Shown: in pieces, positions 1 through 64,000 of the stretch
How the letters are laid out: each line of letters opens with the position of its first letter
Position numbering within the stretch: position 1 is the first letter of the stretch
Assembly (NCBI GenBank): GCA_944349415.1
Contig: CALVMX010000001.1
Span: forward strand, 45,677 to 109,676
Reading direction: 5' to 3'
Length of the DNA stretch: 64,000 bases
DNA from: an uncultured Clostridia bacterium
GTDB lineage: Bacteria; Bacillota; Clostridia; Christensenellales; UBA1242
The notes under the pieces: generated by a model
Database searches by the model: none
The model's input: only the letters and a program-made list of their open reading frames with translations
What the model was told of the DNA's origin: nothing
Made by a program: the position numbers and the translations under genes

Positions 1-3000
1 AATATCTGTCATTGTAAAGGAAGGCTTTTCTCCATCAAGGAAATCTGTTCCTTTCACAATTTCTATTTCATTGATTAAATTTCCATTTACATCATATGCT
101 CGAACAAGATAGGAATTTGCATTTGTAACTTCATCCCACTCCAAATACTCTTCTTCGCTAGCGTCACGATATAGGGTTATGTTTGGATTCTCATTCCACA
201 CAAGTCGGGATAAATTGATAGTGTAAGAAAGAGCGTTTGATTTAACTTTTCCACTTTCAAATGCCGTAATCTGAAGAGCATATTCGCCGTCTCCCCAAGT
301 GGACGGAAATTCAAAATAGAAATCTTCGTCTTGACCTATTATATATGTAGAAGAAGCATATTGAATAAGGTATTTAGTATTCAAGGTGTTGATGAGAGAA
401 TCAGTATTTACAAGATAGATTCCGCCATTTGTTCTTGAAAGCCCTAAACTTTCTGAAGGCATAGCCAAAATTTCATAATTTGAAACACTTTGCACTGGTT
501 GAGAAGCTAAAAAGTAAGCCTTATTGTCAGTTGAATTGTCACTAAAACTTCTGATGTATGCGGAATAAGAGACTGTTCCGCCATTTGCCAACTTTTCTTC
601 AAAAAATGAAGTCAAGTCATAACTTATAGAAGTCGAACCTTCTTCAAAACTACTGAATGGAATGGTTATTGTCTCTTCTTGCATTTCTTCGCCACTAGGC
701 GTGTAAGAAATTACGAGATCAATTCCACCAGTTGCATAACTTAAGTAGGAAGCATCTTGAAATTCAATATTTAAAGTGTGATTATAACCATTTATAGTGG
801 AAGAGTTGTAACTTATCATTTCACTATTTTGAGTTATACTTTCCAATGTGTCATTTCGATAAACAGTCACATTGCCTTCTTGAGACGGAAGATTTACTGA
901 GCTTCTTACCACAACAGAGATTTCATTATTTCCAACAGTCATATAATTTGCATATTCTTCAAAGGTAAGCTCTAATTTGAAATTTCCAGCATCAACATCA
1001 TATGCGTCATTGTAGCTTATTTGTTTAACTATTTCTCCACTGTTGCCTATAAATACATAGAAAGTTTCATTTTCTGAATAATTCCCAGAGACATATAAGA
1101 TCATTCTTGGAGTGGTCGCTGTGGCATCAATGTAATCTTCATGATTAAATTCCACATTTTCAATAGTAGGTTGTGCAAGCTTGTTTATAGTAGCCGAGCT
1201 AGTATACTTATAGACATTATATATTCCCAAATCAGATTCTAAAGTGCTGTAATAAACATTTCCACCTGCAGAGACAGAGTAAGTGCTGAGAATTGCATAA
1301 ACACTTATCGAAATTTCTCCTGACAAGAGATTATTTAGATTTTCGTCATCTAAAGAAACAACATATGAATTGCTTTTGGTTGTCACTTCTATAGTGTTAT
1401 CAGGGTTGTTACTATTTGTGAACACTATACGATATGATAGTGTTTGCAAGCTTTCACCTTCTCCAAACGGACTAAAACTTATTGTATTGTTAGAGAAAGT
1501 AACTTCGTTATTAGTTGGTGCAATGGTGGTCATTTCAGAAACGTTAAAGGAAACTTCACTTGAGTCAAGATAAAATCTTCCTTCGCTTTCATAGTCGGTT
1601 ATACCTAAATATTTAATGTTGTATGTTCCATTTTCAGAAATAGGCAAACTAAAATTGGTGTTTTTAGAAATGGTTTCACTCTCGCCAGAATTTATACTAA
1701 TAGATGCGGACTGAATGTATTGATTATCATATCTATTAGGAGTAAATTGTAAGTTGTTGTTAGAAAGAGTAACAGATGTCACTGCATCAAGCCTATGAAT
1801 CAAGATTTCATTCGACTGAGAAGATTCCAAATAATAAGGACTTGTTGCTGTTACGTAGAAAGTATAATCTTGAGAAAGAGTAAGAGATGACAAATTAAAT
1901 TGATAAGAATTTGCTGTAGAAGTAGAAATAACTCCTCTGCCCTTTTGATAAACTAAATATGTAGTATCATTTCCAAGACTGTCCCAAGACAATGTGTTTA
2001 AATCTTTATCATAGCTAATTTCCAAAGTTGGCATTTTGGATATTTCAAGTAAAGTCAAAGATGTATCACTTAAAAGTGTGCCATAATATGAATTTAAAAA
2101 GATAGAATTATTTAAAGTTTGTTGTCGGCAATAAATTCCAAATTCCACCTTGACAGCTTGTGAATAATAATTACTTAAAGTAGAATCTAAGTTTATATAA
2201 CTTATTATAGTGTCAAGGTCAATAGTATAATTAGAGGTAAGCAAAATACTTTCAATTTCTTGTTCTGCCAAAATTAAGGTTAAATCTTCGCCAGTTTTGC
2301 TGTAAGCAGTAATAGACGGATAATTTCCGGTATTATTATTTAAATCCAAGTTGGAAATTTTAAACAAGGTTTGATTATTATTTGCATCAGTAAGAATTAT
2401 ATCTAAAACAAAAACTTCAGCAAATTGATGTGTTGCCGAAAATGTTAAATCGCCATTGTTGTAAGTAAAGTTTGTTGGCCTGTCCACACGTTGAATATTA
2501 AACGTCGCCACTTCGCTATCTAAATAAATAGTATTATCTATCGGCTGAATAACATCTTCTATAATCTCTCCGCCCTTAAGCGCTACGGTGACATCTCCGT
2601 TTTCAATATCAAAAACATCTAAAGAAGTATCAACATTTGCACCTGTCTCGGTGATTGTTCCGTCTGATAAAATAATTTCTGTGACACCTTCTCTTCCACC
2701 TTCGACCGTCATAGTCTTTGTCAATTCATCGAAAATTAGTTCATCATATTCCACTCTCGCTAGTCTTTGAATGGTTACTTTAAATTCCAAACTATCAAGG
2801 TAAATTACACTATCCGTTGAATGTGCCACAACCGATAGCTCTATGCCATTAAGGGCATTGACATCAGAAAAATCGGAGTTGAGTCTATAAATCGTATATT
2901 CTTCGCCTGTTTGATAGGAAGTTACAGCACTTTCATCTTGTCCAAGTGTAACCGTTAAAGCTTCTATGTTTTCCACATTTTCCACTCGGATATAATAGCT

Positions 3001-5100
3001 TTCGGCATCCTCTTCTCCCAAAATACCATACATCACATCCACATTAGGAGTAGAAAGTTTTTCGGACAGGAAGAATATTGCTCTAAAAGTCTCAGAAGTC
3101 AAATATGAACTTTCATTTTCTGGAAGAGCAAAGATTTCAAGGTAAAAATAATTTCCAGCATCTAAAGTTATCTCATTATCACTTGTTTCAACAGGTTCAC
3201 TGAACGATAAGTCGCTTGACTCTATTTGCTCCAGCCCTAAATCATATTGGTCTTTTGAAATAACCGCATATCGCACATTATATTCTAGAGCATTAGGAAC
3301 AGCATCCCAAGAATAAATCGTGCTTTCATTATTTCCGCTAGAGCTTGTCGGTGTAGATAATTGTGTCAATGTTTTTTCGGTCGAGGAAGAAATAAAATTC
3401 TCCGCATTTGAAGCAGCCAGAAGTTTAAATGTTATCGTGGAGCTCTCAAAATATTCACTAAATAGCTCTTCAATTTTTCCAGTGAAAGTTATGATTCCAT
3501 TTTCACGAGAGAACAATGAACTGTCGACAAGTTCGTAATCTTCGCCATTTAATATGTAAAGAGAATATTCTGTTGCTCCTTCCACCAAGTTAAAGGTAAA
3601 TGTCGAGTTTTCATTGACATAAGAATGGCTTACCATTTCAGCGCCGCTAACTGCAGTAAATGGAGCAAGTTTTGTAAAAGTATACAAGTCGCTTTCGTCT
3701 GAATTTATAACATCGTATGTTAAAGAGTCGATTACCACACTCTCTTGAGAAGCGAGTTGTAAAATGGAAAGGTTATATTCGCCGCTTGTAAGATTTAAAA
3801 TGTTTTTATTTACTGTAAGGTCGGAGGCTCCAAAGCCACTTTCAAGTGAAGTGTTGTCATTTAATTTGACAACAAAATTTGTTAAAATGTTTTCGTCGGC
3901 TCTTGTAACGCTATAATTAAATGTGGTGTCATTTTCTTCATTTTCGCCTGTGCCTTGAATAGTTACCTTGCCAAGTTTATAAATCTGCTTTAAATTTTTC
4001 GCATCACTATTTGCATAGAAAACTCCGCTTTCTTCACTTTCACTTACAAGAGCTTGAGCAACAACATTATAACTGCCTTGAGGCAAATCTTCAAAAGTAG
4101 TTTCTGAATTTTCGCTAAAATTATAAGTTTTCTCGCCCAGCGTCAAAATAACTTCGTTTGCATTTTCTGGCAATGACACGCTATATCTTCCACCGTTTTT
4201 TTGGTCATAGAGATAAGTAAGTGAGGCATTAGAAATCTTATTGATAGTAACATTTTCACTTTCTACACTAATTTTCTCGCCGTTCGCATCATTAGTCGTC
4301 ACAAAAAGAGTGTAACTCCCAGCATCCAATTCGGAAAGATAATCCGTTAAATCTAAGGAATTTTCGGTTATATTTTCAGCGACGACTTGCCCATTAAAAT
4401 TAATAGTAAAGTTTGCCGAACCCACTTCCGCCCAAGATATAACTTCACTTGAAGGGTTAAAACTAAAATCTACCGCTTGAAGCTTAGGCATATATCCAAA
4501 ATACAAGGTGGTTTCACTTGCTTGTGAATTATCAAAGTAGCCTTCTCCTAGTGCGATAATGCTTATCTCATAGCGTCCTTCTTCTGTAAGCTGATAAGAG
4601 TTAGTTTGCACTGTGACAGAAGTAGTATTTGCCTCTTCGGTGTTAGGATTTGTGTATGTAATATTAAGCTGATATGAACTCGGACTGGTAAAGTTTTGAG
4701 TCTCGTCAAATTTATCTATAACATTATTCCAGGTCACAAGCCCGTTATCATCCATTTGAATATTGTCCACTTGCTCAAACGGCTTTTTAACCACAATATG
4801 CATATTATCTAAGGTATTTCCGTCATATAAAGCGTAAACGTTTGCTTGTCCGAAAGTGTTTGCTGTTAATGTCGAGTTTTCAAGTGTGAAAAAATTTGAG
4901 TTTGAAAAGACATACTCAACATCATCAATTTCAAGTTCGGAAACAGAAAGATAGTCCTCTAAATTGACTTCTTGCCCTATGGAAACAAAAATTTCCTCAC
5001 TACTAAAATTCGCCGATGGCTGTTTAAAGCTACACGCAGAAAGTACTGTGCCTAAAACTAAAGTAAATATGGTAGCAAAAACAATGCTAAACTTTTTCAT
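1..5100 (-). CDS. Very large surface lipoprotein, truncated at its 3' end by the window edge (at least 1700 aa), with FN3-like repeat modules
   Basis: ATG at 5100..5098 follows a GAGGTG RBS. The N-terminus MKKFSIVFATIFTLVLGTVLSAC is a signal peptide plus lipobox (LSAC). Spot translations, including 180..1 (ITLYRDASEEEYLEWDEVTNANSYLVRAYDVNGNLINEIEIVKGTDFLDGEKPSFTMTDI), are open in the frame ending at nt 1. The ORF track lists no minus-strand ORF starting at 5100, as expected if no stop occurs inside the window. W-x-x-V-x-x-A-x-x-Y signatures recur. Confidence 0.8.
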   Translation of the reverse strand, partial: MKKFSIVFATIFTLVLGTVLSACSFKQPSANFSSEEIFVSIGQEVNLEDYLSVSELEIDDVEYVFSNSNFFTLENSTLTANTFGQANVYALYDGNTLDNMHIVVKKPFEQVDNIQMDDNGLVTWNNVIDKFDETQNFTSPSSYQLNITYTNPNTEEANTTSVTVQTNSYQLTEEGRYEISIIALGEGYFDNSQASETTLYFGYMPKLQAVDFSFNPSSEVISWAEVGSANFTINFNGQVVAENITENSLDLTDYLSELDAGSYTLFVTTNDANGEKISVESENVTINKISNASLTYLYDQKNGGRYSVSLPENANEVILTLGEKTYNFSENSETTFEDLPQGSYNVVAQALVSESEESGVFYANSDAKNLKQIYKLGKVTIQGTGENEENDTTFNYSVTRADENILTNFVVKLNDNTSLESGFGASDLTVNKNILNLTSGEYNLSILQLASQESVVIDSLTYDVINSDESDLYTFTKLAPFTAVSGAEMVSHSYVNENSTFTFNLVEGATEYSLYILNGEDYELVDSSLFSRENGIITFTGKIEELFSEYFESSTITFKLLAASNAENFISSSTEKTLTQLSTPTSSSGNNESTIYSWDAVPNALEYNVRYAVISKDQYDLGLEQIESSDLSFSEPVETSDNEITLDAGNYFYLEIFALPENESSYLTSETFRAIFFLSEKLSTPNVDVMYGILGEEDAESYYIRVENVENIEALTVTLGQDESAVTSYQTGEEYTIYRLNSDFSDVNALNGIELSVVAHSTDSVIYLDSLEFKVTIQRLARVEYDELIFDELTKTMTVEGGREGVTEIILSDGTITETGANVDTSLDVFDIENGDVTVALKGGEIIEDVIQPIDNTIYLDSEVATFNIQRVDRPTNFTYNNGDLTFSATHQFAEVFVLDIILTDANNNQTLFKISNLDLNNNTGNYPSITAYSKTGEDLTLILAEQEIESILLTSNYTIDLDTIISYINLDSTLSNYYSQAVKVEFGIYCRQQTLNNSIFLNSYYGTLLSDTSLTLLEISKMPTLEISYDKDLNTLSWDSLGNDTTYLVYQKGRGVISTSTANSYQFNLSSLTLSQDYTFYVTATSPYYLESSQSNEILIHRLDAVTSVTLSNNNLQFTPNRYDNQYIQSASISINSGESETISKNTNFSLPISENGTYNIKYLGITDYESEGRFYLDSSEVSFNVSEMTTIAPTNNEVTFSNNTISFSPFGEGESLQTLSYRIVFTNSNNPDNTIEVTTKSNSYVVSLDDENLNNLLSGEISISVYAILSTYSVSAGGNVYYSTLESDLGIYNVYKYTSSATINKLAQPTIENVEFNHEDYIDATATTPRMILYVSGNYSENETFYVFIGNSGEIVKQISYNDAYDVDAGNFKLELTFEEYANYMTVGNNEISVVVRSSVNLPSQEGNVTVYRNDTLESITQNSEMISYNSSTINGYNHTLNIEFQDASYLSYATGGIDLVISYTPSGEEMQEETITIPFSSFEEGSTSISYDLTSFFEEKLANGGTVSYSAYIRSFSDNSTDNKAYFLASQPVQSVSNYEILAMPSESLGLSRTNGGIYLVNTDSLINTLNTKYLIQYASSTYIIGQDEDFYFEFPSTWGDGEYALQITAFESGKVKSNALSYTINLSRLVWNENPNITLYRDASEEEYLEWDEVTNANSYLVRAYDVNGNLINEIEIVKGTDFLDGEKPSFTMTDI

Positions 5101-5337
5101 AAACACCTCACAGGTTTTAGATTGAAAATTCACGCCGCACTAATTAATAATATAATAACACTTTATTAATTATTTTATCAAACAAAAATGATAAAAAATA
5201 TAAAATAATTATTTTTTCATTAATTATTCAAATTATTTATTTAAAAATCCAAATTAAAAATCTGATAAAAATAAGATATCTATTTTTCCACAATAAATAA
5301 AAATGTTTTTAAATATAAAAGCAAAAACCATAAAAAA

Positions 5338-5376
5338 GACAAAAAATATGCAAAAAATGAGTTTTTTTTGCATATT
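5338..5376 (-). terminator. Intrinsic terminator after CDS 5379..5831
   Basis: Inverted repeat ATATGCAAAAAA / TTTTTTGCATAT (5346..5375), followed on the minus strand by a U-run (plus-strand A-run 5338..5346). Confidence 0.5.
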
Positions 5377-5378
5377 TT

Positions 5379-5831
5379 TTAAATTGTTAATAATTTAATT
5401 TTAATATCTTTTAAAATTTTTTCTTCGTTTTCTTTATATGCTACAATTTTTCTCAGTTCTGTTTTGATTCTTATGTTGTCTATTTTAGATAAAACATTTT
5501 TTACATCTATAAGCCCTTTTTCCACAAGCTCCAAATCAATATCGACTATTGAGGACAAACTTTTTATATAATCTATATTTCCGCTGAGATACTTTTTAGT
5601 CGATGAATAAAATTTTGCATCTCCACCAATTTCAATAATCAGCCTGGAAAGTATATTGCAGACTTCTAATTCTAGAAGATATAATTTTTCGAAATCTTTT
5701 TCAAAATTTGGATAAAAAATAAAAATTTGATTAAATTGGTATAAAAAATGCATAAAAATCACGAAAAAACCATCATTTCCGCAGAATAAGTCTTGCAATA
5801 ATCCTTCATAATAGGAATTTTTTATCTTCAT
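5379..5831 (-). CDS. Hypothetical helical protein (150 aa)
   Basis: Complete ORF with its own terminator; no motif I can name confidently. Confidence 0.55.
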   Translation of the reverse strand: MKIKNSYYEGLLQDLFCGNDGFFVIFMHFLYQFNQIFIFYPNFEKDFEKLYLLELEVCNILSRLIIEIGGDAKFYSSTKKYLSGNIDYIKSLSSIVDIDLELVEKGLIDVKNVLSKIDNIRIKTELRKIVAYKENEEKILKDIKIKLLTI

Positions 5832-5851
5832 AACCTTTCTTATGAAAATTT

Positions 5852-6664
5852 TTAATTTATTGACACTTTATCTAACCACTTCGGAAAAATGACAAATTCT
5901 TTTCCGTCTAATCCTTCAATTCCTATATCTTGGAAAACAAGTTTATAAGCAAAAAGCTTTTGCCTTTTTTCCTTAAATTTGGCAAAATCTTCTCGCTTAC
6001 CATATTTACCATCACCGATGATCGCATGACCTAAATATGCTAAGTGTGCTCTTATTTGATGAGTTTTACCACCAATTATCTCCACTTCCAAAAGACTACT
6101 CTCCTTTTTAGCCTTTAAAGTTTTGATTTTTGTTTGAATAAGCACAGCACCTTTCATTTTATTAGGAAAAATTTTAACCAAGGCTTTTTCTGTATCCTTA
6201 ACTAGATATGCCTTGAAAGTTTTGTCAACATTAAATTCGCCGACCACTTCAGTTAAATAAAACTTTTTAATTAAATGGTTTTTAAAAGCCTTTTCAAGTT
6301 TCGCTTTAGCATCCAAAGTTTTTGCCATGACCAAAAGTCCTTCGGTGTTGCGGTCAAGCCTATGCACCGGAAAGGCATGCAAAAGTTTATCTAAGCCATT
6401 TTCCACTTCTATGCCGGCAAATTTATTTATTAACACAACCTCATCGTTTTCAAAGACAATTTCGTAAGGTTTGATTTCCTCTTTATAAAAGCAGGTCAAA
6501 ACACCTCCCACTTCCGCCTTAACATTTTCCTTGCACACCTTCCCGTTTAATTTTATATCCTTATTCCTTAGCATTTTTTGTGCAGCAGCGTATGAAAAAG
6601 AATTGTCAGCCAAAACTTCCAATATTTTCTTAGATTTTTCTACTTTTATTTCCCTTTTTATCAT
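5852..6664 (-). CDS. RluA-family 23S/tRNA pseudouridine synthase with N-terminal S4-like domain
   Basis: Catalytic motif HRLDRNTEGLLVMAKT and C-terminal KTHQIRAHLAYLGHAIIGDGKYG. The track ORF extends to a TTG at 6700. I prefer the ATG at 6664 (MIKREIKV), but no clear RBS supports any candidate start. Confidence 0.85.
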   Translation of the reverse strand: MIKREIKVEKSKKILEVLADNSFSYAAAQKMLRNKDIKLNGKVCKENVKAEVGGVLTCFYKEEIKPYEIVFENDEVVLINKFAGIEVENGLDKLLHAFPVHRLDRNTEGLLVMAKTLDAKAKLEKAFKNHLIKKFYLTEVVGEFNVDKTFKAYLVKDTEKALVKIFPNKMKGAVLIQTKIKTLKAKKESSLLEVEIIGGKTHQIRAHLAYLGHAIIGDGKYGKREDFAKFKEKRQKLFAYKLVFQDIGIEGLDGKEFVIFPKWLDKVSIN

Positions 6665-6733
6665 AATTAATATTTTAATACATTTTAGCATAATAATCAA
6701 GAATTATCGCATATCTTTTAAAAAGGGGAAAAT

Positions 6734-6985
6734 ATGGAAGAAAAAATAGTTTTAGACAATAGAAAACTTTTAACAATAATAGGTGCAACAAAGGTAGTGT
6801 CATCTACTAACACACAAGCGGTTGTTGAAGTTGGCGATACTAATGTTTTAATTTGTGGCAATGAACTTGAAGTAGTAAAACTCGACCTTGAGGATAAAGA
6901 AGTGGAATTTTCTGGAAATATAACTTCTTTCAAATATATAAACAAAAAGGAAAAAACGCCTTTACTTAAAAGGATATTTAAATAA
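6734..6985 (+). CDS. yabP: Sporulation protein YabP
   Basis: 83 aa. The N-terminal pattern LDNRKLLTIIGATKVVSSTNTQAVVEVGDTNVLICGNELEVVKLDLEDKEVEFSGNITSFKY fits the YabP family. GGGGAA RBS. One-nt TAATG overlap with the next gene, and yabP-yabQ-divIC synteny as in Bacillus. Confidence 0.8.
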   Translation: MEEKIVLDNRKLLTIIGATKVVSSTNTQAVVEVGDTNVLICGNELEVVKLDLEDKEVEFSGNITSFKYINKKEKTPLLKRIFK

Positions 6986-7362
6986 TGTTATATGAAACCT
7001 TAAATCAACCACAAATTTTTTTGTTTGTGGTATTATTTGGTTTTTTATCAGGAATTATTTTTGATTTAAAAAAAATAATAAAAAATAACATAAAAAATAA
7101 GTTTTTTGACTGTTTTTTATCATTTTTTTATCTTTTTTTATTTTTTTTAATATATTTTTTTGTAAATTTAAAACTTAACTACGGCGAATTTAGATTTTAT
7201 ATTTTAATTACCTTCTGTTTAGCCCTTTCTATCGAACGAATATTTATTGGAAATTTACTTGAAAATTTCCTTAAAAAATGCTATACTAAATTCGAAAGGA
7301 AAATTAAAAAACTATATGAAGATAAAATTAGAAAAAGAAAAAATCGAAAACTTGACAAATGA
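6985..7362 (+). CDS. yabQ: YabQ-like spore cortex biosynthesis membrane protein
   Basis: Start coupled to the yabP stop. Hydrophobic N-terminus (QIFLFVVLFGFLSGIIFDL) with several TM segments and a Lys-rich tail. Position immediately after yabP. Confidence 0.65.
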   Translation: MLYETLNQPQIFLFVVLFGFLSGIIFDLKKIIKNNIKNKFFDCFLSFFYLFLFFLIYFFVNLKLNYGEFRFYILITFCLALSIERIFIGNLLENFLKKCYTKFERKIKKLYEDKIRKRKNRKLDK

Positions 7363-7615
7363 TGAAAAAATAAATAAAAATAAAGTAAATAAAGTAAAAA
7401 AATATAGTTTTTTCAAGATTTTTACTATTATTTTATTGACTTTATTAATCATCGCTATAATAGTTGAAACCATCTATATTATTGTGCTTAATGATAAAAT
7501 CAACAAAATACAACAAGACATCGACAACATTCCAGAAGTTACTTCCGAATCTTCAAATCATTATGAAAATATTGAATACACACCTTCAAACAATTTAATT
7601 ATATGGTTTTCATAA
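7316..7615 (+). CDS. DivIC/FtsB-like bitopic septation protein (100 aa)
   Basis: Lys-rich cytoplasmic N-terminus, a single TM (FFKIFTIILLTLLIIAIIVETIYIIVL), then a short heptad-like stretch LNDKINKIQQDIDNI. It occupies the divIC position after yabP-yabQ. The ATG at 7316 is preferred over the track start 7247, which lies inside yabQ. Confidence 0.45.
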   Translation: MKIKLEKEKIENLTNDEKINKNKVNKVKKYSFFKIFTIILLTLLIIAIIVETIYIIVLNDKINKIQQDIDNIPEVTSESSNHYENIEYTPSNNLIIWFS

Positions 7616-8232
7616 ATATATTTAGACACATAACCACTATTAACAAAACTCGTTAAACCTTCACTTAAATTAAAACTGGCAAGAGTAGAAAGTATGATAA
7701 AAACAATGCTTGAAATTACCAACCCTTTAAGAAAACCCAAGAACAAACCTAGAAATCTATTGACAGGAGAAAGTCCTGTCTTTTTTATTGCAAAATTTAA
7801 AAGATATCCGATTATTCTTGTTAAAAACAAAATTAAAATGAAAACTATAAGAAAAACTACTAGACGATAAGCTATATTTGAAAGTATAGGCGAGAATACA
7901 CCTCCTAAAGTTAGCTCTCCTTGAATAGAAATACTTGAAACTAACAATTTTAAAATGGAAATCAAAACGAGATTTCCACTCAGACTTTCTAAAGTAGTCA
8001 TTAGCTCTTCTTTGTTTGAGAAAGTTCCACTTGCAAGTCCGTTTAATAAGTTTGTAAATAAATTTTGAAAAAAATCTTGTAAACCGAATAGGTTTTCTAT
8101 ATTTGAAGCAATTTTAAAAGATATAATCGCAATTAAAAAAACTCCAACAAAAGACAGGAGCATTTTTACAAATCCTCTAACGAATCCTTTTATCGAATAA
8201 AAAGCACAAATCGCCAAAAGTAAATAATCCAC
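7561..8232 (-). CDS. cvpA: CvpA-family membrane protein
   Basis: The N-terminus MDYLLLAICAFYSIKGFVRGFVKMLLSFVGVFLIAIISF is typical of CvpA. Polytopic. GTG start. Confidence 0.8.
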   Translation of the reverse strand: MDYLLLAICAFYSIKGFVRGFVKMLLSFVGVFLIAIISFKIASNIENLFGLQDFFQNLFTNLLNGLASGTFSNKEELMTTLESLSGNLVLISILKLLVSSISIQGELTLGGVFSPILSNIAYRLVVFLIVFILILFLTRIIGYLLNFAIKKTGLSPVNRFLGLFLGFLKGLVISSIVFIILSTLASFNLSEGLTSFVNSGYVSKYIYENHIIKLFEGVYSIFS

Positions 8233-8357
8233 ATTTAAATTTTTGACATAAAATTTATTTTTACTCAGAAAATTTAATGCAAAATAGTATTCTAAAAATT
8301 CTAAAAAAATTTAATTATTAAAATAATTTAAAATATCATATAAAACTGCGAAAAAAT

Positions 8358-8409
8358 ATATTAAAATAATAAAAAATTGCTAAATTTTATTGATTTTTTA
8401 GCAATTTTT
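8358..8409 (-). terminator. Intrinsic terminator of pflA (stem overlaps the last pflA codons)
   Basis: AAAAATTGCTAAA (8372..8384) pairs with TTTAGCAATTTTT (8397..8409). A U-run follows on the minus strand. Confidence 0.55.
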
Positions 8410-9091
8410 CAAGTTTTTTACATTTTTCTTTATTCATATCTAAAACATTTTCTAATCTGTAAGGTATTCCCATTTTTTTATATTTTTCTTTTGCCATGGT
8501 ATGATAAGGCAGAAGCTCCACCTTTTCAATATTTTTCAGTTTAGATGCAAATTCCTTTAACTTTAAAACACTTTCTTTTGTATCGTTGTATCCTGGCACA
8601 ATAACTTGTCTAAGCCACATTTTTTTATTCTTTTCTTGACACTTGTTTAAAAATTTATTGAACCACTCCATACTTTTTCCAGTCAATTTCCTATATTTTT
8701 CGTCATCTAATTCTTTTACGTCTAAAATGACCAAATCGCAATAGTCGAGAATTTCCTCATATTTTTCACCTGCACCAGAAGTGTCTAGACAAGTGTTGAT
8801 ATTATGCTTCTTACACTCTTTTAAAGCCTCTAAAAGAAATTTAGGTTGATGCAAGGGCTCTCCACCAGAGAATGTGACTCCTCCTTCATCGCCAAAATAT
8901 GGTTTATATTTCAAGATTTTATTTACGAGTTCCTCTGCCGTCATCTGAATTTTCTTTTCATCTGACCAAGTCTCAGGATTATGACAGTAGGCGCAACGAA
9001 GAGGACAGCCCTGCATAAAGACCACAAATCTCACGCCAGGCCCGTCCACCAACCCCATACTTTCAAAACTATCAATATTTCCTTTAACCAT
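8387..9091 (-). CDS. pflA: Pyruvate formate-lyase activating enzyme (radical SAM)
   Basis: GPGVRFVVFMQGCPLRCAYCHNPETW contains the CxxxCxxC cluster motif. Located immediately downstream of pflB. Confidence 0.95.
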   Translation of the reverse strand: MVKGNIDSFESMGLVDGPGVRFVVFMQGCPLRCAYCHNPETWSDEKKIQMTAEELVNKILKYKPYFGDEGGVTFSGGEPLHQPKFLLEALKECKKHNINTCLDTSGAGEKYEEILDYCDLVILDVKELDDEKYRKLTGKSMEWFNKFLNKCQEKNKKMWLRQVIVPGYNDTKESVLKLKEFASKLKNIEKVELLPYHTMAKEKYKKMGIPYRLENVLDMNKEKCKKLEKLLKNQ

Positions 9092-9201
9092 TTGTTTACT
9101 GATTTCTCCTAGATTTTTTTCAATTGATCAATAATATAACTAAATTTTAAATAATTTAATTCATAATTATAAAAATTAAATCAAAATTTTAATAATATTT
9201 T

Positions 9202-11439
9202 TTATCTTGCTTTATGGAAAGTTCTTGCAATAACTTCTTCTTGATGAGCACGTGAAAGTTTGTTGAAGTTTACAGCATAACCAGAAACTCTTATAGTTAA
9301 ATTTGGATACTTCCAAGGGTTATTCATAGCATCTATTAACAACTCTCTGTTTAAGACATTGACATTGATATGTTGTGCACCTTGAACAAAGTATCCGTCT
9401 AAAATGTCTACTAGATTTTTAATTCTCGATTTTTCGTCTTTTCCAAGTGCATCAGGAACAATAGAAAAAGTGTTAGAAATGCCGTCTTGACAACAGTTGC
9501 AATATGGTATTTTTGCCACCGAATTAAGAGAAGCAAGTGCACCAGTGCAGTCTCTTTCATGCATAGGATTTGCACCAGGAGCGAAAGCTTCGCCCGCTTT
9601 TCTTCCATCTGGAGTTGCCCCCGTCTTTTTACCATACATAACGTTTGAAGTGATGGTCAAAAGCGAAAGAGTATGGATAGCACCACGATATAACTTGTAT
9701 TTCTTCAAGCAATTATAAAAATATTGAATAAGTAAAATTCCAAGTTGGTCAACCCTATCGTCATCGTTTCCATATTTTGGAAAATCGCCTTTTGTTTCGA
9801 AGTCTACAATAATGCCATTTTCGTCTCTTATTGGCTTTACTTTAGCATACTTTATTGCTGACAAAGAGTCCACAGCAACTGAAAATCCTGCCACACCAAA
9901 GGCCATAAGTCTTTCCACAAAAGTGTCATGAAGTGCCATTTGAGCTGCCTCATAAGCATACTTGTCATGCATATAATGAATAATATTCATAGCATCAACA
10001 TAAGTTTTTGCGACAATTTCCATTGTTTTTTGATAATTTTTCCAAACTTTATCAAAAGTTAAAACTTTTTCTGTGTTTTTCTTTAATCCCTCAACCACCA
10101 AAACTCCTGATTTTTCGTCCACGCCACCATTGAGAGAATATAACAAAGTTTTAGCTAAATTGCATCTCGCACCGAAAAACTGCATTTGTTTTCCCACTTT
10201 CATTGCAGAAACGCAGCAAGCAATAGCATAATCATTACCATAAATTGGACGCATAACATCGTCGCCCTCGTATTGAATGGCATCAGTCAAAATAGAAATC
10301 TTTGCACAGAATTTTCTAAAATTAAGTGGTAATTTAGGTGAATAAAGCACTGTCAAATTTGGTTCTGGCGATGGTTTTAAATTGATAAGCGAGTACAAAT
10401 ATCTAAATGAGTTTTTGGTCACCAAACTTTTATTGTCATCAAACATTCCGCCAACACTTTCAGTAACCCAAGTTGGATCGCCGCCGAAAATCTCGTCGTA
10501 TTCAGGAGTTCTTAAATGTCTGACTAGTCTAAGTTTGATTATGAATTGGTCGACAAGTTCTTGAGCTTCTTCTTCAGTTAACATTTTGTCCTTCATATCT
10601 CTTTCAATATAGATATCTAGGAATGTTGAAGTCCTGCCTAAACTCATAGCTGCACCATTGTCTTCCTTGACTCCAGCAAGATATGCAAAATACAACCATT
10701 GAAATGCCTCTTTAGCAGTTTTTGCCGGCTTTGAAATATCAAAGCCATAACTTAAAGCCATTTCTTTAATTTTGTTTAATGCTCTTATTTGTTCTTGGAC
10801 CTCCTCGCGAAGTCTGATTTTTTCTTCACTGGAAACATCAATGGTAGCATAATCTTTTTGCTTAAATTCAATTAATTTGTCTATACCATAAAGTGCGACG
10901 CGTCGATAGTCTCCAATAATTCTGCCTCTGCCATAAGCATCAGGGAGTCCAGTCAAGAGGCCGGCTTTTCTAGCTCTTCTAATTTCTGGAGTATACGCAT
11001 CAAAAACGCCGTCATTATGTGTTTTTCTAAACTCTTTAAAGTATTTTTCAATTTCAGGATTAAGCTCTTTGCCATATGCCGCAAGTGCTTTATCAGCCAT
11101 TCGAGTTCCACCATAAAGGTTGACAATACGTTTTAAAGGCTTATCGGTTTGCAGCCCGACAATGACTTCATTCTTTTTGTCAATATAGCCCGGTGCAAAA
11201 CTTGTGATGCCGGATACGGCATTAAGCTCAACATCTAAAAGCCCTTTTTTAGCCTCTTCTGCAAGCAATTGGTCACACTTAGCCCAAACTTTTTTTGTCT
11301 TTGGCGAAATAGAAGCAAGAAAAGAATCATCTCCTCTATATTCCTTATAGTTGTTGGCAATAAAATCTTTTACATCAATATTTTCCGTCCAATTTCCGCC
11401 TTTAAAGCCTTTCCAATATTCCTTTAATTCCTCTTTCAT
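9202..11439 (-). CDS. pflB: Formate C-acetyltransferase (pyruvate formate-lyase)
   Basis: 745 aa. Glycyl-radical motif [11 protein letters not shown] near the C-terminus and the catalytic Cys pair in AIACCVSAM. Confidence 0.97.
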
Positions 11440-11526
11440 ATTATCTCCTTTGTTTGTTCTATATATAGTATTCTAAATAACAAAAAATACAATATATAGC
11501 GAAGTTTTTTGTCCTTCTTTCCATAT

Positions 11527-11555
11527 ATTGTATACCAAAAATATTATAATGTCAA
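11527..11555 (-). promoter_or_regulatory. Sigma-A type promoter of pflB
   Basis: On the minus strand: TTGACA (11555..11550), a 17-nt spacer, TACAAT (11532..11527). Confidence 0.5.
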
Positions 11556-11583
11556 ATATTTTATATATAATTTCAACATATAT

Positions 11584-12171
11584 TTAAAAATTTTCTTGCT
11601 CCGGCTCAAAATTTAGGTTTTGTCTTTCTGTTTTTTCTAGCTCTGCTAACTCCGTATTCTCGGATGCGCTTTCAACGTTTGAATTTTCTAAATTTTCCTC
11701 ATTTTCATTGTATGGAATCTTGCTATCTACTATATTTTTAATAACATTAAACAAATCGGAAGAAGAATTTTCTGTATTTATATAAATACATCTACCTTGG
11801 AACACACCATTTTCGCCACGGAAAATATTGAAACCATACGCATTATCTTCAATTTTTATTGTTATTTCGTCAAATGGGAGTCCGTTAAATTCATAATGAG
11901 CGTCAAATTTAAAATTTAGAAAATATCCATCTTTTAACATCTCTTTGTAAAGTTCAGGAAAGGTCACAGCAAGAGCTGGAGAATCATATGCGTTCTCTAA
12001 ATATTTTATTATTTCGCTTTGTATGTCGGCTTTTTCTTCATCGGTTATTTCAATAACTTCATTATTGTAAATCAAATTCATTTGTCCATAAGAAAATATA
12101 TCTAAAAAGTTAAACATTGCATTAAATATCATTGGTAACCCCATAAAAGAAAAAAATAATCTTGATAACAT
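11584..12171 (-). CDS. Hypothetical protein with hydrophobic N-terminus and acidic C-terminal tail (195 aa)
   Basis: AAGGAGG RBS 6 nt upstream of the ATG at 12171. No recognisable catalytic motif. Confidence 0.65.
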   Translation of the reverse strand: MLSRLFFSFMGLPMIFNAMFNFLDIFSYGQMNLIYNNEVIEITDEEKADIQSEIIKYLENAYDSPALAVTFPELYKEMLKDGYFLNFKFDAHYEFNGLPFDEITIKIEDNAYGFNIFRGENGVFQGRCIYINTENSSSDLFNVIKNIVDSKIPYNENEENLENSNVESASENTELAELEKTERQNLNFEPEQENF

Positions 12172-12254
12172 TTTTCGCCTCCTTGACTTAGTTTGCGAAA
12201 TAAGTTTTGAATTATTCTTTTCTTTGACTTTTTATTTAGTTTCGCTTTAAATAC

Positions 12255-12335
12255 AGAGCGCAATATTCGCTTTTCAAGCGAATTGCGAGCGGCCGCTCGC
12301 AAAATTCAAAACAAGTTTTGAATTTTTTGCGCTCT
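12255..12335. repeat. 81-nt nested perfect palindrome (three hairpins closed by a 9-bp outer stem), GC-rich core with a NotI site
   Basis: Outer stem AGAGCGCAA (12255..12263) / TTGCGCTCT (12327..12335). Hairpin 1: ATTCGCTT-TTC-AAGCGAAT (12265..12283). Hairpin 2: GCGAGCGGCCGCTCGC (12285..12300). Hairpin 3: AAAATTCAAAAC-AA-GTTTTGAATTTT (12301..12326). All were read directly from the sequence. Confidence 0.85.
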
Positions 12336-14124
12336 AGTTCTCAGAAAACTGACTGTTGTATAGATCGGCATAGAAACCGCCTTTTTTCATAAGCTCTTCA
12401 TGGTTGCCTTTTTCAATGACATCTCCATCTTTAAGCACTAAAATTATGTCTGCATTACGAATTGTTGACAGCCTGTGTGCAATAATGAAAGAGGTTCTGT
12501 TTTGCATAAGTTTATCCATAGCTTTTTGAATGAGTTCTTCCGTTCGGGTATCAACTGAACTTGTCGCTTCGTCCAAAATAAGCATAGGATTATCCGCCAC
12601 CATCGTTCTTGCAATAGTCAAAAGTTGTTTTTGTCCAGCAGAAAGGTTGACAGTATCATCCACAACAGTGTCATAGCCATTAGACAAGGTTTGAATAAAG
12701 TGATCAACTCCTACACTTTTGCACGCTTCAATGATTTGTTCGTCAGTAACATTTTCCTTGTTATATCGCAAGTTTTCTTTGATAGTTCCTTGGAAAAGCC
12801 AAGTGTCTTGAAGCACCATTCCAAAAAGATCGTGGATGTTTTCTCTTGTCAAATCTTTAATTGAAGTTCCATCAATTTTTATATCGCCATCGTCAATTTC
12901 GTAGAAGCGCATAAGCAAATTAACAAGCGTTGTCTTTCCGGCACCTGTTGGCCCAACAATAGCCACCTTTTGCCCAGCTTTCACACTGACAGAGAAATCG
13001 TGAATGATAACCTTGTCTTTGTTGTAACCAAATTTTACGTGTTCAAATTCAATATTACCTTTCACATTTTCCAGCTTCAAAGTCTTTTCACTTTCGTCTG
13101 AAAGTTCCTCTTCTTCTAGGAATTCAAAAACACGACTACTTGCTGCAGATGTTGACTGCAAACTTGTAAGTGACTGAGCTATTTGAGAAATTGGATTTGT
13201 AAACAAACGAGCATAAATCATAAAGGATGCGATAGGCCCAAGTCCTATTATGTTATTTGTTGCAAGTATCGCACCAACAATACAAACCATAACAAAAGCA
13301 AGGTTACCAATAAAATTCATAGACGGCATCATAGAGCCAGACAAGAATTGAGATTTCCAAGCACTGCGATATAGTTTTTTGTTAATTTTATGAAATTCTT
13401 CACCTTTAGTTTTTTCTGCATTGAAAAGTTTTACCACATTGTGTCCGGAATAAACCTCTTCAATATGAGCCTCCAAATCACCTAGATCTTTTTGCTGCAT
13501 ATTGAAATATTTTTGCGATTTGGTAAGGAAAATAAGCATAACTAGGAAACCGATAATTGTTGCTACAATGACGGTAAAAGCCATAATCCATTGCGTGATA
13601 AACATAGCAATTACCACGCCAATAAACAATATTATGTTAGAAAATAGAGAAGCTATTGACTGGTTAAGAGACTGCCCTATTGTGTCCACATCGTTTGTTA
13701 CACGACTTAAAGTATCGCCATAAAGATGTGTATCGAAATACTTAAGAGGCAGCTTGTTTATTTTGTAGGCAATATCACGTCTGAAATTGTAAACAATTTT
13801 TTGAGTTGTTGTTGCCATAATGAATTGTTGAAAATAGTTAAACACCGCCATAATCAAAGCAAGAGTTAAAATTAAAAGTGCTAAACTTGTAACTTGGTCG
13901 ATATCAATGCTTCCACCAGAAGCGATGCCTCCTGTTATAACTTCTGTTAAATCTCCTAATTTACTTGGAGAAATAATTTGACAAACAACAGAGACGGCTC
14001 CAAGTAAAATTGCCAATATCATCACGCCATAATATTTTTTGCAATATTTTAACAGTTTGAGCATGGACTGTTTAAACACACCCTTTGCCGGCTTTTCGCC
14101 AGCTATCATACGACCGCCTCTCAT
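12334..14124 (-). CDS. ABC exporter, fused permease/ATPase subunit (type I exporter, heterodimer partner B)
   Basis: Walker A VAIVGPTGAGKTT, signature LSAGQKQLL, Walker B MLILDEATS, and an N-terminal 6-TM-type domain. ATGA overlap with the upstream partner, with an AGGAGG RBS. Confidence 0.93.
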   Translation of the reverse strand: MRGGRMIAGEKPAKGVFKQSMLKLLKYCKKYYGVMILAILLGAVSVVCQIISPSKLGDLTEVITGGIASGGSIDIDQVTSLALLILTLALIMAVFNYFQQFIMATTTQKIVYNFRRDIAYKINKLPLKYFDTHLYGDTLSRVTNDVDTIGQSLNQSIASLFSNIILFIGVVIAMFITQWIMAFTVIVATIIGFLVMLIFLTKSQKYFNMQQKDLGDLEAHIEEVYSGHNVVKLFNAEKTKGEEFHKINKKLYRSAWKSQFLSGSMMPSMNFIGNLAFVMVCIVGAILATNNIIGLGPIASFMIYARLFTNPISQIAQSLTSLQSTSAASSRVFEFLEEEELSDESEKTLKLENVKGNIEFEHVKFGYNKDKVIIHDFSVSVKAGQKVAIVGPTGAGKTTLVNLLMRFYEIDDGDIKIDGTSIKDLTRENIHDLFGMVLQDTWLFQGTIKENLRYNKENVTDEQIIEACKSVGVDHFIQTLSNGYDTVVDDTVNLSAGQKQLLTIARTMVADNPMLILDEATSSVDTRTEELIQKAMDKLMQNRTSFIIAHRLSTIRNADIILVLKDGDVIEKGNHEELMKKGGFYADLYNSQFSEN

Positions 14125-15857
14125 TGTAATTCCTCCTCTGATAACTGCGATAAAGCAATTTCCTTATAAATAGGACAATTTTTAAGAAGTTCCTCATGAG
14201 TTCCTATCCCAACCATTTCGCCGCTTTCTAAAACAATAATTTTGTCGGCATCTTTAATTGTTCCGATACGTTGAGCAACAATAAATTTTGTTATACCAGA
14301 AGTATTTTTATTTAATGCCGTTCTTAACTTTCTGTCAGTTTTATAATCTAATGCCGAAAAACTGTCGTCAAATATGAATATTTCTGGCTTACGTGCAATA
14401 GCTCTAGCAATGGAAAGTCTTTGCTTTTGTCCTCCAGAAACATTGTTACCGCCTTGAGCAATTCTTCCATCGACACCACCATCCATACGCGAAACGAAAT
14501 TGGAAGCTTGAGCTATGCTTAAGGACCTTTTAATAGTCTCCTCGTCAGCATCATTATCCCCAAAGTTGACGTTTGATTTTACTGTTCCACTAAACAACAC
14601 GCCTCGTTGTGGCGTATAACCAATTTTTTTGTTCAAAAGTTTAGAGTCGTAATCTTTAACATTAATTCCATCAATTAAAACCGCACCATCAGTGACATCA
14701 TAAAGACGAGGAATAAGATTAATAAGAGTGCTTTTGCCACTACCTGTCGAGCCTATGAAAGCTACGGTCTCGCCTTTATTCACGCTGAAAGAAATGTCTT
14801 TTAAAACATACTCGTTGGCATCTAGATATTTAAAAGAGACATTATCAAAAACAACATAACCCTCTTCTATATTATCTCCCGTTGTCTGCTCTCCAGAAAT
14901 TATAGAATTGTGAGTGTCTAAAACTTCGTTGATACGTCTTGCTGAAACTAACGCTCTAGGCATAATTATAAATGTAATGATAAGAAGCATAAACGCCATA
15001 ATGACTTGCATTCCATAAGAAGTAAACACCATCATGTTAGCAATGTCAACAGCATCTTTGACAATATACGCACCTATCCAATATATAGCAAGAGAAAGCC
15101 CCGTGCTTAAAAGTGACATACCTGGTGACATAATTGCCATGATTCTGTTAACCGACAAATTGTTTTTAGTTAATTCTGTATTTCCTTTTTGGAATTTATC
15201 AGTTTGATATTGCTCTGCATTATTTGCCCTTATAACACGAATACCAGTCAAATTTTCTCTTGTGACTCTATTTAAATTATCTGTCAAGGTTTGAACTTTT
15301 TTAAATCTAGGAATGGCAAAAACGATGACAACTAATGATAGTAAAATCGCAATAACAACCGCAACTGCGGTAGCTACTGACCATTCCCAACCAAGCCCTA
15401 CAATTTTGATAATTGCCCAAATTGCAAGAATAGGAGCTTTAATTAAAGACTGTGTTCCCATCGTAATCAAGATTTGCACTTGAGTAACATCATTTGTCGT
15501 TCTTGTAATCAAGCTATCTGTAGAAAATTTGTTCATTTCTGAAAGAGAAAAGCTTTCAATTTTGCCGTAAAGAGCAAATCTTAAATTAGCAGATAGCCTT
15601 GCTCCTATTTGTGAAACAAAGAAATGAACTAAAATAGCAGAAAGCAAACTGCCTACAGCACATGCCAGCATAAATCCACCGTTGATTAAAATTTCATTCA
15701 CAAGATTTGGCACATCCTCTGTTTGAAGAAGAGTAATAATTGTCGACATATATTCAGGAAGTTTCAGATCGAGCCAAACTTGCAAAACGATAACACCTAA
15801 GATAATAAAAATATAGGCATAATCGATTTTCTTTAAATACCTTAATAATTTAAACAT
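14121..15857 (-). CDS. ABC exporter, fused permease/ATPase subunit (heterodimer partner A)
   Basis: Walker A IGSTGSGKST, signature VSGGQKQRLSIARA, Walker B IFIFDDSFSALD, and an N-terminal TM domain. Confidence 0.93.
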   Translation of the reverse strand: MFKLLRYLKKIDYAYIFIILGVIVLQVWLDLKLPEYMSTIITLLQTEDVPNLVNEILINGGFMLACAVGSLLSAILVHFFVSQIGARLSANLRFALYGKIESFSLSEMNKFSTDSLITRTTNDVTQVQILITMGTQSLIKAPILAIWAIIKIVGLGWEWSVATAVAVVIAILLSLVVIVFAIPRFKKVQTLTDNLNRVTRENLTGIRVIRANNAEQYQTDKFQKGNTELTKNNLSVNRIMAIMSPGMSLLSTGLSLAIYWIGAYIVKDAVDIANMMVFTSYGMQVIMAFMLLIITFIIMPRALVSARRINEVLDTHNSIISGEQTTGDNIEEGYVVFDNVSFKYLDANEYVLKDISFSVNKGETVAFIGSTGSGKSTLINLIPRLYDVTDGAVLIDGINVKDYDSKLLNKKIGYTPQRGVLFSGTVKSNVNFGDNDADEETIKRSLSIAQASNFVSRMDGGVDGRIAQGGNNVSGGQKQRLSIARAIARKPEIFIFDDSFSALDYKTDRKLRTALNKNTSGITKFIVAQRIGTIKDADKIIVLESGEMVGIGTHEELLKNCPIYKEIALSQLSEEELQ

Positions 15858-16078
15858 ATCATCACCTTAAATTTTTGTCATCTAATTTTTTTATGCGAAA
15901 ATGTAGACAACAATTAATATATATGAAAAATTTTTAATTTTTTTCTTTAAAATAAGAGTAAGAACTCTCGCATTGTATTTTAGCACTTATTTTCACTTTT
16001 GGCAAACAAAATTAAAAAAATATAAAGACAATTTTTGTCATTTATATTTTTTAAAGTTTTTAATAGTTTTATATCGTT

Positions 16079-19000
16079 TTAATTTTCAAAACAAATCAAG
16101 GTTGGAAGATTTCCAGATAAATTCCAAAATTCTTCTGAAAAACCAAAACTATTTGTAACAGCATCTACACTTTCAAAAATTTGGCAATTTTGAGGATTTG
16201 GAGCGATACCTTCGTTAAACTCTTTACTTCCAAGAAGGTTTGTTAAATTGCTAACAGCAAAGCAGGAACGCACTTCGCCTTCTCTTAAATTGCCAATGAG
16301 CGCACCTGTAGCTCCGCTGATATTTTGAATGTCGAGATTTTGATAGCAATACTCAACCACTTCGCGACGTCTCGAAAATTCACCGACAAGTCCTCCTGTG
16401 GTGGCATTTACATAATTCAAATTAATAGTTCCAGTAACATATGAATTGTTTATTGAAGTGCGAGTTCTACCAACTAGCCCTCCTATCACCGCCTCATTTA
16501 ATGTTCCGTTTAAATTCAAATTTATTTCCGCTTTAGAGCAGGTTATCGTCGACAAATTGTCGCCAACAAGTCCACCAAATTCGAGTGAACCACTATCAAA
16601 AGTAAAATTGAAATTTAGAGCTACTACATTTTCACTTATTAAGCTGATACTTCTAGTTTCGCCGACTAAACCACCGAAAGTCACATTTCCATTTGAGGTC
16701 AAATTTATATAACCACTGACACTTGAATTTGTTATTTCGCCAACACCGTTGCTTGCCACAAGTCCGCCAACTGTCGCGTTTTCGGCAGTGCTTACAATAT
16801 TGGCAGAAAGTGAAACTTGACAATTATCAATTTTGCCATTGTTGTTCAAAGCAACACCGGCAAACTGAGAAACATTTTCAAAATTGCCTTCAATTACCTC
16901 AACGGTTAAATCTTGGACTTCTCCGCCCAGTTCCTCGAACAAAGCATACGTATTTCCGCCTCTGAAACTTAAATTATAAATTCTATAACCCTCGCCTTTC
17001 AAATTGCCGTAAAAATCTGTCGGCGACCAGTCAATTTCTGCCATGTCAATATCGTTTTCAAGTTTTATGTCAACATAACTTGCGTTGTGAACAATATTGT
17101 TAAACTCATAAGCATTAGTTATGCTTATTTCAGGTGGATAGATATAAAAACCAAATAGCAAACAGCTAAGATTAACAAAACCGATAATGACAATAGAGAG
17201 TCTCGCAAGACGCCATTTTTTCTCGACGTTTTTCTTCACAGAATTGTAAATTAAATTGCCTAATCCTAAAATTACAGAAAGGATAGTGAAAATAATAACT
17301 CCATTTTGCGTGAAAACCATGTATGTCTCTTTTGGAGCGGCAATAACCAAAATCAAAAAGAGCAAAACGAGTAACATCGGCACAAGTTCGAGGCAGCAAA
17401 ATAAAACAACCTTGCGTTTTCGATTACGCTTTTCTTCCTCAATGGTGGAGAGATATTTTTCGTCTCGTTTTTTTGCTTCTTTTTCCAAAACTTCCAAATT
17501 ATCTTTTTTATTGGCAATTTTGGCAATATTCACCGAGGTGTCTATTGTCAAATCCATAACATCTAATCTAGCAAATAATCTTTCGAAAATTTCGTTATAT
17601 TCTTCAAAAGTCTTAGCATTTTCAATTTTATCGAAATAGGATTCAAACGCACCGAACTGTTGTCTATAGTATTTTACAGTGGCTTTATCAGACGCCTCAT
17701 CCAATACCTTGTCATTTCTAATTAAAAAGTCACGTAATTTTTCAGTTAAGACCACTTTATCCAAAAGTTCACGGCGGAAAAGCTTTTTGGTGGAAGTGGT
17801 GTTAGCTTTAGCCACGACTTGAGAATATTTTTCTGCCTGCTCGTCACTTGCGAAATTTAAAAGAGTTTTCCAGTCTTCCATTTCTGAAATTTTAACAGAA
17901 GTTGTCAAAAGTTCGCTTTCGCTGTGACAATGGGTTTTAACTTGTATGAGTTGCCAATAAAGTTCAGCATTTTCTTTGTCATTTTTAATTGCAAGAGTGA
18001 GATATTTTTCCGCCAAACTAAAAAATCCTTTTGCCTGCAAGTTTGAAGCAAGGCTAACTAAAGTCTTTTTTAGGATATCGTCATCATTTATATATGAAAG
18101 ATAGAAGTCAAATTGTGCTTCTGCTTTTTTAATGTCATAGAAACAAATTTCACTTATTAAATTAATTAAATCGGTCAAAAATCCGCTACGACGTTCTGGC
18201 TCACAATATTTTAAAACATCTTCCAAAGCTTTGCCGTCACGATAAGACAGTTTTTCTTCGACTGTGTCGAAATTTTTCATAAAGAGAGCAAACAGGCTTT
18301 GGACATGCCCTTCATCCAGTTCCAAAATCTTTTGATAATAATTTTCATCTCCCGTTTTTTGTGCTAACTGAAAATAAAAATTGGTATATTTATCCACATC
18401 AGTAGGATTATAACATTTCAAAATAGTGTTGATTAAATCTTCGTTTAAAGTTTCAATGGCAAGTTTTTCCGCTTCAGTGATGAATTCATCATGCATAGAA
18501 TTTTGATATTTTGCCAAAAATTCAAGATAGGCTAAATAATAGTCTACATCATTTTCTTTTACAATAAGTTGTTCCCATTTATTGACAAAGTTGTTGGCAA
18601 AATCGGAAGAGGAATATTTCAGCACATTTTCTAACTCTTCTTTATTTTTAAAATTTTCAATATTTGAAAAGAATTCGTCTTCTGTTTTTATCTTTCTTTC
18701 ACATAGAAGCGAGGCAAAATATATTTCTCCACTAGGCTGGTTGTTCTCTTTTTCTTCCTGCAAAAGTTTTTCAGCAGTGGCAAAATCGCCATTTTTGATG
18801 CTGTAAAAAATCCATTTAACTTTGTTTTTCTCAGAAAGTGGAACATTTTCCACGTTATAATGTCCTAGTTCTGTTGGCTCGACAGTGGAAATCTCCACTT
18901 TCTCTTTTTTAACTGGAGTAACATTTTCCACTTCGCGTTTTTCGAGCCCTATTTTTTCATTATAATTTCTCTCTGTTGCATTTTTAACAAATGTGGCAAG

Positions 19001-19837
19001 GTCAGCAAGGAAGTTTATGTCATTTGGCGAAAATAGTGTTTTTAAATTTGGAAAGTTTTTCTTTAAAATTTCAAGAGAGACAGCTTTGTCGTCATAGACC
19101 ACAACAAAACTTGATGGAAATCTCTCTTTCACACTAATTCGATAAAGAAATCTTTGGTATAGGTTTCGTATTTTAGGCTCCGACAAAGCTTCTTCGTTTT
19201 CTACTAAAAGGACTTCTACTTTTGCGGTGTTAATTGCTTGAAAAGTATAAGCCTCTATATTTTTCTTCTGTTTTTTAACATCCTCTCGAAGAAAAACTTT
19301 TAATTCTTTTTCTTGCAATGCAGAAAGAATTTTTTGGAAATTTTCTGACTGCTCTTTGACATTAAAAACCACATCACATGAATAATTTTTGGCATCGTTT
19401 AAATAATTATTTCTGATTTTTTCAACACGTGAAGCCTGTTCGTTATAACTTTCGGCAATTTCATGAGGCGCAAATTCTATCGCTTTTTTGAAATCTTCGT
19501 CCTCAAAATAATTCGGAATTTCACTGCCGAAAAAAGACGGATAACGTTTGTTTCCTTCTTTACTATTAAAATAAATTACTTTATTTTTTGCTTGCAGGCG
19601 TCCATAATAGGCTTCGTGAGACTTTGGATAAAGAGTCAATATTTTGTCAAAATCAGAAACGGCCTCTTGAAATTTAAAATCGCGAATTTTCTCGTATGCT
19701 TGGACAATCAATATTTCTTCTTCTTTGTTGGCGTATTCGTCGACATAGATAGTTCCACAGAACAGGCATTTTACCATGTTCTGTCCGATCTCTTTATATT
19801 TTTTGCCTCCGCAGTTATTACAAATTCGCTCTCTCAT
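16079..19837 (-). CDS. 1252-aa multidomain membrane protein: N-terminal zinc ribbon, long helical/TPR-like cytoplasmic region, 3 predicted TM helices, C-terminal GLUG-motif repeat domain
   Basis: CNNCGG..x..CLFCG zinc ribbon at the N-terminus. TM cluster VVLFCCLELVPMLLVLLFLILVIAAP / GVIIFTILSVILGLGNLIY / LSIVIIGFVNLSCLLFGFYIY (about 17145..17410). About seven ~30-aa repeats carry GGLVG/GGLVA (VGGLVASNG, FGGLVGETR, FGGLVGDNL, IGGLVGRTR, TGGLVGEFS) at about 16290..16870. Its start abuts the stop of the AAA gene (19837/19838). Confidence 0.8.
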   Translation of the reverse strand: MRERICNNCGGKKYKEIGQNMVKCLFCGTIYVDEYANKEEEILIVQAYEKIRDFKFQEAVSDFDKILTLYPKSHEAYYGRLQAKNKVIYFNSKEGNKRYPSFFGSEIPNYFEDEDFKKAIEFAPHEIAESYNEQASRVEKIRNNYLNDAKNYSCDVVFNVKEQSENFQKILSALQEKELKVFLREDVKKQKKNIEAYTFQAINTAKVEVLLVENEEALSEPKIRNLYQRFLYRISVKERFPSSFVVVYDDKAVSLEILKKNFPNLKTLFSPNDINFLADLATFVKNATERNYNEKIGLEKREVENVTPVKKEKVEISTVEPTELGHYNVENVPLSEKNKVKWIFYSIKNGDFATAEKLLQEEKENNQPSGEIYFASLLCERKIKTEDEFFSNIENFKNKEELENVLKYSSSDFANNFVNKWEQLIVKENDVDYYLAYLEFLAKYQNSMHDEFITEAEKLAIETLNEDLINTILKCYNPTDVDKYTNFYFQLAQKTGDENYYQKILELDEGHVQSLFALFMKNFDTVEEKLSYRDGKALEDVLKYCEPERRSGFLTDLINLISEICFYDIKKAEAQFDFYLSYINDDDILKKTLVSLASNLQAKGFFSLAEKYLTLAIKNDKENAELYWQLIQVKTHCHSESELLTTSVKISEMEDWKTLLNFASDEQAEKYSQVVAKANTTSTKKLFRRELLDKVVLTEKLRDFLIRNDKVLDEASDKATVKYYRQQFGAFESYFDKIENAKTFEEYNEIFERLFARLDVMDLTIDTSVNIAKIANKKDNLEVLEKEAKKRDEKYLSTIEEEKRNRKRKVVLFCCLELVPMLLVLLFLILVIAAPKETYMVFTQNGVIIFTILSVILGLGNLIYNSVKKNVEKKWRLARLSIVIIGFVNLSCLLFGFYIYPPEISITNAYEFNNIVHNASYVDIKLENDIDMAEIDWSPTDFYGNLKGEGYRIYNLSFRGGNTYALFEELGGEVQDLTVEVIEGNFENVSQFAGVALNNNGKIDNCQVSLSANIVSTAENATVGGLVASNGVGEITNSSVSGYINLTSNGNVTFGGLVGETRSISLISENVVALNFNFTFDSGSLEFGGLVGDNLSTITCSKAEINLNLNGTLNEAVIGGLVGRTRTSINNSYVTGTINLNYVNATTGGLVGEFSRRREVVEYCYQNLDIQNISGATGALIGNLREGEVRSCFAVSNLTNLLGSKEFNEGIAPNPQNCQIFESVDAVTNSFGFSEEFWNLSGNLPTLICFEN

Positions 19838-20962
19838 CTATTTCTTCTTTCTTTTATTTTTTATCAGACTGTCGATGTCGTTGTTATATTCCTCAAATTT
19901 TTTAAGTTCACTTTCTGTTACACTAGGTGGAAAGATTTTCAAAATATTGTCAAAATCTTTGTTTGTGACTTCCACAACACTGTCGGTTTCTATCGCCTTT
20001 AAAAGCGGTTCATCTTTTGCTCTGTCACAGAGTTCTTCAATATCTGCACCACTGTAAAGCTCCGTTTGTTTAACAATTTTATCTATATCGAAATTTTTAG
20101 ATACTGGAACATTTTTCATGTTTTTTTCTAACATAAATTTTCTTGCTTTTTCATCTGGAAGTGGTATGTAGATTTTTTGAGAAAAGCGTCCCGAACGAGT
20201 GGCTGCTGTGTCTATATCCCAAGGTCTATTTGTCGCACCTAAAAGAAGTAGATTTGGATTTCGACCTGCAAAGCCATCTATTTGCTGTAAAAATTCATTC
20301 ACACGTTTATCATTGTGAATATCTTGTCCACGTTTTCCTAAAAGACTGTCCATTTCGTCAATAAAAATGATGGCCCTGTCTTGCTTGTTGGCTTCTTCAA
20401 AAAGCGAATTGATATTTTTTTCGCTTTCGCCAACCCACTTTGACACAATGTCCGAGCCTTTCACAGCATAAAACTTGGCTCCAACTTCACACGCAATGGC
20501 TTTTGCTATCATCGTTTTACCAGTGCCTGGAGGTCCATAAAGAAGAACTCCGCCACCCGTTTTTTTGTTGTAGAGTTTATATTTGTCAGGATAAAGAAAA
20601 GGATTTATCATGCGTATTTTTATCGCTTTTTTGACTTCATCGAGTCCTGCAACATCAGAGAAGTGTATGTTTGGTATTTCTGCCTGTTGCCATTTTTTCA
20701 CTTCGTCATCTTCGTCGCTTGCGTCCTCTTTCTTTTTTTCTTTTTCTGTGCCAATTCGATCGGAAAGCTCGACGATACGTTTTGCACGATTTAGTCTTAC
20801 TTCTTTTAACTTGCCTTGGCTCACTTTGGCAATTTTCATCATAGTCTCGCCAGCAAGCATAAAATTACGCTTTGCGAGAGCGTAATTTCCCTTTTCTTTC
20901 GCTTCTTTTCCCTTTTGCATATATAATTCAAAGGTGCTATTTAGAAGTTCGATATCTTCCAT
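19838..20962 (-). CDS. MIT-domain AAA+ ATPase, Vps4/meiotic-clade-like
   Basis: N-terminal KGKEAKEKGNYALAKRNFMLAGETMMKIAK...RLNRAKRIVELSDRI resembles the Vps4 MIT helices. Acidic linker. Walker A GPPGTGKT and Walker B IIFIDEMD. Pore loop SKWVGESEK. GATNRPWDIDTAATRSGRFSQKIYIPLPD. C-terminal PPSVTESELKKFEEYNND resembles the Vps4_C helix. Confidence 0.7.
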   Translation of the reverse strand: MEDIELLNSTFELYMQKGKEAKEKGNYALAKRNFMLAGETMMKIAKVSQGKLKEVRLNRAKRIVELSDRIGTEKEKKKEDASDEDDEVKKWQQAEIPNIHFSDVAGLDEVKKAIKIRMINPFLYPDKYKLYNKKTGGGVLLYGPPGTGKTMIAKAIACEVGAKFYAVKGSDIVSKWVGESEKNINSLFEEANKQDRAIIFIDEMDSLLGKRGQDIHNDKRVNEFLQQIDGFAGRNPNLLLLGATNRPWDIDTAATRSGRFSQKIYIPLPDEKARKFMLEKNMKNVPVSKNFDIDKIVKQTELYSGADIEELCDRAKDEPLLKAIETDSVVEVTNKDFDNILKIFPPSVTESELKKFEEYNNDIDSLIKNKRKKK

Positions 20963-20980
20963 ATTATCTCCGTAGAAAAA

Positions 20981-21577
20981 TTATTTTGCTTCTTCCTCGA
21001 TTTTCTTTCTAAGTTTTTCAATTTCCTTGTCTATGTCTTCGCTGCTTGCTTCGTCGTTTGCTGCTTGTTCCATAATATATTTTTCGAAATCGTCGCTAGA
21101 AATATCCTTACCGTCTCTAGCTTTTCCAGCTTGACTAAAGGACTCTTGACTCATTTCCATGAAAGCATCCATTTGGTCTGTTTGAGTCTCAACTGCAGTT
21201 ATTGCCTCTTCAAATTGGGCTTGTATCTTTTCAAATTCCTTAGCGTCTGCAAGTTTGCTCATTTCTTTGGAAATGGAACTCATACTGCGTAAAAATTCTG
21301 TTGTCATCATGGTGACATCACGCATTTGAGCAGTAATTTCAAAGTTTAAGAGCATTTCTTGTGCTCTTTTTTGTTGTTGAACGGTCATTTTATAGCCAGA
21401 GAGTGCCAAATTAAATTGTGGCTCCAAGTCTTTTTCCTTCGCCTTTTTTGCCGCTTCCACAAAAACTTTCTTTTGTTCGTCAAGACGAGCAATTTGTTTT
21501 TCCATGGAATTTATCGTCCTTCTAACCAACATTTTTTGTTCAATTTCTTTTTGTTTTTTACTTTTAAACCAAGCCAT
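20981..21577 (-). CDS. Snf7/CHMP-like (ESCRT-III/PspA superfamily) protein B with MIM-like C-terminal helix
   Basis: 198 aa. Basic N-terminus MAWFKSKKQKE, a long helical hairpin-type region (RTINSMEKQIARLDEQKKVFVEAAKKAKEKDLEPQF...), an acidic C-terminal half, and a final DIDKEIEKLRKKIEEE. The layout parallels CHMP2/Vps2 as I recall it. Confidence 0.6.
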   Translation of the reverse strand: MAWFKSKKQKEIEQKMLVRRTINSMEKQIARLDEQKKVFVEAAKKAKEKDLEPQFNLALSGYKMTVQQQKRAQEMLLNFEITAQMRDVTMMTTEFLRSMSSISKEMSKLADAKEFEKIQAQFEEAITAVETQTDQMDAFMEMSQESFSQAGKARDGKDISSDDFEKYIMEQAANDEASSEDIDKEIEKLRKKIEEEAK

Positions 21578-21580
21578 TTT

Positions 21581-22192
21581 TTATTCCTCCATTTTCATTT
21601 TTTTCTTTTTTGTTTTATTTACTTGCGCCTCTTCGTAAAGAGTTTGCTCGTCCAAAATTTGTTGTTCCTTTTCAAAGGAAGTTAAAAGATCCTCATCGTC
21701 TTTTTTCATGCCATAAATTGATTCATTAGTCTCATATGCTCCTTGAATTTCTGTGAAGAGGTCGTCCGCACTTGTGAGCACATCTTCTGAAGCAATACGA
21801 GTCTCTAAGGCTTTATTTAAAAACTTTGCTAGTCCCTTTTGGTCGGCGAGTAGTTCGGAAAGAGGAACTTTTGTTTTGGTCTTGTAAAAGGCATTGCTGT
21901 CATAGGCATCTTTAAGTTTGTTCATCAAGCGAATATTGTATAAAAGATACATACCTTTTTGCATTGTGCTTTGCTTTTGCTCTTTAAGATGATTAATTTT
22001 CTTAGCATAGAAAAGTTTAAGTTCTTCCGTCTTTTCTTTCTTGCCTTTGTCTAAAAGAGCATCAATTTCTTTCTGCATTTGGAAGATTTCCGCTTCTATA
22101 GTGCGCTCTTGCCTTTCCAATTCGCAAATGGAATTCACCAAATCTTCTCGCTGAATATTTTTAAATTTGTTTCTTTTAAATGGCCACCACAT
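21581..22192 (-). CDS. Snf7/CHMP-like (ESCRT-III/PspA superfamily) protein A
   Basis: 203 aa. Hydrophobic/basic N-terminus MWWPFKRNKFK (compare yeast Snf7 MWSSLFGW). ICELERQERTIEAEIFQMQKEIDALLDKGKKEKTEELKLFYAKKINHLKEQKQ fits the Snf7 helical-hairpin pattern. Acidic C-terminal half. The RBS for the next gene lies in its last codons. Confidence 0.6.
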   Translation of the reverse strand: MWWPFKRNKFKNIQREDLVNSICELERQERTIEAEIFQMQKEIDALLDKGKKEKTEELKLFYAKKINHLKEQKQSTMQKGMYLLYNIRLMNKLKDAYDSNAFYKTKTKVPLSELLADQKGLAKFLNKALETRIASEDVLTSADDLFTEIQGAYETNESIYGMKKDDEDLLTSFEKEQQILDEQTLYEEAQVNKTKKKKMKMEE

Positions 22193-22203
22193 ATTTCCTC
22201 CTA

Positions 22204-22551
22204 TTAGTATCCTTCACCCGAATTTATTTTCATAATTTCAGAAAGTAAGTTGTTGTAAATCATCTTTTGGTCATCATCTGCATAAACAAGTGCATTTTGG
22301 TATTCTTTCAAAAAAACGACATTTTTATATAACGTTGCGTTGGTAAGTAGCACATCTTCATTTCGTATGTGGCACTTGCAGAGCATCAACCCCCAAAACG
22401 CATCGGCACATTTAGGATCGGAAAGGATGACAAGGTCGAAATTTGTTTGTGCTAAATCAAAAAATCCGTCTGCCAAGTTGATGTAACCAAGTTTTAATTC
22501 TTTGAGGATATTTTCTCCTACACCTTCACTTACTTTAAGTTCTCTTTTCAT
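22204..22551 (-). CDS. Small TPR-like helical protein (115 aa)
   Basis: FDLAQTNFDLVILSDPKCADAFWGLMLCK resembles the TPR-like unit in the N-terminus of the 1252-aa protein (FQEAVSDFDKILTLYPKSHEAYYGRLQAK). One-nt overlap with the upstream gene. Confidence 0.5.
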   Translation of the reverse strand: MKRELKVSEGVGENILKELKLGYINLADGFFDLAQTNFDLVILSDPKCADAFWGLMLCKCHIRNEDVLLTNATLYKNVVFLKEYQNALVYADDDQKMIYNNLLSEIMKINSGEGY

Positions 22552-22961
22552 TACGCTTCCATTTCCTTTGTGCGTTGTGATAAAAAGCCTTCCACTTCTT
22601 CTATCATTCTAAGAATTGCCTCCGAGTCTTTGTCTTTGGATATTTCAATTTTTATATCATCGAGTTTGTTGGCAATTTTTTCATCCGCCGCTTTGACTTT
22701 TGGATTTTTTGACGGATTTAAAAAGCGAATTTCGTCCTTGAGTTCAACAAGTTTGTTTGTCAAAGTATCATTGCCGTCTGCAAGAACGATCATGCTTTCA
22801 ATGTTTTGAACAGAACGCTCAATTTGCCTTTTATTTAAAATAACCGTTTGACTTTCTTTTCCTTCTCCGCTTTCGTTTTTAGAGGCTTTAACCTCTCGAA
22901 TAAGAAAATAAAGAGAAACTGCAACCACTGCCACACAAACAATAATATAAACTGCAACCAT
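22551..22961 (-). CDS. N-terminally membrane-anchored coiled-coil protein (136 aa)
   Basis: TM VAVYIIVCVAVVAVSLYFLI followed by a charged helical region. Packed in the operon. Confidence 0.6.
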   Translation of the reverse strand: MVAVYIIVCVAVVAVSLYFLIREVKASKNESGEGKESQTVILNKRQIERSVQNIESMIVLADGNDTLTNKLVELKDEIRFLNPSKNPKVKAADEKIANKLDDIKIEISKDKDSEAILRMIEEVEGFLSQRTKEMEA

Positions 22962-22970
22962 AACTCCTCC

Positions 22971-23789
22971 TTAAAATTTTTCGCCACACATCGAACAAAA
23001 TTTGGCTTCCGCTGAATTTTCTGCTCCACATTTTGCACAATTTTTCTTTTCACTTATTTTCGTTCCACAGTTAAAACAAAATTTAGCATTAGGCTCAAGT
23101 TCAGTGTTACAAACAGGACATAAAGCTTTCTTCACACTCGTTCTATTTTTTGAGTTTAAACTTTCCAAGTCTTTTTCATCAAAGATAATATTTGCAATAT
23201 TCAAAGAAAAAACCGTGATTCCATAGCTGGAGGAAAATGAAGATGAAAGAATTGGCACAACTTTTTTCGCTATTTCTTGCTTATACTGATAAACATTGGA
23301 ATATAAAACCTTTTTCTCGGAAATAAATTTTGCCACTTCTGTTTCTACCACAGAAACCACTTTGCTCATCAGCCTATCTTGAAGCGCGTCGGCGGTTAAA
23401 ACATCTTCTGAGCCGACAAGATAGAGAAAACATTTTCTTGGATCGCTCACTTGAACTTCAAAATCTCCACTCATGCCCATTTTGTAAGATTCATGCAAAA
23501 TTGGGTCTTCAATGGTTATTTTGTTTGGAGTTCCCCAAAGGAGTTTAAGTTTGGCAGTTTTGCTGACAAAGATAACTTCAAGCGAAAGTTTTTCATCTTT
23601 TTTCATTTCCACCAAATTCCGCAAATAGTATCTTCCTTTAGGTAGTGTTTGAAGCATTTCGCCGTCTAAAATAAGAATTGCATTATGAGTTTCAGGAACA
23701 ATTAAAGTTGTTTTTTCTGTGACATTTTCTATAACGCTACGTGTAAACAGTTTTTCGTTTGTTCCTGTAAACTTTATAACTTCTTCCAC
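22971..23789 (-). CDS. SPFH-like (YdjI / COG4260-type) protein with C-terminal double zinc ribbon
   Basis: GTG start 5 nt after AAAGGAGGAAAA. The N-terminal domain resembles the YdjI-type stomatin/prohibitin-like fold family, as I recall it. The C-terminus carries CPVCNTELEPNAKFCFNCG and CAKCGAENSAEAKFCSMCG. Confidence 0.6.
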   Translation of the reverse strand: MEEVIKFTGTNEKLFTRSVIENVTEKTTLIVPETHNAILILDGEMLQTLPKGRYYLRNLVEMKKDEKLSLEVIFVSKTAKLKLLWGTPNKITIEDPILHESYKMGMSGDFEVQVSDPRKCFLYLVGSEDVLTADALQDRLMSKVVSVVETEVAKFISEKKVLYSNVYQYKQEIAKKVVPILSSSFSSSYGITVFSLNIANIIFDEKDLESLNSKNRTSVKKALCPVCNTELEPNAKFCFNCGTKISEKKNCAKCGAENSAEAKFCSMCGEKF

Positions 23790-23821
23790 TTTTCCTCCTT
23801 TAAACCCAATACCTCAAATAA

Positions 23822-23851
23822 ATTATAGCAAATAAAACTTTCAAAAAGCAA
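23822..23851 (-). promoter_or_regulatory. Candidate sigma-A promoter of the SPFH/ESCRT-III-like operon
   Basis: On the minus strand: TTGCTT (23851..23846), an 18-nt spacer, extended -10 TGCTATAAT (23830..23822). Confidence 0.4.
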
Positions 23852-23943
23852 GTAAACATAAAAGGAAAGTTATAATTTCTCTCAATTTTTATTAATTTTT
23901 TTGTAAATTTAAAAAAAATCGTAAAAAAGCAAAAATTTTGCAA

Positions 23944-23970
23944 AAATAAAATCACACCGAAGTGTGACTT
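23944..23970 (-). terminator. Intrinsic terminator after the lipoprotein gene 23988..24569
   Basis: TCACAC-CGAA-GTGTGA hairpin (23952..23967), followed on the minus strand by TTTTATTTTT. Confidence 0.6.
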
Positions 23971-23987
23971 TATTTTCTACTTTTAAT

Positions 23988-24569
23988 TTATTGAACATTG
24001 TAAAGTGCAGAAAAATCAATGGTGTAATATACAGGCTCAACAGTCTCACCTTCACTTGCAGCCGGCGTAACTTCAATACGCCAAACCTTTAAGTCCTCAT
24101 GTCTAAAGGCATCCCCGTCACTTAATGCTAAAATATAGTTTTTGGTGTCATTTGAAGCAGTTGAAGTTTTTATGTTGGTTCCGTCTATTTCACTTTCTTC
24201 AAACGCGTTGTCCTTGTTCTCTACACTTCTCCAACCAATAATTGCAGTTGAGCCTTCGCCCATTTTTACATTAACTACCACATATTTAGAACCTTCAACT
24301 GTTCCCCATGTGCTTGCTTGTGTAGCATCCATAACGGCAGCACTTCCAGTTGCTTCGTAGTGGTTGTTGCCTTTGTAAGTAAGTGCAAAGTCTGAGGCAT
24401 TGTTGTATTTTACATCTGGTGCACTTGAGAACGATGCATTTGAGCCAGGTGTAATATACTCGTTAGATTCAGTTCCGCCACATGCAGCAAGTGTTAACCC
24501 TGCAATAAGCACCATAACTAAACAAGCAAAAGTGGTCAGAGCTCTTTTAATAGATAAAGATTTTTTCAT
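23988..24569 (-). CDS. Lipoprotein of unknown function (193 aa)
   Basis: Signal peptide plus lipobox LTLAACGG. GGAGGAAAT RBS. Confidence 0.8.
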   Translation of the reverse strand: MKKSLSIKRALTTFACLVMVLIAGLTLAACGGTESNEYITPGSNASFSSAPDVKYNNASDFALTYKGNNHYEATGSAAVMDATQASTWGTVEGSKYVVVNVKMGEGSTAIIGWRSVENKDNAFEESEIDGTNIKTSTASNDTKNYILALSDGDAFRHEDLKVWRIEVTPAASEGETVEPVYYTIDFSALYNVQ

Positions 24570-24734
24570 ATTTCCTCCTAATTAATTTCACAAGATGACC
24601 TTGTAATCATAAGATATTGTGCTCTAGAATTTAAAAAGTATGTGTCAAATTCTAAACTTTTTTAATATACATATTTTAACATAAAAAGAAACTAAAAGAA
24701 AAGAGAATAACAAAAAAAATTTAAAGATATTATT

Positions 24735-24763
24735 TTCACATTTTTTAAAAAACTTAATAGAAT
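24735..24763 (+). promoter_or_regulatory. Sigma-A type promoter of the Cys-rich miniprotein gene
   Basis: TTCACA (24735..24740), a 17-nt spacer, TAGAAT (24758..24763). Confidence 0.45.
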
Positions 24764-24825
24764 GATAATGTGTGAAAGCACAAAACAAAAGTCGTAAATA
24801 CATAAGAAAAATTTAGGAGGCACAA

Positions 24826-25035
24826 ATGAACTTTTTTGGAGGCTCAGGTTGTGGCGATGTAGGTAGAGATTGCGGTTGCGGTAACGATTGCTGCTCACTC
24901 ATTTTCTTAATCTTACTTTTAAACTGCTGCGGCTGTGGCGGTTGCGGTATGAAAGGAATTAACATTGACTGTGGAACAATCTTATTGCTCTTATTACTCT
25001 CTAACTGCGGTTGCAACAATAACTGCTGCAAATAA
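24826..25035 (+). CDS. 69-aa Cys/Gly-rich miniprotein with two short Leu-rich cores
   Basis: AGGAGG RBS 7 nt upstream. Own promoter and a downstream terminator. 14 Cys and 14 Gly in 69 residues. Internal duplication: CC-SLIFLILLL-NCCGCGGCG and DCG-TILLLLLL-SNCGCNNNCC. Confidence 0.7.
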   Translation: MNFFGGSGCGDVGRDCGCGNDCCSLIFLILLLNCCGCGGCGMKGINIDCGTILLLLLLSNCGCNNNCCK

Positions 25036-25068
25036 TTGAAATAAATTCTAAAACAAAGAGAATTTATT

Positions 25069-25100
25069 AAAAGGCGTTCTAAAGGAATGCCTTTTGCTTT
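25069..25100 (+). terminator. Intrinsic terminator of the miniprotein gene
   Basis: AAAAGGCGTTC / GAATGCCTTTT 11-bp stem (one G-U pair) followed by TTTTGCTTT. Confidence 0.65.
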
Positions 25101-25240
25101 ATAAATACATTAATATAAATCCACTTAGAATCGTTATAAGGAAAACACCAATTAGTAAAAAATAAAAGTCCTATCCTTATGAATAAAAGAATAAAACTTT
25201 ACACGCCAATATAAAAATTTAAATTATTTTCAATAATTTC

Positions 25241-25269
25241 TTGACAAAAGCAAATTAATATGTTAATAT
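25241..25269 (+). promoter_or_regulatory. Consensus sigma-A promoter of tRNA-Ala
   Basis: TTGACA (25241..25246), a 17-nt spacer containing TG, TAATAT (25264..25269). Confidence 0.6.
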
Positions 25270-25282
25270 ATTTAGGCAACGT

Positions 25283-25359
25283 GGGGGTGTGGCTCAGTTG
25301 GCTAGAGCATCTGCCTTGCAAGCAGAGGGTCATCGGTTCGAATCCGATCATCTCCACCA
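25283..25359 (+). tRNA. tRNA-Ala (anticodon UGC), CCA encoded
   Basis: Folded by hand. Acceptor GGGGGTG/CATCTCC with the G3:U70 alanine identity pair. Anticodon loop CTTGCAA. T-arm ATCGG-TTCGAAT-CCGAT. Discriminator A followed by CCA. Confidence 0.93.
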
Positions 25360-25365
25360 TAAATT

Positions 25366-25395
25366 AAAAATACCACTTTGAGTGGTATTTTTTTG
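25366..25395 (+). terminator. Intrinsic terminator after tRNA-Ala
   Basis: AAAAATACCACT-TTG-AGTGGTATTTTT followed by a T-run. Confidence 0.75.
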
Positions 25396-25417
25396 TATGT
25401 TTATATATATTCAATTT

Positions 25418-25449
25418 TTTAGGCACAATTTAGGAACATTTAGGCACAA
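25418..25449. repeat. Three tandem 10-11 bp direct repeats TTTAGG(C/A)ACA(A)
   Basis: TTTAGGCACAA (25418..25428), TTTAGGAACA (25429..25438), TTTAGGCACAA (25439..25449). They lie in a 230-bp non-coding gap just 3' of the tRNA terminator. Confidence 0.8.
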
Positions 25450-25597
25450 AGTTAATGGGTTTTAAATTAAATATGACTTTTTATAAAAAATAAGAAACTT
25501 AATTCGCTTAACTCTCAACGTCCTTATTAAAATTATACACATAAAAATTATTTTTAATTTATTAATCTATGTAACTTACATTAAAGTATATAAAGTT

Positions 25598-25630
25598 TTA
25601 AAAAAAAAGAAAAAACAGGCATTGCCTGTT
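25598..25630 (-). terminator. Intrinsic terminator overlapping the stop codon of CDS 25629..26015
   Basis: AACAGGC-ATT-GCCTGTT (25614..25630), followed by a long U-run on the minus strand. Confidence 0.7.
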
Positions 25631-26015
25631 ATCCTTGAATTTCTGCAACATGAACGCCGTTTGCTTTTCTTTGTTCTTCGATAAGCTGAGAGAACATATC
25701 TCTAACTTGGAATGGTTTTGCAATACTTTTCAAAACAAGTTCTGGAGCCCTTTCATCATTACTGTATAAAATAACAGTTCCGGTTCCAAAAATTTTGTCC
25801 CAGAAAGACTGATGAAGAGAAATATCATACATACGATATAAATTCACTTCTTCAATATGTGTAGATAAAAGTCCAACATCTCTAAAAGTTTTGAACCAAA
25901 CATCTCCATTTTTGATAAGATAATATCTTGTAAAAGACAAAGGCATACCTAAATATCTTTTTCTATCCTTCCAAACTAAGACTGCAGAATCTCCAAATTT
26001 TTTTTGAACGTTCAT
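25629..26015 (-). CDS. Bacterial PH-domain (bPH_2/YdbT-like) protein, 128 aa
   Basis: The pattern RYLGMPLSFTRYYLIKNGDVWFKTFRDVGLLSTHIEEVNLYRMYDISLHQSFWDKIFGTGTVILYSND fits the bPH_2 family. GAGGGGG RBS upstream of the ATG at 26015 (the track start 26036 is rejected). Confidence 0.65.
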   Translation of the reverse strand: MNVQKKFGDSAVLVWKDRKRYLGMPLSFTRYYLIKNGDVWFKTFRDVGLLSTHIEEVNLYRMYDISLHQSFWDKIFGTGTVILYSNDERAPELVLKSIAKPFQVRDMFSQLIEEQRKANGVHVAEIQG

Positions 26016-26137
26016 ATTAACCCCCTCGTAATACAATTCTAAATATATTTTACTATAAAATGAATAAAAAGTAAACTGTTTTTTTTAAAATAATTTAAAA
26101 ACTAATAAAAAAACTAGATTTCTCTAGTTTCTTTAGA

Positions 26138-26731
26138 TTATTCATTTTTAGGAGTCTCTTCCTTTTTTTCTTCATCTTCTTCTTTTTTACTATTATCTAC
26201 ATTTTCAGCAATATTACTATTTTGTTCTTCTTGCGTTTTTTCTGTCGCAGTTGCATTTGTTTCAACTGGTCTAACATTCATCAATTCTTCAACTTTTTTC
26301 TTTTCATTTACTAAATCAACAATAATCATAACGGTTGCTACAACCAAAGCGATAAAGCAAATGATACTGAATATGAGTGTTCCGACATTTGTAGCACCGA
26401 CAAAGCTTATAATAAGTAAAATCATTACAAGAAAATTAAAGACAATTGCTGCGATAGTTGTTGGCTTTTTCTTAGCATAAACTTCTGGAGAAGCATTAAC
26501 ATATTTGAACATTAAAATAGTTAAAATGAATGCTACAACAATGAATGCTAACAAGAAAATGTAAAGAGCAAGCACCATTGCCAATGAAGCCATTTCAGCA
26601 CTGGTAAAATCACCTGAATATGCCGACAAGGCAGAAATGATAACAAAGAAGTCCATAATGTTTAAAATTAATTGAATACCATAAACAACTGTTGCCATAA
26701 TGATTGCAATTAGGCTTAAATTACGTTTCAT
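26138..26731 (-). CDS. Polytopic membrane protein with Glu/Lys-rich C-terminal tail (197 aa)
   Basis: About five hydrophobic segments; no named motif. Confidence 0.6.
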   Translation of the reverse strand: MKRNLSLIAIIMATVVYGIQLILNIMDFFVIISALSAYSGDFTSAEMASLAMVLALYIFLLAFIVVAFILTILMFKYVNASPEVYAKKKPTTIAAIVFNFLVMILLIISFVGATNVGTLIFSIICFIALVVATVMIIVDLVNEKKKVEELMNVRPVETNATATEKTQEEQNSNIAENVDNSKKEEDEEKKEETPKNE

Positions 26732-26861
26732 AAATCCTCCAAACTAAATTATTAGTTTTATTAAATCATAAATTCTTTAATTTGTCAAATAAAAATGTAT
26801 ATGTTTTTATATTTTTTTATTAATTCATAAATAAATTTATGTATATTTGCTAAAAAATATG

Positions 26862-26886
26862 AAAAAAGGGCAATTTGCCCTTTTTA
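26862..26886 (-). terminator. Intrinsic terminator after dut
   Basis: AAAAGGGCAA-T-TTGCCCTTTTT palindrome flanked by A/T runs, so it could act in both directions. Confidence 0.6.
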
Positions 26887-26937
26887 AAATATCAAATATT
26901 TTTATTAATTTTAAGAATCAAAATCTGTCACAGACAA

Positions 26938-27405
26938 TTATTTTTTATTTGTTGAACCAAAACCACCTTTTCTGACAACGTTAGCATTTGTTTCAGCGTC
27001 ATCATCAACTGTTAAAAATTTGAAGAAGAAAATTTGACCAATTTTATCTCCCGCCTTAACTTCATAAGGAGTTTTATTTAAATTATGTAGTAAAAAGCCG
27101 ATATTTCCATCATTAGATTCATTGTCAGCATAGTCACTTTCAATAATACCGATGCCATTAGCAAGAATTATTCCTTTTTTCCCAAGCCCACTCGTTGATG
27201 CCAAAATAAAGCCTTCGTCAGTATTGCAATATGCCTTAAAGTTTGTAAACACAAGTTCGGTAGATTCAGGTGGAATTGTGATATCTATTGGTGAAAAGCA
27301 GTCATATGCCACCGCATGTTTAGTTGCCCTATATGGTTTTTTTAAAGTTTTTGGATGCACTCCATATTTTATGAATTCTTTTTTTACAAGTTCAAACTTT
27401 CTCAT
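26938..27405 (-). CDS. dut: dUTP diphosphatase (trimeric dUTPase family)
   Basis: GIGIIESDYADNESNDGNIGFLLHN (GxIDxxY-type motif 3), KIGQIFFFKF, and a C-terminal RKGGFGSTNK P-loop-like motif 5. Confidence 0.9.
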   Translation of the reverse strand: MRKFELVKKEFIKYGVHPKTLKKPYRATKHAVAYDCFSPIDITIPPESTELVFTNFKAYCNTDEGFILASTSGLGKKGIILANGIGIIESDYADNESNDGNIGFLLHNLNKTPYEVKAGDKIGQIFFFKFLTVDDDAETNANVVRKGGFGSTNKK

Positions 27406-27492
27406 GTAATCTTATTACCTTTTAAGGACTTTAAGTCCAATTTAAATCATACTAATTAACTACAAATTATTAATCAACAATTATAAAATTTT

Positions 27493-27996
27493 TTATTTAT
27501 AAGCTTCTTCTAACAAAACAACTTTGCCTTCCTTCAAAGTTTTCGGAATATCAATTACTCGCTGGTTGGAAGAGCCTCGCCATTTTAAAGTGAAGTCATG
27601 GAGTTCGTCAACATATTGACCGTCCACCAAAACATCAAGATAGTTTACAATTTCTTTGTCTTTTAAATAGTTTTCAAAAGTAAAGCCCGTCCAAGCCCAA
27701 AGATTTTTTTGTGGAAATTTTTCTTTAAAAGCCTTGGCAAGTTTAGTCACGGCTTCTATATTATTTGGATGCATAGGCTCGCCACCTAAAAGCGACAAGC
27801 CTTCCACATTTTCATTTTCACAAAGCTCTAATATATGAGAGATAGTCTCGTCAGTAAATTCTTTTCCACCATTAAAATCGTGAGTTTCTGGATTAAAGCA
27901 GTTTTTACAGTTAAAGGTGCAACCCTGAACGAACAAGGAAACTCTTACACCTTTGCCGTTTGAAATATCCATTTTTCTAATTTTATTGTATCTCAT
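27493..27996 (-). CDS. nrdG: Anaerobic ribonucleoside-triphosphate reductase activating protein
   Basis: GKGVRVSLFVQGCTFNCKNCFNPETH radical-SAM cluster motif. 4-nt overlap with nrdD. Confidence 0.93.
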   Translation of the reverse strand: MRYNKIRKMDISNGKGVRVSLFVQGCTFNCKNCFNPETHDFNGGKEFTDETISHILELCENENVEGLSLLGGEPMHPNNIEAVTKLAKAFKEKFPQKNLWAWTGFTFENYLKDKEIVNYLDVLVDGQYVDELHDFTLKWRGSSNQRVIDIPKTLKEGKVVLLEEAYK

Positions 27997-30155
27997 TCCT
28001 CGTCATCCTTATTGTCTATATGCAAAACTCTCTCTTTGATTTCTTGTGTTCTGCCTTTGTTCCAGAAGTTTGTGCCGATATAACCACAAGTTCTTCTTGC
28101 AACATTGAGTGTGGAGTGGTCACGATTTCCACAATTTGGACAATACCATTCAAGGTTGTCATCAATTAAGATTTCTCCGGTATAACCACATTTTTGACAG
28201 TAATCAGATTTAGTGTTAAGTTCGGCATACATAATATTATCGTAAATATACTTAATAACTTGCAAAACAACTTCCAAATTGTCTTGAAGGTTTGGTGTTT
28301 CAATATAGGAAACCGCACCGCCTGGACTAAGTTTTTGGAATTCACTTTCAAGTTTGAGTTTAGAAAAGGCATCAATTTCTTCAAAAACTGGAACGTGATA
28401 GGAGTTGGTGATATAGTCTTTATCGGTAATACCTTTTATAGTCCCAAATCTCTTCTTTAAGTTTTTCGCAAATTTATACGTAGTGGATTCGATAGGCGTT
28501 CCATAAACACTGTAGTCCATATTTTCCGCCTCTTTCCACTCTTTGCACTTATCGTTTAGATGTTGCATAACCTTGATTCCAAATTCTTTTCCTTCGCCAT
28601 TGTCAGTGTGTGAATGTCCGGTCATATATTTAACACATTCGTAAAGCCCAGCATAGCCCAAAGATATTGTCGAATATCCACCATGAAGAAGAGGATGAAC
28701 ACTCTCGCCTTTTTGAAGTCTTGCAAGTGCACCGTGTTGCCAAAGAATTGGAGCAACATCACTAGTAATATGTGCAAGACGTTCATGTCTTATTTGAAGA
28801 GCGCGGTGGCAAAGCTCCAACCTTTCATCAAAAATTTTCCAGAAATTATCAAAATCGCCATTGGAAGAAAGAGCAACATCAACAAGGTTAATTGTGACAA
28901 CACCTTGGTTGAATCTTCCATAATATTTCGGTTTGTTGGTTTTTGGGTCAACATATGGAGTAAGGAAGGAACGACAACCCATACATGGATAGCAATTTCC
29001 GTTTCCGTTTTTATCTATTTTAAGCTGTTTCATGATTTTTTCAGAAATATAGTCTGGTACCATACGCTTTGCTGTGCATTTTGCAGCAAGTTCGGTCAAA
29101 TACCAATATTTGCTGTTTTCATGGATGTTGTCCTCTTCCAAAACATAAAGGAGCTTTGGAAAGGCAGGAGTGATAAAGACTCCCTTTTCATTTTTCATAC
29201 CCTCAATTCTTTGTTTCAACACTTCTTCAATGATGAGCGCAAGTTCTTCTTTATATTCTTCCGTTTCGCCTAAGTAGAGACAAACACTTAAGAATGGTGC
29301 CTGTCCATTTGTTGTGGTCATAGAATTTACTTGATATTGGAAGGTTTGAACGCCGTCTTTAATTTCTCTTAAAACGTCCTCTTTAGCGAATTGAACGCAT
29401 TGCTCTTCGGACAGTTTTCTGTCACGATATTTTTGAAGATAACGTTTATAACTTTCTCTAACAAATGGTGCAAGATGAGTCATTGTAACGGTTGCTCCGC
29501 CATATTGGCTGGAAGTTACTGCAGTGATAATTTGTGTGGCAATGGTCATGGCAGTTAAAAATTTATGAGGTTTTTCTATCATGACACCATTGATGTTTGT
29601 GCCATTTTGAAGCATATCTTCAAGGTTGATAAGGTCACAGTTGTGAAGAGCGTTCTGCGCAAAATAATCCGCATCATGAAAGTGAATAATTCCCTCATCA
29701 TGAGCCTTCACAATATCTTCTGGAAGCAAAAATCTTCTAGTGATATCGGTGCTAGTAATTCCAGCCAAATAGTCTCTTTGTGTTGTGACTATTCGAGCAT
29801 TTTTATTGGAATTTTCTGTGTTCCAATATTCGTTTTCGCCGTCTATAAGCTCTTTGATTGACTGGTCAGTTGTGTTAGATTTTCTGACAAGAGCACGAGT
29901 ATAACGATAAATGATATACTTTTTGGCAAGTTCAAAATGTTTGAAATCCATAAGTTTTTCTTCTACAAGGTCTTGAATATCCTCAACGAGAATACGATTT
30001 TTGTTGATATTTTTTATGTAATCAACAATTTCTTGAATTTCTTTTTTACTTGCTCTCTCCTTTTCTTTCACAGTCTCATTGGCCTTTTGAATAGCCCCTG
30101 CGATTTTGCTAGGGTCAAAATCCACAATGTTTCCATTACGTTTAACGACTTGCAT
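27993..30155 (-). CDS. nrdD: Anaerobic ribonucleoside-triphosphate reductase (class III)
   Basis: N-terminal ATP-cone (VVKRNGNIVDFDPSKI). C-terminal zinc site CQKCGY...CPNCGN. Glycyl-radical motif RRTCGYIG. AAGGAGG RBS upstream of the ATG at 30155 (the track start 30248 is rejected). Confidence 0.95.
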   Translation of the reverse strand: MQVVKRNGNIVDFDPSKIAGAIQKANETVKEKERASKKEIQEIVDYIKNINKNRILVEDIQDLVEEKLMDFKHFELAKKYIIYRYTRALVRKSNTTDQSIKELIDGENEYWNTENSNKNARIVTTQRDYLAGITSTDITRRFLLPEDIVKAHDEGIIHFHDADYFAQNALHNCDLINLEDMLQNGTNINGVMIEKPHKFLTAMTIATQIITAVTSSQYGGATVTMTHLAPFVRESYKRYLQKYRDRKLSEEQCVQFAKEDVLREIKDGVQTFQYQVNSMTTTNGQAPFLSVCLYLGETEEYKEELALIIEEVLKQRIEGMKNEKGVFITPAFPKLLYVLEEDNIHENSKYWYLTELAAKCTAKRMVPDYISEKIMKQLKIDKNGNGNCYPCMGCRSFLTPYVDPKTNKPKYYGRFNQGVVTINLVDVALSSNGDFDNFWKIFDERLELCHRALQIRHERLAHITSDVAPILWQHGALARLQKGESVHPLLHGGYSTISLGYAGLYECVKYMTGHSHTDNGEGKEFGIKVMQHLNDKCKEWKEAENMDYSVYGTPIESTTYKFAKNLKKRFGTIKGITDKDYITNSYHVPVFEEIDAFSKLKLESEFQKLSPGGAVSYIETPNLQDNLEVVLQVIKYIYDNIMYAELNTKSDYCQKCGYTGEILIDDNLEWYCPNCGNRDHSTLNVARRTCGYIGTNFWNKGRTQEIKERVLHIDNKDDEE

Positions 30156-30187
30156 AATTTGCCTCCTTGGTTTAAGTCTACACAACC

Positions 30188-30217
30188 ATTTTATAATAGA
30201 TATGGTGGTTTTGTCAA
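30188..30217 (-). promoter_or_regulatory. Sigma-A type promoter of nrdDG
   Basis: On the minus strand: TTGACA (30217..30212), then TATAAA at a 16-nt spacing or TAAAAT at an 18-nt spacing. Confidence 0.45.
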
Positions 30218-30467
30218 GAAAATACATCAATATCTTGTGTTTTTTCAAAAAAATTTTTATTTATAAAATTTGCAAAAATATATAAAGTTTTACAAAATTT
30301 CTCTTTCGCTATTTTAAAAATAGCAAGTTATATATTTATAACAAAATACCGATTTTTTGTAAAAATTTATCTATTCGCAAAAACTTTATCGAGTCAAATT
30401 TAAACGTTTTTTTGCGGTTTTTAACAATATTTTAACAATATATAGATTAAAATAAAAATTAAAAATT

Positions 30468-30497
30468 TAAAAAAATAAAAAAACAGGCTAAGCCTGT
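30468..30497 (-). terminator. Intrinsic terminator overlapping the stop codon of CDS 30497..31342
   Basis: ACAGGC-TAA-GCCTGT (30483..30497), followed by a long U-run on the minus strand. Confidence 0.7.
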
Positions 30498-31342
30498 CAT
30501 TTTAAAAGTGTGGTCAATTTTTCATATTTGTCTTGAAGTGAAGAAATAACCTCTTTGTGTTCTACATCATAAATCATACTTCCATTTGTAAAAGACAGCA
30601 CATAAGTTTTTTGTAATACGAGCTCTTTTACATAAAGATCATCCTTGTCTGCACCTTCTGGAAATTTATGTTCTGTCTCCTCGATATCATAAGTGCCGTC
30701 AAAATCTGCCCATTCTTCGCCTTTCTTCCAAACCTTTATATTAAAGTCTTTGTAATCAAGTATTTCCACAGCAAAAACATTTTCTAAATCTATTTTTAAA
30801 ACCTTTGAGCCTAGAAACATAAACACATCGCCAAATTTATAACAAGGATTTCCGCTCAAAATTGTGGTCACTTCTTTGTCCAACTTTACTTCGTTAAACT
30901 TTTCATTAAAAAACATCAGTGCCTTGTGTTTTACATCTTTAGGTTCTGATGTATAGTTTTTCATGTCAGTTATTTCCAAAGGTTTTTTTAATAAAGAAAT
31001 TTTATCTTCCACACTTCCACGATGAGCAAATTCCTTTTGAATATTTTTTAACAGTGCCCAATTATCCTCTAAATTGTCTATTGTCTTAATATTGTCAAAT
31101 ATTTTTTCATCGTTTAATTTTTCTGATTCTATAACTTTGAATCTACATTCATCTAAAATTTTGTCCAATTTTTCATTTTTAAATAGACTGGAAATCTTAT
31201 CTAACTTCTGATTATACTTTTTAAAAATTAAATTTGAAGTGTATTTAGATAAATTCTTTTTTTCTTTAAAAAAGGCAATTATAATGAGTGCTAAAAATAT
31301 CGCAACTAATAATATTGTAAAAAGAGTTATTGCAATTTCCAT
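30497..31342 (-). CDS. N-terminally membrane-anchored hypothetical protein (281 aa)
   Basis: TM ITLFTILLVAIFLALIIIAFF; the remainder is soluble with no named motif. Confidence 0.6.
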   Translation of the reverse strand: MEIAITLFTILLVAIFLALIIIAFFKEKKNLSKYTSNLIFKKYNQKLDKISSLFKNEKLDKILDECRFKVIESEKLNDEKIFDNIKTIDNLEDNWALLKNIQKEFAHRGSVEDKISLLKKPLEITDMKNYTSEPKDVKHKALMFFNEKFNEVKLDKEVTTILSGNPCYKFGDVFMFLGSKVLKIDLENVFAVEILDYKDFNIKVWKKGEEWADFDGTYDIEETEHKFPEGADKDDLYVKELVLQKTYVLSFTNGSMIYDVEHKEVISSLQDKYEKLTTLLK

Positions 31343-31351
31343 GTTTTTCTC

Positions 31352-31873
31352 CTATTCGTCCTTCCTTTCTCTGTCCATAATTTCTTTAACTTTGTAATAG
31401 GCGTCTTGTGAGGCTGTATTGTCCATTTTGTTCCTGTTTGCCTTTTGAAACTTTATTTGTTCGTTATACTCGACTAAATATAGGATGTCTGAACACGCAA
31501 GTAAAATCAAGCCTACGGCATATAAAATTCCTGCCACAACTCCAACCCCAGAAATACTTAAAATGAAAAATAAGAAAGCGACAAAAAAGTCAAAAAAGAT
31601 GACCGAAAATAATATTTTTCTGCCTTGTCCAAAAAACAAGTCCTTCTTTTTAACATGGTAGATAAGCGAGACAAGCGAAAGAGCAAAAGTTACTAAAATC
31701 ACCAACATCAAAGCAAGATAAAGCGAACCTTCGACCGCCATACGAGTGTCATCTAAGCCACTCCTATAAAATTCTAGCCATGTAGTGACGATAATATAGA
31801 TAAGAGCGATGATATAAAGCCCAGAAACAATGGTTCCAATGAGAGATGCAATAAAATTTTTACTTTTAAGCAT
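31352..31873 (-). CDS. Polytopic membrane hypothetical protein (173 aa)
   Basis: Four hydrophobic segments. Located 9 nt upstream of the next gene. Confidence 0.6.
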   Translation of the reverse strand: MLKSKNFIASLIGTIVSGLYIIALIYIIVTTWLEFYRSGLDDTRMAVEGSLYLALMLVILVTFALSLVSLIYHVKKKDLFFGQGRKILFSVIFFDFFVAFLFFILSISGVGVVAGILYAVGLILLACSDILYLVEYNEQIKFQKANRNKMDNTASQDAYYKVKEIMDRERKDE

Positions 31874-31970
31874 AAAGACCTCTTATTTTGAATTATAACC
31901 ATTAAATAAAAAAAAGTCAAACAGATGCTATCTGTTTTTAAAATTTAATATATCATTTAGTTTCTAACTT

Positions 31971-32429
31971 CTATTTCATCACAAAACCTTCTAGCGAAAA
32001 ACTAGAGGCATATATTCGAGTTCTTTTTGTGATAATGTCCTGACAGAATTCCAGTTCTCCACTTTTAACTGATAAAATCATCAGTTTTAAAGTTAACATA
32101 TTCTCTAATGATATCAAAGACAAAAAACAGTTGGTCGGATTTTCCACATTTTGAAAATTACACTTAGATTTAACATTAAATTTTGCTTCAAAATCTTTTT
32201 CGTTTTGTAGCGTTACATCTTTTAACACTCTACAGTCTAGAAAATCTTTAAGCCTTTCCAAACAAGCCTTAATTTTAGAAAATAATAAACAAATTTCTTC
32301 TAGAAGTAGAGAAAATTCCTCTTCCTCAAGCTTAATGAAAACAAACCCCTTGTTTTTCATTGATTTCGAATAAGCACGAGCTATGTTTTCAAAATTATCC
32401 GCTAATTTGTCATCCTCATAATTTTCCAT
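31971..32429 (-). CDS. Hypothetical cytoplasmic protein (152 aa)
   Basis: Complete ORF; no motif recognised. Confidence 0.5.
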   Translation of the reverse strand: MENYEDDKLADNFENIARAYSKSMKNKGFVFIKLEEEEFSLLLEEICLLFSKIKACLERLKDFLDCRVLKDVTLQNEKDFEAKFNVKSKCNFQNVENPTNCFLSLISLENMLTLKLMILSVKSGELEFCQDIITKRTRIYASSFSLEGFVMK

Positions 32430-32612
32430 ACTTTTTTATATGACAACTACTATTTTTATGACACTCCTAGAAAATATGCAAAAAAAGTGTTTGTATCTAA
32501 AGAGAAAAAATAATGGTAACAAAAAATTTAAAAAAATATAAATCAATAAATCGAGTTATCCACATTTCCACATTTTTCACGTTGCTCTTTCTTTATTAAA
32601 CACATATAATTT

Positions 32613-32647
32613 GAAAAAATAAAAGTAGTAAGCAATGCCTACTACTT
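32613..32647 (-). terminator. Intrinsic terminator after the coupling-protein gene
   Basis: AGTAGTAAGC-AAT-GCCTACTACT hairpin (one mismatch), followed by a U-run on the minus strand. Confidence 0.55.
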
Positions 32648-32694
32648 AGTTAGATAATATTTTAAGCTTTATTCTTATGGTCACACAGCGTATG

Positions 32695-34701
32695 TTAGAA
32701 ATCAAATGGATTTGAAGCTTTTAAGATTTTCTTGTTTCTATCCTTAATGTTGTAATAAACTTTATCTTTATCTAGTGATTTCATGATGCCAACCTCTGGT
32801 TTAACATCGTTTTCATGGAAGAATGGTGTTTTGAAAGCAGGTGTCAATTCCAATTTGCAAGGTTGTAATCTATAAATTTTAACTACCACGGTTCCAAAAG
32901 GTAATTGACCGAGTTCATAGGAAGAAATAAGAGGTCTTGTTGTTCTTTGAACAGAAATGTTTTTAGAATTTCCGTCTGAGTCTTTCATACTTTTTGTCTT
33001 ACTTTCTTCTTCATACACAAGTTGAACTTCGCCACATCGTTTCGAGAAATCGTCACGTGTATTTTGGTCGTCTGTTCCGATAAAGATTTGAATATTACAG
33101 TTACCTTTGATAGTCTCCGCAGCCTCTTTGCCATATTTGGTTTCCAGCTGAGTATAAGACTGAATTAAAAGTTCATAAATAATATTTCTTGAACGCGAAA
33201 CTGTGATCATACTGTCAAACTTAGGAATTGGTGGCATGTTACCAAACTCATCAAGTAAGTAATAAACATGCCTTGGAAGTTTTTTGGAGTTGTATGAATT
33301 GGCTTTATCAACTAAACGTTTATATAGTTGAGAAATGCAAAGATTGGCAAGAGTATATCTTTCTTCCTTATCATCTGGAATACAAATATATAGAATTGTT
33401 GGCTTATCTGTGAATCCACCAAAATCAATATCGCTGTCAGAAGTAAGATAGGAAATACCAACGTCTTGCATAAAATTAATTTTACCTGTCAAAACACTGA
33501 AATAGGATTTTGCTGTGTTCGGAGCTGTGTTGACAACACCAGAAGTAAGTTGAGCAACCTCACTTTTTGTTTCATCACGTCCTTGAAGAAGATATTTTTT
33601 TAGAGTCTCAAATGGATTATCTGGATCAAGGTCACGATACGTGCAAATTCTATATAAGTTGTAGAAATTAAATTTTTCTCTTGTCATGCCAAGCTCTGGA
33701 ATTTGGCTGTCCTCAAGCATGGCTAGCATAACACCATATAAGAAACCTTGAGCACCTTCTTCCCAAGTTGGATCGTTTGCTTGACTTCTAGGAACCAAGG
33801 TTGTAGCAATTTCTTTAAGTTCGCCATAGGCTCTATCTTTATACATTTCTTCAGTGCTGGATACTGCTGTTCTAAGTTGATCGATGTCTGGATATGCAAT
33901 CCCATTGAATCCATACCATTCAGCCCCATATTTTTCTCCAGGTATTGGCTTAAAGCCAGATTTTTCTGGAGAAGCACCGTTGGTGCATTTTTTTACTTGA
34001 TTTTTAAAATTTACTGCCTCTTGATAGACATCGTAAGCATGTTGCATAGGATTCCAACGTGAAGAAGTAAATGGTTCACGAAGGTCATATTTATAAACAC
34101 GATAGCCTTCTTCTCTTAAAATATTGGAAGTCTTTTGATATAGTTCTCCCTTAGGGTCGGAAACAACCATATCTGGTTTTTCGCCAGAGTGTCCTAAAAT
34201 TCTTATAGTTGGCACCATTGTAAGCCAAGTTTTACCAGAAGCCGTCGCACCAATAATCATGGCATGAAATTCGTCTTTCATGGTTATGTTATATTTTCCG
34301 CCTCTTAACGAGTTTTGCACAACAAGTCCTGTCTTTTTTATGTTTGGAAGCTGACTCCAAGTTGTTCCAATAACACCATATTGCTTGCTTAACTCATCTG
34401 GAGCAAGCATTTTTGCGTTAAAAGTCAAGTCCATTTCCACGCCTTCTGCAGTTTTACCAGTTGTTTTTCCTGAAACATTTGACACTTTTTTCTTTCTTGT
34501 TGCCGCATAAAGATAGAAAAGTCCAAACAAGACGCCGACTGCTAAACCTACCCAAGCATAATCACTGATAAGCGCGCCTAAAAAGTCTGGATTATCGCTG
34601 GTAAAGTATAAAATACAAGCTCCGCCAATATATCCGATGACCATAAAGATAATAAATACAATGAATATTTTTTTAAATTTTGATTTTTTTTGTTCTGCCA
34701 T
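32695..34701 (-). CDS. VirD4/TraG/TraD-family type IV secretion coupling protein-like ATPase (668 aa)
   Basis: Two N-terminal TM helices. Walker A IIGATASGKTW and Walker B YYLLDEFGNM. TraG-D_C-like SRSRNIIYELLIQSYTQLETKYGKEAAETIKGNCNIQIF. Confidence 0.8.
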   Translation of the reverse strand: MAEQKKSKFKKIFIVFIIFMVIGYIGGACILYFTSDNPDFLGALISDYAWVGLAVGVLFGLFYLYAATRKKKVSNVSGKTTGKTAEGVEMDLTFNAKMLAPDELSKQYGVIGTTWSQLPNIKKTGLVVQNSLRGGKYNITMKDEFHAMIIGATASGKTWLTMVPTIRILGHSGEKPDMVVSDPKGELYQKTSNILREEGYRVYKYDLREPFTSSRWNPMQHAYDVYQEAVNFKNQVKKCTNGASPEKSGFKPIPGEKYGAEWYGFNGIAYPDIDQLRTAVSSTEEMYKDRAYGELKEIATTLVPRSQANDPTWEEGAQGFLYGVMLAMLEDSQIPELGMTREKFNFYNLYRICTYRDLDPDNPFETLKKYLLQGRDETKSEVAQLTSGVVNTAPNTAKSYFSVLTGKINFMQDVGISYLTSDSDIDFGGFTDKPTILYICIPDDKEERYTLANLCISQLYKRLVDKANSYNSKKLPRHVYYLLDEFGNMPPIPKFDSMITVSRSRNIIYELLIQSYTQLETKYGKEAAETIKGNCNIQIFIGTDDQNTRDDFSKRCGEVQLVYEEESKTKSMKDSDGNSKNISVQRTTRPLISSYELGQLPFGTVVVKIYRLQPCKLELTPAFKTPFFHENDVKPEVGIMKSLDKDKVYYNIKDRNKKILKASNPFDF

Positions 34702-34771
34702 AAGCCCCTCTAATATTTATTTTAAATTATATATATTAAAAAATCAACTAATTTTTAAGAAATAAAGGATT

Positions 34772-35323
34772 TTATCCTGAAATTATATATTGAACAACAA
34801 TAGGCATAGAGGTTTCAAGAGCATCAACATATTTCCTGTTGACGTCATTGGAAAAAGGTTGACTGGTGTTGTCTCTTTGTATCAACTCCTTTGGATCTAT
34901 TTTTAAAATATCTACTATACTCTCACAAAGAAGGTTAGAAATAACATAAAGCCCATTATCTTTGGTGATATTGCCTTTTCTTATGGCATCGTAGAGGACT
35001 CTGTCCACCGAAAAGATAACATCCAAAGCATACTTTAAGAAAAATTCAAGTTTGTCTATAGCAAAACAATTTCCATTGGCACATGCAAGAATTTCCCAAG
35101 ACATATATAAGTCATAGTTTGCTTTTAAATTTCCTGGCAAACCCTTGTTATAAAAATATGCTACACAATCTTGCGCAACAGGATCGCCTTCAAGTGCTTT
35201 TGTGCAGATATCCGAAAAAGTTTCGTCGAAATTTCCTTTTTCTGACGCATCCATAATTATTTTTCTAAATTTAATAAACTTTTCACGAGCAGTGTCTTTA
35301 TCAATAAATTTTTTATAATCCAC
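34772..35323 (-). CDS. Hypothetical helical protein with one Sel1-like repeat (183 aa)
   Basis: GDPVAQDCVAYFYNKGLPGNLKANYDLYMSWEILACANGNCFAIDKL fits the Sel1/SLR spacing. GTG start. TGCTATAAT-type -10 element at 35341..35349. Confidence 0.4.
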   Translation of the reverse strand: MDYKKFIDKDTAREKFIKFRKIIMDASEKGNFDETFSDICTKALEGDPVAQDCVAYFYNKGLPGNLKANYDLYMSWEILACANGNCFAIDKLEFFLKYALDVIFSVDRVLYDAIRKGNITKDNGLYVISNLLCESIVDILKIDPKELIQRDNTSQPFSNDVNRKYVDALETSMPIVVQYIISG

Positions 35324-35359
35324 TTTTACACCTCTAAGTTATTATAGCAAAAATTTATA

Positions 35360-35398
35360 AAAAGATAAAGAAAAAATAGTCTTTTACAACTATTTTTT
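35360..35398 (-). terminator. Intrinsic terminator after cls
   Basis: AAAAATAGT-CTTTTACA-ACTATTTTT hairpin (35372..35397), followed by a U-rich run on the minus strand. Confidence 0.55.
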
Positions 35399-35414
35399 CA
35401 AATTTAAGAAATAT

Positions 35415-36866
35415 TTAAAGGATAGGAGCACCTAAACGATAAACCGCTTGCAAAAATTTAGTATACCATCGTCGCTTTTTGTAATACGCACTGTCAAGCT
35501 TAATGGCGTTTTTAATATCCTCGGCGACAGTTTTCATGTAGCCTTCCGCCACCTCTTGAGAATACATAACAACCGTATTTTCAAAATTCAAAGCAAAAGA
35601 ACGGTTGTCGGTGTTACAAGTTCCGATAGAAATTTTGTTACCATCCACAACAAGCGCTTTAGCGTGCATAAAACCTTCATACAAGTAAACATCGGCACCC
35701 ATTAGCATCAATTCTTGTAAATAGGAAATAGATACGTGGAAAATAGCTTTGTGGTCAGGCTTTTGTGGAATAACTATGATTACTTTTACTCCGCTCGCTA
35801 ACGCAATTTTAATTGCCGACAAGAAACTTTCATCCGGAACGAAATATGGCGATTCGATAACTACATATTTCTTAGCATTGGTTATAAGTTTAATATAGCA
35901 GTCTTTAATTGTTTGCATATTAGTGTCTGGACCAGATGAAATTATCTGTAGACTCGTTTCGCCGACCACATCCACCTTTGGAAAATATCCTTCCTTAACA
36001 TAGTCATCAGGTTTTTTCTCTTCTTTTTTGCAATATCGCCAGTCATTCAAGAAGATGTTTTGTAAGATATAAACTCCGCTTCCTTCCATACGAAGATGAG
36101 CATCTCTCCAAGGTGAACACTTTTTCTTTGTTCCGTAAATATGGTCATCACGAATATTCATCCCACCAGTGTAACCGATTTTTCCATCAATAACCACAAT
36201 TTTGCGGTGGTTACGATAATTCATTTTCAAATTAATTAAACGAATATGCCCAAAAGGCGGGAAGAATTCTGCCACTTCGCCACCAGCTTTTTTTAGTTTT
36301 CTAAAGAAACGTCTTGGAGCACCTAAACATCCGATAGAGTCAAAGATAAACCTAACTTTCACGCCCTCTTTTGCTTTTTTAATAAGGATATCCATAATTT
36401 CTTTTCCTACAACATCGTCAGCAAAAATATAATATTCCATATTGATACTTTTCTTGGCATTCAACAAATCCCTTTTTAAAGCAGATATCTTTTCTGTCCC
36501 CCAACGATAAAACTCTATTTTGTTTCCAGGACAAAGAATACTCCCAAGATTATAGCAACATTTAATAATTCCGGCATCATCAACAAGTTTATCTCTCAAA
36601 TCTTCTTGCATCAAGAGGATATTTTTAATTTCCTCATTATAGTCAAGTTCGTAAAGTTTATGCTTGTTTATCATCTTTCTGGTTCTGTATGAAAGACCGT
36701 TGCCCATAACAATATAGAAGATGTAACCAATAACAGGCAAAACGGTCAAAACAGTCATCCAGCACACAATAGAAGAGAATTTTTTTCTTTCCAAGAATAC
36801 CATGGAAATCAAGAGAAGAAGGTTGATAAACCAAGAACATACATAAACCCAAAACCAAACATTCAC
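35415..36866 (-). CDS. cls: Cardiolipin synthase (PLD superfamily, two HKD motifs)
   Basis: HRKIVVIDGKIGYTGGMN and HAKALVVDGNKISIGTCNTDNRS. Two N-terminal TM helices. The GTG start overlaps the giant gene stop (GTGA). Confidence 0.92.
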   Translation of the reverse strand: MNVWFWVYVCSWFINLLLLISMVFLERKKFSSIVCWMTVLTVLPVIGYIFYIVMGNGLSYRTRKMINKHKLYELDYNEEIKNILLMQEDLRDKLVDDAGIIKCCYNLGSILCPGNKIEFYRWGTEKISALKRDLLNAKKSINMEYYIFADDVVGKEIMDILIKKAKEGVKVRFIFDSIGCLGAPRRFFRKLKKAGGEVAEFFPPFGHIRLINLKMNYRNHRKIVVIDGKIGYTGGMNIRDDHIYGTKKKCSPWRDAHLRMEGSGVYILQNIFLNDWRYCKKEEKKPDDYVKEGYFPKVDVVGETSLQIISSGPDTNMQTIKDCYIKLITNAKKYVVIESPYFVPDESFLSAIKIALASGVKVIIVIPQKPDHKAIFHVSISYLQELMLMGADVYLYEGFMHAKALVVDGNKISIGTCNTDNRSFALNFENTVVMYSQEVAEGYMKTVAEDIKNAIKLDSAYYKKRRWYTKFLQAVYRLGAPIL

Positions 36867-39800
36867 GCTGCTAGTCCCCCGTTTTCTGTTTTAAAAATTT
36901 CGTTTTGTTCTTCTCTTGTCTCCATTCTTGTCATAGACGCTCCGCTTGCCTCCAAAACGTTGGTGTTTTGAATAATTAATATGATTTTTACATAACTTGA
37001 GCCATCATTGAAATATATTTCTTTCAAAATGTAGTTTTGTGCTCTTTCTTCAGTTGTCAAAGTAATAGTGTTGCCGGTAACAGCATTTTCTCCGTTTGCA
37101 TCAAGATAATAAGTTATATATGATGAACTTAAATCAAAGTTTTGTCTTACTTGTGTTGTTATTGTGTTGAGGTCAAAGGTTTGACCTGAAGTCGTGCCTG
37201 AAAAGAAATGTTTTTCACCTAAAGGTTCATTTTGAACAACAAAATTGATGTTTAAAATAGCATATAGAATAAGGTCAGTTTCTGTGGCAGTATCGTATTT
37301 GATATAGTAAACCATATTCACATTTTTTACAAACGGTTTAGTAGCGGTCAAATCGACATTTTCAATTTCTGTTCCGTCAAAACCAGCAACAATACTGTTC
37401 CCTAAATCATCGAACTCATAGAACTTGACTTCAGTATCCTCATATGTAAAACCAGTATAGCTAGCAAGACCAATTTCACGATTGATGTAATCCATTAAAG
37501 CTTCAGTTGTATACACAACAGTTTCGCCGTTCACAGTAAAAGCAAGATCTCCGTTTTCATCAAAAGTGTATAAAGAAATATCTTTTAACGAAATCGCGGA
37601 TTCTAAACTCTCATTAGCTACATAAACTTGGTAGCTTGCTCGAGCCTCCGCACAGGTTATGTTAAGGTCAACACGATAATATTTGTCCGACATGAGCACA
37701 TAGAATTGCCCAGAAACAATGTATTGTCCGTTTGCGTCCACTGTGCTTTCGCCAATGCTGATAACTGTTGCTGAATTCAAGGTATAATTTGAAGAATTGT
37801 AATTCCACCAAGTAAGTTCGGCATCGGTAGTCTCGCCAGTAACTTCTTGAATGGCAGCTTTCGCAATACTGTCTAAATTGCTAAGTTGGAAATAGTTGTT
37901 GTATTGCGTAATAGCATTTACTTCGATGTCATCCGCGAATTTATAGAAGACAATGGTGCATCTTCTATAGGTTGTGGTGTCTCCATGAGTTTGCTCAACA
38001 AAGAATACTCTTGTTGAATTTGTCCAGTCGACAACATTTCCACTAAGACTTGTTTCCATAATCGTATAAGAACTATCAATTATCTCACTAAGCTCATTTA
38101 TCGAATCTACTTCATAAAGCTTGTAAGTATATGTCTCACCTTCTACCGTTCGAGTAAAGGTTCCATTATCTTTGTCATATACAACATCACTATAGCCAAG
38201 CCTATCAAACAAAGTCTCTTCAGAATAGAAACCACTTTCAACATTTAGACTTGCCCATTCGCCAGACACTTTTTGATAAATTGTGAAGTTCAAAGTGTCA
38301 AGATAGATATCATTGTCAGCACCCACAGTGTTGTTAGGTTGACCTGTTCCACTGAGCCAACTTATTGTCCCTGTAACATATTCGCTTAAGTCTGCAACTA
38401 CTCTCCATTCTCCATTAACGTTTTGATACAAAGTCGAAGTCGTTGCGTTGACATAGAATTTGCTTTCATTTTCTGCGGTAGGATCTGCCTCTCCCGTTTC
38501 AAAACTATTGTCGTAAGCAATATCTATAGTTGCAGTGTTTGAACTTAATCCTAAAGCTTCGTTTTCTGTATCTTCTCTAACCCAAGAAGTAATATTGATG
38601 TTAGTTGATGTGTTATAAAGATTAAATTTAACTTCATGTTTAACCAAAGTATTGTTAATAAACACGTAGAAATATTCAGTAACTTCAGTGTTCGCTTGAA
38701 GTGGATAGTTTTTAGTTGTCACAGTTTCATTGTTGTAATTATTGAGTTGATAGAAAGTGCCATTTCCAAGTAAGTTGGAAAGAACATATGTGGTATTAGG
38801 CGCTAACGCAATTTCTTCAGTGGTCTCTAAATGATTATAAACAAAGAATGTAATTCGGTAGAAGAAAATACCACCTTCTTCAACTGCCACAATTTCTTTT
38901 GTTTTTATGCCAGAAATATCACTATCTAAGAATCTATCAAAGGCAATTTGTGTTTCATTTTCCGCCGAAGAATTTCCGTCAATATCAGCCACGATTTGTT
39001 TTCCAGTCTCTACGTCATAGAAAGTTCCAGAAACTTCAGTTGTGCTCATTTCAACATTATAATCTGTAACCGTAGGACTTGCCAATGTCAAAGTGTAAGA
39101 GCTATCGTTTTCAACAAATGAAGAGGTCGTGCCATCAATTTCAGATGTTGTATATTCAGCTGAATAGATATTTGGTGCTTGAGAATTGTAAACTACGATA
39201 TTTGCAGTAAATACTCTGTAACCTATTTGAGAAGTTGGAGCACCATAAGAATCCGTGCCAGTAACATACCTATAAGATTCAACAAACATACTTGTATATT
39301 CTCCAGAAGAAGAATAAGTATAAGAATCTAAGTTGCCGTGATAGATATAATCACTATCTGCATCATCTGCTTGCACAATTCTAAATTCGTTATTGGACAC
39401 CCTATAATAAATTGTGGTTTGTTCTGGAGTTTCGGACTCGTATTGTGTTGTCTTATCAAATCTATTCTCAAAAACAAACGCTTGATTTGTCGGCACTAAA
39501 TACGTTCCAGCACTAGCAACAGAACTTGTTGTCAAAGCTTCAGCCGTTGTATTCGCTCCACCCTTAGCATAAACAGAATCGCCCTCATTTAAGATAATAA
39601 GTGAATTAGACTCTCCAACCATATAAATTCCGGCATCATCAACTATTGGTTTTTCCTCATCTTCTGAAGTATTTCTTAAAGTAAATGTGATAGGTGTGCT
39701 GTTGAGTAGGATTCCGTCAGTATCACTATAAAGTCCGTCAATACCAGAAACTCGCATATATACGTAAATTCTGACTGTATCTGATTCAATGTTGAAATCT

Positions 39801-42800
39801 TCGTTTGTTGTCACAGTTCCGTTTGCGTCTATTGTTGCGCCAGCCTCAATTTGATAGGTAAAGATGTATGGCATATTTGCTATTTGATGTGCGTTATTAT
39901 AAGTTTGTCTTTCCTCTTCTCCAGCAAGGAAAGTGAAGTAACTTGTGTAATTAATTGAAGGATTCTTGTTTGAAACATCTGCTGATGTTCCATTTTTTCC
40001 TGCCCAACTTGTTGGCGAAATAACATAGTATGTCCTCTCAGCACTTGTTCCCTCATTTGTCTTAACTTCATAATAAGAATCTACTATATAGTCATGAGCC
40101 GAAGTTAAGTTTGCAGAAATTGAACGGAAGTGAGGATAAAGTCTGAGCGAGCCTGTTTGTTGATAGAATTCCGTTTCGTTTTCCGAACCGTCGTTATAGA
40201 CAATTTCGGCTATAGAATAGATGTATCTTGTTGCATAACCGGAAGAATTTAATTCGTCTACATCTTCTATATTAAGCTCTATAGATGCAGGATTTTCAGG
40301 AGCGGTATAGCTTTCGCCAACTCCACCAAATTGTTGAAGTGAGAATGTGTAGTCGTCAGTTTCACTTCCAGAAAGGATAGAATTGCTTGAATACTTAACG
40401 TTATAGGTTGTGCCACTTGTCACATTTCTAATGTAAATGGTGTAACTTGTTTGTAAGGTGTCCGTTCCAGCGTTGCTGTTTGTGTAAGTCTCACTATTCG
40501 AAATTCTAATTTGTTCTCTATGATCATAATTTCTGCTGTTTGTTAAAGTAACATAGTTAAGGTCGGTTGTGCTTGTTCCAGAAGGAGCAATAGCATATTG
40601 TAATGAACCACCGGCACTGATTTCGATTTCAATGGTGTCGTTGTAAACAACAATACTTTCTACATTATCGTCTGTCTCAATGGTCGCATCGAAATCATCC
40701 ATTGTAATTTCTTCAGTATCTATAAAGTTTTGAGTATCTAGCGAACCATAACTGCTCCTAATAATTGTCAGAGACTGTCTGATTTGTGCCAAACTTGGAG
40801 CTAAATCTCCAGAAATTGCTAAAGTGTCAGAAGTTTCAGTTGTAAGGGTAACCACCATAACCACATTTTCCAGCGTTGTTGAATCGCCATACAACTTACC
40901 TGAGAAGTGAGGTATCGTGAAAGTTTCATCTCCTGGGTTTGATGGGCTGCTGACAACACCATTATTATAAATGTAAGCTCCACTGGTCATGGTTGAAGTT
41001 CCAACAACAAGGTCTTGTTTTTCATTATAAAGCGAATTGCCATTAAGCCCATAAGTTTCATCGCTATTAAGATCCACATATTCCACAATTTCGCCATTGT
41101 ATTCAAACCAAATGCTAGCAATTTTAATCTCGCCAAGATTAGATTCTGCATTGTAGTTTGTTTCGCCACTAAAGGAGTATTGACTTACCGCTGGAATAAT
41201 ATTTGTGTTGTAAACATTTGCTGTAAGTCCTGATAGAGTAAGTTGAAGAGCGACATCTGAGCCATAAGTTGGAGTTTGTGCGGTTGCCGATCTCACAAAA
41301 CCGTCTGGTGACACAATTGTTGCACTTCCTGCCATCTTCAAACCAAAGACAAGTCCATCTGTTGAAAGTTCAGTTATTTTTTCTCTTATACTCGTTTTAA
41401 GATTTTCGTCTTCTATCTTATTAATTGCTTCATTAATAGCGTCTTCGCCATCATTTCCGAGATAGTTTATATAAACATTATAGGTCAAAATGTTTTGATT
41501 TGTCGGAATTTCTTTAAAAACTGAGGTTGCATAGTAAGTCGTTGTTGTGACTTGTTCGCCTTCTACTGTCGATGTTTCAGTTATAGCATAAACATACACA
41601 ATTTCAAAGATTTCACTATAAATTGCTGCATCAGAAGATGAAGAAGCTGTCACATAACCATTTGTATTGCTAGAATCTGCTACTATCAGGCTTACATCCT
41701 CTAAAGTAGAATCACAATTTATGGTGTATGAATAGTCATAAGCCCAACCATTGTATGATGTTATTTCATTCTTTGGTCGTTCAACATTTGAAAGTGTTCC
41801 ACCATTCAAAGTAACATTGTAATAAGTTGAACCGACCTCTGCTTGAGAGCCTTCTATAACTGTTGTGCTGTTGATATTTGATATAAGAGGAGTGATGTCC
41901 GCCTGAACTCTGAAGTAAATTCGCACTCTGTAGCCGAAACTATCTATTGCATCAATGTAATAGTCCTTATCTCCAATACTTACATCATCAACACCAAAGG
42001 CAATAGATCCATTCGATGTGGTTGCAGCATGTGTCCTTTGATCCTCTCCTATAACCCACCCAGCAGTAGCAGAATTGCTTGGATCATTAAAATTAATTGT
42101 AGACATATAACTGTTATATTCTGCTTGAGAATCATTAACAACAAAAGTATAATTAAAGGTGTAGCCGAGATTATTACCGTTTAATAATGCTTGCCAAATT
42201 GGATAGATACTATCGTCATTGCTGTAAAGATATTGTGTTCTGTCTGTCACCTCTCCAGTTGATCTTGAAATTATATAAGGATTTCCTGCGGTGTTGGTTG
42301 CGACCGCTGTTGTCTCGCCATCAACAACTTCCATTTCTTCTATAATTGCGTCTGTATATTGTGTTCCTTCCGAAGTATTCTTAAAGGATACATCATAAGA
42401 CGGCATAATAAGAAATCTTAAATTTGCACTCACATCAACTGAATGTTCGTGTTCTATATCTAAATAAGTTGTGTAAGTTATTTTTACTAATATAAAGTTT
42501 CCGTTAACCGGCGCACCTCTTGGTGTAATCTGCCAGTCTGAACCATAATCGTCACCAGCGTTCAAAGAAGCATAGTTGGAGTCTTGTGTTTGATCGCCAC
42601 CGACTAAACCATTAGTCAAGACAGCACCATATCTTGGGAGAATACCTGTGTTATATGCTCCTTCTCGCAGTTCTTGATGAATGGCCCAAGCTTCTTGCTC
42701 TAACGGATCGGAAGAATTTGCTATAATTTGAGCATCACCAAATCCATATAATGTCACATTAAGACGACGATTTGAGGTTATATCACTTGAAGTAAGTAAT

Positions 42801-45800
42801 TCTCCTGTTTTAGCATCTCTGATACCTAAAGTTGCAAAATCTAAAATACTAACATCGCCTTCATCTACGTAAACAACTTCATAGTGACTTGACGCACTTG
42901 TTGTGACTTCAAACTGAACGTTAAGTTGAATACGATATGTGTTGTTTGTATCTATTATATTATCACTAATTATTGTTTGGTCAGTTTCAGCGTCTCCGAT
43001 CACACCGTCAATATCATTAACTAAATCATAGCCAACGCTATATTGTGTGATATTTGCCACCTGATCAGCATCAAAAGTAACATTATCCATACTTATGAAG
43101 CTTTCTTGACTGCCAGCTGACAAAACAGGTTGTCCGTCTTCATCAAAGATTTCCGAAAGACTTAAAGCATTTGTATTATTTTGAGCATCGTCTGCAGAAG
43201 TAAAGATTCCGACAAAAGTGTAGCTTCCAAGAGAAGTTAGACCTCCACCAAGTATATCTGTGTGTTCAACACGTTCTGTAGTGTTAAATTCATGAGATAT
43301 AACTTTCACTCTATCACTTTCAAGTTCTGCATCTTCATCTTCAAATCTTAAATAAAGAGTATTTTCTAAATTGGAACCTTGATCTAATTTAACAGTATAA
43401 GTCAATGTGTCGACATTTGAACGTGTGCTAAAGGTTGGTTGATTTTCTACTGCAGTAAATATGAAAGTTATTTCATCATCAATAGTATCATTTTCATCAA
43501 GTGTGCCTTCTTGAGCGCCTTCTTGACTTTCAAAAATACCGTCATATACATAGCCAGTTAAATCTTGATCGATTATTTCAGTAAATTTCCCAATTCTAAA
43601 TTGTAGAGGAATAACTATAACATCGCTATCATCGCTTGAATTTACAAATCTAATGTAATACATTTCATCTACATAGCCGTCGCCATCTTCATCTATATCA
43701 ATTTGAGTTGTTGTTTCATCCCCTTCCTCGCCACTTGTAACATTATAAGAGTCACCTTCAATATTATAACTCAAGGTATAGATAGTTTCTTCTTGAGTGT
43801 CAAGTGTAGGCTCTACTGTAAATAGATTTGTCACTTTTGCTTCCATATTTTCGGCATTCGCACGAGAGCGATAAGTGCCTTCATATGCATAACCCTCTAA
43901 ATCTGCATCAAGCTCGTCAGTCACTTGTTGTCCTGTCAAATTTTGGAAAGAGTGAGTAATTATAACATAGTCTGATGTGGTCAAACTGTCAAATCTAAGA
44001 TAGAACAATTCATCCTCTTCAAAGGTGACGCCATATTTAAGAGTATAAGTTATAGTTGGATTTATTCTTTCTGAAAGTTTGATTTCTGCAATATCGCGAC
44101 TGACTTCATAGCCTGCATACAATAACACAATTCTATTTGTTATTTGTGGCTGATAGCTAAACATAGCTGCCCAGTCAAGTGGACTTGTTCCAGCATAAGC
44201 TGCTGAGCGATTTGTATAAATTCCGTTATAAATAAAGCCTTCATAAGACCTGCCTAAGTCAACCACTGCGTCAGTGCCAGAAGAATTTGCTTGAACTTCA
44301 TAAACAAGCGGATCTTCTGAACTACCTTCTGGAGCATCATATCTAATATAATAAGTTCCAGAAGCACTATTTAAGAAATTGTATTTCAAAATTCTTCCAT
44401 ATTTAAACAATCTATTATCACTATAAGTCGAAATATCTTCTGCAAATACCTCCTCATAGTCTTCTACACGTGTAATCATGTTCGTTTCCATGGTTACTGT
44501 GCTATTATTGTTTACTATTACAGTGTAAGTTTGTGTCACGTTGTTGACTGTTAAAGTAAACACCACACTACCAGTTGTGCCTGTGTTGACAAGAGAGAAT
44601 TTCAAATTCATTGAGGCAAGACCATTGATAACACTTTTTCCGTCATCACTTAACGTTCCACTTCTAAGCGATTCTATAGGTTCTGTGTAAGTGTTGGCAT
44701 TGTTAACTAAGAGACTGACATTTTGAATTTCGCTTATATCAAGAGTGTAACTATAATCATAATTATTTACAAATGAACCCTCACTTTCTGCTGTATCCAT
44801 TCTTTCGATATAGAATCTTGAATTTGCGCCTGTATGTGTAAAGCTTGCTGCTGTATTGAAGAAGTTTGTAATCTCTTTATTGTTATCTACATATTCTGCT
44901 TCAAGCATACTGTTTGCTTTTTCTTCATCAGACATTTCTTCCACATAACTTGGAGTTGGATAGTTGGCACTTATTTTAACATTTGGCTCTACAGCAAAGA
45001 TATAATTTAAATTGAATGTGAAAACAACGTTGCCATTAAATCTGTATTGCACCACTATTTCTTCCACATATTCCTCCATCGTTTCTCCGACGGTTGGAAC
45101 AGTGATAGTATATGTGGTTGTTCCATTTTCAAAAGCAAACGCATCCAATGGATTTTCTGCATCTTCGTCTCTAAATGAAATTCCTGTGCTTACATTGTTA
45201 AAATATCTTTCAAGTGCTTGATAAAGATAACTATCTTGCTCATGAAGGTTGAGTGTAATTTGATTTTGAGAATATCTGATTCCTTCTTGTCCTACACTTT
45301 CTTGGTAGGTCAATGTTTGTCCACTTGAAATCGCACCAGAAGCAGTGAAACTCAATGTGAAATAGAAACGATAAAGTATCTCTTGAGTTGACTCAATAGC
45401 ACTTTCTGTAATTGGATATTCGCCCTCATCGTTTATTGCAATATAGAATACGTCAATTCTAGTAAGAGTTGTTCCTTCTCCGGAATCTCCTTGAACAACT
45501 AGTTCATTATCTAAATCTATTTTTAAGTAATTAACATCTTGAAGATTTTCATCTTGGAAAGTTACAGTCGAATAAGTGAATCCTTGAAGAGTAATAGGCT
45601 CAATGCTATCATCAGTTCTATAAATTTGAAGTTGTTGACCTAATGTTTCAGCATTGTCCTCCCATATAGTAGTGCCATTTGCGATAGTCAAAGTATTTTC
45701 TGACACAATATGTTCCGCCTTAATTTGAACTTGGAGCCCTTCTTGCATATGTGCGACTTGGAAAGTGCGACCGTCCTCAGCAATTTCAAAATGCACATCT

Positions 45801-48800
45801 TCATCTGTTTGCCATTCCTCTTGACTTGCTGTTTTATAGGCAACCTCTTCAAAAGTAAATTGATTTGTAGTTGAATCTAATAGAACACTTTCTCCTTTGG
45901 TTATTCCGCTCACGAAGTCAGTGATATCGTAGTCTCTTCCACCTATTACCTCTTCGCCAAAGTTTTCAGCATAAGTAATGTCGTATCCACCATCCATATA
46001 GAAAGTAATTTCAAAAATGTTGAGATAAGAAGTGTAGAATCCTATTCTAAACATGCCGTCTTCAGAAATTGCTTCGCGAGTTAGGAAAGTTAAACTGTAA
46101 ACACCATTTGAGCCTGCTCCTCTGAAGTCAAAATAGCCCACTTCCTCTTCTGGAAGGAAATAAAGTGTTGGAGTTTCAGCGTCATCACTACTCAATGTCA
46201 CAATATATCCGTCAACTGAAACATCTTCTATCGTGAATTGGTATTTGCTCACTATGCTTACAAATAACCTACCGTCTGAAACGCTTTCATTATTATTCAT
46301 ATCAACTAAAATATAGTTTCCTACATTTTCTGCGGTTATTGTGCTTTGTTCACCCAAAACATATTCTTCTTCCAAGCCTTCTTCTGCTAGTGATACTGTG
46401 TAAAGAGTGTCACCTTCGACCAGTTTAACAAATTCATATAAGTAAGAGCTTATCTCTCCTTCATTGTCACCTATTTCAATGTTTTCTGCAAAGGTTACAT
46501 GTGCAAAGAGGTCGGTGACAGGATTATAAATATCTCCCACCTGTTCTTGAACGGTTACAGTGTAACTATATTCTTCACTTATTGTTACCCCGTCATCGTA
46601 AAAACCTAAGTCGTCAGTCTCTAGAGACTCGCCTGAATCTTTTGTCACATTATAATGATACTCTGGTATACCAGAATTATAGATAATAGTATAGATCCTT
46701 TCAGATTTTATGACTTCTACGTGTTCGCTTATTAGGTCTCCTTCAGCGGTATACATGGTCAAATCATAATATTTTGCCACTCTTATTGTTATTTCTGCAG
46801 TCGTATCAAGAATATCGACGAATAATCGTCCTCCATTACTGTCTAATACAATTTGTAGATAAGACGAGTAATCAGTCATTGAGGTTCCGTTTACGACAAC
46901 ATCATAAATATAATATCTTCCCCAGGATGTTTTTTGTCTTGTATCTCCTTCAGGTATACTTTCTGGAATCTCCACAAGTTTAGCAAAACGAGAGCCACCA
47001 ACTTTAGAAGTTGAAGCATTTTTAGAAGTAAACTCTTCTTCAAAATTTATTTCAAAATGGCTATCATCCATATATTCAGCGTCATCATTGTATGGATACA
47101 TAACATCATCTAAAGTATAATTAGGTTTTATCAAAATTCTATAATACATTACATATGTAATTGTTCCTGAAAGATTTTGTGTCAAAGTTAATTGTAAAAT
47201 AGCGAAAACATCCTCGCCAGTCTCAACTGACGAATTTAGTGTGATATCATTTCCGCTTACACTAATAATATTTTCATAGCCTTCAGTCACAGAGTAAAGA
47301 GATAGGCTGCTTGATATGTTTCCACCTGTTGCCGTATTTCTATAATAGAAACCATATTGCTGATTTTCGCTAGGGTTTTCAACTGTGTCTTCATCATTAA
47401 CCTCGTAAACTATTGTGTAGGTATTTCCTGCGTAATATTCGTCATAAATATTTTTTTCTGCCATGTTGTTGAAAAAGGCTTGAAGACCAGTATCGCTAGT
47501 TTCATCTGTTGTAATATCATCAAAAGCAAAATATGTATCATCTCCATTATAATTTTCTTCATAAGCAACATAAACTAAACCTATTTTAGAAAGATTAAGG
47601 TCAATATAGATTATATCTTCCGAATTGTAAACAAATTCTATAGATTCGGATACGTTGAACAATGAAAGTTGGCTAACAGACAATGTGCTATCGAGAACAG
47701 AAATATATGAAGATGTTTCGTTAACAGCCCAATTTGCGTTTAAAGTATAATTTCCATATTCCAAAAATACAAGAACATATTTGCCATTATTCTCAAGCAC
47801 GCGATAGTCGTCGCAATCCTCATCAGTGCTATCAATTATCACACTAATAACAGCTTCGGCGTCTTTTGCATAACCCACCGAGAAATACATGGTTGAACAT
47901 TCACTTTCTAATAATTGATGTTCACTGTCGAAAAGCAAGAACTGGAATGGATTATTAGAGTTTTCTGTGTCATATAAACTAATGTTTGAGTTGATTAAAG
48001 CACCAAGATTTCCAACATAATTTCCCGCCTTGTTAATCGCAAAATCTTGAACTGTTAAAATTGAACCCTCGGAACTACTAAAACTTAAGCCTAAATTAGT
48101 ATCAAAAGCAATAACTTCTGGATCTTCAACCGTCGAATTTAAGATATAACGATCAATATATTCTTTTGCATTATATACTTCATAATAATAGCTTAATAAA
48201 GTGTTATTGCCTGTCGCTAAATCTTGGAGGTCGACAAAATCTTGATTTTGAACTAAAACATAGTTTGGATTTATAACAAAACCTAAATCAATTCGCAAGG
48301 TATAATCATTTTCACTATTATAATACAGTGTCAACTGCACAACGGTCAAAGTTTTAACATCCCCAAAGTTTAATGTTGCTTGATTGCCTTCTCCAGAACT
48401 TCCTAACCAAACAAGGTCGCTAGTTGACTGATTATTAACCGACAAAATAGCAGTCCCGCCAGTTTGACTATTATATGTCCATGACAAATCCTCTGCTCCA
48501 CTAGTATTATAGAAATAAGATATTGGAAGATAATCATCAAGGATAATACTGTCACCGCCAAATACTAACTTACTAGCTCTTGTTCCAATATCGCCATAAG
48601 TAAGATAATCTTCATACGGTTCTGAATAGGAATTAATATTATCTATATAACGAATATTTTGTAATATTACTATTGTCAGTTGTATGTTGATTAAGCCATA
48701 TTGGTCATACACATCAAACACAAGAGAGAATCCCTCTTCTGTGGCAAATAAATAATTGACATGAATAACGCTAATATTTTGAGAATTGTAACTTAAAATA

Positions 48801-51800
48801 TTTGCACCTTCTCCCGCAGCATCTTGTAAACGAAGCATGCCGTCGGTCCCGTCAGCCTGACTGAACAAAGCAGCAGTGGCATCATTGCCTAGTCCTGCCA
48901 AATAATCAGAATTTAGTCTAAAGGACAAATAGGTTTCATCTTTATTTATATAGTTATTCTCATCGTCAGCAGTATCGCCTACCCAAACACGAATTATATC
49001 ATTTAATACGATTTCGTCATTCAAAACCAAATATTTTGAAACTGTTCCTTGAGCTAAAGAACCTGATACATAATTATGCTCTTGTGAATCGGTAGAATTA
49101 TCATAATCCACACGGCTCACACCTGCGCCATAGATTTCAAAATTAACATTTTCAGGAGCAATTTCTTCTCCCAAATCGGTTGAGTAAATTGAGGAAATAT
49201 TTGCCGTAATATAAGTATTTATTGTTTCGCCACCCGTCGAATTAAAGCCGGTTATTTCATTATTGACAATATTAATGTATCTATTTGTTCCCTCTAGACC
49301 TTCTCGCAGAGTGTAGGAAGCAGCATCAGTATAAATCACTTTTCCATATTGGTCGAAAATGACAACACTCAAAAGTTCAGAGATTTGCTCAAGTGCGGTC
49401 AGACCTTGTGCAATGTCTACAATATCAATGGTTCCATCAGTTGTGCTTGTCCATTCAATCTCCCTTGTTCCGTCTTTGGAAATATTTACATAAACAGGGC
49501 CGTTTGTAGCATATTGAGTATTATTATAAACAAAATTGAACTCAGAGTCCACCGCAAGTTGAGCATAAACGGTAAATCCCGCAAATTCTTGCCCTTCATA
49601 ACTTACTGTCATCTCTTTTTCTTGCAAAGTTCTTCCATTATAATAAACTAAGTATGGAGTGTAGAGAACACCATCAGTATTGTCAAAATCTTCCGAAATT
49701 GTAACACTTGCAGTTCCAGTAATAGTGTCCGTGCCAGTGAAGGACATGGTGCTAATATCAAAATAATTACGTTCCACATCATCTTCATCTAGATATGTGC
49801 TTAAATTTCCATTTTCGTCTCTAAATTCCACTCTTAAATATCCAGAAGAAGCTTCGCTATCGCTTAAGCCTGCATTGTATAAATCTTGAAGCTCGTTTGC
49901 AGTTATCATATTTGCAGTTGCGTTATTCAAAGTGATAGTGATTTCAAACGTATCACTTTGACCCAATTCGTCGGTATAGAATAATGCCGGAATTATCAAT
50001 TCATTTTCTTGTGTATCTTGATTTTGAACGGTAAATTGACCATTAACAGCTGAGCTAAAACCAGCCTCGCCTACCATATCTTCAAATTTTAATGTAGCAT
50101 CAACCACCAAGGCTCTTGGCATACTTACAAGGACAAAATCATATTTGTCGCCACTTTGATATGCTTCGCCATCGCTGTTTAAAATAACACCGTCGGCATT
50201 TGTTCTGACAGTTGCAAACACTAAATTTATATCCATGTTCAATGGTCCAATGGCCGACAAGTTGGCATCGTTAAGCTCATATAACCAAACTTCACTTACC
50301 GAACTGTTTAAACCGGATAACGAAATATCTTCGCCAATAGTATACAATACACTAGACCTATATTCCAAAGAGGTAGAAACATCAACTTGTGCACCCGTTG
50401 GAGAATAGAAGAAATATCTTACAGTTTGGTAAACATTGTCCGTTGGCAAATTTATTTCCTCGGACAAATCCACAGTATCAGAATTCCCAGCGTCACTGTC
50501 GTATACTATGGTAATTCTTGAATCATCATTCCAGAAAATATTTTCTTCTTGATGCACTTGGAAATTGATAACAATAGATGGAAGTGAGTTGAAATTGTTA
50601 CCATTTGTAAAGAAAATTTCCCAACCGTTCTCGCCTTCAACAAACAAAGCAGCTTTAAAACTAGCCTCTCCTTCTTCGGTAGAAGCAAATTGATATTGAT
50701 AGTTTGCTGCACTAGATGAGGTGCTAGTGCTTGGCAAAACAAAGTAATAAGTGGTTATCGTTCCGTTTTCTATTTCCTCCACTGTAGGAGCATAACTATT
50801 CAAACTGCTGTAGCTTTCTTCTGTAATAGCGTAAGAATAAGTGGTCTCACCAGCAATATTGAGCGAAGTCACTTCCACTCTCATTAATCTTTCGCCGTTG
50901 ATTTTTATAGAGGCGTTATCATCAAGTAATGCTATACCAACATTGCCTGCGTAAATTGAGTTTAAGCTGTTTCCTTCATCATCACGAATAGCGACACCTA
51001 AACTTCCATCAAAAATGGAAGAACTTGAGTTAGAAGAAAGATTCAAATATCTGTCAACAACTGCGTCATCAAACTGAGTATTTGAAACACTGAAACTCTC
51101 CACTCCAACATCTTTAACCGTAACATTTATTTCACAACTGCGATAAGATTCTGGATTACTACTAAAATAATTGATCGCCAACTGATTTAGGGTGGCAAAA
51201 TCAGTAATAGTCGAATTTGCACTCAAAAAGGCTTCTTGATAACTTGCTGAATAGAACGTATAGAGTCTAATTGTATCGCTATATCCTTCATCAGTCACTC
51301 CTGTTGCTGTGAAAGTTTGCGTTTCATAATCAAAGGTTATGTAATTATTGGTTGGCTCATAGAATATCATTTTACTTTCTGTTCCACTATACATAAATTC
51401 ACTACTGTTTCCTGTTTCAGTGGAATCTGGAGTGAAATTTACTTTAACCTTAAATTGAGAGCCGTTGACAACCTCGTTGTCTACAAGTTGAGTCATGCCC
51501 TCATCACCAGAATCATAAACATATGCATCTATTTCATAAACTGGCACGTCAACAGCAATAGTGGTGGTAATTGGAGAGATAAGTCTGTTCTCTGATGTTG
51601 CGCGAAGAGTGGTAATACCACCATTTATGTATTCTGAACTCGTATAATCATTGTAAGAGGTAGACAAACTAACAAGAAAAGGTGTGTTTAATCTAACAGT
51701 TTGTGGAACACGAATAATGCCATTGTCAATGTAACCATTTTCTGCCACAGTATTACCAAGAGAAAGAGTAATATTGCTAACATTAGCACCTTCGGTAGAA

Positions 51801-52027
51801 GTTGTGATCGTCAAATAAAAATCTGCAGAAACCTCATAAGTTCCTGTTTCCGCATTATAATTTTCATCTTGAACAAAATTTATGTTTTCAGGATTTATAA
51901 TCTCTTCGTTAAAATATCCTAAAAGATACATAACAAAAGTGGAAACTCCTAAAAGACCGATAATGGCAGCCATTGTTATAAGCACAACTTTCCAAGTCGC
52001 CAAGACTTTTCTTTTTCTCTTACTCAT
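36863..52027 (-). CDS. Giant N-terminally membrane-anchored surface protein (5054 aa)
   Basis: Single uninterrupted 15.2-kb ORF. GAGGT RBS upstream of the ATG at 52027. MSKRKRKVLATWKVVLITMAAIIGLLGVSTFVMYLLGYF is a signal anchor. The rest is T/S/N/Y/D/E-rich with internal repeats. I saw no LPXTG motif or known wall anchor. Confidence 0.85.
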   Translation of the reverse strand: MSKRKRKVLATWKVVLITMAAIIGLLGVSTFVMYLLGYFNEEIINPENINFVQDENYNAETGTYEVSADFYLTITTSTEGANVSNITLSLGNTVAENGYIDNGIIRVPQTVRLNTPFLVSLSTSYNDYTSSEYINGGITTLRATSENRLISPITTTIAVDVPVYEIDAYVYDSGDEGMTQLVDNEVVNGSQFKVKVNFTPDSTETGNSSEFMYSGTESKMIFYEPTNNYITFDYETQTFTATGVTDEGYSDTIRLYTFYSASYQEAFLSANSTITDFATLNQLAINYFSSNPESYRSCEINVTVKDVGVESFSVSNTQFDDAVVDRYLNLSSNSSSSIFDGSLGVAIRDDEGNSLNSIYAGNVGIALLDDNASIKINGERLMRVEVTSLNIAGETTYSYAITEESYSSLNSYAPTVEEIENGTITTYYFVLPSTSTSSSAANYQYQFASTEEGEASFKAALFVEGENGWEIFFTNGNNFNSLPSIVINFQVHQEENIFWNDDSRITIVYDSDAGNSDTVDLSEEINLPTDNVYQTVRYFFYSPTGAQVDVSTSLEYRSSVLYTIGEDISLSGLNSSVSEVWLYELNDANLSAIGPLNMDINLVFATVRTNADGVILNSDGEAYQSGDKYDFVLVSMPRALVVDATLKFEDMVGEAGFSSAVNGQFTVQNQDTQENELIIPALFYTDELGQSDTFEITITLNNATANMITANELQDLYNAGLSDSEASSGYLRVEFRDENGNLSTYLDEDDVERNYFDISTMSFTGTDTITGTASVTISEDFDNTDGVLYTPYLVYYNGRTLQEKEMTVSYEGQEFAGFTVYAQLAVDSEFNFVYNNTQYATNGPVYVNISKDGTREIEWTSTTDGTIDIVDIAQGLTALEQISELLSVVIFDQYGKVIYTDAASYTLREGLEGTNRYINIVNNEITGFNSTGGETINTYITANISSIYSTDLGEEIAPENVNFEIYGAGVSRVDYDNSTDSQEHNYVSGSLAQGTVSKYLVLNDEIVLNDIIRVWVGDTADDENNYINKDETYLSFRLNSDYLAGLGNDATAALFSQADGTDGMLRLQDAAGEGANILSYNSQNISVIHVNYLFATEEGFSLVFDVYDQYGLINIQLTIVILQNIRYIDNINSYSEPYEDYLTYGDIGTRASKLVFGGDSIILDDYLPISYFYNTSGAEDLSWTYNSQTGGTAILSVNNQSTSDLVWLGSSGEGNQATLNFGDVKTLTVVQLTLYYNSENDYTLRIDLGFVINPNYVLVQNQDFVDLQDLATGNNTLLSYYYEVYNAKEYIDRYILNSTVEDPEVIAFDTNLGLSFSSSEGSILTVQDFAINKAGNYVGNLGALINSNISLYDTENSNNPFQFLLFDSEHQLLESECSTMYFSVGYAKDAEAVISVIIDSTDEDCDDYRVLENNGKYVLVFLEYGNYTLNANWAVNETSSYISVLDSTLSVSQLSLFNVSESIEFVYNSEDIIYIDLNLSKIGLVYVAYEENYNGDDTYFAFDDITTDETSDTGLQAFFNNMAEKNIYDEYYAGNTYTIVYEVNDEDTVENPSENQQYGFYYRNTATGGNISSSLSLYSVTEGYENIISVSGNDITLNSSVETGEDVFAILQLTLTQNLSGTITYVMYYRILIKPNYTLDDVMYPYNDDAEYMDDSHFEINFEEEFTSKNASTSKVGGSRFAKLVEIPESIPEGDTRQKTSWGRYYIYDVVVNGTSMTDYSSYLQIVLDSNGGRLFVDILDTTAEITIRVAKYYDLTMYTAEGDLISEHVEVIKSERIYTIIYNSGIPEYHYNVTKDSGESLETDDLGFYDDGVTISEEYSYTVTVQEQVGDIYNPVTDLFAHVTFAENIEIGDNEGEISSYLYEFVKLVEGDTLYTVSLAEEGLEEEYVLGEQSTITAENVGNYILVDMNNNESVSDGRLFVSIVSKYQFTIEDVSVDGYIVTLSSDDAETPTLYFLPEEEVGYFDFRGAGSNGVYSLTFLTREAISEDGMFRIGFYTSYLNIFEITFYMDGGYDITYAENFGEEVIGGRDYDITDFVSGITKGESVLLDSTTNQFTFEEVAYKTASQEEWQTDEDVHFEIAEDGRTFQVAHMQEGLQVQIKAEHIVSENTLTIANGTTIWEDNAETLGQQLQIYRTDDSIEPITLQGFTYSTVTFQDENLQDVNYLKIDLDNELVVQGDSGEGTTLTRIDVFYIAINDEGEYPITESAIESTQEILYRFYFTLSFTASGAISSGQTLTYQESVGQEGIRYSQNQITLNLHEQDSYLYQALERYFNNVSTGISFRDEDAENPLDAFAFENGTTTYTITVPTVGETMEEYVEEIVVQYRFNGNVVFTFNLNYIFAVEPNVKISANYPTPSYVEEMSDEEKANSMLEAEYVDNNKEITNFFNTAASFTHTGANSRFYIERMDTAESEGSFVNNYDYSYTLDISEIQNVSLLVNNANTYTEPIESLRSGTLSDDGKSVINGLASMNLKFSLVNTGTTGSVVFTLTVNNVTQTYTVIVNNNSTVTMETNMITRVEDYEEVFAEDISTYSDNRLFKYGRILKYNFLNSASGTYYIRYDAPEGSSEDPLVYEVQANSSGTDAVVDLGRSYEGFIYNGIYTNRSAAYAGTSPLDWAAMFSYQPQITNRIVLLYAGYEVSRDIAEIKLSERINPTITYTLKYGVTFEEDELFYLRFDSLTTSDYVIITHSFQNLTGQQVTDELDADLEGYAYEGTYRSRANAENMEAKVTNLFTVEPTLDTQEETIYTLSYNIEGDSYNVTSGEEGDETTTQIDIDEDGDGYVDEMYYIRFVNSSDDSDVIVIPLQFRIGKFTEIIDQDLTGYVYDGIFESQEGAQEGTLDENDTIDDEITFIFTAVENQPTFSTRSNVDTLTYTVKLDQGSNLENTLYLRFEDEDAELESDRVKVISHEFNTTERVEHTDILGGGLTSLGSYTFVGIFTSADDAQNNTNALSLSEIFDEDGQPVLSAGSQESFISMDNVTFDADQVANITQYSVGYDLVNDIDGVIGDAETDQTIISDNIIDTNNTYRIQLNVQFEVTTSASSHYEVVYVDEGDVSILDFATLGIRDAKTGELLTSSDITSNRRLNVTLYGFGDAQIIANSSDPLEQEAWAIHQELREGAYNTGILPRYGAVLTNGLVGGDQTQDSNYASLNAGDDYGSDWQITPRGAPVNGNFILVKITYTTYLDIEHEHSVDVSANLRFLIMPSYDVSFKNTSEGTQYTDAIIEEMEVVDGETTAVATNTAGNPYIISRSTGEVTDRTQYLYSNDDSIYPIWQALLNGNNLGYTFNYTFVVNDSQAEYNSYMSTINFNDPSNSATAGWVIGEDQRTHAATTSNGSIAFGVDDVSIGDKDYYIDAIDSFGYRVRIYFRVQADITPLISNINSTTVIEGSQAEVGSTYYNVTLNGGTLSNVERPKNEITSYNGWAYDYSYTINCDSTLEDVSLIVADSSNTNGYVTASSSSDAAIYSEIFEIVYVYAITETSTVEGEQVTTTTYYATSVFKEIPTNQNILTYNVYINYLGNDGEDAINEAINKIEDENLKTSIREKITELSTDGLVFGLKMAGSATIVSPDGFVRSATAQTPTYGSDVALQLTLSGLTANVYNTNIIPAVSQYSFSGETNYNAESNLGEIKIASIWFEYNGEIVEYVDLNSDETYGLNGNSLYNEKQDLVVGTSTMTSGAYIYNNGVVSSPSNPGDETFTIPHFSGKLYGDSTTLENVVMVVTLTTETSDTLAISGDLAPSLAQIRQSLTIIRSSYGSLDTQNFIDTEEITMDDFDATIETDDNVESIVVYNDTIEIEISAGGSLQYAIAPSGTSTTDLNYVTLTNSRNYDHREQIRISNSETYTNSNAGTDTLQTSYTIYIRNVTSGTTYNVKYSSNSILSGSETDDYTFSLQQFGGVGESYTAPENPASIELNIEDVDELNSSGYATRYIYSIAEIVYNDGSENETEFYQQTGSLRLYPHFRSISANLTSAHDYIVDSYYEVKTNEGTSAERTYYVISPTSWAGKNGTSADVSNKNPSINYTSYFTFLAGEEERQTYNNAHQIANMPYIFTYQIEAGATIDANGTVTTNEDFNIESDTVRIYVYMRVSGIDGLYSDTDGILLNSTPITFTLRNTSEDEEKPIVDDAGIYMVGESNSLIILNEGDSVYAKGGANTTAEALTTSSVASAGTYLVPTNQAFVFENRFDKTTQYESETPEQTTIYYRVSNNEFRIVQADDADSDYIYHGNLDSYTYSSSGEYTSMFVESYRYVTGTDSYGAPTSQIGYRVFTANIVVYNSQAPNIYSAEYTTSEIDGTTSSFVENDSSYTLTLASPTVTDYNVEMSTTEVSGTFYDVETGKQIVADIDGNSSAENETQIAFDRFLDSDISGIKTKEIVAVEEGGIFFYRITFFVYNHLETTEEIALAPNTTYVLSNLLGNGTFYQLNNYNNETVTTKNYPLQANTEVTEYFYVFINNTLVKHEVKFNLYNTSTNINITSWVREDTENEALGLSSNTATIDIAYDNSFETGEADPTAENESKFYVNATTSTLYQNVNGEWRVVADLSEYVTGTISWLSGTGQPNNTVGADNDIYLDTLNFTIYQKVSGEWASLNVESGFYSEETLFDRLGYSDVVYDKDNGTFTRTVEGETYTYKLYEVDSINELSEIIDSSYTIMETSLSGNVVDWTNSTRVFFVEQTHGDTTTYRRCTIVFYKFADDIEVNAITQYNNYFQLSNLDSIAKAAIQEVTGETTDAELTWWNYNSSNYTLNSATVISIGESTVDANGQYIVSGQFYVLMSDKYYRVDLNITCAEARASYQVYVANESLESAISLKDISLYTFDENGDLAFTVNGETVVYTTEALMDYINREIGLASYTGFTYEDTEVKFYEFDDLGNSIVAGFDGTEIENVDLTATKPFVKNVNMVYYIKYDTATETDLILYAILNINFVVQNEPLGEKHFFSGTTSGQTFDLNTITTQVRQNFDLSSSYITYYLDANGENAVTGNTITLTTEERAQNYILKEIYFNDGSSYVKIILIIQNTNVLEASGASMTRMETREEQNEIFKTENGGLAA

Positions 52028-52067
52028 ACCTACCTCACACAATTATTTGTTAATATTAAACAAAGTA

Positions 52068-52096
52068 ATTATACTATTTTTTTGTAGTTTTCGCAA
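52068..52096 (-). promoter_or_regulatory. Sigma-A type promoter of the giant gene
   Basis: On the minus strand: TTGCGA (52096..52091), a 17-nt spacer, TATAAT (52073..52068). Confidence 0.5.
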
Positions 52097-52209
52097 ACAA
52101 ATTAAATAATATTATAAAAATAAATAAAAATATTTTTTCTTTGAAAAATTTGAAAATTATTTTTTAACTTTTAAAATTTGGTTTTTATTTCAAAAAATCT
52201 TTTCTTCTC

Positions 52210-52238
52210 TTGACAAACACGTGATTAAAAGTTATAAT
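52210..52238 (+). promoter_or_regulatory. Consensus sigma-A promoter of the ABC-F gene
   Basis: TTGACA (52210..52215), a 17-nt spacer, TATAAT (52233..52238). The leader is about 120 nt. Confidence 0.6.
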
Positions 52239-52363
52239 AAAAAAGGATTACAAAAAAGAAAATTTAGAGAAAATTATTAAAAATATTAAAACATTAATGA
52301 TTTTTTTAAATTTTTTGTCAATTTTTTAACGATTTTTTTATTTTTTTAATTTTGGAGGAAAAT

Positions 52364-53938
52364 ATGATTCAAACTTCTAACGTTTCTTTAGCCTTCGGCG
52401 GTCGTGTGTTATATAAGGAAGTTAACTTAAAATTTACAAAAGGAAATTGCTACGGAATAATTGGAGCCAATGGCGCAGGCAAGTCCACTTTCCTTAAAAT
52501 TTTAACTGGCGAACTTGAACCTAACACCGGTGAAGTTATAATTACACCTGGCGAAAGAATGTCTGTTTTAGAGCAAAATCAAAATAAATATGACAATGAA
52601 ACCGTTTTAGACACCGTTTTGCTTGGGCACAAACGCTTAATGGAAATACAAAAAGAAAAGGACGCCTTATACGCAAAAGAAGATTTTTCAGATGAGGACG
52701 GCATAAAAGCAGGGGAACTGGAGACAGAATTTGCCGAACTTGGCGGTTGGGAAGCAGACGGCAACGCCAAAACTCTCTTGCAAAATCTCGGCATTGGCGA
52801 AGAAGATTACTACAAGTTTATGGGCGACCTTGACGCTAAAATAAAAGTAAAAGTGTTGCTAGCACAAGCACTTTTTGGAAATCCTGACATTTTGATTTTG
52901 GACGAGCCGACAAATAACCTTGATTTCAAGACAATTAGGTGGCTAGAAGACTTTTTGTTGGATTTCGAAAATATTGTTATTATCGTTTCTCACAATAGAC
53001 ACTTTTTAAATAAGGTTTGCACACATATATGCGATGTAGATTTTGGTCAAATAAATATGTATTTAGGAAACTATGATTTTTGGTATGAGACCAGTCAACT
53101 TCTTCTTCGTCAACAAAAAGAGCAAAACAAGAAAGCTGAACAACGTGCTAAAGAACTTAAAGACTTTATCGCAAGATTCTCGGCTAATGCCTCTAAATCA
53201 AGACAAGCAACTTCAAGAAAGAGAGAACTTGAAAAACTGACTATAGACGACCTCAAACCTTCCTCTAGAAAATATCCTTATGTAGATTTCAAGTTCGAAC
53301 AGCAAATTGGTAAAGAAATTTTGAAAGTTGACAAGTTAACTAAAAAAGGAATGTTCAAAAATTTATCTTTTAATGTTGAACCAAATCAAAAAATAGTCTT
53401 TTTATCTTCCAATTCTTTGGTTTTAACAACATTATTTAACATAATTATGGGAAAAGAAAAGGCGGACAGCGGAACGATAACTTTTGGAAAGACGATAAAG
53501 CCTTCCTATCTTCCACAAGACAATCGTGAATATTTTGAAAATTGTCACTTATCTATAGTGGATTGGCTTAGACAATATTCCAAAGATAAAACGGAAAGTT
53601 ATGTTCGCGGTTGGCTCGGCAGAATGCTCTTCTCTGGTGAAGAGAGCCTAAAAGAAGTCAATGTCCTCTCAGGTGGCGAAAAAGTGAGATGTATGCTGGC
53701 AAAACTTATGCTTGAAAGTGGAAATCTTCTTATTTTAGATGAACCAGTAAACCATTTGGACCTTGAGAGTATCACTTCTTTAAACAAAGGCTTAATCAAT
53801 TTTAAAGGACCTATCCTTTTCACCACCGGCGACCAAGAAATTATTGAAACAGTGGCAAACAGAATCATAGATATTGTGGACGAAAACACAATAGTTGATA
53901 AAGAAATGACTTATGAAGAATACATGTCAACAAAGTGA
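52364..53938 (+). CDS. ABC-F family ATPase, YbiT/YkpA-like (no TM domain)
   Basis: Close overall resemblance to E. coli YbiT as I recall it. NBD1 Walker A GANGAGKST and Walker B ILILDEPTNNLD. Linker RFSANASKSRQATSR. NBD2 signature LSGGEKVR and Walker B LLILDEPVNHLD. GGAGG RBS upstream of the ATG at 52364. Confidence 0.9.
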   Translation: MIQTSNVSLAFGGRVLYKEVNLKFTKGNCYGIIGANGAGKSTFLKILTGELEPNTGEVIITPGERMSVLEQNQNKYDNETVLDTVLLGHKRLMEIQKEKDALYAKEDFSDEDGIKAGELETEFAELGGWEADGNAKTLLQNLGIGEEDYYKFMGDLDAKIKVKVLLAQALFGNPDILILDEPTNNLDFKTIRWLEDFLLDFENIVIIVSHNRHFLNKVCTHICDVDFGQINMYLGNYDFWYETSQLLLRQQKEQNKKAEQRAKELKDFIARFSANASKSRQATSRKRELEKLTIDDLKPSSRKYPYVDFKFEQQIGKEILKVDKLTKKGMFKNLSFNVEPNQKIVFLSSNSLVLTTLFNIIMGKEKADSGTITFGKTIKPSYLPQDNREYFENCHLSIVDWLRQYSKDKTESYVRGWLGRMLFSGEESLKEVNVLSGGEKVRCMLAKLMLESGNLLILDEPVNHLDLESITSLNKGLINFKGPILFTTGDQEIIETVANRIIDIVDENTIVDKEMTYEEYMSTK

Positions 53939-54073
53939 CGTCGTCACGTTCTAAAAATTCAGTAAATTAAAAAATACAAAAAAATACGAAAATAATAAAA
54001 AAATTAATAGAAATTTTAATAAAAATACAATTTTTTTAAATTTTTAAGCAATTTTTTATTAATTGGAGCAAGT

Positions 54074-54880
54074 ATGAAAAATAAATTAAAAAATAAAGTT
54101 GCAATAATTACTGGTGCAAGCAGTGGAATAGGTCTTGCTATTGCTAAACTTCTGTTTAAAAATGGAGTCAAGATATACAATATTTCTCGCGCAACTTTTG
54201 AAGCCGACGAAATAATAAAAAGTTATGAATGTGATGTTAATAACACAGAAAAAATAAAAGAAATCGTCGAAGAGATATACGAAAAAGAAAGACGAATCGA
54301 TATTTTTATCAATAATGCCGGCTTTGGAATTGCTGGCGCAGTCGAAAATGCTTCGAAAGAAAATATCTATAAACTTGTGGATACCAACTTGTCAGCTGTC
54401 ATCGCCCTTTCTTCTCTTATCATTCCATATCTTAAAGAAAGCAAAGGAAATATAATCAATATATCCTCAGTAGGCGCGGTTATTCCTTTGCCATTCCAAG
54501 CCACCTATAGTGCCACAAAAGCTGGCGTCGAGATTTTTTCGCGAGCACTTGCCAACGAAGTTAAACCTTTTAAAATTAAAGTTACAGCCATTCTTCCTGG
54601 CGATACAAAAACAGGATTTACACAAAACAGAATTGTAGAAAACACTGAAGGAAATAAAGACTATCAAAAAATTGTGGAAAATTCGATAAAAAAAGTGGAA
54701 AAAGATGAGCAAACTGGAAAAAGTCCTGACAGCGTGGCAAAAGTTGTTGTTAAAATTTTAAAAAGAAAAAATCCACCGCTCAGAAAAACTGTAGGTTTTG
54801 CATATAAACTTGTTGTTTTTCTACCTCGAATTTTGCCTACAAAATTAGTTAATTTTATTGTAAGAAAATTATATTGCTAA
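54074..54880 (+). CDS. Short-chain dehydrogenase/reductase (classical SDR)
   Basis: TGASSGIGLAIA, NNAG, and catalytic YSATKAGVE. Confidence 0.9.
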   Translation: MKNKLKNKVAIITGASSGIGLAIAKLLFKNGVKIYNISRATFEADEIIKSYECDVNNTEKIKEIVEEIYEKERRIDIFINNAGFGIAGAVENASKENIYKLVDTNLSAVIALSSLIIPYLKESKGNIINISSVGAVIPLPFQATYSATKAGVEIFSRALANEVKPFKIKVTAILPGDTKTGFTQNRIVENTEGNKDYQKIVENSIKKVEKDEQTGKSPDSVAKVVVKILKRKNPPLRKTVGFAYKLVVFLPRILPTKLVNFIVRKLYC

Positions 54881-54950
54881 AATTATTTAAAAAATATATT
54901 AAAATTATTTATATTTTCAATAGAAAATCATTTTAAAATTGTTTTATATT

Positions 54951-54981
54951 AAAAAAACTCTGATTTTTCAGAGTTTTTTTA
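54951..54981. terminator. Bidirectional intrinsic terminator between convergent genes
   Basis: AAAAAAACTCTGA-TTTT-TCAGAGTTTTTTT. Confidence 0.7.
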
Positions 54982-55010
54982 TTTTTAATTAATAATTTTT
55001 AGATTTTCAT

Positions 55011-55502
55011 TTATTCCGCTTGTGCATGCTCATTTAAAACACAAATTGAAAATGTTTCAGATGTGAGATCATCATTGCAACTATATCTAAAATAAAAATT
55101 ATTACCTTCAAAATATCCATGGTTGCCAAAATTTTCAAATACTAATTGAATAACTGGATCATTATTTAATTCTTCAATATTAAATGTTACATAACCATTA
55201 CTGTTTACTGTATAAGTCCCAGTGCTTGTTGTTTCATCACGTAATGAATAAGCTTCAACGGTCCCGTCTTCGTTAAATGTAAAATTAAAGCGCACAAAAA
55301 ATATAATTTCTCCTCTTGCATCTTCATAACTCATGTCATTATTACCATTGGCATCTGAAATTCTCACGCCGTAATATTCATAAGTGCCATAAGTCATTTG
55401 ATATGGATCTCCGCCACATCCGGCAAGCAATAGCATTGATGAAACTAAAAGCATTACTGCTATTATTGCGCTTACTATTACTTTTGATTTTGTTTTTGTC
55501 AT
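55011..55502 (-). CDS. Lipoprotein of unknown function (163 aa)
   Basis: Signal peptide plus lipobox LLLAGCGG. Confidence 0.8.
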   Translation of the reverse strand: MTKTKSKVIVSAIIAVMLLVSSMLLLAGCGGDPYQMTYGTYEYYGVRISDANGNNDMSYEDARGEIIFFVRFNFTFNEDGTVEAYSLRDETTSTGTYTVNSNGYVTFNIEELNNDPVIQLVFENFGNHGYFEGNNFYFRYSCNDDLTSETFSICVLNEHAQAE

Positions 55503-55590
55503 TAAAATATCCTCCTTCTTTAATCCTAAAACAAGTATAACTTTTAAAAACTATATTTGTCAAACAACTTAAGAGAATATTTTTGAGTTT

Positions 55591-56967
55591 TTAAAATTTG
55601 ATTTTTTCTGCAATGTATGATGTCAAAGCTTCTATTTTAAGTCTTATTTGTTCCATACTGTCTCTATCACGAACTGTGACTGTATCATCTTCCAGTGTGT
55701 CAAAATCGATTGTGACGCAGAAAGGAGTTCCTATTTCGTCTTGACGTCGATAGCGTTTTCCAATAGAGCCCGCTTCATCATAATCGCACATAAACTCTTT
55801 TGATAATTTTGCATAAACCTCTTTTGCTTTTTCACTCAAATTCTTTTGAAGTGGTAAAATGGCAACTTTGAAAGGTGCTAAAAATGGCTTAAAGTGCATA
55901 ACCACTCTAGTTTCGCCGTTGTCAAGTTTTTCTTCTTCGTAGGCTTCACTCATAACAGCAAGAGTTAATCTGTCCGCACCAATAGAATATTCTATAACAT
56001 TAGGAAGAAATTTTTCATTGGTGTAAGGATCCAAATATTCCATATTTTTTCCACTAAACTCTGAATGGCGTGATAAATCCCAATTTCCGCGGTGATGTAT
56101 ACCATTCAACTCTTGCCAACCAATTGGAAAATTGTATTGAATGTCGCATGCAGCCTTAGCATAGTGAGCAAGTTTCTCATGGTCATGGAAACGAAGATTT
56201 TCAGAGGAAAGCCCTAACTCTTCCACAAATTTCATTGCTCTATCTTTATAACTTTTATAAATTTCCATAGATTCATTTGGATGACAGAACATTTGAAGTT
56301 CCATTTGTTCAAACTCGACTGTTCGGAAGAGGAAATTGCCTGGAGTTATTTCATTTCTAAAAGATTTTCCAATTTGAGCAATAGCAAACGGCACCTTTGC
56401 GCGCATCGTTCTTTGAACATTTAAAAAGTTAACATATTCTCCTTGGCAAGTTTCTGGACGAAGATAAACCACATCCTTTTCTCCCTCAACTGTTCCACGG
56501 CTTGTTTCAAACATAAGCTTGAATTGACGAATAGGTGTCCAGTTAAAATTTCCACAATGAGGGCATTTAATTTTATGCTCATCAATAAACTTTTGCATCT
56601 CTTCTGTGGTCATTTTTTCAACATCAACATCTTTAAATTTTTCTTCAATTAAATTATCGGCACGAAAACGATATTTACAAGATTTACAGTCAAGTTGAGG
56701 ATCAGAAAAGCTTGCAACATGCCCACTTGCTTCCCAAACGCGTGGATTCATTAAAATGGCAGCATCCACACCGTATGCCGAAGGATCCTCTTGAACAAAT
56801 TTTTTCCACCACGCCTTTTTTATGTTGTTTTTGAGTTCGACTCCAACAGGTCCAAAATCCCAAGTGTTTGCAAATCCGCCATAGATTTCGCTACCTTGAA
56901 AAACAAATCCTCTTGATTTGCAAAGATTTACAAGTTTATCCATTGTTAAATTGTTATCCATTTCCAT
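55591..56967 (-). CDS. glyQS: Glycine--tRNA ligase (alpha2 GlyQS type)
   Basis: RGFVFQGSEIYGGFANTWDFGPVG, YLRPETCQG, and a C-terminal anticodon-binding domain. The start is at the ATG doublet 56967/56961 directly after AAAGGAG (the track start 57042 lies in the T-box leader and is rejected). Confidence 0.95.
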   Translation of the reverse strand: MEMDNNLTMDKLVNLCKSRGFVFQGSEIYGGFANTWDFGPVGVELKNNIKKAWWKKFVQEDPSAYGVDAAILMNPRVWEASGHVASFSDPQLDCKSCKYRFRADNLIEEKFKDVDVEKMTTEEMQKFIDEHKIKCPHCGNFNWTPIRQFKLMFETSRGTVEGEKDVVYLRPETCQGEYVNFLNVQRTMRAKVPFAIAQIGKSFRNEITPGNFLFRTVEFEQMELQMFCHPNESMEIYKSYKDRAMKFVEELGLSSENLRFHDHEKLAHYAKAACDIQYNFPIGWQELNGIHHRGNWDLSRHSEFSGKNMEYLDPYTNEKFLPNVIEYSIGADRLTLAVMSEAYEEEKLDNGETRVVMHFKPFLAPFKVAILPLQKNLSEKAKEVYAKLSKEFMCDYDEAGSIGKRYRRQDEIGTPFCVTIDFDTLEDDTVTVRDRDSMEQIRLKIEALTSYIAEKIKF

Positions 56968-57011
56968 CTCCTTTAAAATAAGAAATTTTCGTTTTTGTAT
57001 GCTATTTTTAC

Positions 57012-57170
57012 TTAATAAAAAAGCCCTATGCACTTTTTGCATAGGGGCGATTCCAACCGCTGTTCCACCCTATTTCGCAAATTTTCATTTGCCTCATTTT
57101 GCTGATTCGCCAGCATTTGCGTTTGACTCCAGAGTTGCCAATTCTTTCACAGTCAAAATAGCATTTTTCT
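57012..57170 (-). promoter_or_regulatory. T-box riboswitch leader (glycine) with terminator/antiterminator
   Basis: The minus strand reads AAATAGGGTGGAACAGCGGTTGGAATCGCCCCTATGCAAAAAGTGCATAGGGCTTTTTTATT. This holds the T-box sequence (57058..57075) with a UGGA bulge, then the terminator CCCTATGC/GCATAGGG (57024..57046) plus a U-run. Upstream GGC triplets are candidate specifiers. Confidence 0.85.
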
Positions 57171-57176
57171 ATTAAG

Positions 57177-57205
57177 ATTATAGACTAAAAAAAATTTTTT
57201 GTCAA
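57177..57205 (-). promoter_or_regulatory. Consensus sigma-A promoter of the glyQS T-box leader
   Basis: On the minus strand: TTGACA (57205..57200), a 17-nt spacer, TATAAT (57182..57177). Confidence 0.65.
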
Positions 57206-57254
57206 TTAAAGACAAATAAATTTACGGAAATTTAATATTTTTTTGAAAAATGTA

Positions 57255-57283
57255 TTGAAAATTCAAATTAAATAATATATAAT
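57255..57283 (+). promoter_or_regulatory. Sigma-A type promoter of CDS 57309..57809
   Basis: TTGAAA (57255..57260), a 17-nt spacer, TATAAT (57278..57283). Confidence 0.55.
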
Positions 57284-57308
57284 ATATGAATTAAAAGTGA
57301 GGCAAAAA

Positions 57309-57809
57309 ATGTTAAATAGTAAAAATAGAATAATTGAATTATTAAAGACCCTAAAAAGAATAGAAAAGAACGATAAAAGTCGCTTTTTTGCAGTTAATAA
57401 CTACAATAATTTTCTTGCTGACCTTAAAAGCGGTAATATTTTAAAAACTCTTGTTAGCAAAGGAGAAGTTTTTTTAACAGAAGAAAAGGATAACGGCGTT
57501 TTAGTAGAAACCCAATTTTTATTGAATACATTCTCAAAAAATGGCGATTTCTCTATTGAAGAAAGAAAAATAATGACACATCCTCTTCGAAAGAAAATAA
57601 CACGTAATCTTTTAGTAGAAAAAGTCAATAACACATATAAGCTTACTTTTTATTGCAAAGATTTATCAGGTTGCACTCATGAATTTGAAATTGATACAAA
57701 AAATCAAACTTTAAGTGAAGTGTCTACAATTCCAAAACAAAACTCAGTTTCAAGTGAAGATAAAAATAGACAATTTATTTCTAAATTACTCAATGGAAAA
57801 CAAGACTAA
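57309..57809 (+). CDS. Hypothetical protein (166 aa)
   Basis: GTGAGG RBS upstream of the ATG at 57309; no motif recognised. Confidence 0.55.
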   Translation: MLNSKNRIIELLKTLKRIEKNDKSRFFAVNNYNNFLADLKSGNILKTLVSKGEVFLTEEKDNGVLVETQFLLNTFSKNGDFSIEERKIMTHPLRKKITRNLLVEKVNNTYKLTFYCKDLSGCTHEFEIDTKNQTLSEVSTIPKQNSVSSEDKNRQFISKLLNGKQD

Positions 57810-57880
57810 CTTTTTTAAAAACTGAGTCACTTTGTCTAAACACAAAGACGCTTATAAATTTTTTAAATAATTTTTATCAC

Positions 57881-57914
57881 AAAAAAACAAGACTATAAAA
57901 AGTCTTGTTTTTTG
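57881..57914. terminator. Bidirectional intrinsic terminator between convergent genes
   Basis: AAAAAAACAAGACT-ATAAAA-AGTCTTGTTTTTT. Confidence 0.7.
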
Positions 57915-57936
57915 CATTAATACATCTAAATGTGTC

Positions 57937-58170
57937 TTAATCTATCCAAACAACTTTATCCCAAACTAGAATTGTGATGATATCAACAAGCCAGAAGATA
58001 ACAGGACAGAAGATAAGCATTAAGATAGCAAGGATAATTCCAAGAGCACTCTTTTTATCGATAGATCTGCAAAGACGATATACAGCCCAAACGATATCAA
58101 GAACAGGCAATGCTAAAATAACTTTCGCCCACTTTGGAAGTCCGTCCATAGCTCTAATAATATCTTTCAT
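57937..58170 (-). CDS. Small two-TM membrane protein (77 aa)
   Basis: AAGGAGGG RBS upstream of the ATG at 58170. Hydrophobic segments WAKVILALPVLDIVWAVY and GIILAILMLIFCPVIFWLVDIITILVW. Confidence 0.6.
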   Translation of the reverse strand: MKDIIRAMDGLPKWAKVILALPVLDIVWAVYRLCRSIDKKSALGIILAILMLIFCPVIFWLVDIITILVWDKVVWID

Positions 58171-58224
58171 AGTTCCCTCCTTTTTTAATTTTATATATGT
58201 TGGCATTTGCCACTATAGAACATT

Positions 58225-58950
58225 TCAACTTCTTTTAGTTAAAAATGTCCAGCCAAGCATCGTCCTAAACAAGCTTCCCCAATAGGTCAGCCTTGCAGAA
58301 TCTAAAAATTCTTTACAAATTTTCAGTTCTTCTCCGCCTAGAAACTCGCCCAGCACTTCGATGGCGTATTTGGAAGCACCTTTCTCAATTTTAATTTCCA
58401 AATATTTGATATATATGGCTACTAAAAATATGAGAAAGCTTACTCCAAAAAGTCCAATGCCAATATACACTACATAAAACGGCAAAACGTTGACAAGACC
58501 TAGAATGGAAAATACTAAACCTAAAATAATGAAAGGCAGAAAAAATTTTCCAATAATCCGATTTTGCTTTCTTTTTTGCCAAAGGCGTGTGAGTTCTCCT
58601 TTTTCATATTGAATAGCATGGCCTAACTCGTGGCTTACAGTGGATAGTGAGGCAAGACTATTTGACCTTTTTGTGCTTGGACTTAGTGCGATTACTCCAG
58701 GGCTGAAATGGTCCTGATACTCCTCGCAAGTTTCAATTCGCAAGCTACCGTTTAAGTGGTTGTCAATAACCTCTTCCACAAAGTCCTCCACTGCCATGTT
58801 GGCTGAATTGCCATAACTCATTGCTTCCTCGCGTTTTTCTTTGAAGTTTTCAAAAGAAAAATTTGCAACCGCAAGGCAAAAGCATAATAAAAGTAGCAAA
58901 ACAACACCTATTCCTACGACTATATACACCCACATATATATATTATACAA
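58225..58950 (-). CDS. Membrane zinc metallopeptidase (YugP / Zn_peptidase_2-like)
   Basis: HELGHAIQ zinc-binding motif, an N-terminal TM, and two or three C-terminal TM helices. Confidence 0.7.
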   Translation of the reverse strand: MYNIYMWVYIVVGIGVVLLLLLCFCLAVANFSFENFKEKREEAMSYGNSANMAVEDFVEEVIDNHLNGSLRIETCEEYQDHFSPGVIALSPSTKRSNSLASLSTVSHELGHAIQYEKGELTRLWQKRKQNRIIGKFFLPFIILGLVFSILGLVNVLPFYVVYIGIGLFGVSFLIFLVAIYIKYLEIKIEKGASKYAIEVLGEFLGGEELKICKEFLDSARLTYWGSLFRTMLGWTFLTKRS

Positions 58951-58973
58951 CGCTTTTTCTTAAATTGCAAATT

Positions 58974-60872
58974 TTATGCAGTGGAAATCAAAATTGTTTC
59001 GCCTTCATAACAAATTGTGCCAGCAGGTGGCAACTGCCCAGTGACTATTCCTCCGTCGCCATCTATTTCATAATACAAATTTGACATTTTTAAGGTGGCG
59101 AGAGCATTTGCGAGGCTTTGACCAATTAAATTTGGCATGACCACTTCCACTCTTTTTGCCGATTCATCATCTTTAGGCTGGTCAAGATATTCAAAAAGTG
59201 CGGAGAAAAATTCCTTGCCATAAGGTGCTGCGACAATAGAACCATAGTATACTCCTGCACTTGGTTCGTCCACCATAATCATAAAAATATATTCTGGTTC
59301 GTCTGCAGGATACGTGCCTATAAAACTTGAAATATATTTTCCTTGTGCAATTTGTCCATTTTCGCCATACTTTTGTGCTGTTCCTGTCTTGCCTCCGATA
59401 TTATACCCCTCCACAAAAGTGTAATCTCCAGTTTTGTTTGTGGTAAGCTTAAGAAAAGAATTAATTATTTCACTTGTGCTTTCTGAAATCAACATCTTTG
59501 TTGTTACAGTTGGAGTGAAAGTGGTCGTTCCATAAACATCGTCGATTTTTTCCACTATAGTAGGAGTGTTATAAACTCCGCCATTTGTTATTGCTGTGAC
59601 AATGGAAAGAAGTTGAATAGGAGTTACCGCAATGGCATGACCAAAGCCCATACGAGCAAGGTCGACGGTCTTAACATTTTCCTTTGACATAACAATTCCA
59701 GAACTTTCACCCTGAACAGTAATGCCAGTTTTCGTGCCTATACCAAATTTTTCCAAATATTCATAAAATTTATCCACTCCAAGTCTTAAAGCCAAATCGA
59801 TAAAACAACAGTTACAAGAATTTGAGAAGGCCTCTGCAAGAGTTTGTGTGCCATGCCCAATAGTTTTCCAACATTTAATCTTTTGCCCGTCCACTATGCG
59901 ATAACCTGGACAATAGAAGGTATCATCAAGAGAGACAACTCCCTCTTCAAGAGCAGCAGCAACGGTCAAAATTTTGAAAGTTGAACCAGGCTCAAAAGTG
60001 TCGGTGACCGCACTCATACGCGAATAATTAAATAAAGTTTCTAAATCATCACGAGGCACTTCATTTAAATCAAAACTAGGCTTAGAAGATATGGCAAGCA
60101 CCTTCCCTGTTTTTGCTTCCATAACCATTCCTGTGACCGCTTTAGCTTCTTGCTCTTCAAACGCTTTTTCTAGAACATTTTCTAGAATTATTTGAATTTT
60201 ACTGTCGATAGTAAGTTTTATATCGTCGCCAGCCACTCCTTGAACATAGTATCTTAAACTTCCTCCAATTTCTTTGCCTTGAAGGTCGCTTTGCACATAA
60301 CTATAGCCGTCAACACCAGTTAAATAATCATTAAAATAGGCTTCGACTCCAGACTGACCTGTTCCGTCGATGCTAGTAAATCCTAAAAGTTGAGTTAATA
60401 GGTCTCCATAGACATAATAACGTCCCACATTTTCAGAAAGATAGACTCCGTCCAGTTTTAGATTATAAATTTCTTCTGCTACATCGCTTTCCACTTGCAT
60501 TTTCAACAAACTTTCCGAGATATTTTTGTTTGAAACTTTTTTAAAAGTGCTTTCATAATTTAAATCTAAGAGTGTAGCCAATTTTTGAGCTGTATCTTCG
60601 GCATCTTCCACTTCTCTACCACGCACATAGACGTTGTAGGTTGTGTAAGATACGGCAAGCGTATCGCCTGTTGAATCATATATTGTTCCACGAGGTGCGG
60701 TCAAGGATAAATCTCGCGTCCATTGATCAGTAGCGCGTATTTGGAGAGTTTTTCCATTTATTATTTGAACAATAAAAAGCCTCACACCTAAAGTCAATGC
60801 GAGAAGAATTAAAACTAAACATACTGCTAAAATTCTCTTTTGCATTGAATATAAGGTGTAAGGCGTCTTCAT
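58974..60872 (-). CDS. Class B penicillin-binding protein (PBP2B/SpoVD/FtsI type) with C-terminal PASTA domain
   Basis: N-terminal TM. SxxK (GSTFK), SxN (SNS), KTG (GGKTGTA). A PASTA-like C-terminus. Position in the dcw cluster. Confidence 0.9.
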   Translation of the reverse strand: MKTPYTLYSMQKRILAVCLVLILLALTLGVRLFIVQIINGKTLQIRATDQWTRDLSLTAPRGTIYDSTGDTLAVSYTTYNVYVRGREVEDAEDTAQKLATLLDLNYESTFKKVSNKNISESLLKMQVESDVAEEIYNLKLDGVYLSENVGRYYVYGDLLTQLLGFTSIDGTGQSGVEAYFNDYLTGVDGYSYVQSDLQGKEIGGSLRYYVQGVAGDDIKLTIDSKIQIILENVLEKAFEEQEAKAVTGMVMEAKTGKVLAISSKPSFDLNEVPRDDLETLFNYSRMSAVTDTFEPGSTFKILTVAAALEEGVVSLDDTFYCPGYRIVDGQKIKCWKTIGHGTQTLAEAFSNSCNCCFIDLALRLGVDKFYEYLEKFGIGTKTGITVQGESSGIVMSKENVKTVDLARMGFGHAIAVTPIQLLSIVTAITNGGVYNTPTIVEKIDDVYGTTTFTPTVTTKMLISESTSEIINSFLKLTTNKTGDYTFVEGYNIGGKTGTAQKYGENGQIAQGKYISSFIGTYPADEPEYIFMIMVDEPSAGVYYGSIVAAPYGKEFFSALFEYLDQPKDDESAKRVEVVMPNLIGQSLANALATLKMSNLYYEIDGDGGIVTGQLPPAGTICYEGETILISTA

Positions 60873-61652
60873 TTACCCTCCAAATATTCCTGCTATGAAA
60901 TTCGTCAAATTATCAAACCAGTTTGAAGTCTCGCCAATAGATGACGGATCGTTCAAATCTTCAGGATAAGTTTCAAGAAAGTCCATACTGCTGTTGGTGG
61001 CGTTTAAATTGCTTATGTTTCTTAAGTAGGTGACAAGATTTAAGCTGTATTCATCTTGAAGTTCGATGTAAGAAGATTGCATATTGTCGATGACAACTGA
61101 GCCTGCCACACATCCGACAGTAGCTACTGCAAGCGCACAAGCCACTGCCACCGTTTTTAACTTGCTTTTTTTAGCTTTCTTTTCTTTTCCTTTTTTCTCT
61201 GGAATAAAATCATAATTTGGTCTTTCAATAACAAGTTTTTTGACAGGCTTTTCTTCTTCAGTCTCTACAGCTATCTCTGCTTGTGGCTCTATTTGAGATC
61301 TTTCTTCTTCCACAAACTTTTCTAAAATTTCCTGTTTTTCTTTTTTTACCTTTTCTTTCTCTTGCTGTTCAATTTCTTTTTTAACATCAGAAATGGTTAA
61401 GTTTTCAAAATTAGAAACATAGGAATTGATAGGCTCCGCTTGTTGCGATTCTTGCTCGGCCTCTTCTTCCGCTTCCTCTACTTTTAAGTTCTCAGGATCT
61501 TCTTGCTTGTTTTCCACCACAAAAGAAATTGCTTGCCTTTGTATGCTTTCCTTTTTTAAGGAAATCTTTTTCTCATGCACTTTTTCTGAGGCTACAGCTT
61601 CTTCTTTAATAGTTTCCTTTGTCTCTTCCACTAAAGTTTTAGACCTGTCCAT
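60873..61652 (-). CDS. Bitopic membrane protein in the FtsL position, with a long Glu/Lys-rich cytoplasmic N-terminus (259 aa)
   Basis: Lies between rsmH and the PBP gene (the stop abuts the PBP start, TAAATG). A single TM, TVAVACALAVATVGCVAGSVVI. I recognised no clear FtsL leucine zipper. Confidence 0.5.
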   Translation of the reverse strand: MDRSKTLVEETKETIKEEAVASEKVHEKKISLKKESIQRQAISFVVENKQEDPENLKVEEAEEEAEQESQQAEPINSYVSNFENLTISDVKKEIEQQEKEKVKKEKQEILEKFVEEERSQIEPQAEIAVETEEEKPVKKLVIERPNYDFIPEKKGKEKKAKKSKLKTVAVACALAVATVGCVAGSVVIDNMQSSYIELQDEYSLNLVTYLRNISNLNATNSSMDFLETYPEDLNDPSSIGETSNWFDNLTNFIAGIFGG

Positions 61653-61699
61653 AATAATATATTAACCTCCTTAGCTTTTTATGATTTAATAAAACCTAA

Positions 61700-62635
61700 C
61701 TAAATCCTTTCAACTATACGAAGTTTTGCCGAAGTTGAGCGAGAGTTTTCTTTCTGTTCTTCTTCGCTCGCCATAATTGGTTTTTTGTTTACGAGCTTTA
61801 TTTTTGCTTTATGATGACATATACAAATAGGAGTTTTTGGCGGGCATATGCAGTCGGAGCTTTCTAGCTTGAACACATTTTTGACGATTCTATCTTCAAG
61901 ACTATGGAATGTCAAAACCGCCATTCTTCCATCCGCGCCTAAAAGCTCAATAAAAGCTTCCAAACATTTGTCTAATTCATTAAGTTCTTCATTTACTTCA
62001 ATTCTAAGTGCCTGAAAAACTTTTTTGCTTGCTCCTCCACGACTGTATACAACTTTTTTCGGCAAACTATTTTCAATTATGTCACGAAGCTCAAAGGTGG
62101 TTTCAATTTTTTTTGTTTCTCTTGCTTTCACAATGTTTTTAGCGATAACCTTTGAAAATTCCTCCTCGCCATATTTGAAGAAGATATCTCTAAGCTTTTC
62201 TTCACTATATGTATTGACAATATCGTAAGCCGTCAAAGTATCTTCATCCTGTCCCATTCGCATATCAAGTTTGCCATTATGAAGAAAACTAAAACCCCTC
62301 TTGCCTTCGTCTATTTGATAGGAACTAATACCTAAATCAATAAGCACGCCGTCCACTTTTTCGACACCATTTTCTCGTAAAAAGTTTGGAGCATCTTTAT
62401 AGTTCATTTTGGTCAAAACAACATTATCTTCAAATTTTTGCAACCTTTTTCGGCTGGCCTCTATGGCCTCTTCATCTCTGTCAAAGCCATAGAGTTTGCC
62501 TTTTCTTAATTTTTTTGCAATTTCAAACGAATGCCCTGCTCCGCCAATAGTGCAGTCAACATATATTCCGTCTGGATTTATTTTCAGCCCGTCCATAACC
62601 TCTTTGAGCATAATCGGTGTATGTTTAAATTCCAC
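61700..62635 (-). CDS. rsmH: 16S rRNA (cytosine1402-N4)-methyltransferase
   Basis: HTPIMLKEV, DCTIGGAGHS, DLGISSYQID. GTG start directly after the upstream stop. Confidence 0.95.
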   Translation of the reverse strand: MEFKHTPIMLKEVMDGLKINPDGIYVDCTIGGAGHSFEIAKKLRKGKLYGFDRDEEAIEASRKRLQKFEDNVVLTKMNYKDAPNFLRENGVEKVDGVLIDLGISSYQIDEGKRGFSFLHNGKLDMRMGQDEDTLTAYDIVNTYSEEKLRDIFFKYGEEEFSKVIAKNIVKARETKKIETTFELRDIIENSLPKKVVYSRGGASKKVFQALRIEVNEELNELDKCLEAFIELLGADGRMAVLTFHSLEDRIVKNVFKLESSDCICPPKTPICICHHKAKIKLVNKKPIMASEEEQKENSRSTSAKLRIVERI

Positions 62636-64000
62636 TTAAGCCCCCGTAACATTTAGACCAAAAAGGTCTTTGAGACCTGCCAAAGCATCTTGGACTTCTT
62701 GTGACAGACTTTCGCTATTGTTCGCTATATAGTCATCAATAGCTTGTGAAACTTCTTCCGCCTGTTCGGTAATTTGAGCTTTTTGCTCTTCCGTCAGAAC
62801 TACATCCACAATTTCAGTAGCCTTATCAACTATTTTTTGAGGATTTTCGATAGTCTCTAAAGTATCTTTAAGGTTTGTCACGAATTCTTCTCTTCCTTCA
62901 GTTGTTGTAAGGTCAGCATTTGTCAAATTCTCAACAATTTGATTTCCAAGTTTGATAAAGTCAACAAGTGAAGAAATTTCCTCGCTAAAATTAAGTTTAT
63001 AATATCCGTTTTCAATGTCCTCAACACCAAAATATTCTCTCACTTTGTCTGCATATTCAAATGAAGTTTCCCCTCTTGGTTGGTATGTAGGCTCGTTGAA
63101 ATCAATTTCGTCGCCTGTTATATACCAAACAAAATTAATATAAATTTCTTTAAACACTCCATTTTGTGCAGAGGTTTTTAATGTATCAAGCACTGTTCCT
63201 ATTGCTGTGAATGGTTCAAGAAGATCAGCGTCTGGATCTGTAAAGATGCCCTCGTCGAGAGCGGACAAGGTGTCGAGAGAGGATATTAAGGTTGTGATAA
63301 CATTGATATATTCTGTTTTTTGAGTATATAGATTTGATATATTTGTTATCGGTTTAACACCTGTGAACTCGCCAACTTGTGTATCAAGCATATCAAAAAT
63401 AGTTACGTTAATTGGATTATACATTTCGTTTCCAAAAATTATGTTGAGAAGTTTTTCCACCGCACCATTTTCATTCATAGTTTTGATAAGTTCGAAATAG
63501 TCTGCACCGTCTGAAAGCATATATTCAAGATAAGTTTTAGGTTCGCTTTGGCCTGCCACTTCCATTTCTCCGTCATTTAAACTGTCAATAAGTTCAGCGA
63601 CAGAGACAAGTCTTGCTTCCCAAGTCTCATAGTTTTCGGTTTCTGCAGTTGTTTCAAGGTCGACATATTCGCCGAGATTTTCCTTGAGCATATCCACCAC
63701 TGTGTCAAACACGAGTTCCTTTAATGTGCTGTCTTGAATTGTCATTTCATCAAGTTCATAGAATGGCATCAAAATGTCAGCAAGGAAATGATAGTTTTCG
63801 TCGCCTTCTGCCTCAGTTCCACTGATGTTTGTCGTCATTATATCTAAAATCGTGTCAAAATCTACACCGTCTTGAAGTAAATCAGTAAGCCCGCTGGAAA
63901 TTATAAGATCGACAGGTTGACTTAAATATTCAAACACTCCTTCATAGGTTGATAAAACAACTTCTTGTTCCTCACCACCTGTTCTATCTATAACAGTGTC
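62636..64000 (-). CDS. Acidic helical protein, 5' end outside the window (at least 454 aa)
   Basis: The reading frame stays open from the track start (GTG at 63937) up to nt 64000 (DTVIDRTGGEEQEVVLSTYEG...), so the gene probably continues beyond the window. Very D/E/T-rich; no motif recognised. Confidence 0.6.
   Translation of the reverse strand, partial: DTVIDRTGGEEQEVVLSTYEGVFEYLSQPVDLIISSGLTDLLQDGVDFDTILDIMTTNISGTEAEGDENYHFLADILMPFYELDEMTIQDSTLKELVFDTVVDMLKENLGEYVDLETTAETENYETWEARLVSVAELIDSLNDGEMEVAGQSEPKTYLEYMLSDGADYFELIKTMNENGAVEKLLNIIFGNEMYNPINVTIFDMLDTQVGEFTGVKPITNISNLYTQKTEYINVITTLISSLDTLSALDEGIFTDPDADLLEPFTAIGTVLDTLKTSAQNGVFKEIYINFVWYITGDEIDFNEPTYQPRGETSFEYADKVREYFGVEDIENGYYKLNFSEEISSLVDFIKLGNQIVENLTNADLTTTEGREEFVTNLKDTLETIENPQKIVDKATEIVDVVLTEEQKAQITEQAEEVSQAIDDYIANNSESLSQEVQDALAGLKDLFGLNVTGA

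Follow-up and report, generated by a model that had tools for sequence, protein, structure and literature searches.

The S-layer proteins SbsB and SbsC are about 900–1100 aa long, have their signal peptide cleaved and are anchored to the wall through SLH or SCWP-binding domains; S-layer proteins typically have an acidic composition rich in Thr, Ser, Asn and Tyr. Ebh of Staphylococcus aureus is based on helical repeats and has a C-terminal membrane anchor. NUP210 has one membrane-spanning helix, and its anchor is situated at the C-terminus. The giant proteins of Apilactobacillus (Lactobacillus) kunkeei represent a large fraction of a small genome and showed neither database similarity nor recognisable SCOP domains at their discovery (PMC4494060). 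They are encoded in arrays of tandem paralogues and have a signal peptide, a conserved 60-residue C-terminus and EbhA-like similarity (PMC4494060).

The window, i.e., the whole stretch of 64,000 nt analysed here, harbors a single gene for a protein of 5054 aa, which we compared to these systems.

The giant gene, its control region and the N-terminal anchor

The ORF listing contained a single, uninterrupted open frame from 36863 to 52042 on the minus strand. The start of the giant gene is the ATG at 52027; in the alignment, all orthologues begin at this point (MSKRKRK or MKKKRK). The TGA stop is located at 36865–36863.

36863..52027, minus strand: giant ORF, 5054 aa plus TGA stop, 562.7 kDa, pI 4.05
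52068..52096, minus strand: promoter-like -35 TTGCGA, 17-nt spacer, -10 TATAAT, a position shared by 10 orthologous loci
52046..52064, minus strand: palindromic element of the leader (TTTGTT-TAATATT-AACAAA), 3' of the -10 hexamer and 5' of the RBS
52032..52036, minus strand: RBS GAGGT, 9 nt 5' of the ATG (GGGGT or AGGAG in orthologues)
51989..52027, minus strand: polybasic N-terminus MSKRKRKVLATWK, residues 1–13, predicted to be cytoplasmic
51920..51988, minus strand: single transmembrane helix (signal-anchor), residues 14–36, from hydropathy and the AF2 helix 11–35

The gene comprises 15,165 nt or 23.7% of the window. Its product was rich in T (10.5%), S (9.3%), E (8.2%), N (8.0%), Y (7.3%) and D (7.2%), and this composition was uniform through to the C-terminal end. 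The initial annotation had described a single 15.2-kb ORF of 5054 aa covering about 24% of the window and a product rich in Thr, Ser, Asn, Tyr, Asp and Glu; the ORF listing, the orthologue starts and the composition count all agreed with this. The number of N-glycosylation sequons was 94 compared to 79 ± 7 expected, a weak excess. The protein has 776 acidic (D+E) versus 221 basic (K+R) residues and a net charge of about -552. Lys accounted for 1.9% of the residues versus 9.2% across the other 37 ORFs, and Cys for 0.12% versus 1.3%. We counted this low Lys and Cys content as an extracellular signature, in favor of a surface location.

The DNA probably stems from a metagenome-derived genome, and one orthologue carries an in-frame TAG, as might be expected if the ORF were an assembly chimera, a non-functional open frame or a pseudogene. 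The chance of 5054 stop-free codons, given the base composition, was however about 1e-160, and the GC content was level along the ORF. Neither tandem nor dispersed DNA repeats that could have caused misassembly were found within the gene, and orthologues have kept its promoter, RBS and start codon. Full-length collinear orthologues exist in dozens of independent assemblies, with lengths from 3100 to 5670 aa. Because independent assemblies yielded collinear orthologues, the gene is not chimeric, and the chimerism that the initial annotation had named as a possible refutation was not observed. The probability of an artefact is thus negligible, and we concluded that the giant gene is a real gene. 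The giant gene may also be interrupted in a second locus (L024); therefore, either the gene is dispensable in some populations or those assemblies are erroneous. The relative synonymous codon usage correlated with that of the other window genes (r = 0.93), indicating native codon usage. The codon bias was average (ENC 43.6) and uninformative as a proxy for expression.

The sequence TTGCGA-17-TATAAT fits the consensus at 10 of 12 positions. Five promoter-type matches were found in the AT-rich spacer while 2.6 ± 2.0 were expected, and one match is therefore within chance. The -35/-10 pair was present at identical distance in 10 orthologous loci, most orthologues showing the extended form TGTATAAT. 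The palindromic leader element was kept in most close orthologues and may possibly function as an operator.

Kyte-Doolittle values above 1.6 occurred solely within residues 7–40 of the whole giant protein, in the stretch VVLITMAAIIGLLGVSTFVMYLL. An N-terminal hydrophobic segment was present in all 82 full-length family members (>3000 aa), a minority of which had extra short internal hydrophobic windows over the cut-off. No AXA-type cleavage site follows the 23-residue hydrophobic helix, which therefore resembles an uncleaved anchor and not a cleaved signal peptide. By the positive-inside rule, residues 1–13 would be on the cytoplasmic side. The earlier proposals of an own TTGCGA-17-TATAAT promoter with a GAGGT RBS and of an N-terminal signal anchor as the sole hydrophobic segment were thus borne out, since both control elements could be located at the gene, the promoter position was kept in the orthologous loci and the hydropathy scan returned no second segment.

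Distribution of the family and linkage to cls

Word-indexed homologue searches with residues 1–1700 and 1–400 retrieved four fragments only. The family emerged by exhaustive HMMER search: after clustering at 50% identity there were 153 representatives, and 82 of these exceeded 3000 aa. All 82 long members were acidic and Cys-poor, and 8 complete orthologues of 3904–4732 aa were collinear end to end. The giant protein shares with the family the polybasic N-terminus, the single transmembrane helix and the module of residues 46–260. It is also collinear with the family across >3000 residues, and its gene is directly followed by one for cardiolipin synthase, as in the family. Judging from the sequences retrieved, the family is confined to a single lineage of uncultured gut-type Clostridia, and the giant gene is vertically inherited and syntenic across the whole lineage. 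Literature searches yielded no description of this family, which is without a name, a Pfam or NCBIfam model or a solved relative.

51248..51892, minus strand: hallmark N-terminal module, residues 46–260, the best-conserved part of the family
36866..39730, minus strand: variable distal C-terminal region, residues 4100–5054, common to close relatives only

The first ~4100 residues were conserved across the family and the last ~950 were variable. Shorter members stop near residue 4100, and distant members have mainly residues 1–400 in common. The hallmark module has the invariant residues G136, G137, D160, P162, V163 and P200, and this first domain recurs in an 842-aa protein with BspA-type LRR and Listeria-Bacteroides repeats. 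A profile of the C-terminal region (A10, residues 4100–5054) found no relatives elsewhere in an index that seems poor in giant proteins. Between loci, the giant protein was 33–57% identical compared to 75–96% for the neighboring genes; at greater distance the values were 22–30% versus 78–88% for abcF. Such fast change beside conserved neighbors, the variable C-terminal end and the recurrence of the first domain in the LRR protein would fit surface-type evolution, and we counted them in favor of a surface location.

35415..36866, minus strand: cardiolipin synthase gene (cls), TIGR04265, 425 bits
34772..35323, minus strand: gene for a 183-aa soluble protein, after cls, conserved in the closer sub-lineage only
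52352..53938, plus strand: ABC-F ATPase gene, divergent, the conserved upstream neighbor of the giant gene
32695–34701: gene for a CD1115-family VirD4-like coupling protein, ~2 kb downstream of the giant gene

The GTG start of cls overlaps the TGA stop of the giant gene as GTGA, the cls RBS (GGGGG) sits within the 3' end of the giant gene, and no terminator was found between the two genes. By this arrangement, the giant gene is predicted to be the first cistron of an operon with cls. The initial annotation had overlooked this operon, as well as the vertical inheritance within the lineage and the sizeable family. The cls gene was next after the giant gene in 12 of 12 loci reaching past the giant-gene stop, and a giant ORF preceded cls in all 15 metagenome loci in which cls was at least 50% identical and at least 1 kb of upstream DNA was available. 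Among loci with upstream DNA to inspect, none with cls at ≤41% identity had a giant ORF in this position. The linkage could also be mere inherited gene order within one lineage. Before the ABC-F gene, a perfect TTGACA-17-TATAAT promoter was located at 52210–52238. A neighboring predicted lipoprotein showed the same bias in Lys and Cys as the giant protein. The VirD4 gene and the adjoining small genes were missing after cls in relatives with 9–10 kb of downstream DNA and in distant members, and no other T4SS genes were seen in the window.

Domain architecture and fold

An AF2 run on an alignment of four sequences gave an unusable model (pLDDT 41). A later run for residues 1–1200 reached a mean pLDDT of 82.8 and showed the helix 11–35 followed by beta domains.

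48608..51892, minus strand: ~10 mutually unlike beta-sandwich (Ig-like) domains, residues 46–1140, from AF2 and Foldseek
43148..44389, minus strand: internal repeats or lineage-specific insertion, residues 2547–2960, mostly missing from most family members

Foldseek with this model returned 72 PDB and 145 BFVD matches at E <1e-3, all of them Ig-domain chains. Among them were 7r5k_10 (4e-16), SbsB (4aq1_A, 5.8e-12), desmoglein, contactin, cadherins, Ig-like domains of PrgB (2.5e-8) and antigen I/II domains, and the BFVD matches included viral Ig, DUF11 and tail proteins. At 6–11% identity, these matches reflect generic likeness of Ig chains. We concluded from the model that residues 46–1140 adopt a predicted Ig-like beta-sandwich fold. 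For the remaining 76% (residues 1200–5054), where the composition stays uniform and no domain of another kind was matched, the same fold would be expected by extrapolation. Self-BLAST and a profile-profile comparison of 61 tiles (1770 pairs) detected only weak repeats of ~115 aa with ~25% identity, restricted to residues 2547–2960.

Pfam, NCBIfam and PHROGs gave no significant match to the giant protein, and Pfam also none to 12 diverse family members. The sole Pfam line was Ig_mannosidase (E 0.056, 13.6 bits versus a cut-off of 22.6). As no Pfam match was significant, no SLH, choline-binding, Big, cadherin, cohesin or FN3 domain was recognised. For the Pfam Ig-like/cadherin/FN3 group (E-set clan) there was no sequence match, whereas the modelled fold of residues 46–1140 was in agreement. 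With PDB sequence profiles, a single marginal match was obtained from the profile of the distant group (A8), to the S-layer structure 4uid (E 3.5e-4); it rests on a 'DQYG' Big-type motif around residues 888–960 of the giant protein and is weak. The profiles of the close group (A3) and of the C-terminal region (A10) had no significant PDB match. A motif scan found no LPXTG, YSIRK, RTX or lipobox motif; neither LP.TG nor NP[QK]T[NG] occurs anywhere in the protein, the C-terminus of which is hydrophilic (...KTENGGLAA).

The beta-rich character suggested in the initial annotation was hence confirmed for residues 1–1200 by the AF2 model, and its statement that the length is not made of a single repeated module is in line with the restricted repeats. 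Motif scan and Pfam likewise agreed that LPXTG, choline-binding, S-layer-homology and RTX motifs are lacking, and the homology to a described adhesin family that would have contradicted the annotation did not appear as a sequence match.

Several known classes were rejected on these data. A sortase-anchored LPXTG protein of the MSCRAMM type is incompatible with the lack of a sorting motif and of a YSIRK/AXA site and with the hydrophilic C-terminus. A T1SS-dependent RTX giant adhesin of the LapA/SiiE/BapA type was dismissed, as no GGxGxD motif, Pfam match or array of near-identical repeats was present, and a cellulosomal scaffoldin, as Pfam showed no cohesin, dockerin or CBM in the giant protein and the 12 members. 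As for Firmicute S-layer proteins, their wall-binding modules (SLH, CWB2) were not recognised by Pfam in either half of the protein at E up to 0.1, nor in the 12 members.

The match to PrgB and the nearby VirD4-like gene would suit an adhesin for mating or conjugation that belongs to a type IV secretion element and acts together with the coupling protein. The PrgB match is generic Ig likeness, however, the VirD4 gene lies near the locus of this genome only and no further T4SS gene accompanies it in the window. The giant gene itself has native codon usage and lineage-wide chromosomal synteny. We rejected an adhesin of the PrgB type on these grounds and regard this function as very improbable.

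Since the structure model spans only the first quarter of the protein and the last ~950 residues vary between lineages as in polymorphic toxins, the Ig-like domains could be the stalk of a secreted or surface-displayed effector with a toxic or catalytic C-terminal domain (a polymorphic toxin or a carbohydrate-active giant). Against this, the composition is uniform to the C-terminal end. The giant protein had no significant Pfam, NCBIfam, PHROGs or PDB-sequence match, Pfam remained blank on the 12 diverse members, and the A8 profile matched an Ig-like S-layer domain only. The gene after the giant gene is always cls and never a small immunity-like gene. An effector is, therefore, improbable, if somewhat less so than a conjugation adhesin.

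The structural matches also bear on an envelope lattice or S-layer substitute, in which the chain would lie flat and pack into a cation-bridged, acidic, membrane-tethered layer. Every unique Ig-like domain would have its own specific contacts, similar to SbsB or to long non-repetitive Ig scaffolds, of which the nuclear-pore membrane ring protein is an example. SbsB is among the Foldseek matches, nuclear-pore and axoneme scaffold chains rank at the top, and the sole PDB sequence match is an S-layer protein. The acidic, Thr/Ser/Asn/Tyr-rich composition, the strong, conserved promoter and RBS, and the non-repetitive domains, each conserved between species over ~4100 residues, point in the same direction. 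Its single copy and strict synteny are, moreover, those of a core gene. On the other hand, no SLH, CWB2 or other known lattice module was recognised by Pfam, the structural matches are to generic Ig chains, and the fast sequence evolution and the variable distal end do not fit well. With a subunit of 563 kDa, a layer as abundant as an S-layer would come at a very high cost, and the codon bias is only average. We consider a lattice a serious minority alternative, with about one chance in a few.

A proposed surface fibre or coat and its relation to known systems

On balance we lean towards a lineage-specific, Sec-exported surface fibre or coat protein with an N-terminal anchor, a reading that we hold to be slightly better than even. 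The polybasic N-terminus and the long hydrophobic helix would act as an uncleaved signal-anchor, so that the N-terminus stays in the cell and the C-terminus faces outward, and the remaining ~5000 residues would be exported through the Sec system. The exported part would form a chain of Ig-like domains, ~10 of which are modelled to residue 1140 and ~40–45 would be present in total by extrapolation. Each domain appears to be unlike its neighbors, yet conserved position by position across species. The membrane-proximal ~4100 residues may serve as a conserved stalk or scaffold and the distal ~950 variable residues as the exposed, interacting end. Fully extended, the chain would measure ~150–200 nm and reach well past the Gram-positive wall; the consequence would be a fibrillar, strongly negative, Lys- and Cys-poor outer coat, which may mediate contact or adhesion as well as spacing. 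We infer such a role, as did the initial annotation with its 'fibre or adhesin'. Adhesins do not usually show strict single-copy synteny, positional conservation over ~4100 residues and a lack of near-identical spacer repeats, and a structural scaffold fits at least as well. Neither Pfam nor the C-terminal profile A10, moreover, revealed a ligand-binding tip domain. The order of ~4000 residues of unlike Ig-like domains across deep divergence suggests an individual role for each domain.

The giant gene would be transcribed from its own conserved promoter and be translationally coupled to cls. Cardiolipin synthase plausibly provides anionic lipid, either for the anchoring of the polybasic and transmembrane segment or for Sec export of the long acidic chain. 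Through this invariable coupling, the synthesis of a membrane lipid can be tied, in a concrete and testable way, to how a giant acidic protein is anchored or exported. A bolder idea is that the giant protein and the coupled cls constitute an envelope module of their own and determine the surface architecture of the lineage, with a scaffold of 0.4–0.6 MDa anchored in local cardiolipin as an outer layer replacing the SLH-type S-layer. We judge this unlikely; if true, the envelope would be organised in a way new for Gram-positive bacteria, which goes beyond another adhesin.

The giant gene fills 15 kb of an apparently small, low-GC genome, and members of the lineage are present in human gut metagenomes. 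For genome annotation, the family can serve as a lineage marker, and caution is advisable against discarding ORFs of 10–17 kb as errors.

Ebh and the kunkeei giant proteins are, like the giant protein, lineage-specific, very large, extracellular and of Firmicute origin. The giant protein differs from them, on a comparison of descriptions only, by its single copy, N-terminal anchor, Ig-like fold and operon with cls. LapA, SiiE, BapA, SasG/Aap, PrgB and antigen I/II share the architecture of a surface fibre built of Ig-like domains; LapA, SiiE, BapA and the LPXTG adhesins have near-identical tandem repeats and RTX/T1SS or LPXTG signals, none of which the giant protein has. Giant bacterial surface proteins can, accordingly, exist without duplicated modules.

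The Geobacillus S-layer proteins SbsB (4aq1) and 4uid, a fragment that we take to be SbsC, are likewise acidic Firmicute surface proteins with consecutive unlike Ig-like domains. Compared to these, the giant protein is membrane-anchored, five times longer and without an SLH domain. The closest structural likeness (E 4e-16 to 7e-13) is to chain 10 of 7r5k from the human nuclear pore, probably NUP210, and to the chains of 9ijj from the central apparatus of the sperm axoneme, probably of the hydin type. These are also long chains of unlike Ig-like domains and, as the giant protein, have no detectable internal sequence repeats. They are eukaryotic and of different size, and because the identity is just 7–8%, we do not claim homology; differences in inter-domain geometry account for the low TM-scores. 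If chain 10 of 7r5k is NUP210, a single membrane helix is common to both proteins, with the anchor at opposite ends of the chain.

The giant gene and its leader

The single, uninterrupted open frame described in the initial annotation was confirmed. It runs on the minus strand from 52042 to 36863, and its product of 5054 aa (562.7 kDa) is strongly acidic, with a calculated pI of 4.05 and about -552 net charges. The features in and around its leader are as follows.

36863-52027, minus: giant gene, start ATG at 52027, stop TGA at 36865-36863
52046-52064, minus: palindrome TTTGTT-TAATATT-AACAAA, between the -10 hexamer and the RBS
52210-52238, plus: promoter of abcF, a perfect consensus match (TTGACA-17-TATAAT)
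52352-53938, plus: abcF, encoding an ABC-F ATPase, divergent from the giant gene and followed by an SDR gene and proS

The ATG at 52027 is preceded by GAGGTAGGT and was taken as the true start because all orthologues begin at the same place (MKKKRK...). At the base composition of the window, 5054 stop-free codons would be expected by chance with a probability of about 1e-160. The GC content was even along the whole frame, codon usage was like that of the rest of the window (RSCU r = 0.93), and a repeat search revealed no tandem or dispersed DNA repeats in it able to mislead an assembler. We consider the chance that the gene is an artefact, such as a false or misassembled frame, to be negligible.

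The proposed TTGCGA-17-TATAAT promoter was located at 52096-52068. Taken alone, such a site is not beyond chance expectation in the AT-rich spacer upstream of the gene; ten orthologous loci, however, have the same -35/-10 pair equally far from their start codons, and the -10 is usually of the extended form TGTATAAT. The palindrome (TTTGTT-N7-AACAAA) is retained in place in most of the closer orthologues and may represent an operator or a leader hairpin.

Family members and domain structure

Word-indexed protein searches with the giant protein returned fragments only. Scanning one genome per GTDB species revealed nine loci, all from uncultured Clostridia bacterium entries except one labelled Christensenella sp., and the frame was complete in eight of them (3904-4732 aa). 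These eight orthologues aligned end to end with the window protein at 33-57% identity. An exhaustive HMMER search with a profile of residues 1-1200 against 1.84 billion cluster representatives resulted in 153 matches with an E of 1e-3 or less, of which 82 exceeded 3000 aa (3119-5670 aa). An N-terminal hydrophobic segment is present in each of these 82, a minority also having short internal windows above the cut-off, and all are acidic (Asp+Glu 12-16%, Lys+Arg 4-10%, Cys under 0.7%).

Members with only 20-25% identity are still collinear, and invariant residues are spread along the full length. As seen in an alignment of 85 sequences, the shared core comprises residues 1 to about 4100 and is broken by lineage-specific insertions at about 1800-2000, 2100-2300, 2650-3000 and 3400-3600. 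Residues 4100-5054 are common to close relatives only, and shorter members stop near residue 4100. The best-conserved region is the N-terminus with the transmembrane helix and residues 46-260. The first extracellular domain of the family was also matched (E 1.4e-10) by residues 553-663 of P0142, an 842-aa protein from the HMMER search, which harbors in addition an S26/S24 peptidase-like stretch and two kinds of repeat typical of surface proteins, BspA-type LRR_5 and Listeria-Bacteroides repeats.

The only hydrophobic segment of the window protein, as previously noted, is at its N-terminus (residues ~14-36). The polybasic N-terminus and the 23-residue hydrophobic helix, which has no cleavage motif, point to a signal anchor, and by the positive-inside rule the bulk of the protein would lie outside the cell. 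The amino acid composition given in the initial annotation was reproduced on recomputation. Lys and Cys amount to 1.9% and 0.12%, whereas the 37 other ORFs in the window have 9.2% Lys and 1.3% Cys. Three further products have a similar composition.

55011-55502, minus: predicted lipoprotein (lipobox LLAGC), Lys-poor and acidic like the giant protein
62636-63937 and 11584-12171, minus: two further Lys-poor, acidic ORFs

Their Lys content is 1.8-4.6%, compared to the window mean of 9.2%. The depletion of Lys and Cys and the same bias in the neighboring predicted lipoprotein fit an extracellular location of the giant protein, and the composition shared by these products suggests that the organism has a generally lysine-depleted, acidic secreted proteome.

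Pfam, NCBIfam and PHROGs gave no match for the window protein; Pfam up to E 0.1 listed nothing but a sub-threshold Ig_mannosidase line, and nothing significant was found by Pfam in 12 diverse members. A search of PDB sequences with the whole-family profile gave no match, and the single match obtained with a profile of distant members was a marginal one to the S-layer protein fragment 4uid (E 3.5e-4), which rests on a Big-type 'DQYG' strand motif corresponding to about residues 888-960. We modelled residues 1-1200 with AlphaFold2 on a 35-sequence family alignment and obtained a mean pLDDT of 82.8, whereas a four-sequence alignment reached only 41. The model comprises a helix (11-35) followed by about 83 short strands and few short helices, and was read as a row of some ten beta-sandwich domains, each about 105 residues long. 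Foldseek returned 72 PDB matches at E below 1e-3, all of them chains with Ig-like domains, at 6-11% sequence identity. A chain of 1831 residues from the human nuclear pore (E 4e-16) was among them, together with the corresponding chain from Dictyostelium. Further matches were to the SbsB S-layer protein (E 5.8e-12), to giant chains from the central apparatus of the sperm axoneme, and to contactin, desmoglein, the Ig domains of PrgB, alpha-2-macroglobulin and complement proteins. Matches in a viral library were of a similar kind (Ig, DUF11, BACON and tail proteins). The beta-rich character proposed earlier was supported for residues 1-1200.

Self-BLAST and 1770 profile-profile comparisons of tiles detected internal repeats (units of ~115 aa) only at residues 2547-2960, mostly an insertion missing from most members. 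This agrees with the earlier view that most of the length is not obviously one repeated module; judged by sequence, the domains are not copies of each other. Since the composition is uniform in all 250-residue windows through the C-terminal end, the remainder was extrapolated to consist of the same kind of domain, which would give about 40-45 domains in total.

Neighboring genes and linkage to cls

The gene downstream of the giant gene is cls, encoding a cardiolipin synthase (identified by TIGR04265, 425 bits). Its GTG start overlaps the TGA stop of the giant gene as GTGA, its RBS (GGGGG) is embedded in the last part of the giant gene, and a terminator search found none between the two. The order abcF, giant gene, cls, with abcF divergent, was present in 12 of 12 loci reaching past the stop of the giant gene, including three distant members with a GC content of 34-42%; abcF, whose product is a translation-factor-type ATPase, adjoins the giant gene throughout the family (78-97% identity). 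A cls profile was also run against metagenome contigs, and the DNA preceding cls was examined in the 60 best loci. Wherever cls was at least 50% identical and at least 1 kb of upstream DNA was present, a giant open frame preceded it (15/15), which took up essentially all of this DNA (up to 3333 codons) and, in 14 of the 15, ended 0-63 nt before cls. Some of the contigs with this gene pair are labelled human gut metagenome. Three of the 15 loci, with a cls 50-51% identical to that of the window, have remote members of the family.

L031, 3-9935: giant ORF upstream of cls
L033, 2-9976: giant ORF upstream of cls
L032, 2-4207: giant ORF upstream of cls

L031 and L033 were confirmed by the family profile (E about 1e-40) and extend about 1000 residues past the usual C-terminus; the L032 ORF had no family-profile or BLAST match. 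Among the 60 best loci, those with cls identity of 41% or less and inspectable upstream DNA had no giant ORF.

In L024, one of these cls-linked loci, an interruption breaks the giant frame close to its end, 129 codons before cls, and in L001, the locus of one orthologue, an in-frame TAG follows codon 974 (9172-9174) and homology goes on in the same frame. These interruptions could be due to pseudogenisation, strain variants or assembly errors.

At close loci the products of abcF, proS and cls are about 74-96% identical and that of the SDR gene 72-79%, versus 33-57% for the giant protein; at distant loci the values are 78-88% for abcF versus 22-30%. By these comparisons the giant protein evolves far faster than the products of the neighboring genes.

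A gene block with a VirD4-type gene lies 2 kb downstream of the giant gene.

30497-34701, minus: CD1115-family VirD4-like coupling protein, then three small, mostly membrane, proteins

The 64-kb window contains no further visible T4SS gene, and the VirD4-type gene and its small neighbors are absent in relatives whose sequence extends 9-10 kb downstream. We concluded that the block, which may be a conjugative-element remnant or an insertion, has no relation to the giant gene; a function of the giant protein as a conjugation adhesin is very improbable.

Other genes of the region were also recorded. A 183-aa soluble protein encoded after cls is conserved in the closer sub-lineage only. A 1252-aa protein (16079-20962, minus), encoded immediately after an AAA+ ATPase gene, with small uncharacterised ORFs upstream, had a faint GLUG-motif match only and no similarity to the giant protein. 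A lone tRNA-Ala(TGC) (25283-25359, plus) is on the strand opposite to nearly all genes around it.

Possible role and comparison with known surface proteins

We favor, with moderate confidence, a Sec-exported surface protein anchored in the membrane by its N-terminus. The proximal ~4100 conserved residues would serve as a stalk or scaffold, made of Ig-like domains that differ from one another, and the distal ~950 variable residues would be the exposed end. An Ig-like domain spans about 4 nm; on this basis the extended chain would measure 150-200 nm and would build a highly negative fibrillar coat for contact, adhesion and spacing. The translational coupling to cls may reflect a requirement for anionic lipid, be it for the polybasic/transmembrane anchor or for Sec export of an acidic chain of 5000 residues; cardiolipin stimulates SecYEG in E. 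coli. That the giant protein and cls form a dedicated envelope module is unlikely; if true, it would considerably raise the significance of the protein.

The main competing explanation, which we regard as the less probable one, is an ordered envelope layer instead of a projecting fiber. The non-repetitive domains, each conserved in place, the behavior of the gene as a core gene and the structural matches to S-layer and scaffold proteins would suit such a layer, but the protein has no wall-binding or lattice module, evolves fast and would be costly at this size. A role as effector or toxin is improbable.

Giant bacterial surface proteins of Ig-like domains are an already known class, and the searchable literature contained no account of this protein or its family. 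A motif scan detected no LPXTG, YSIRK, RTX or lipobox motif, the first and third in line with the initial annotation, and membership in the LPXTG surface proteins and the RTX adhesins was rejected on this ground, as was membership in the Pfam Big, cadherin and FN3 families for lack of a Pfam match. The membership tests for SLH S-layer proteins, scaffoldins and PrgB-type proteins also failed. Unlike these named families, the giant protein has an N-terminal membrane anchor, no duplicated modules, an architecture conserved end to end in a syntenic chromosomal gene, and an obligatory operon with cls. In concept, the closest parallel among Firmicutes comes from Apilactobacillus kunkeei, whose giant extracellular proteins form arrays of paralogues and have EbhA-like similarity (PMC4494060).
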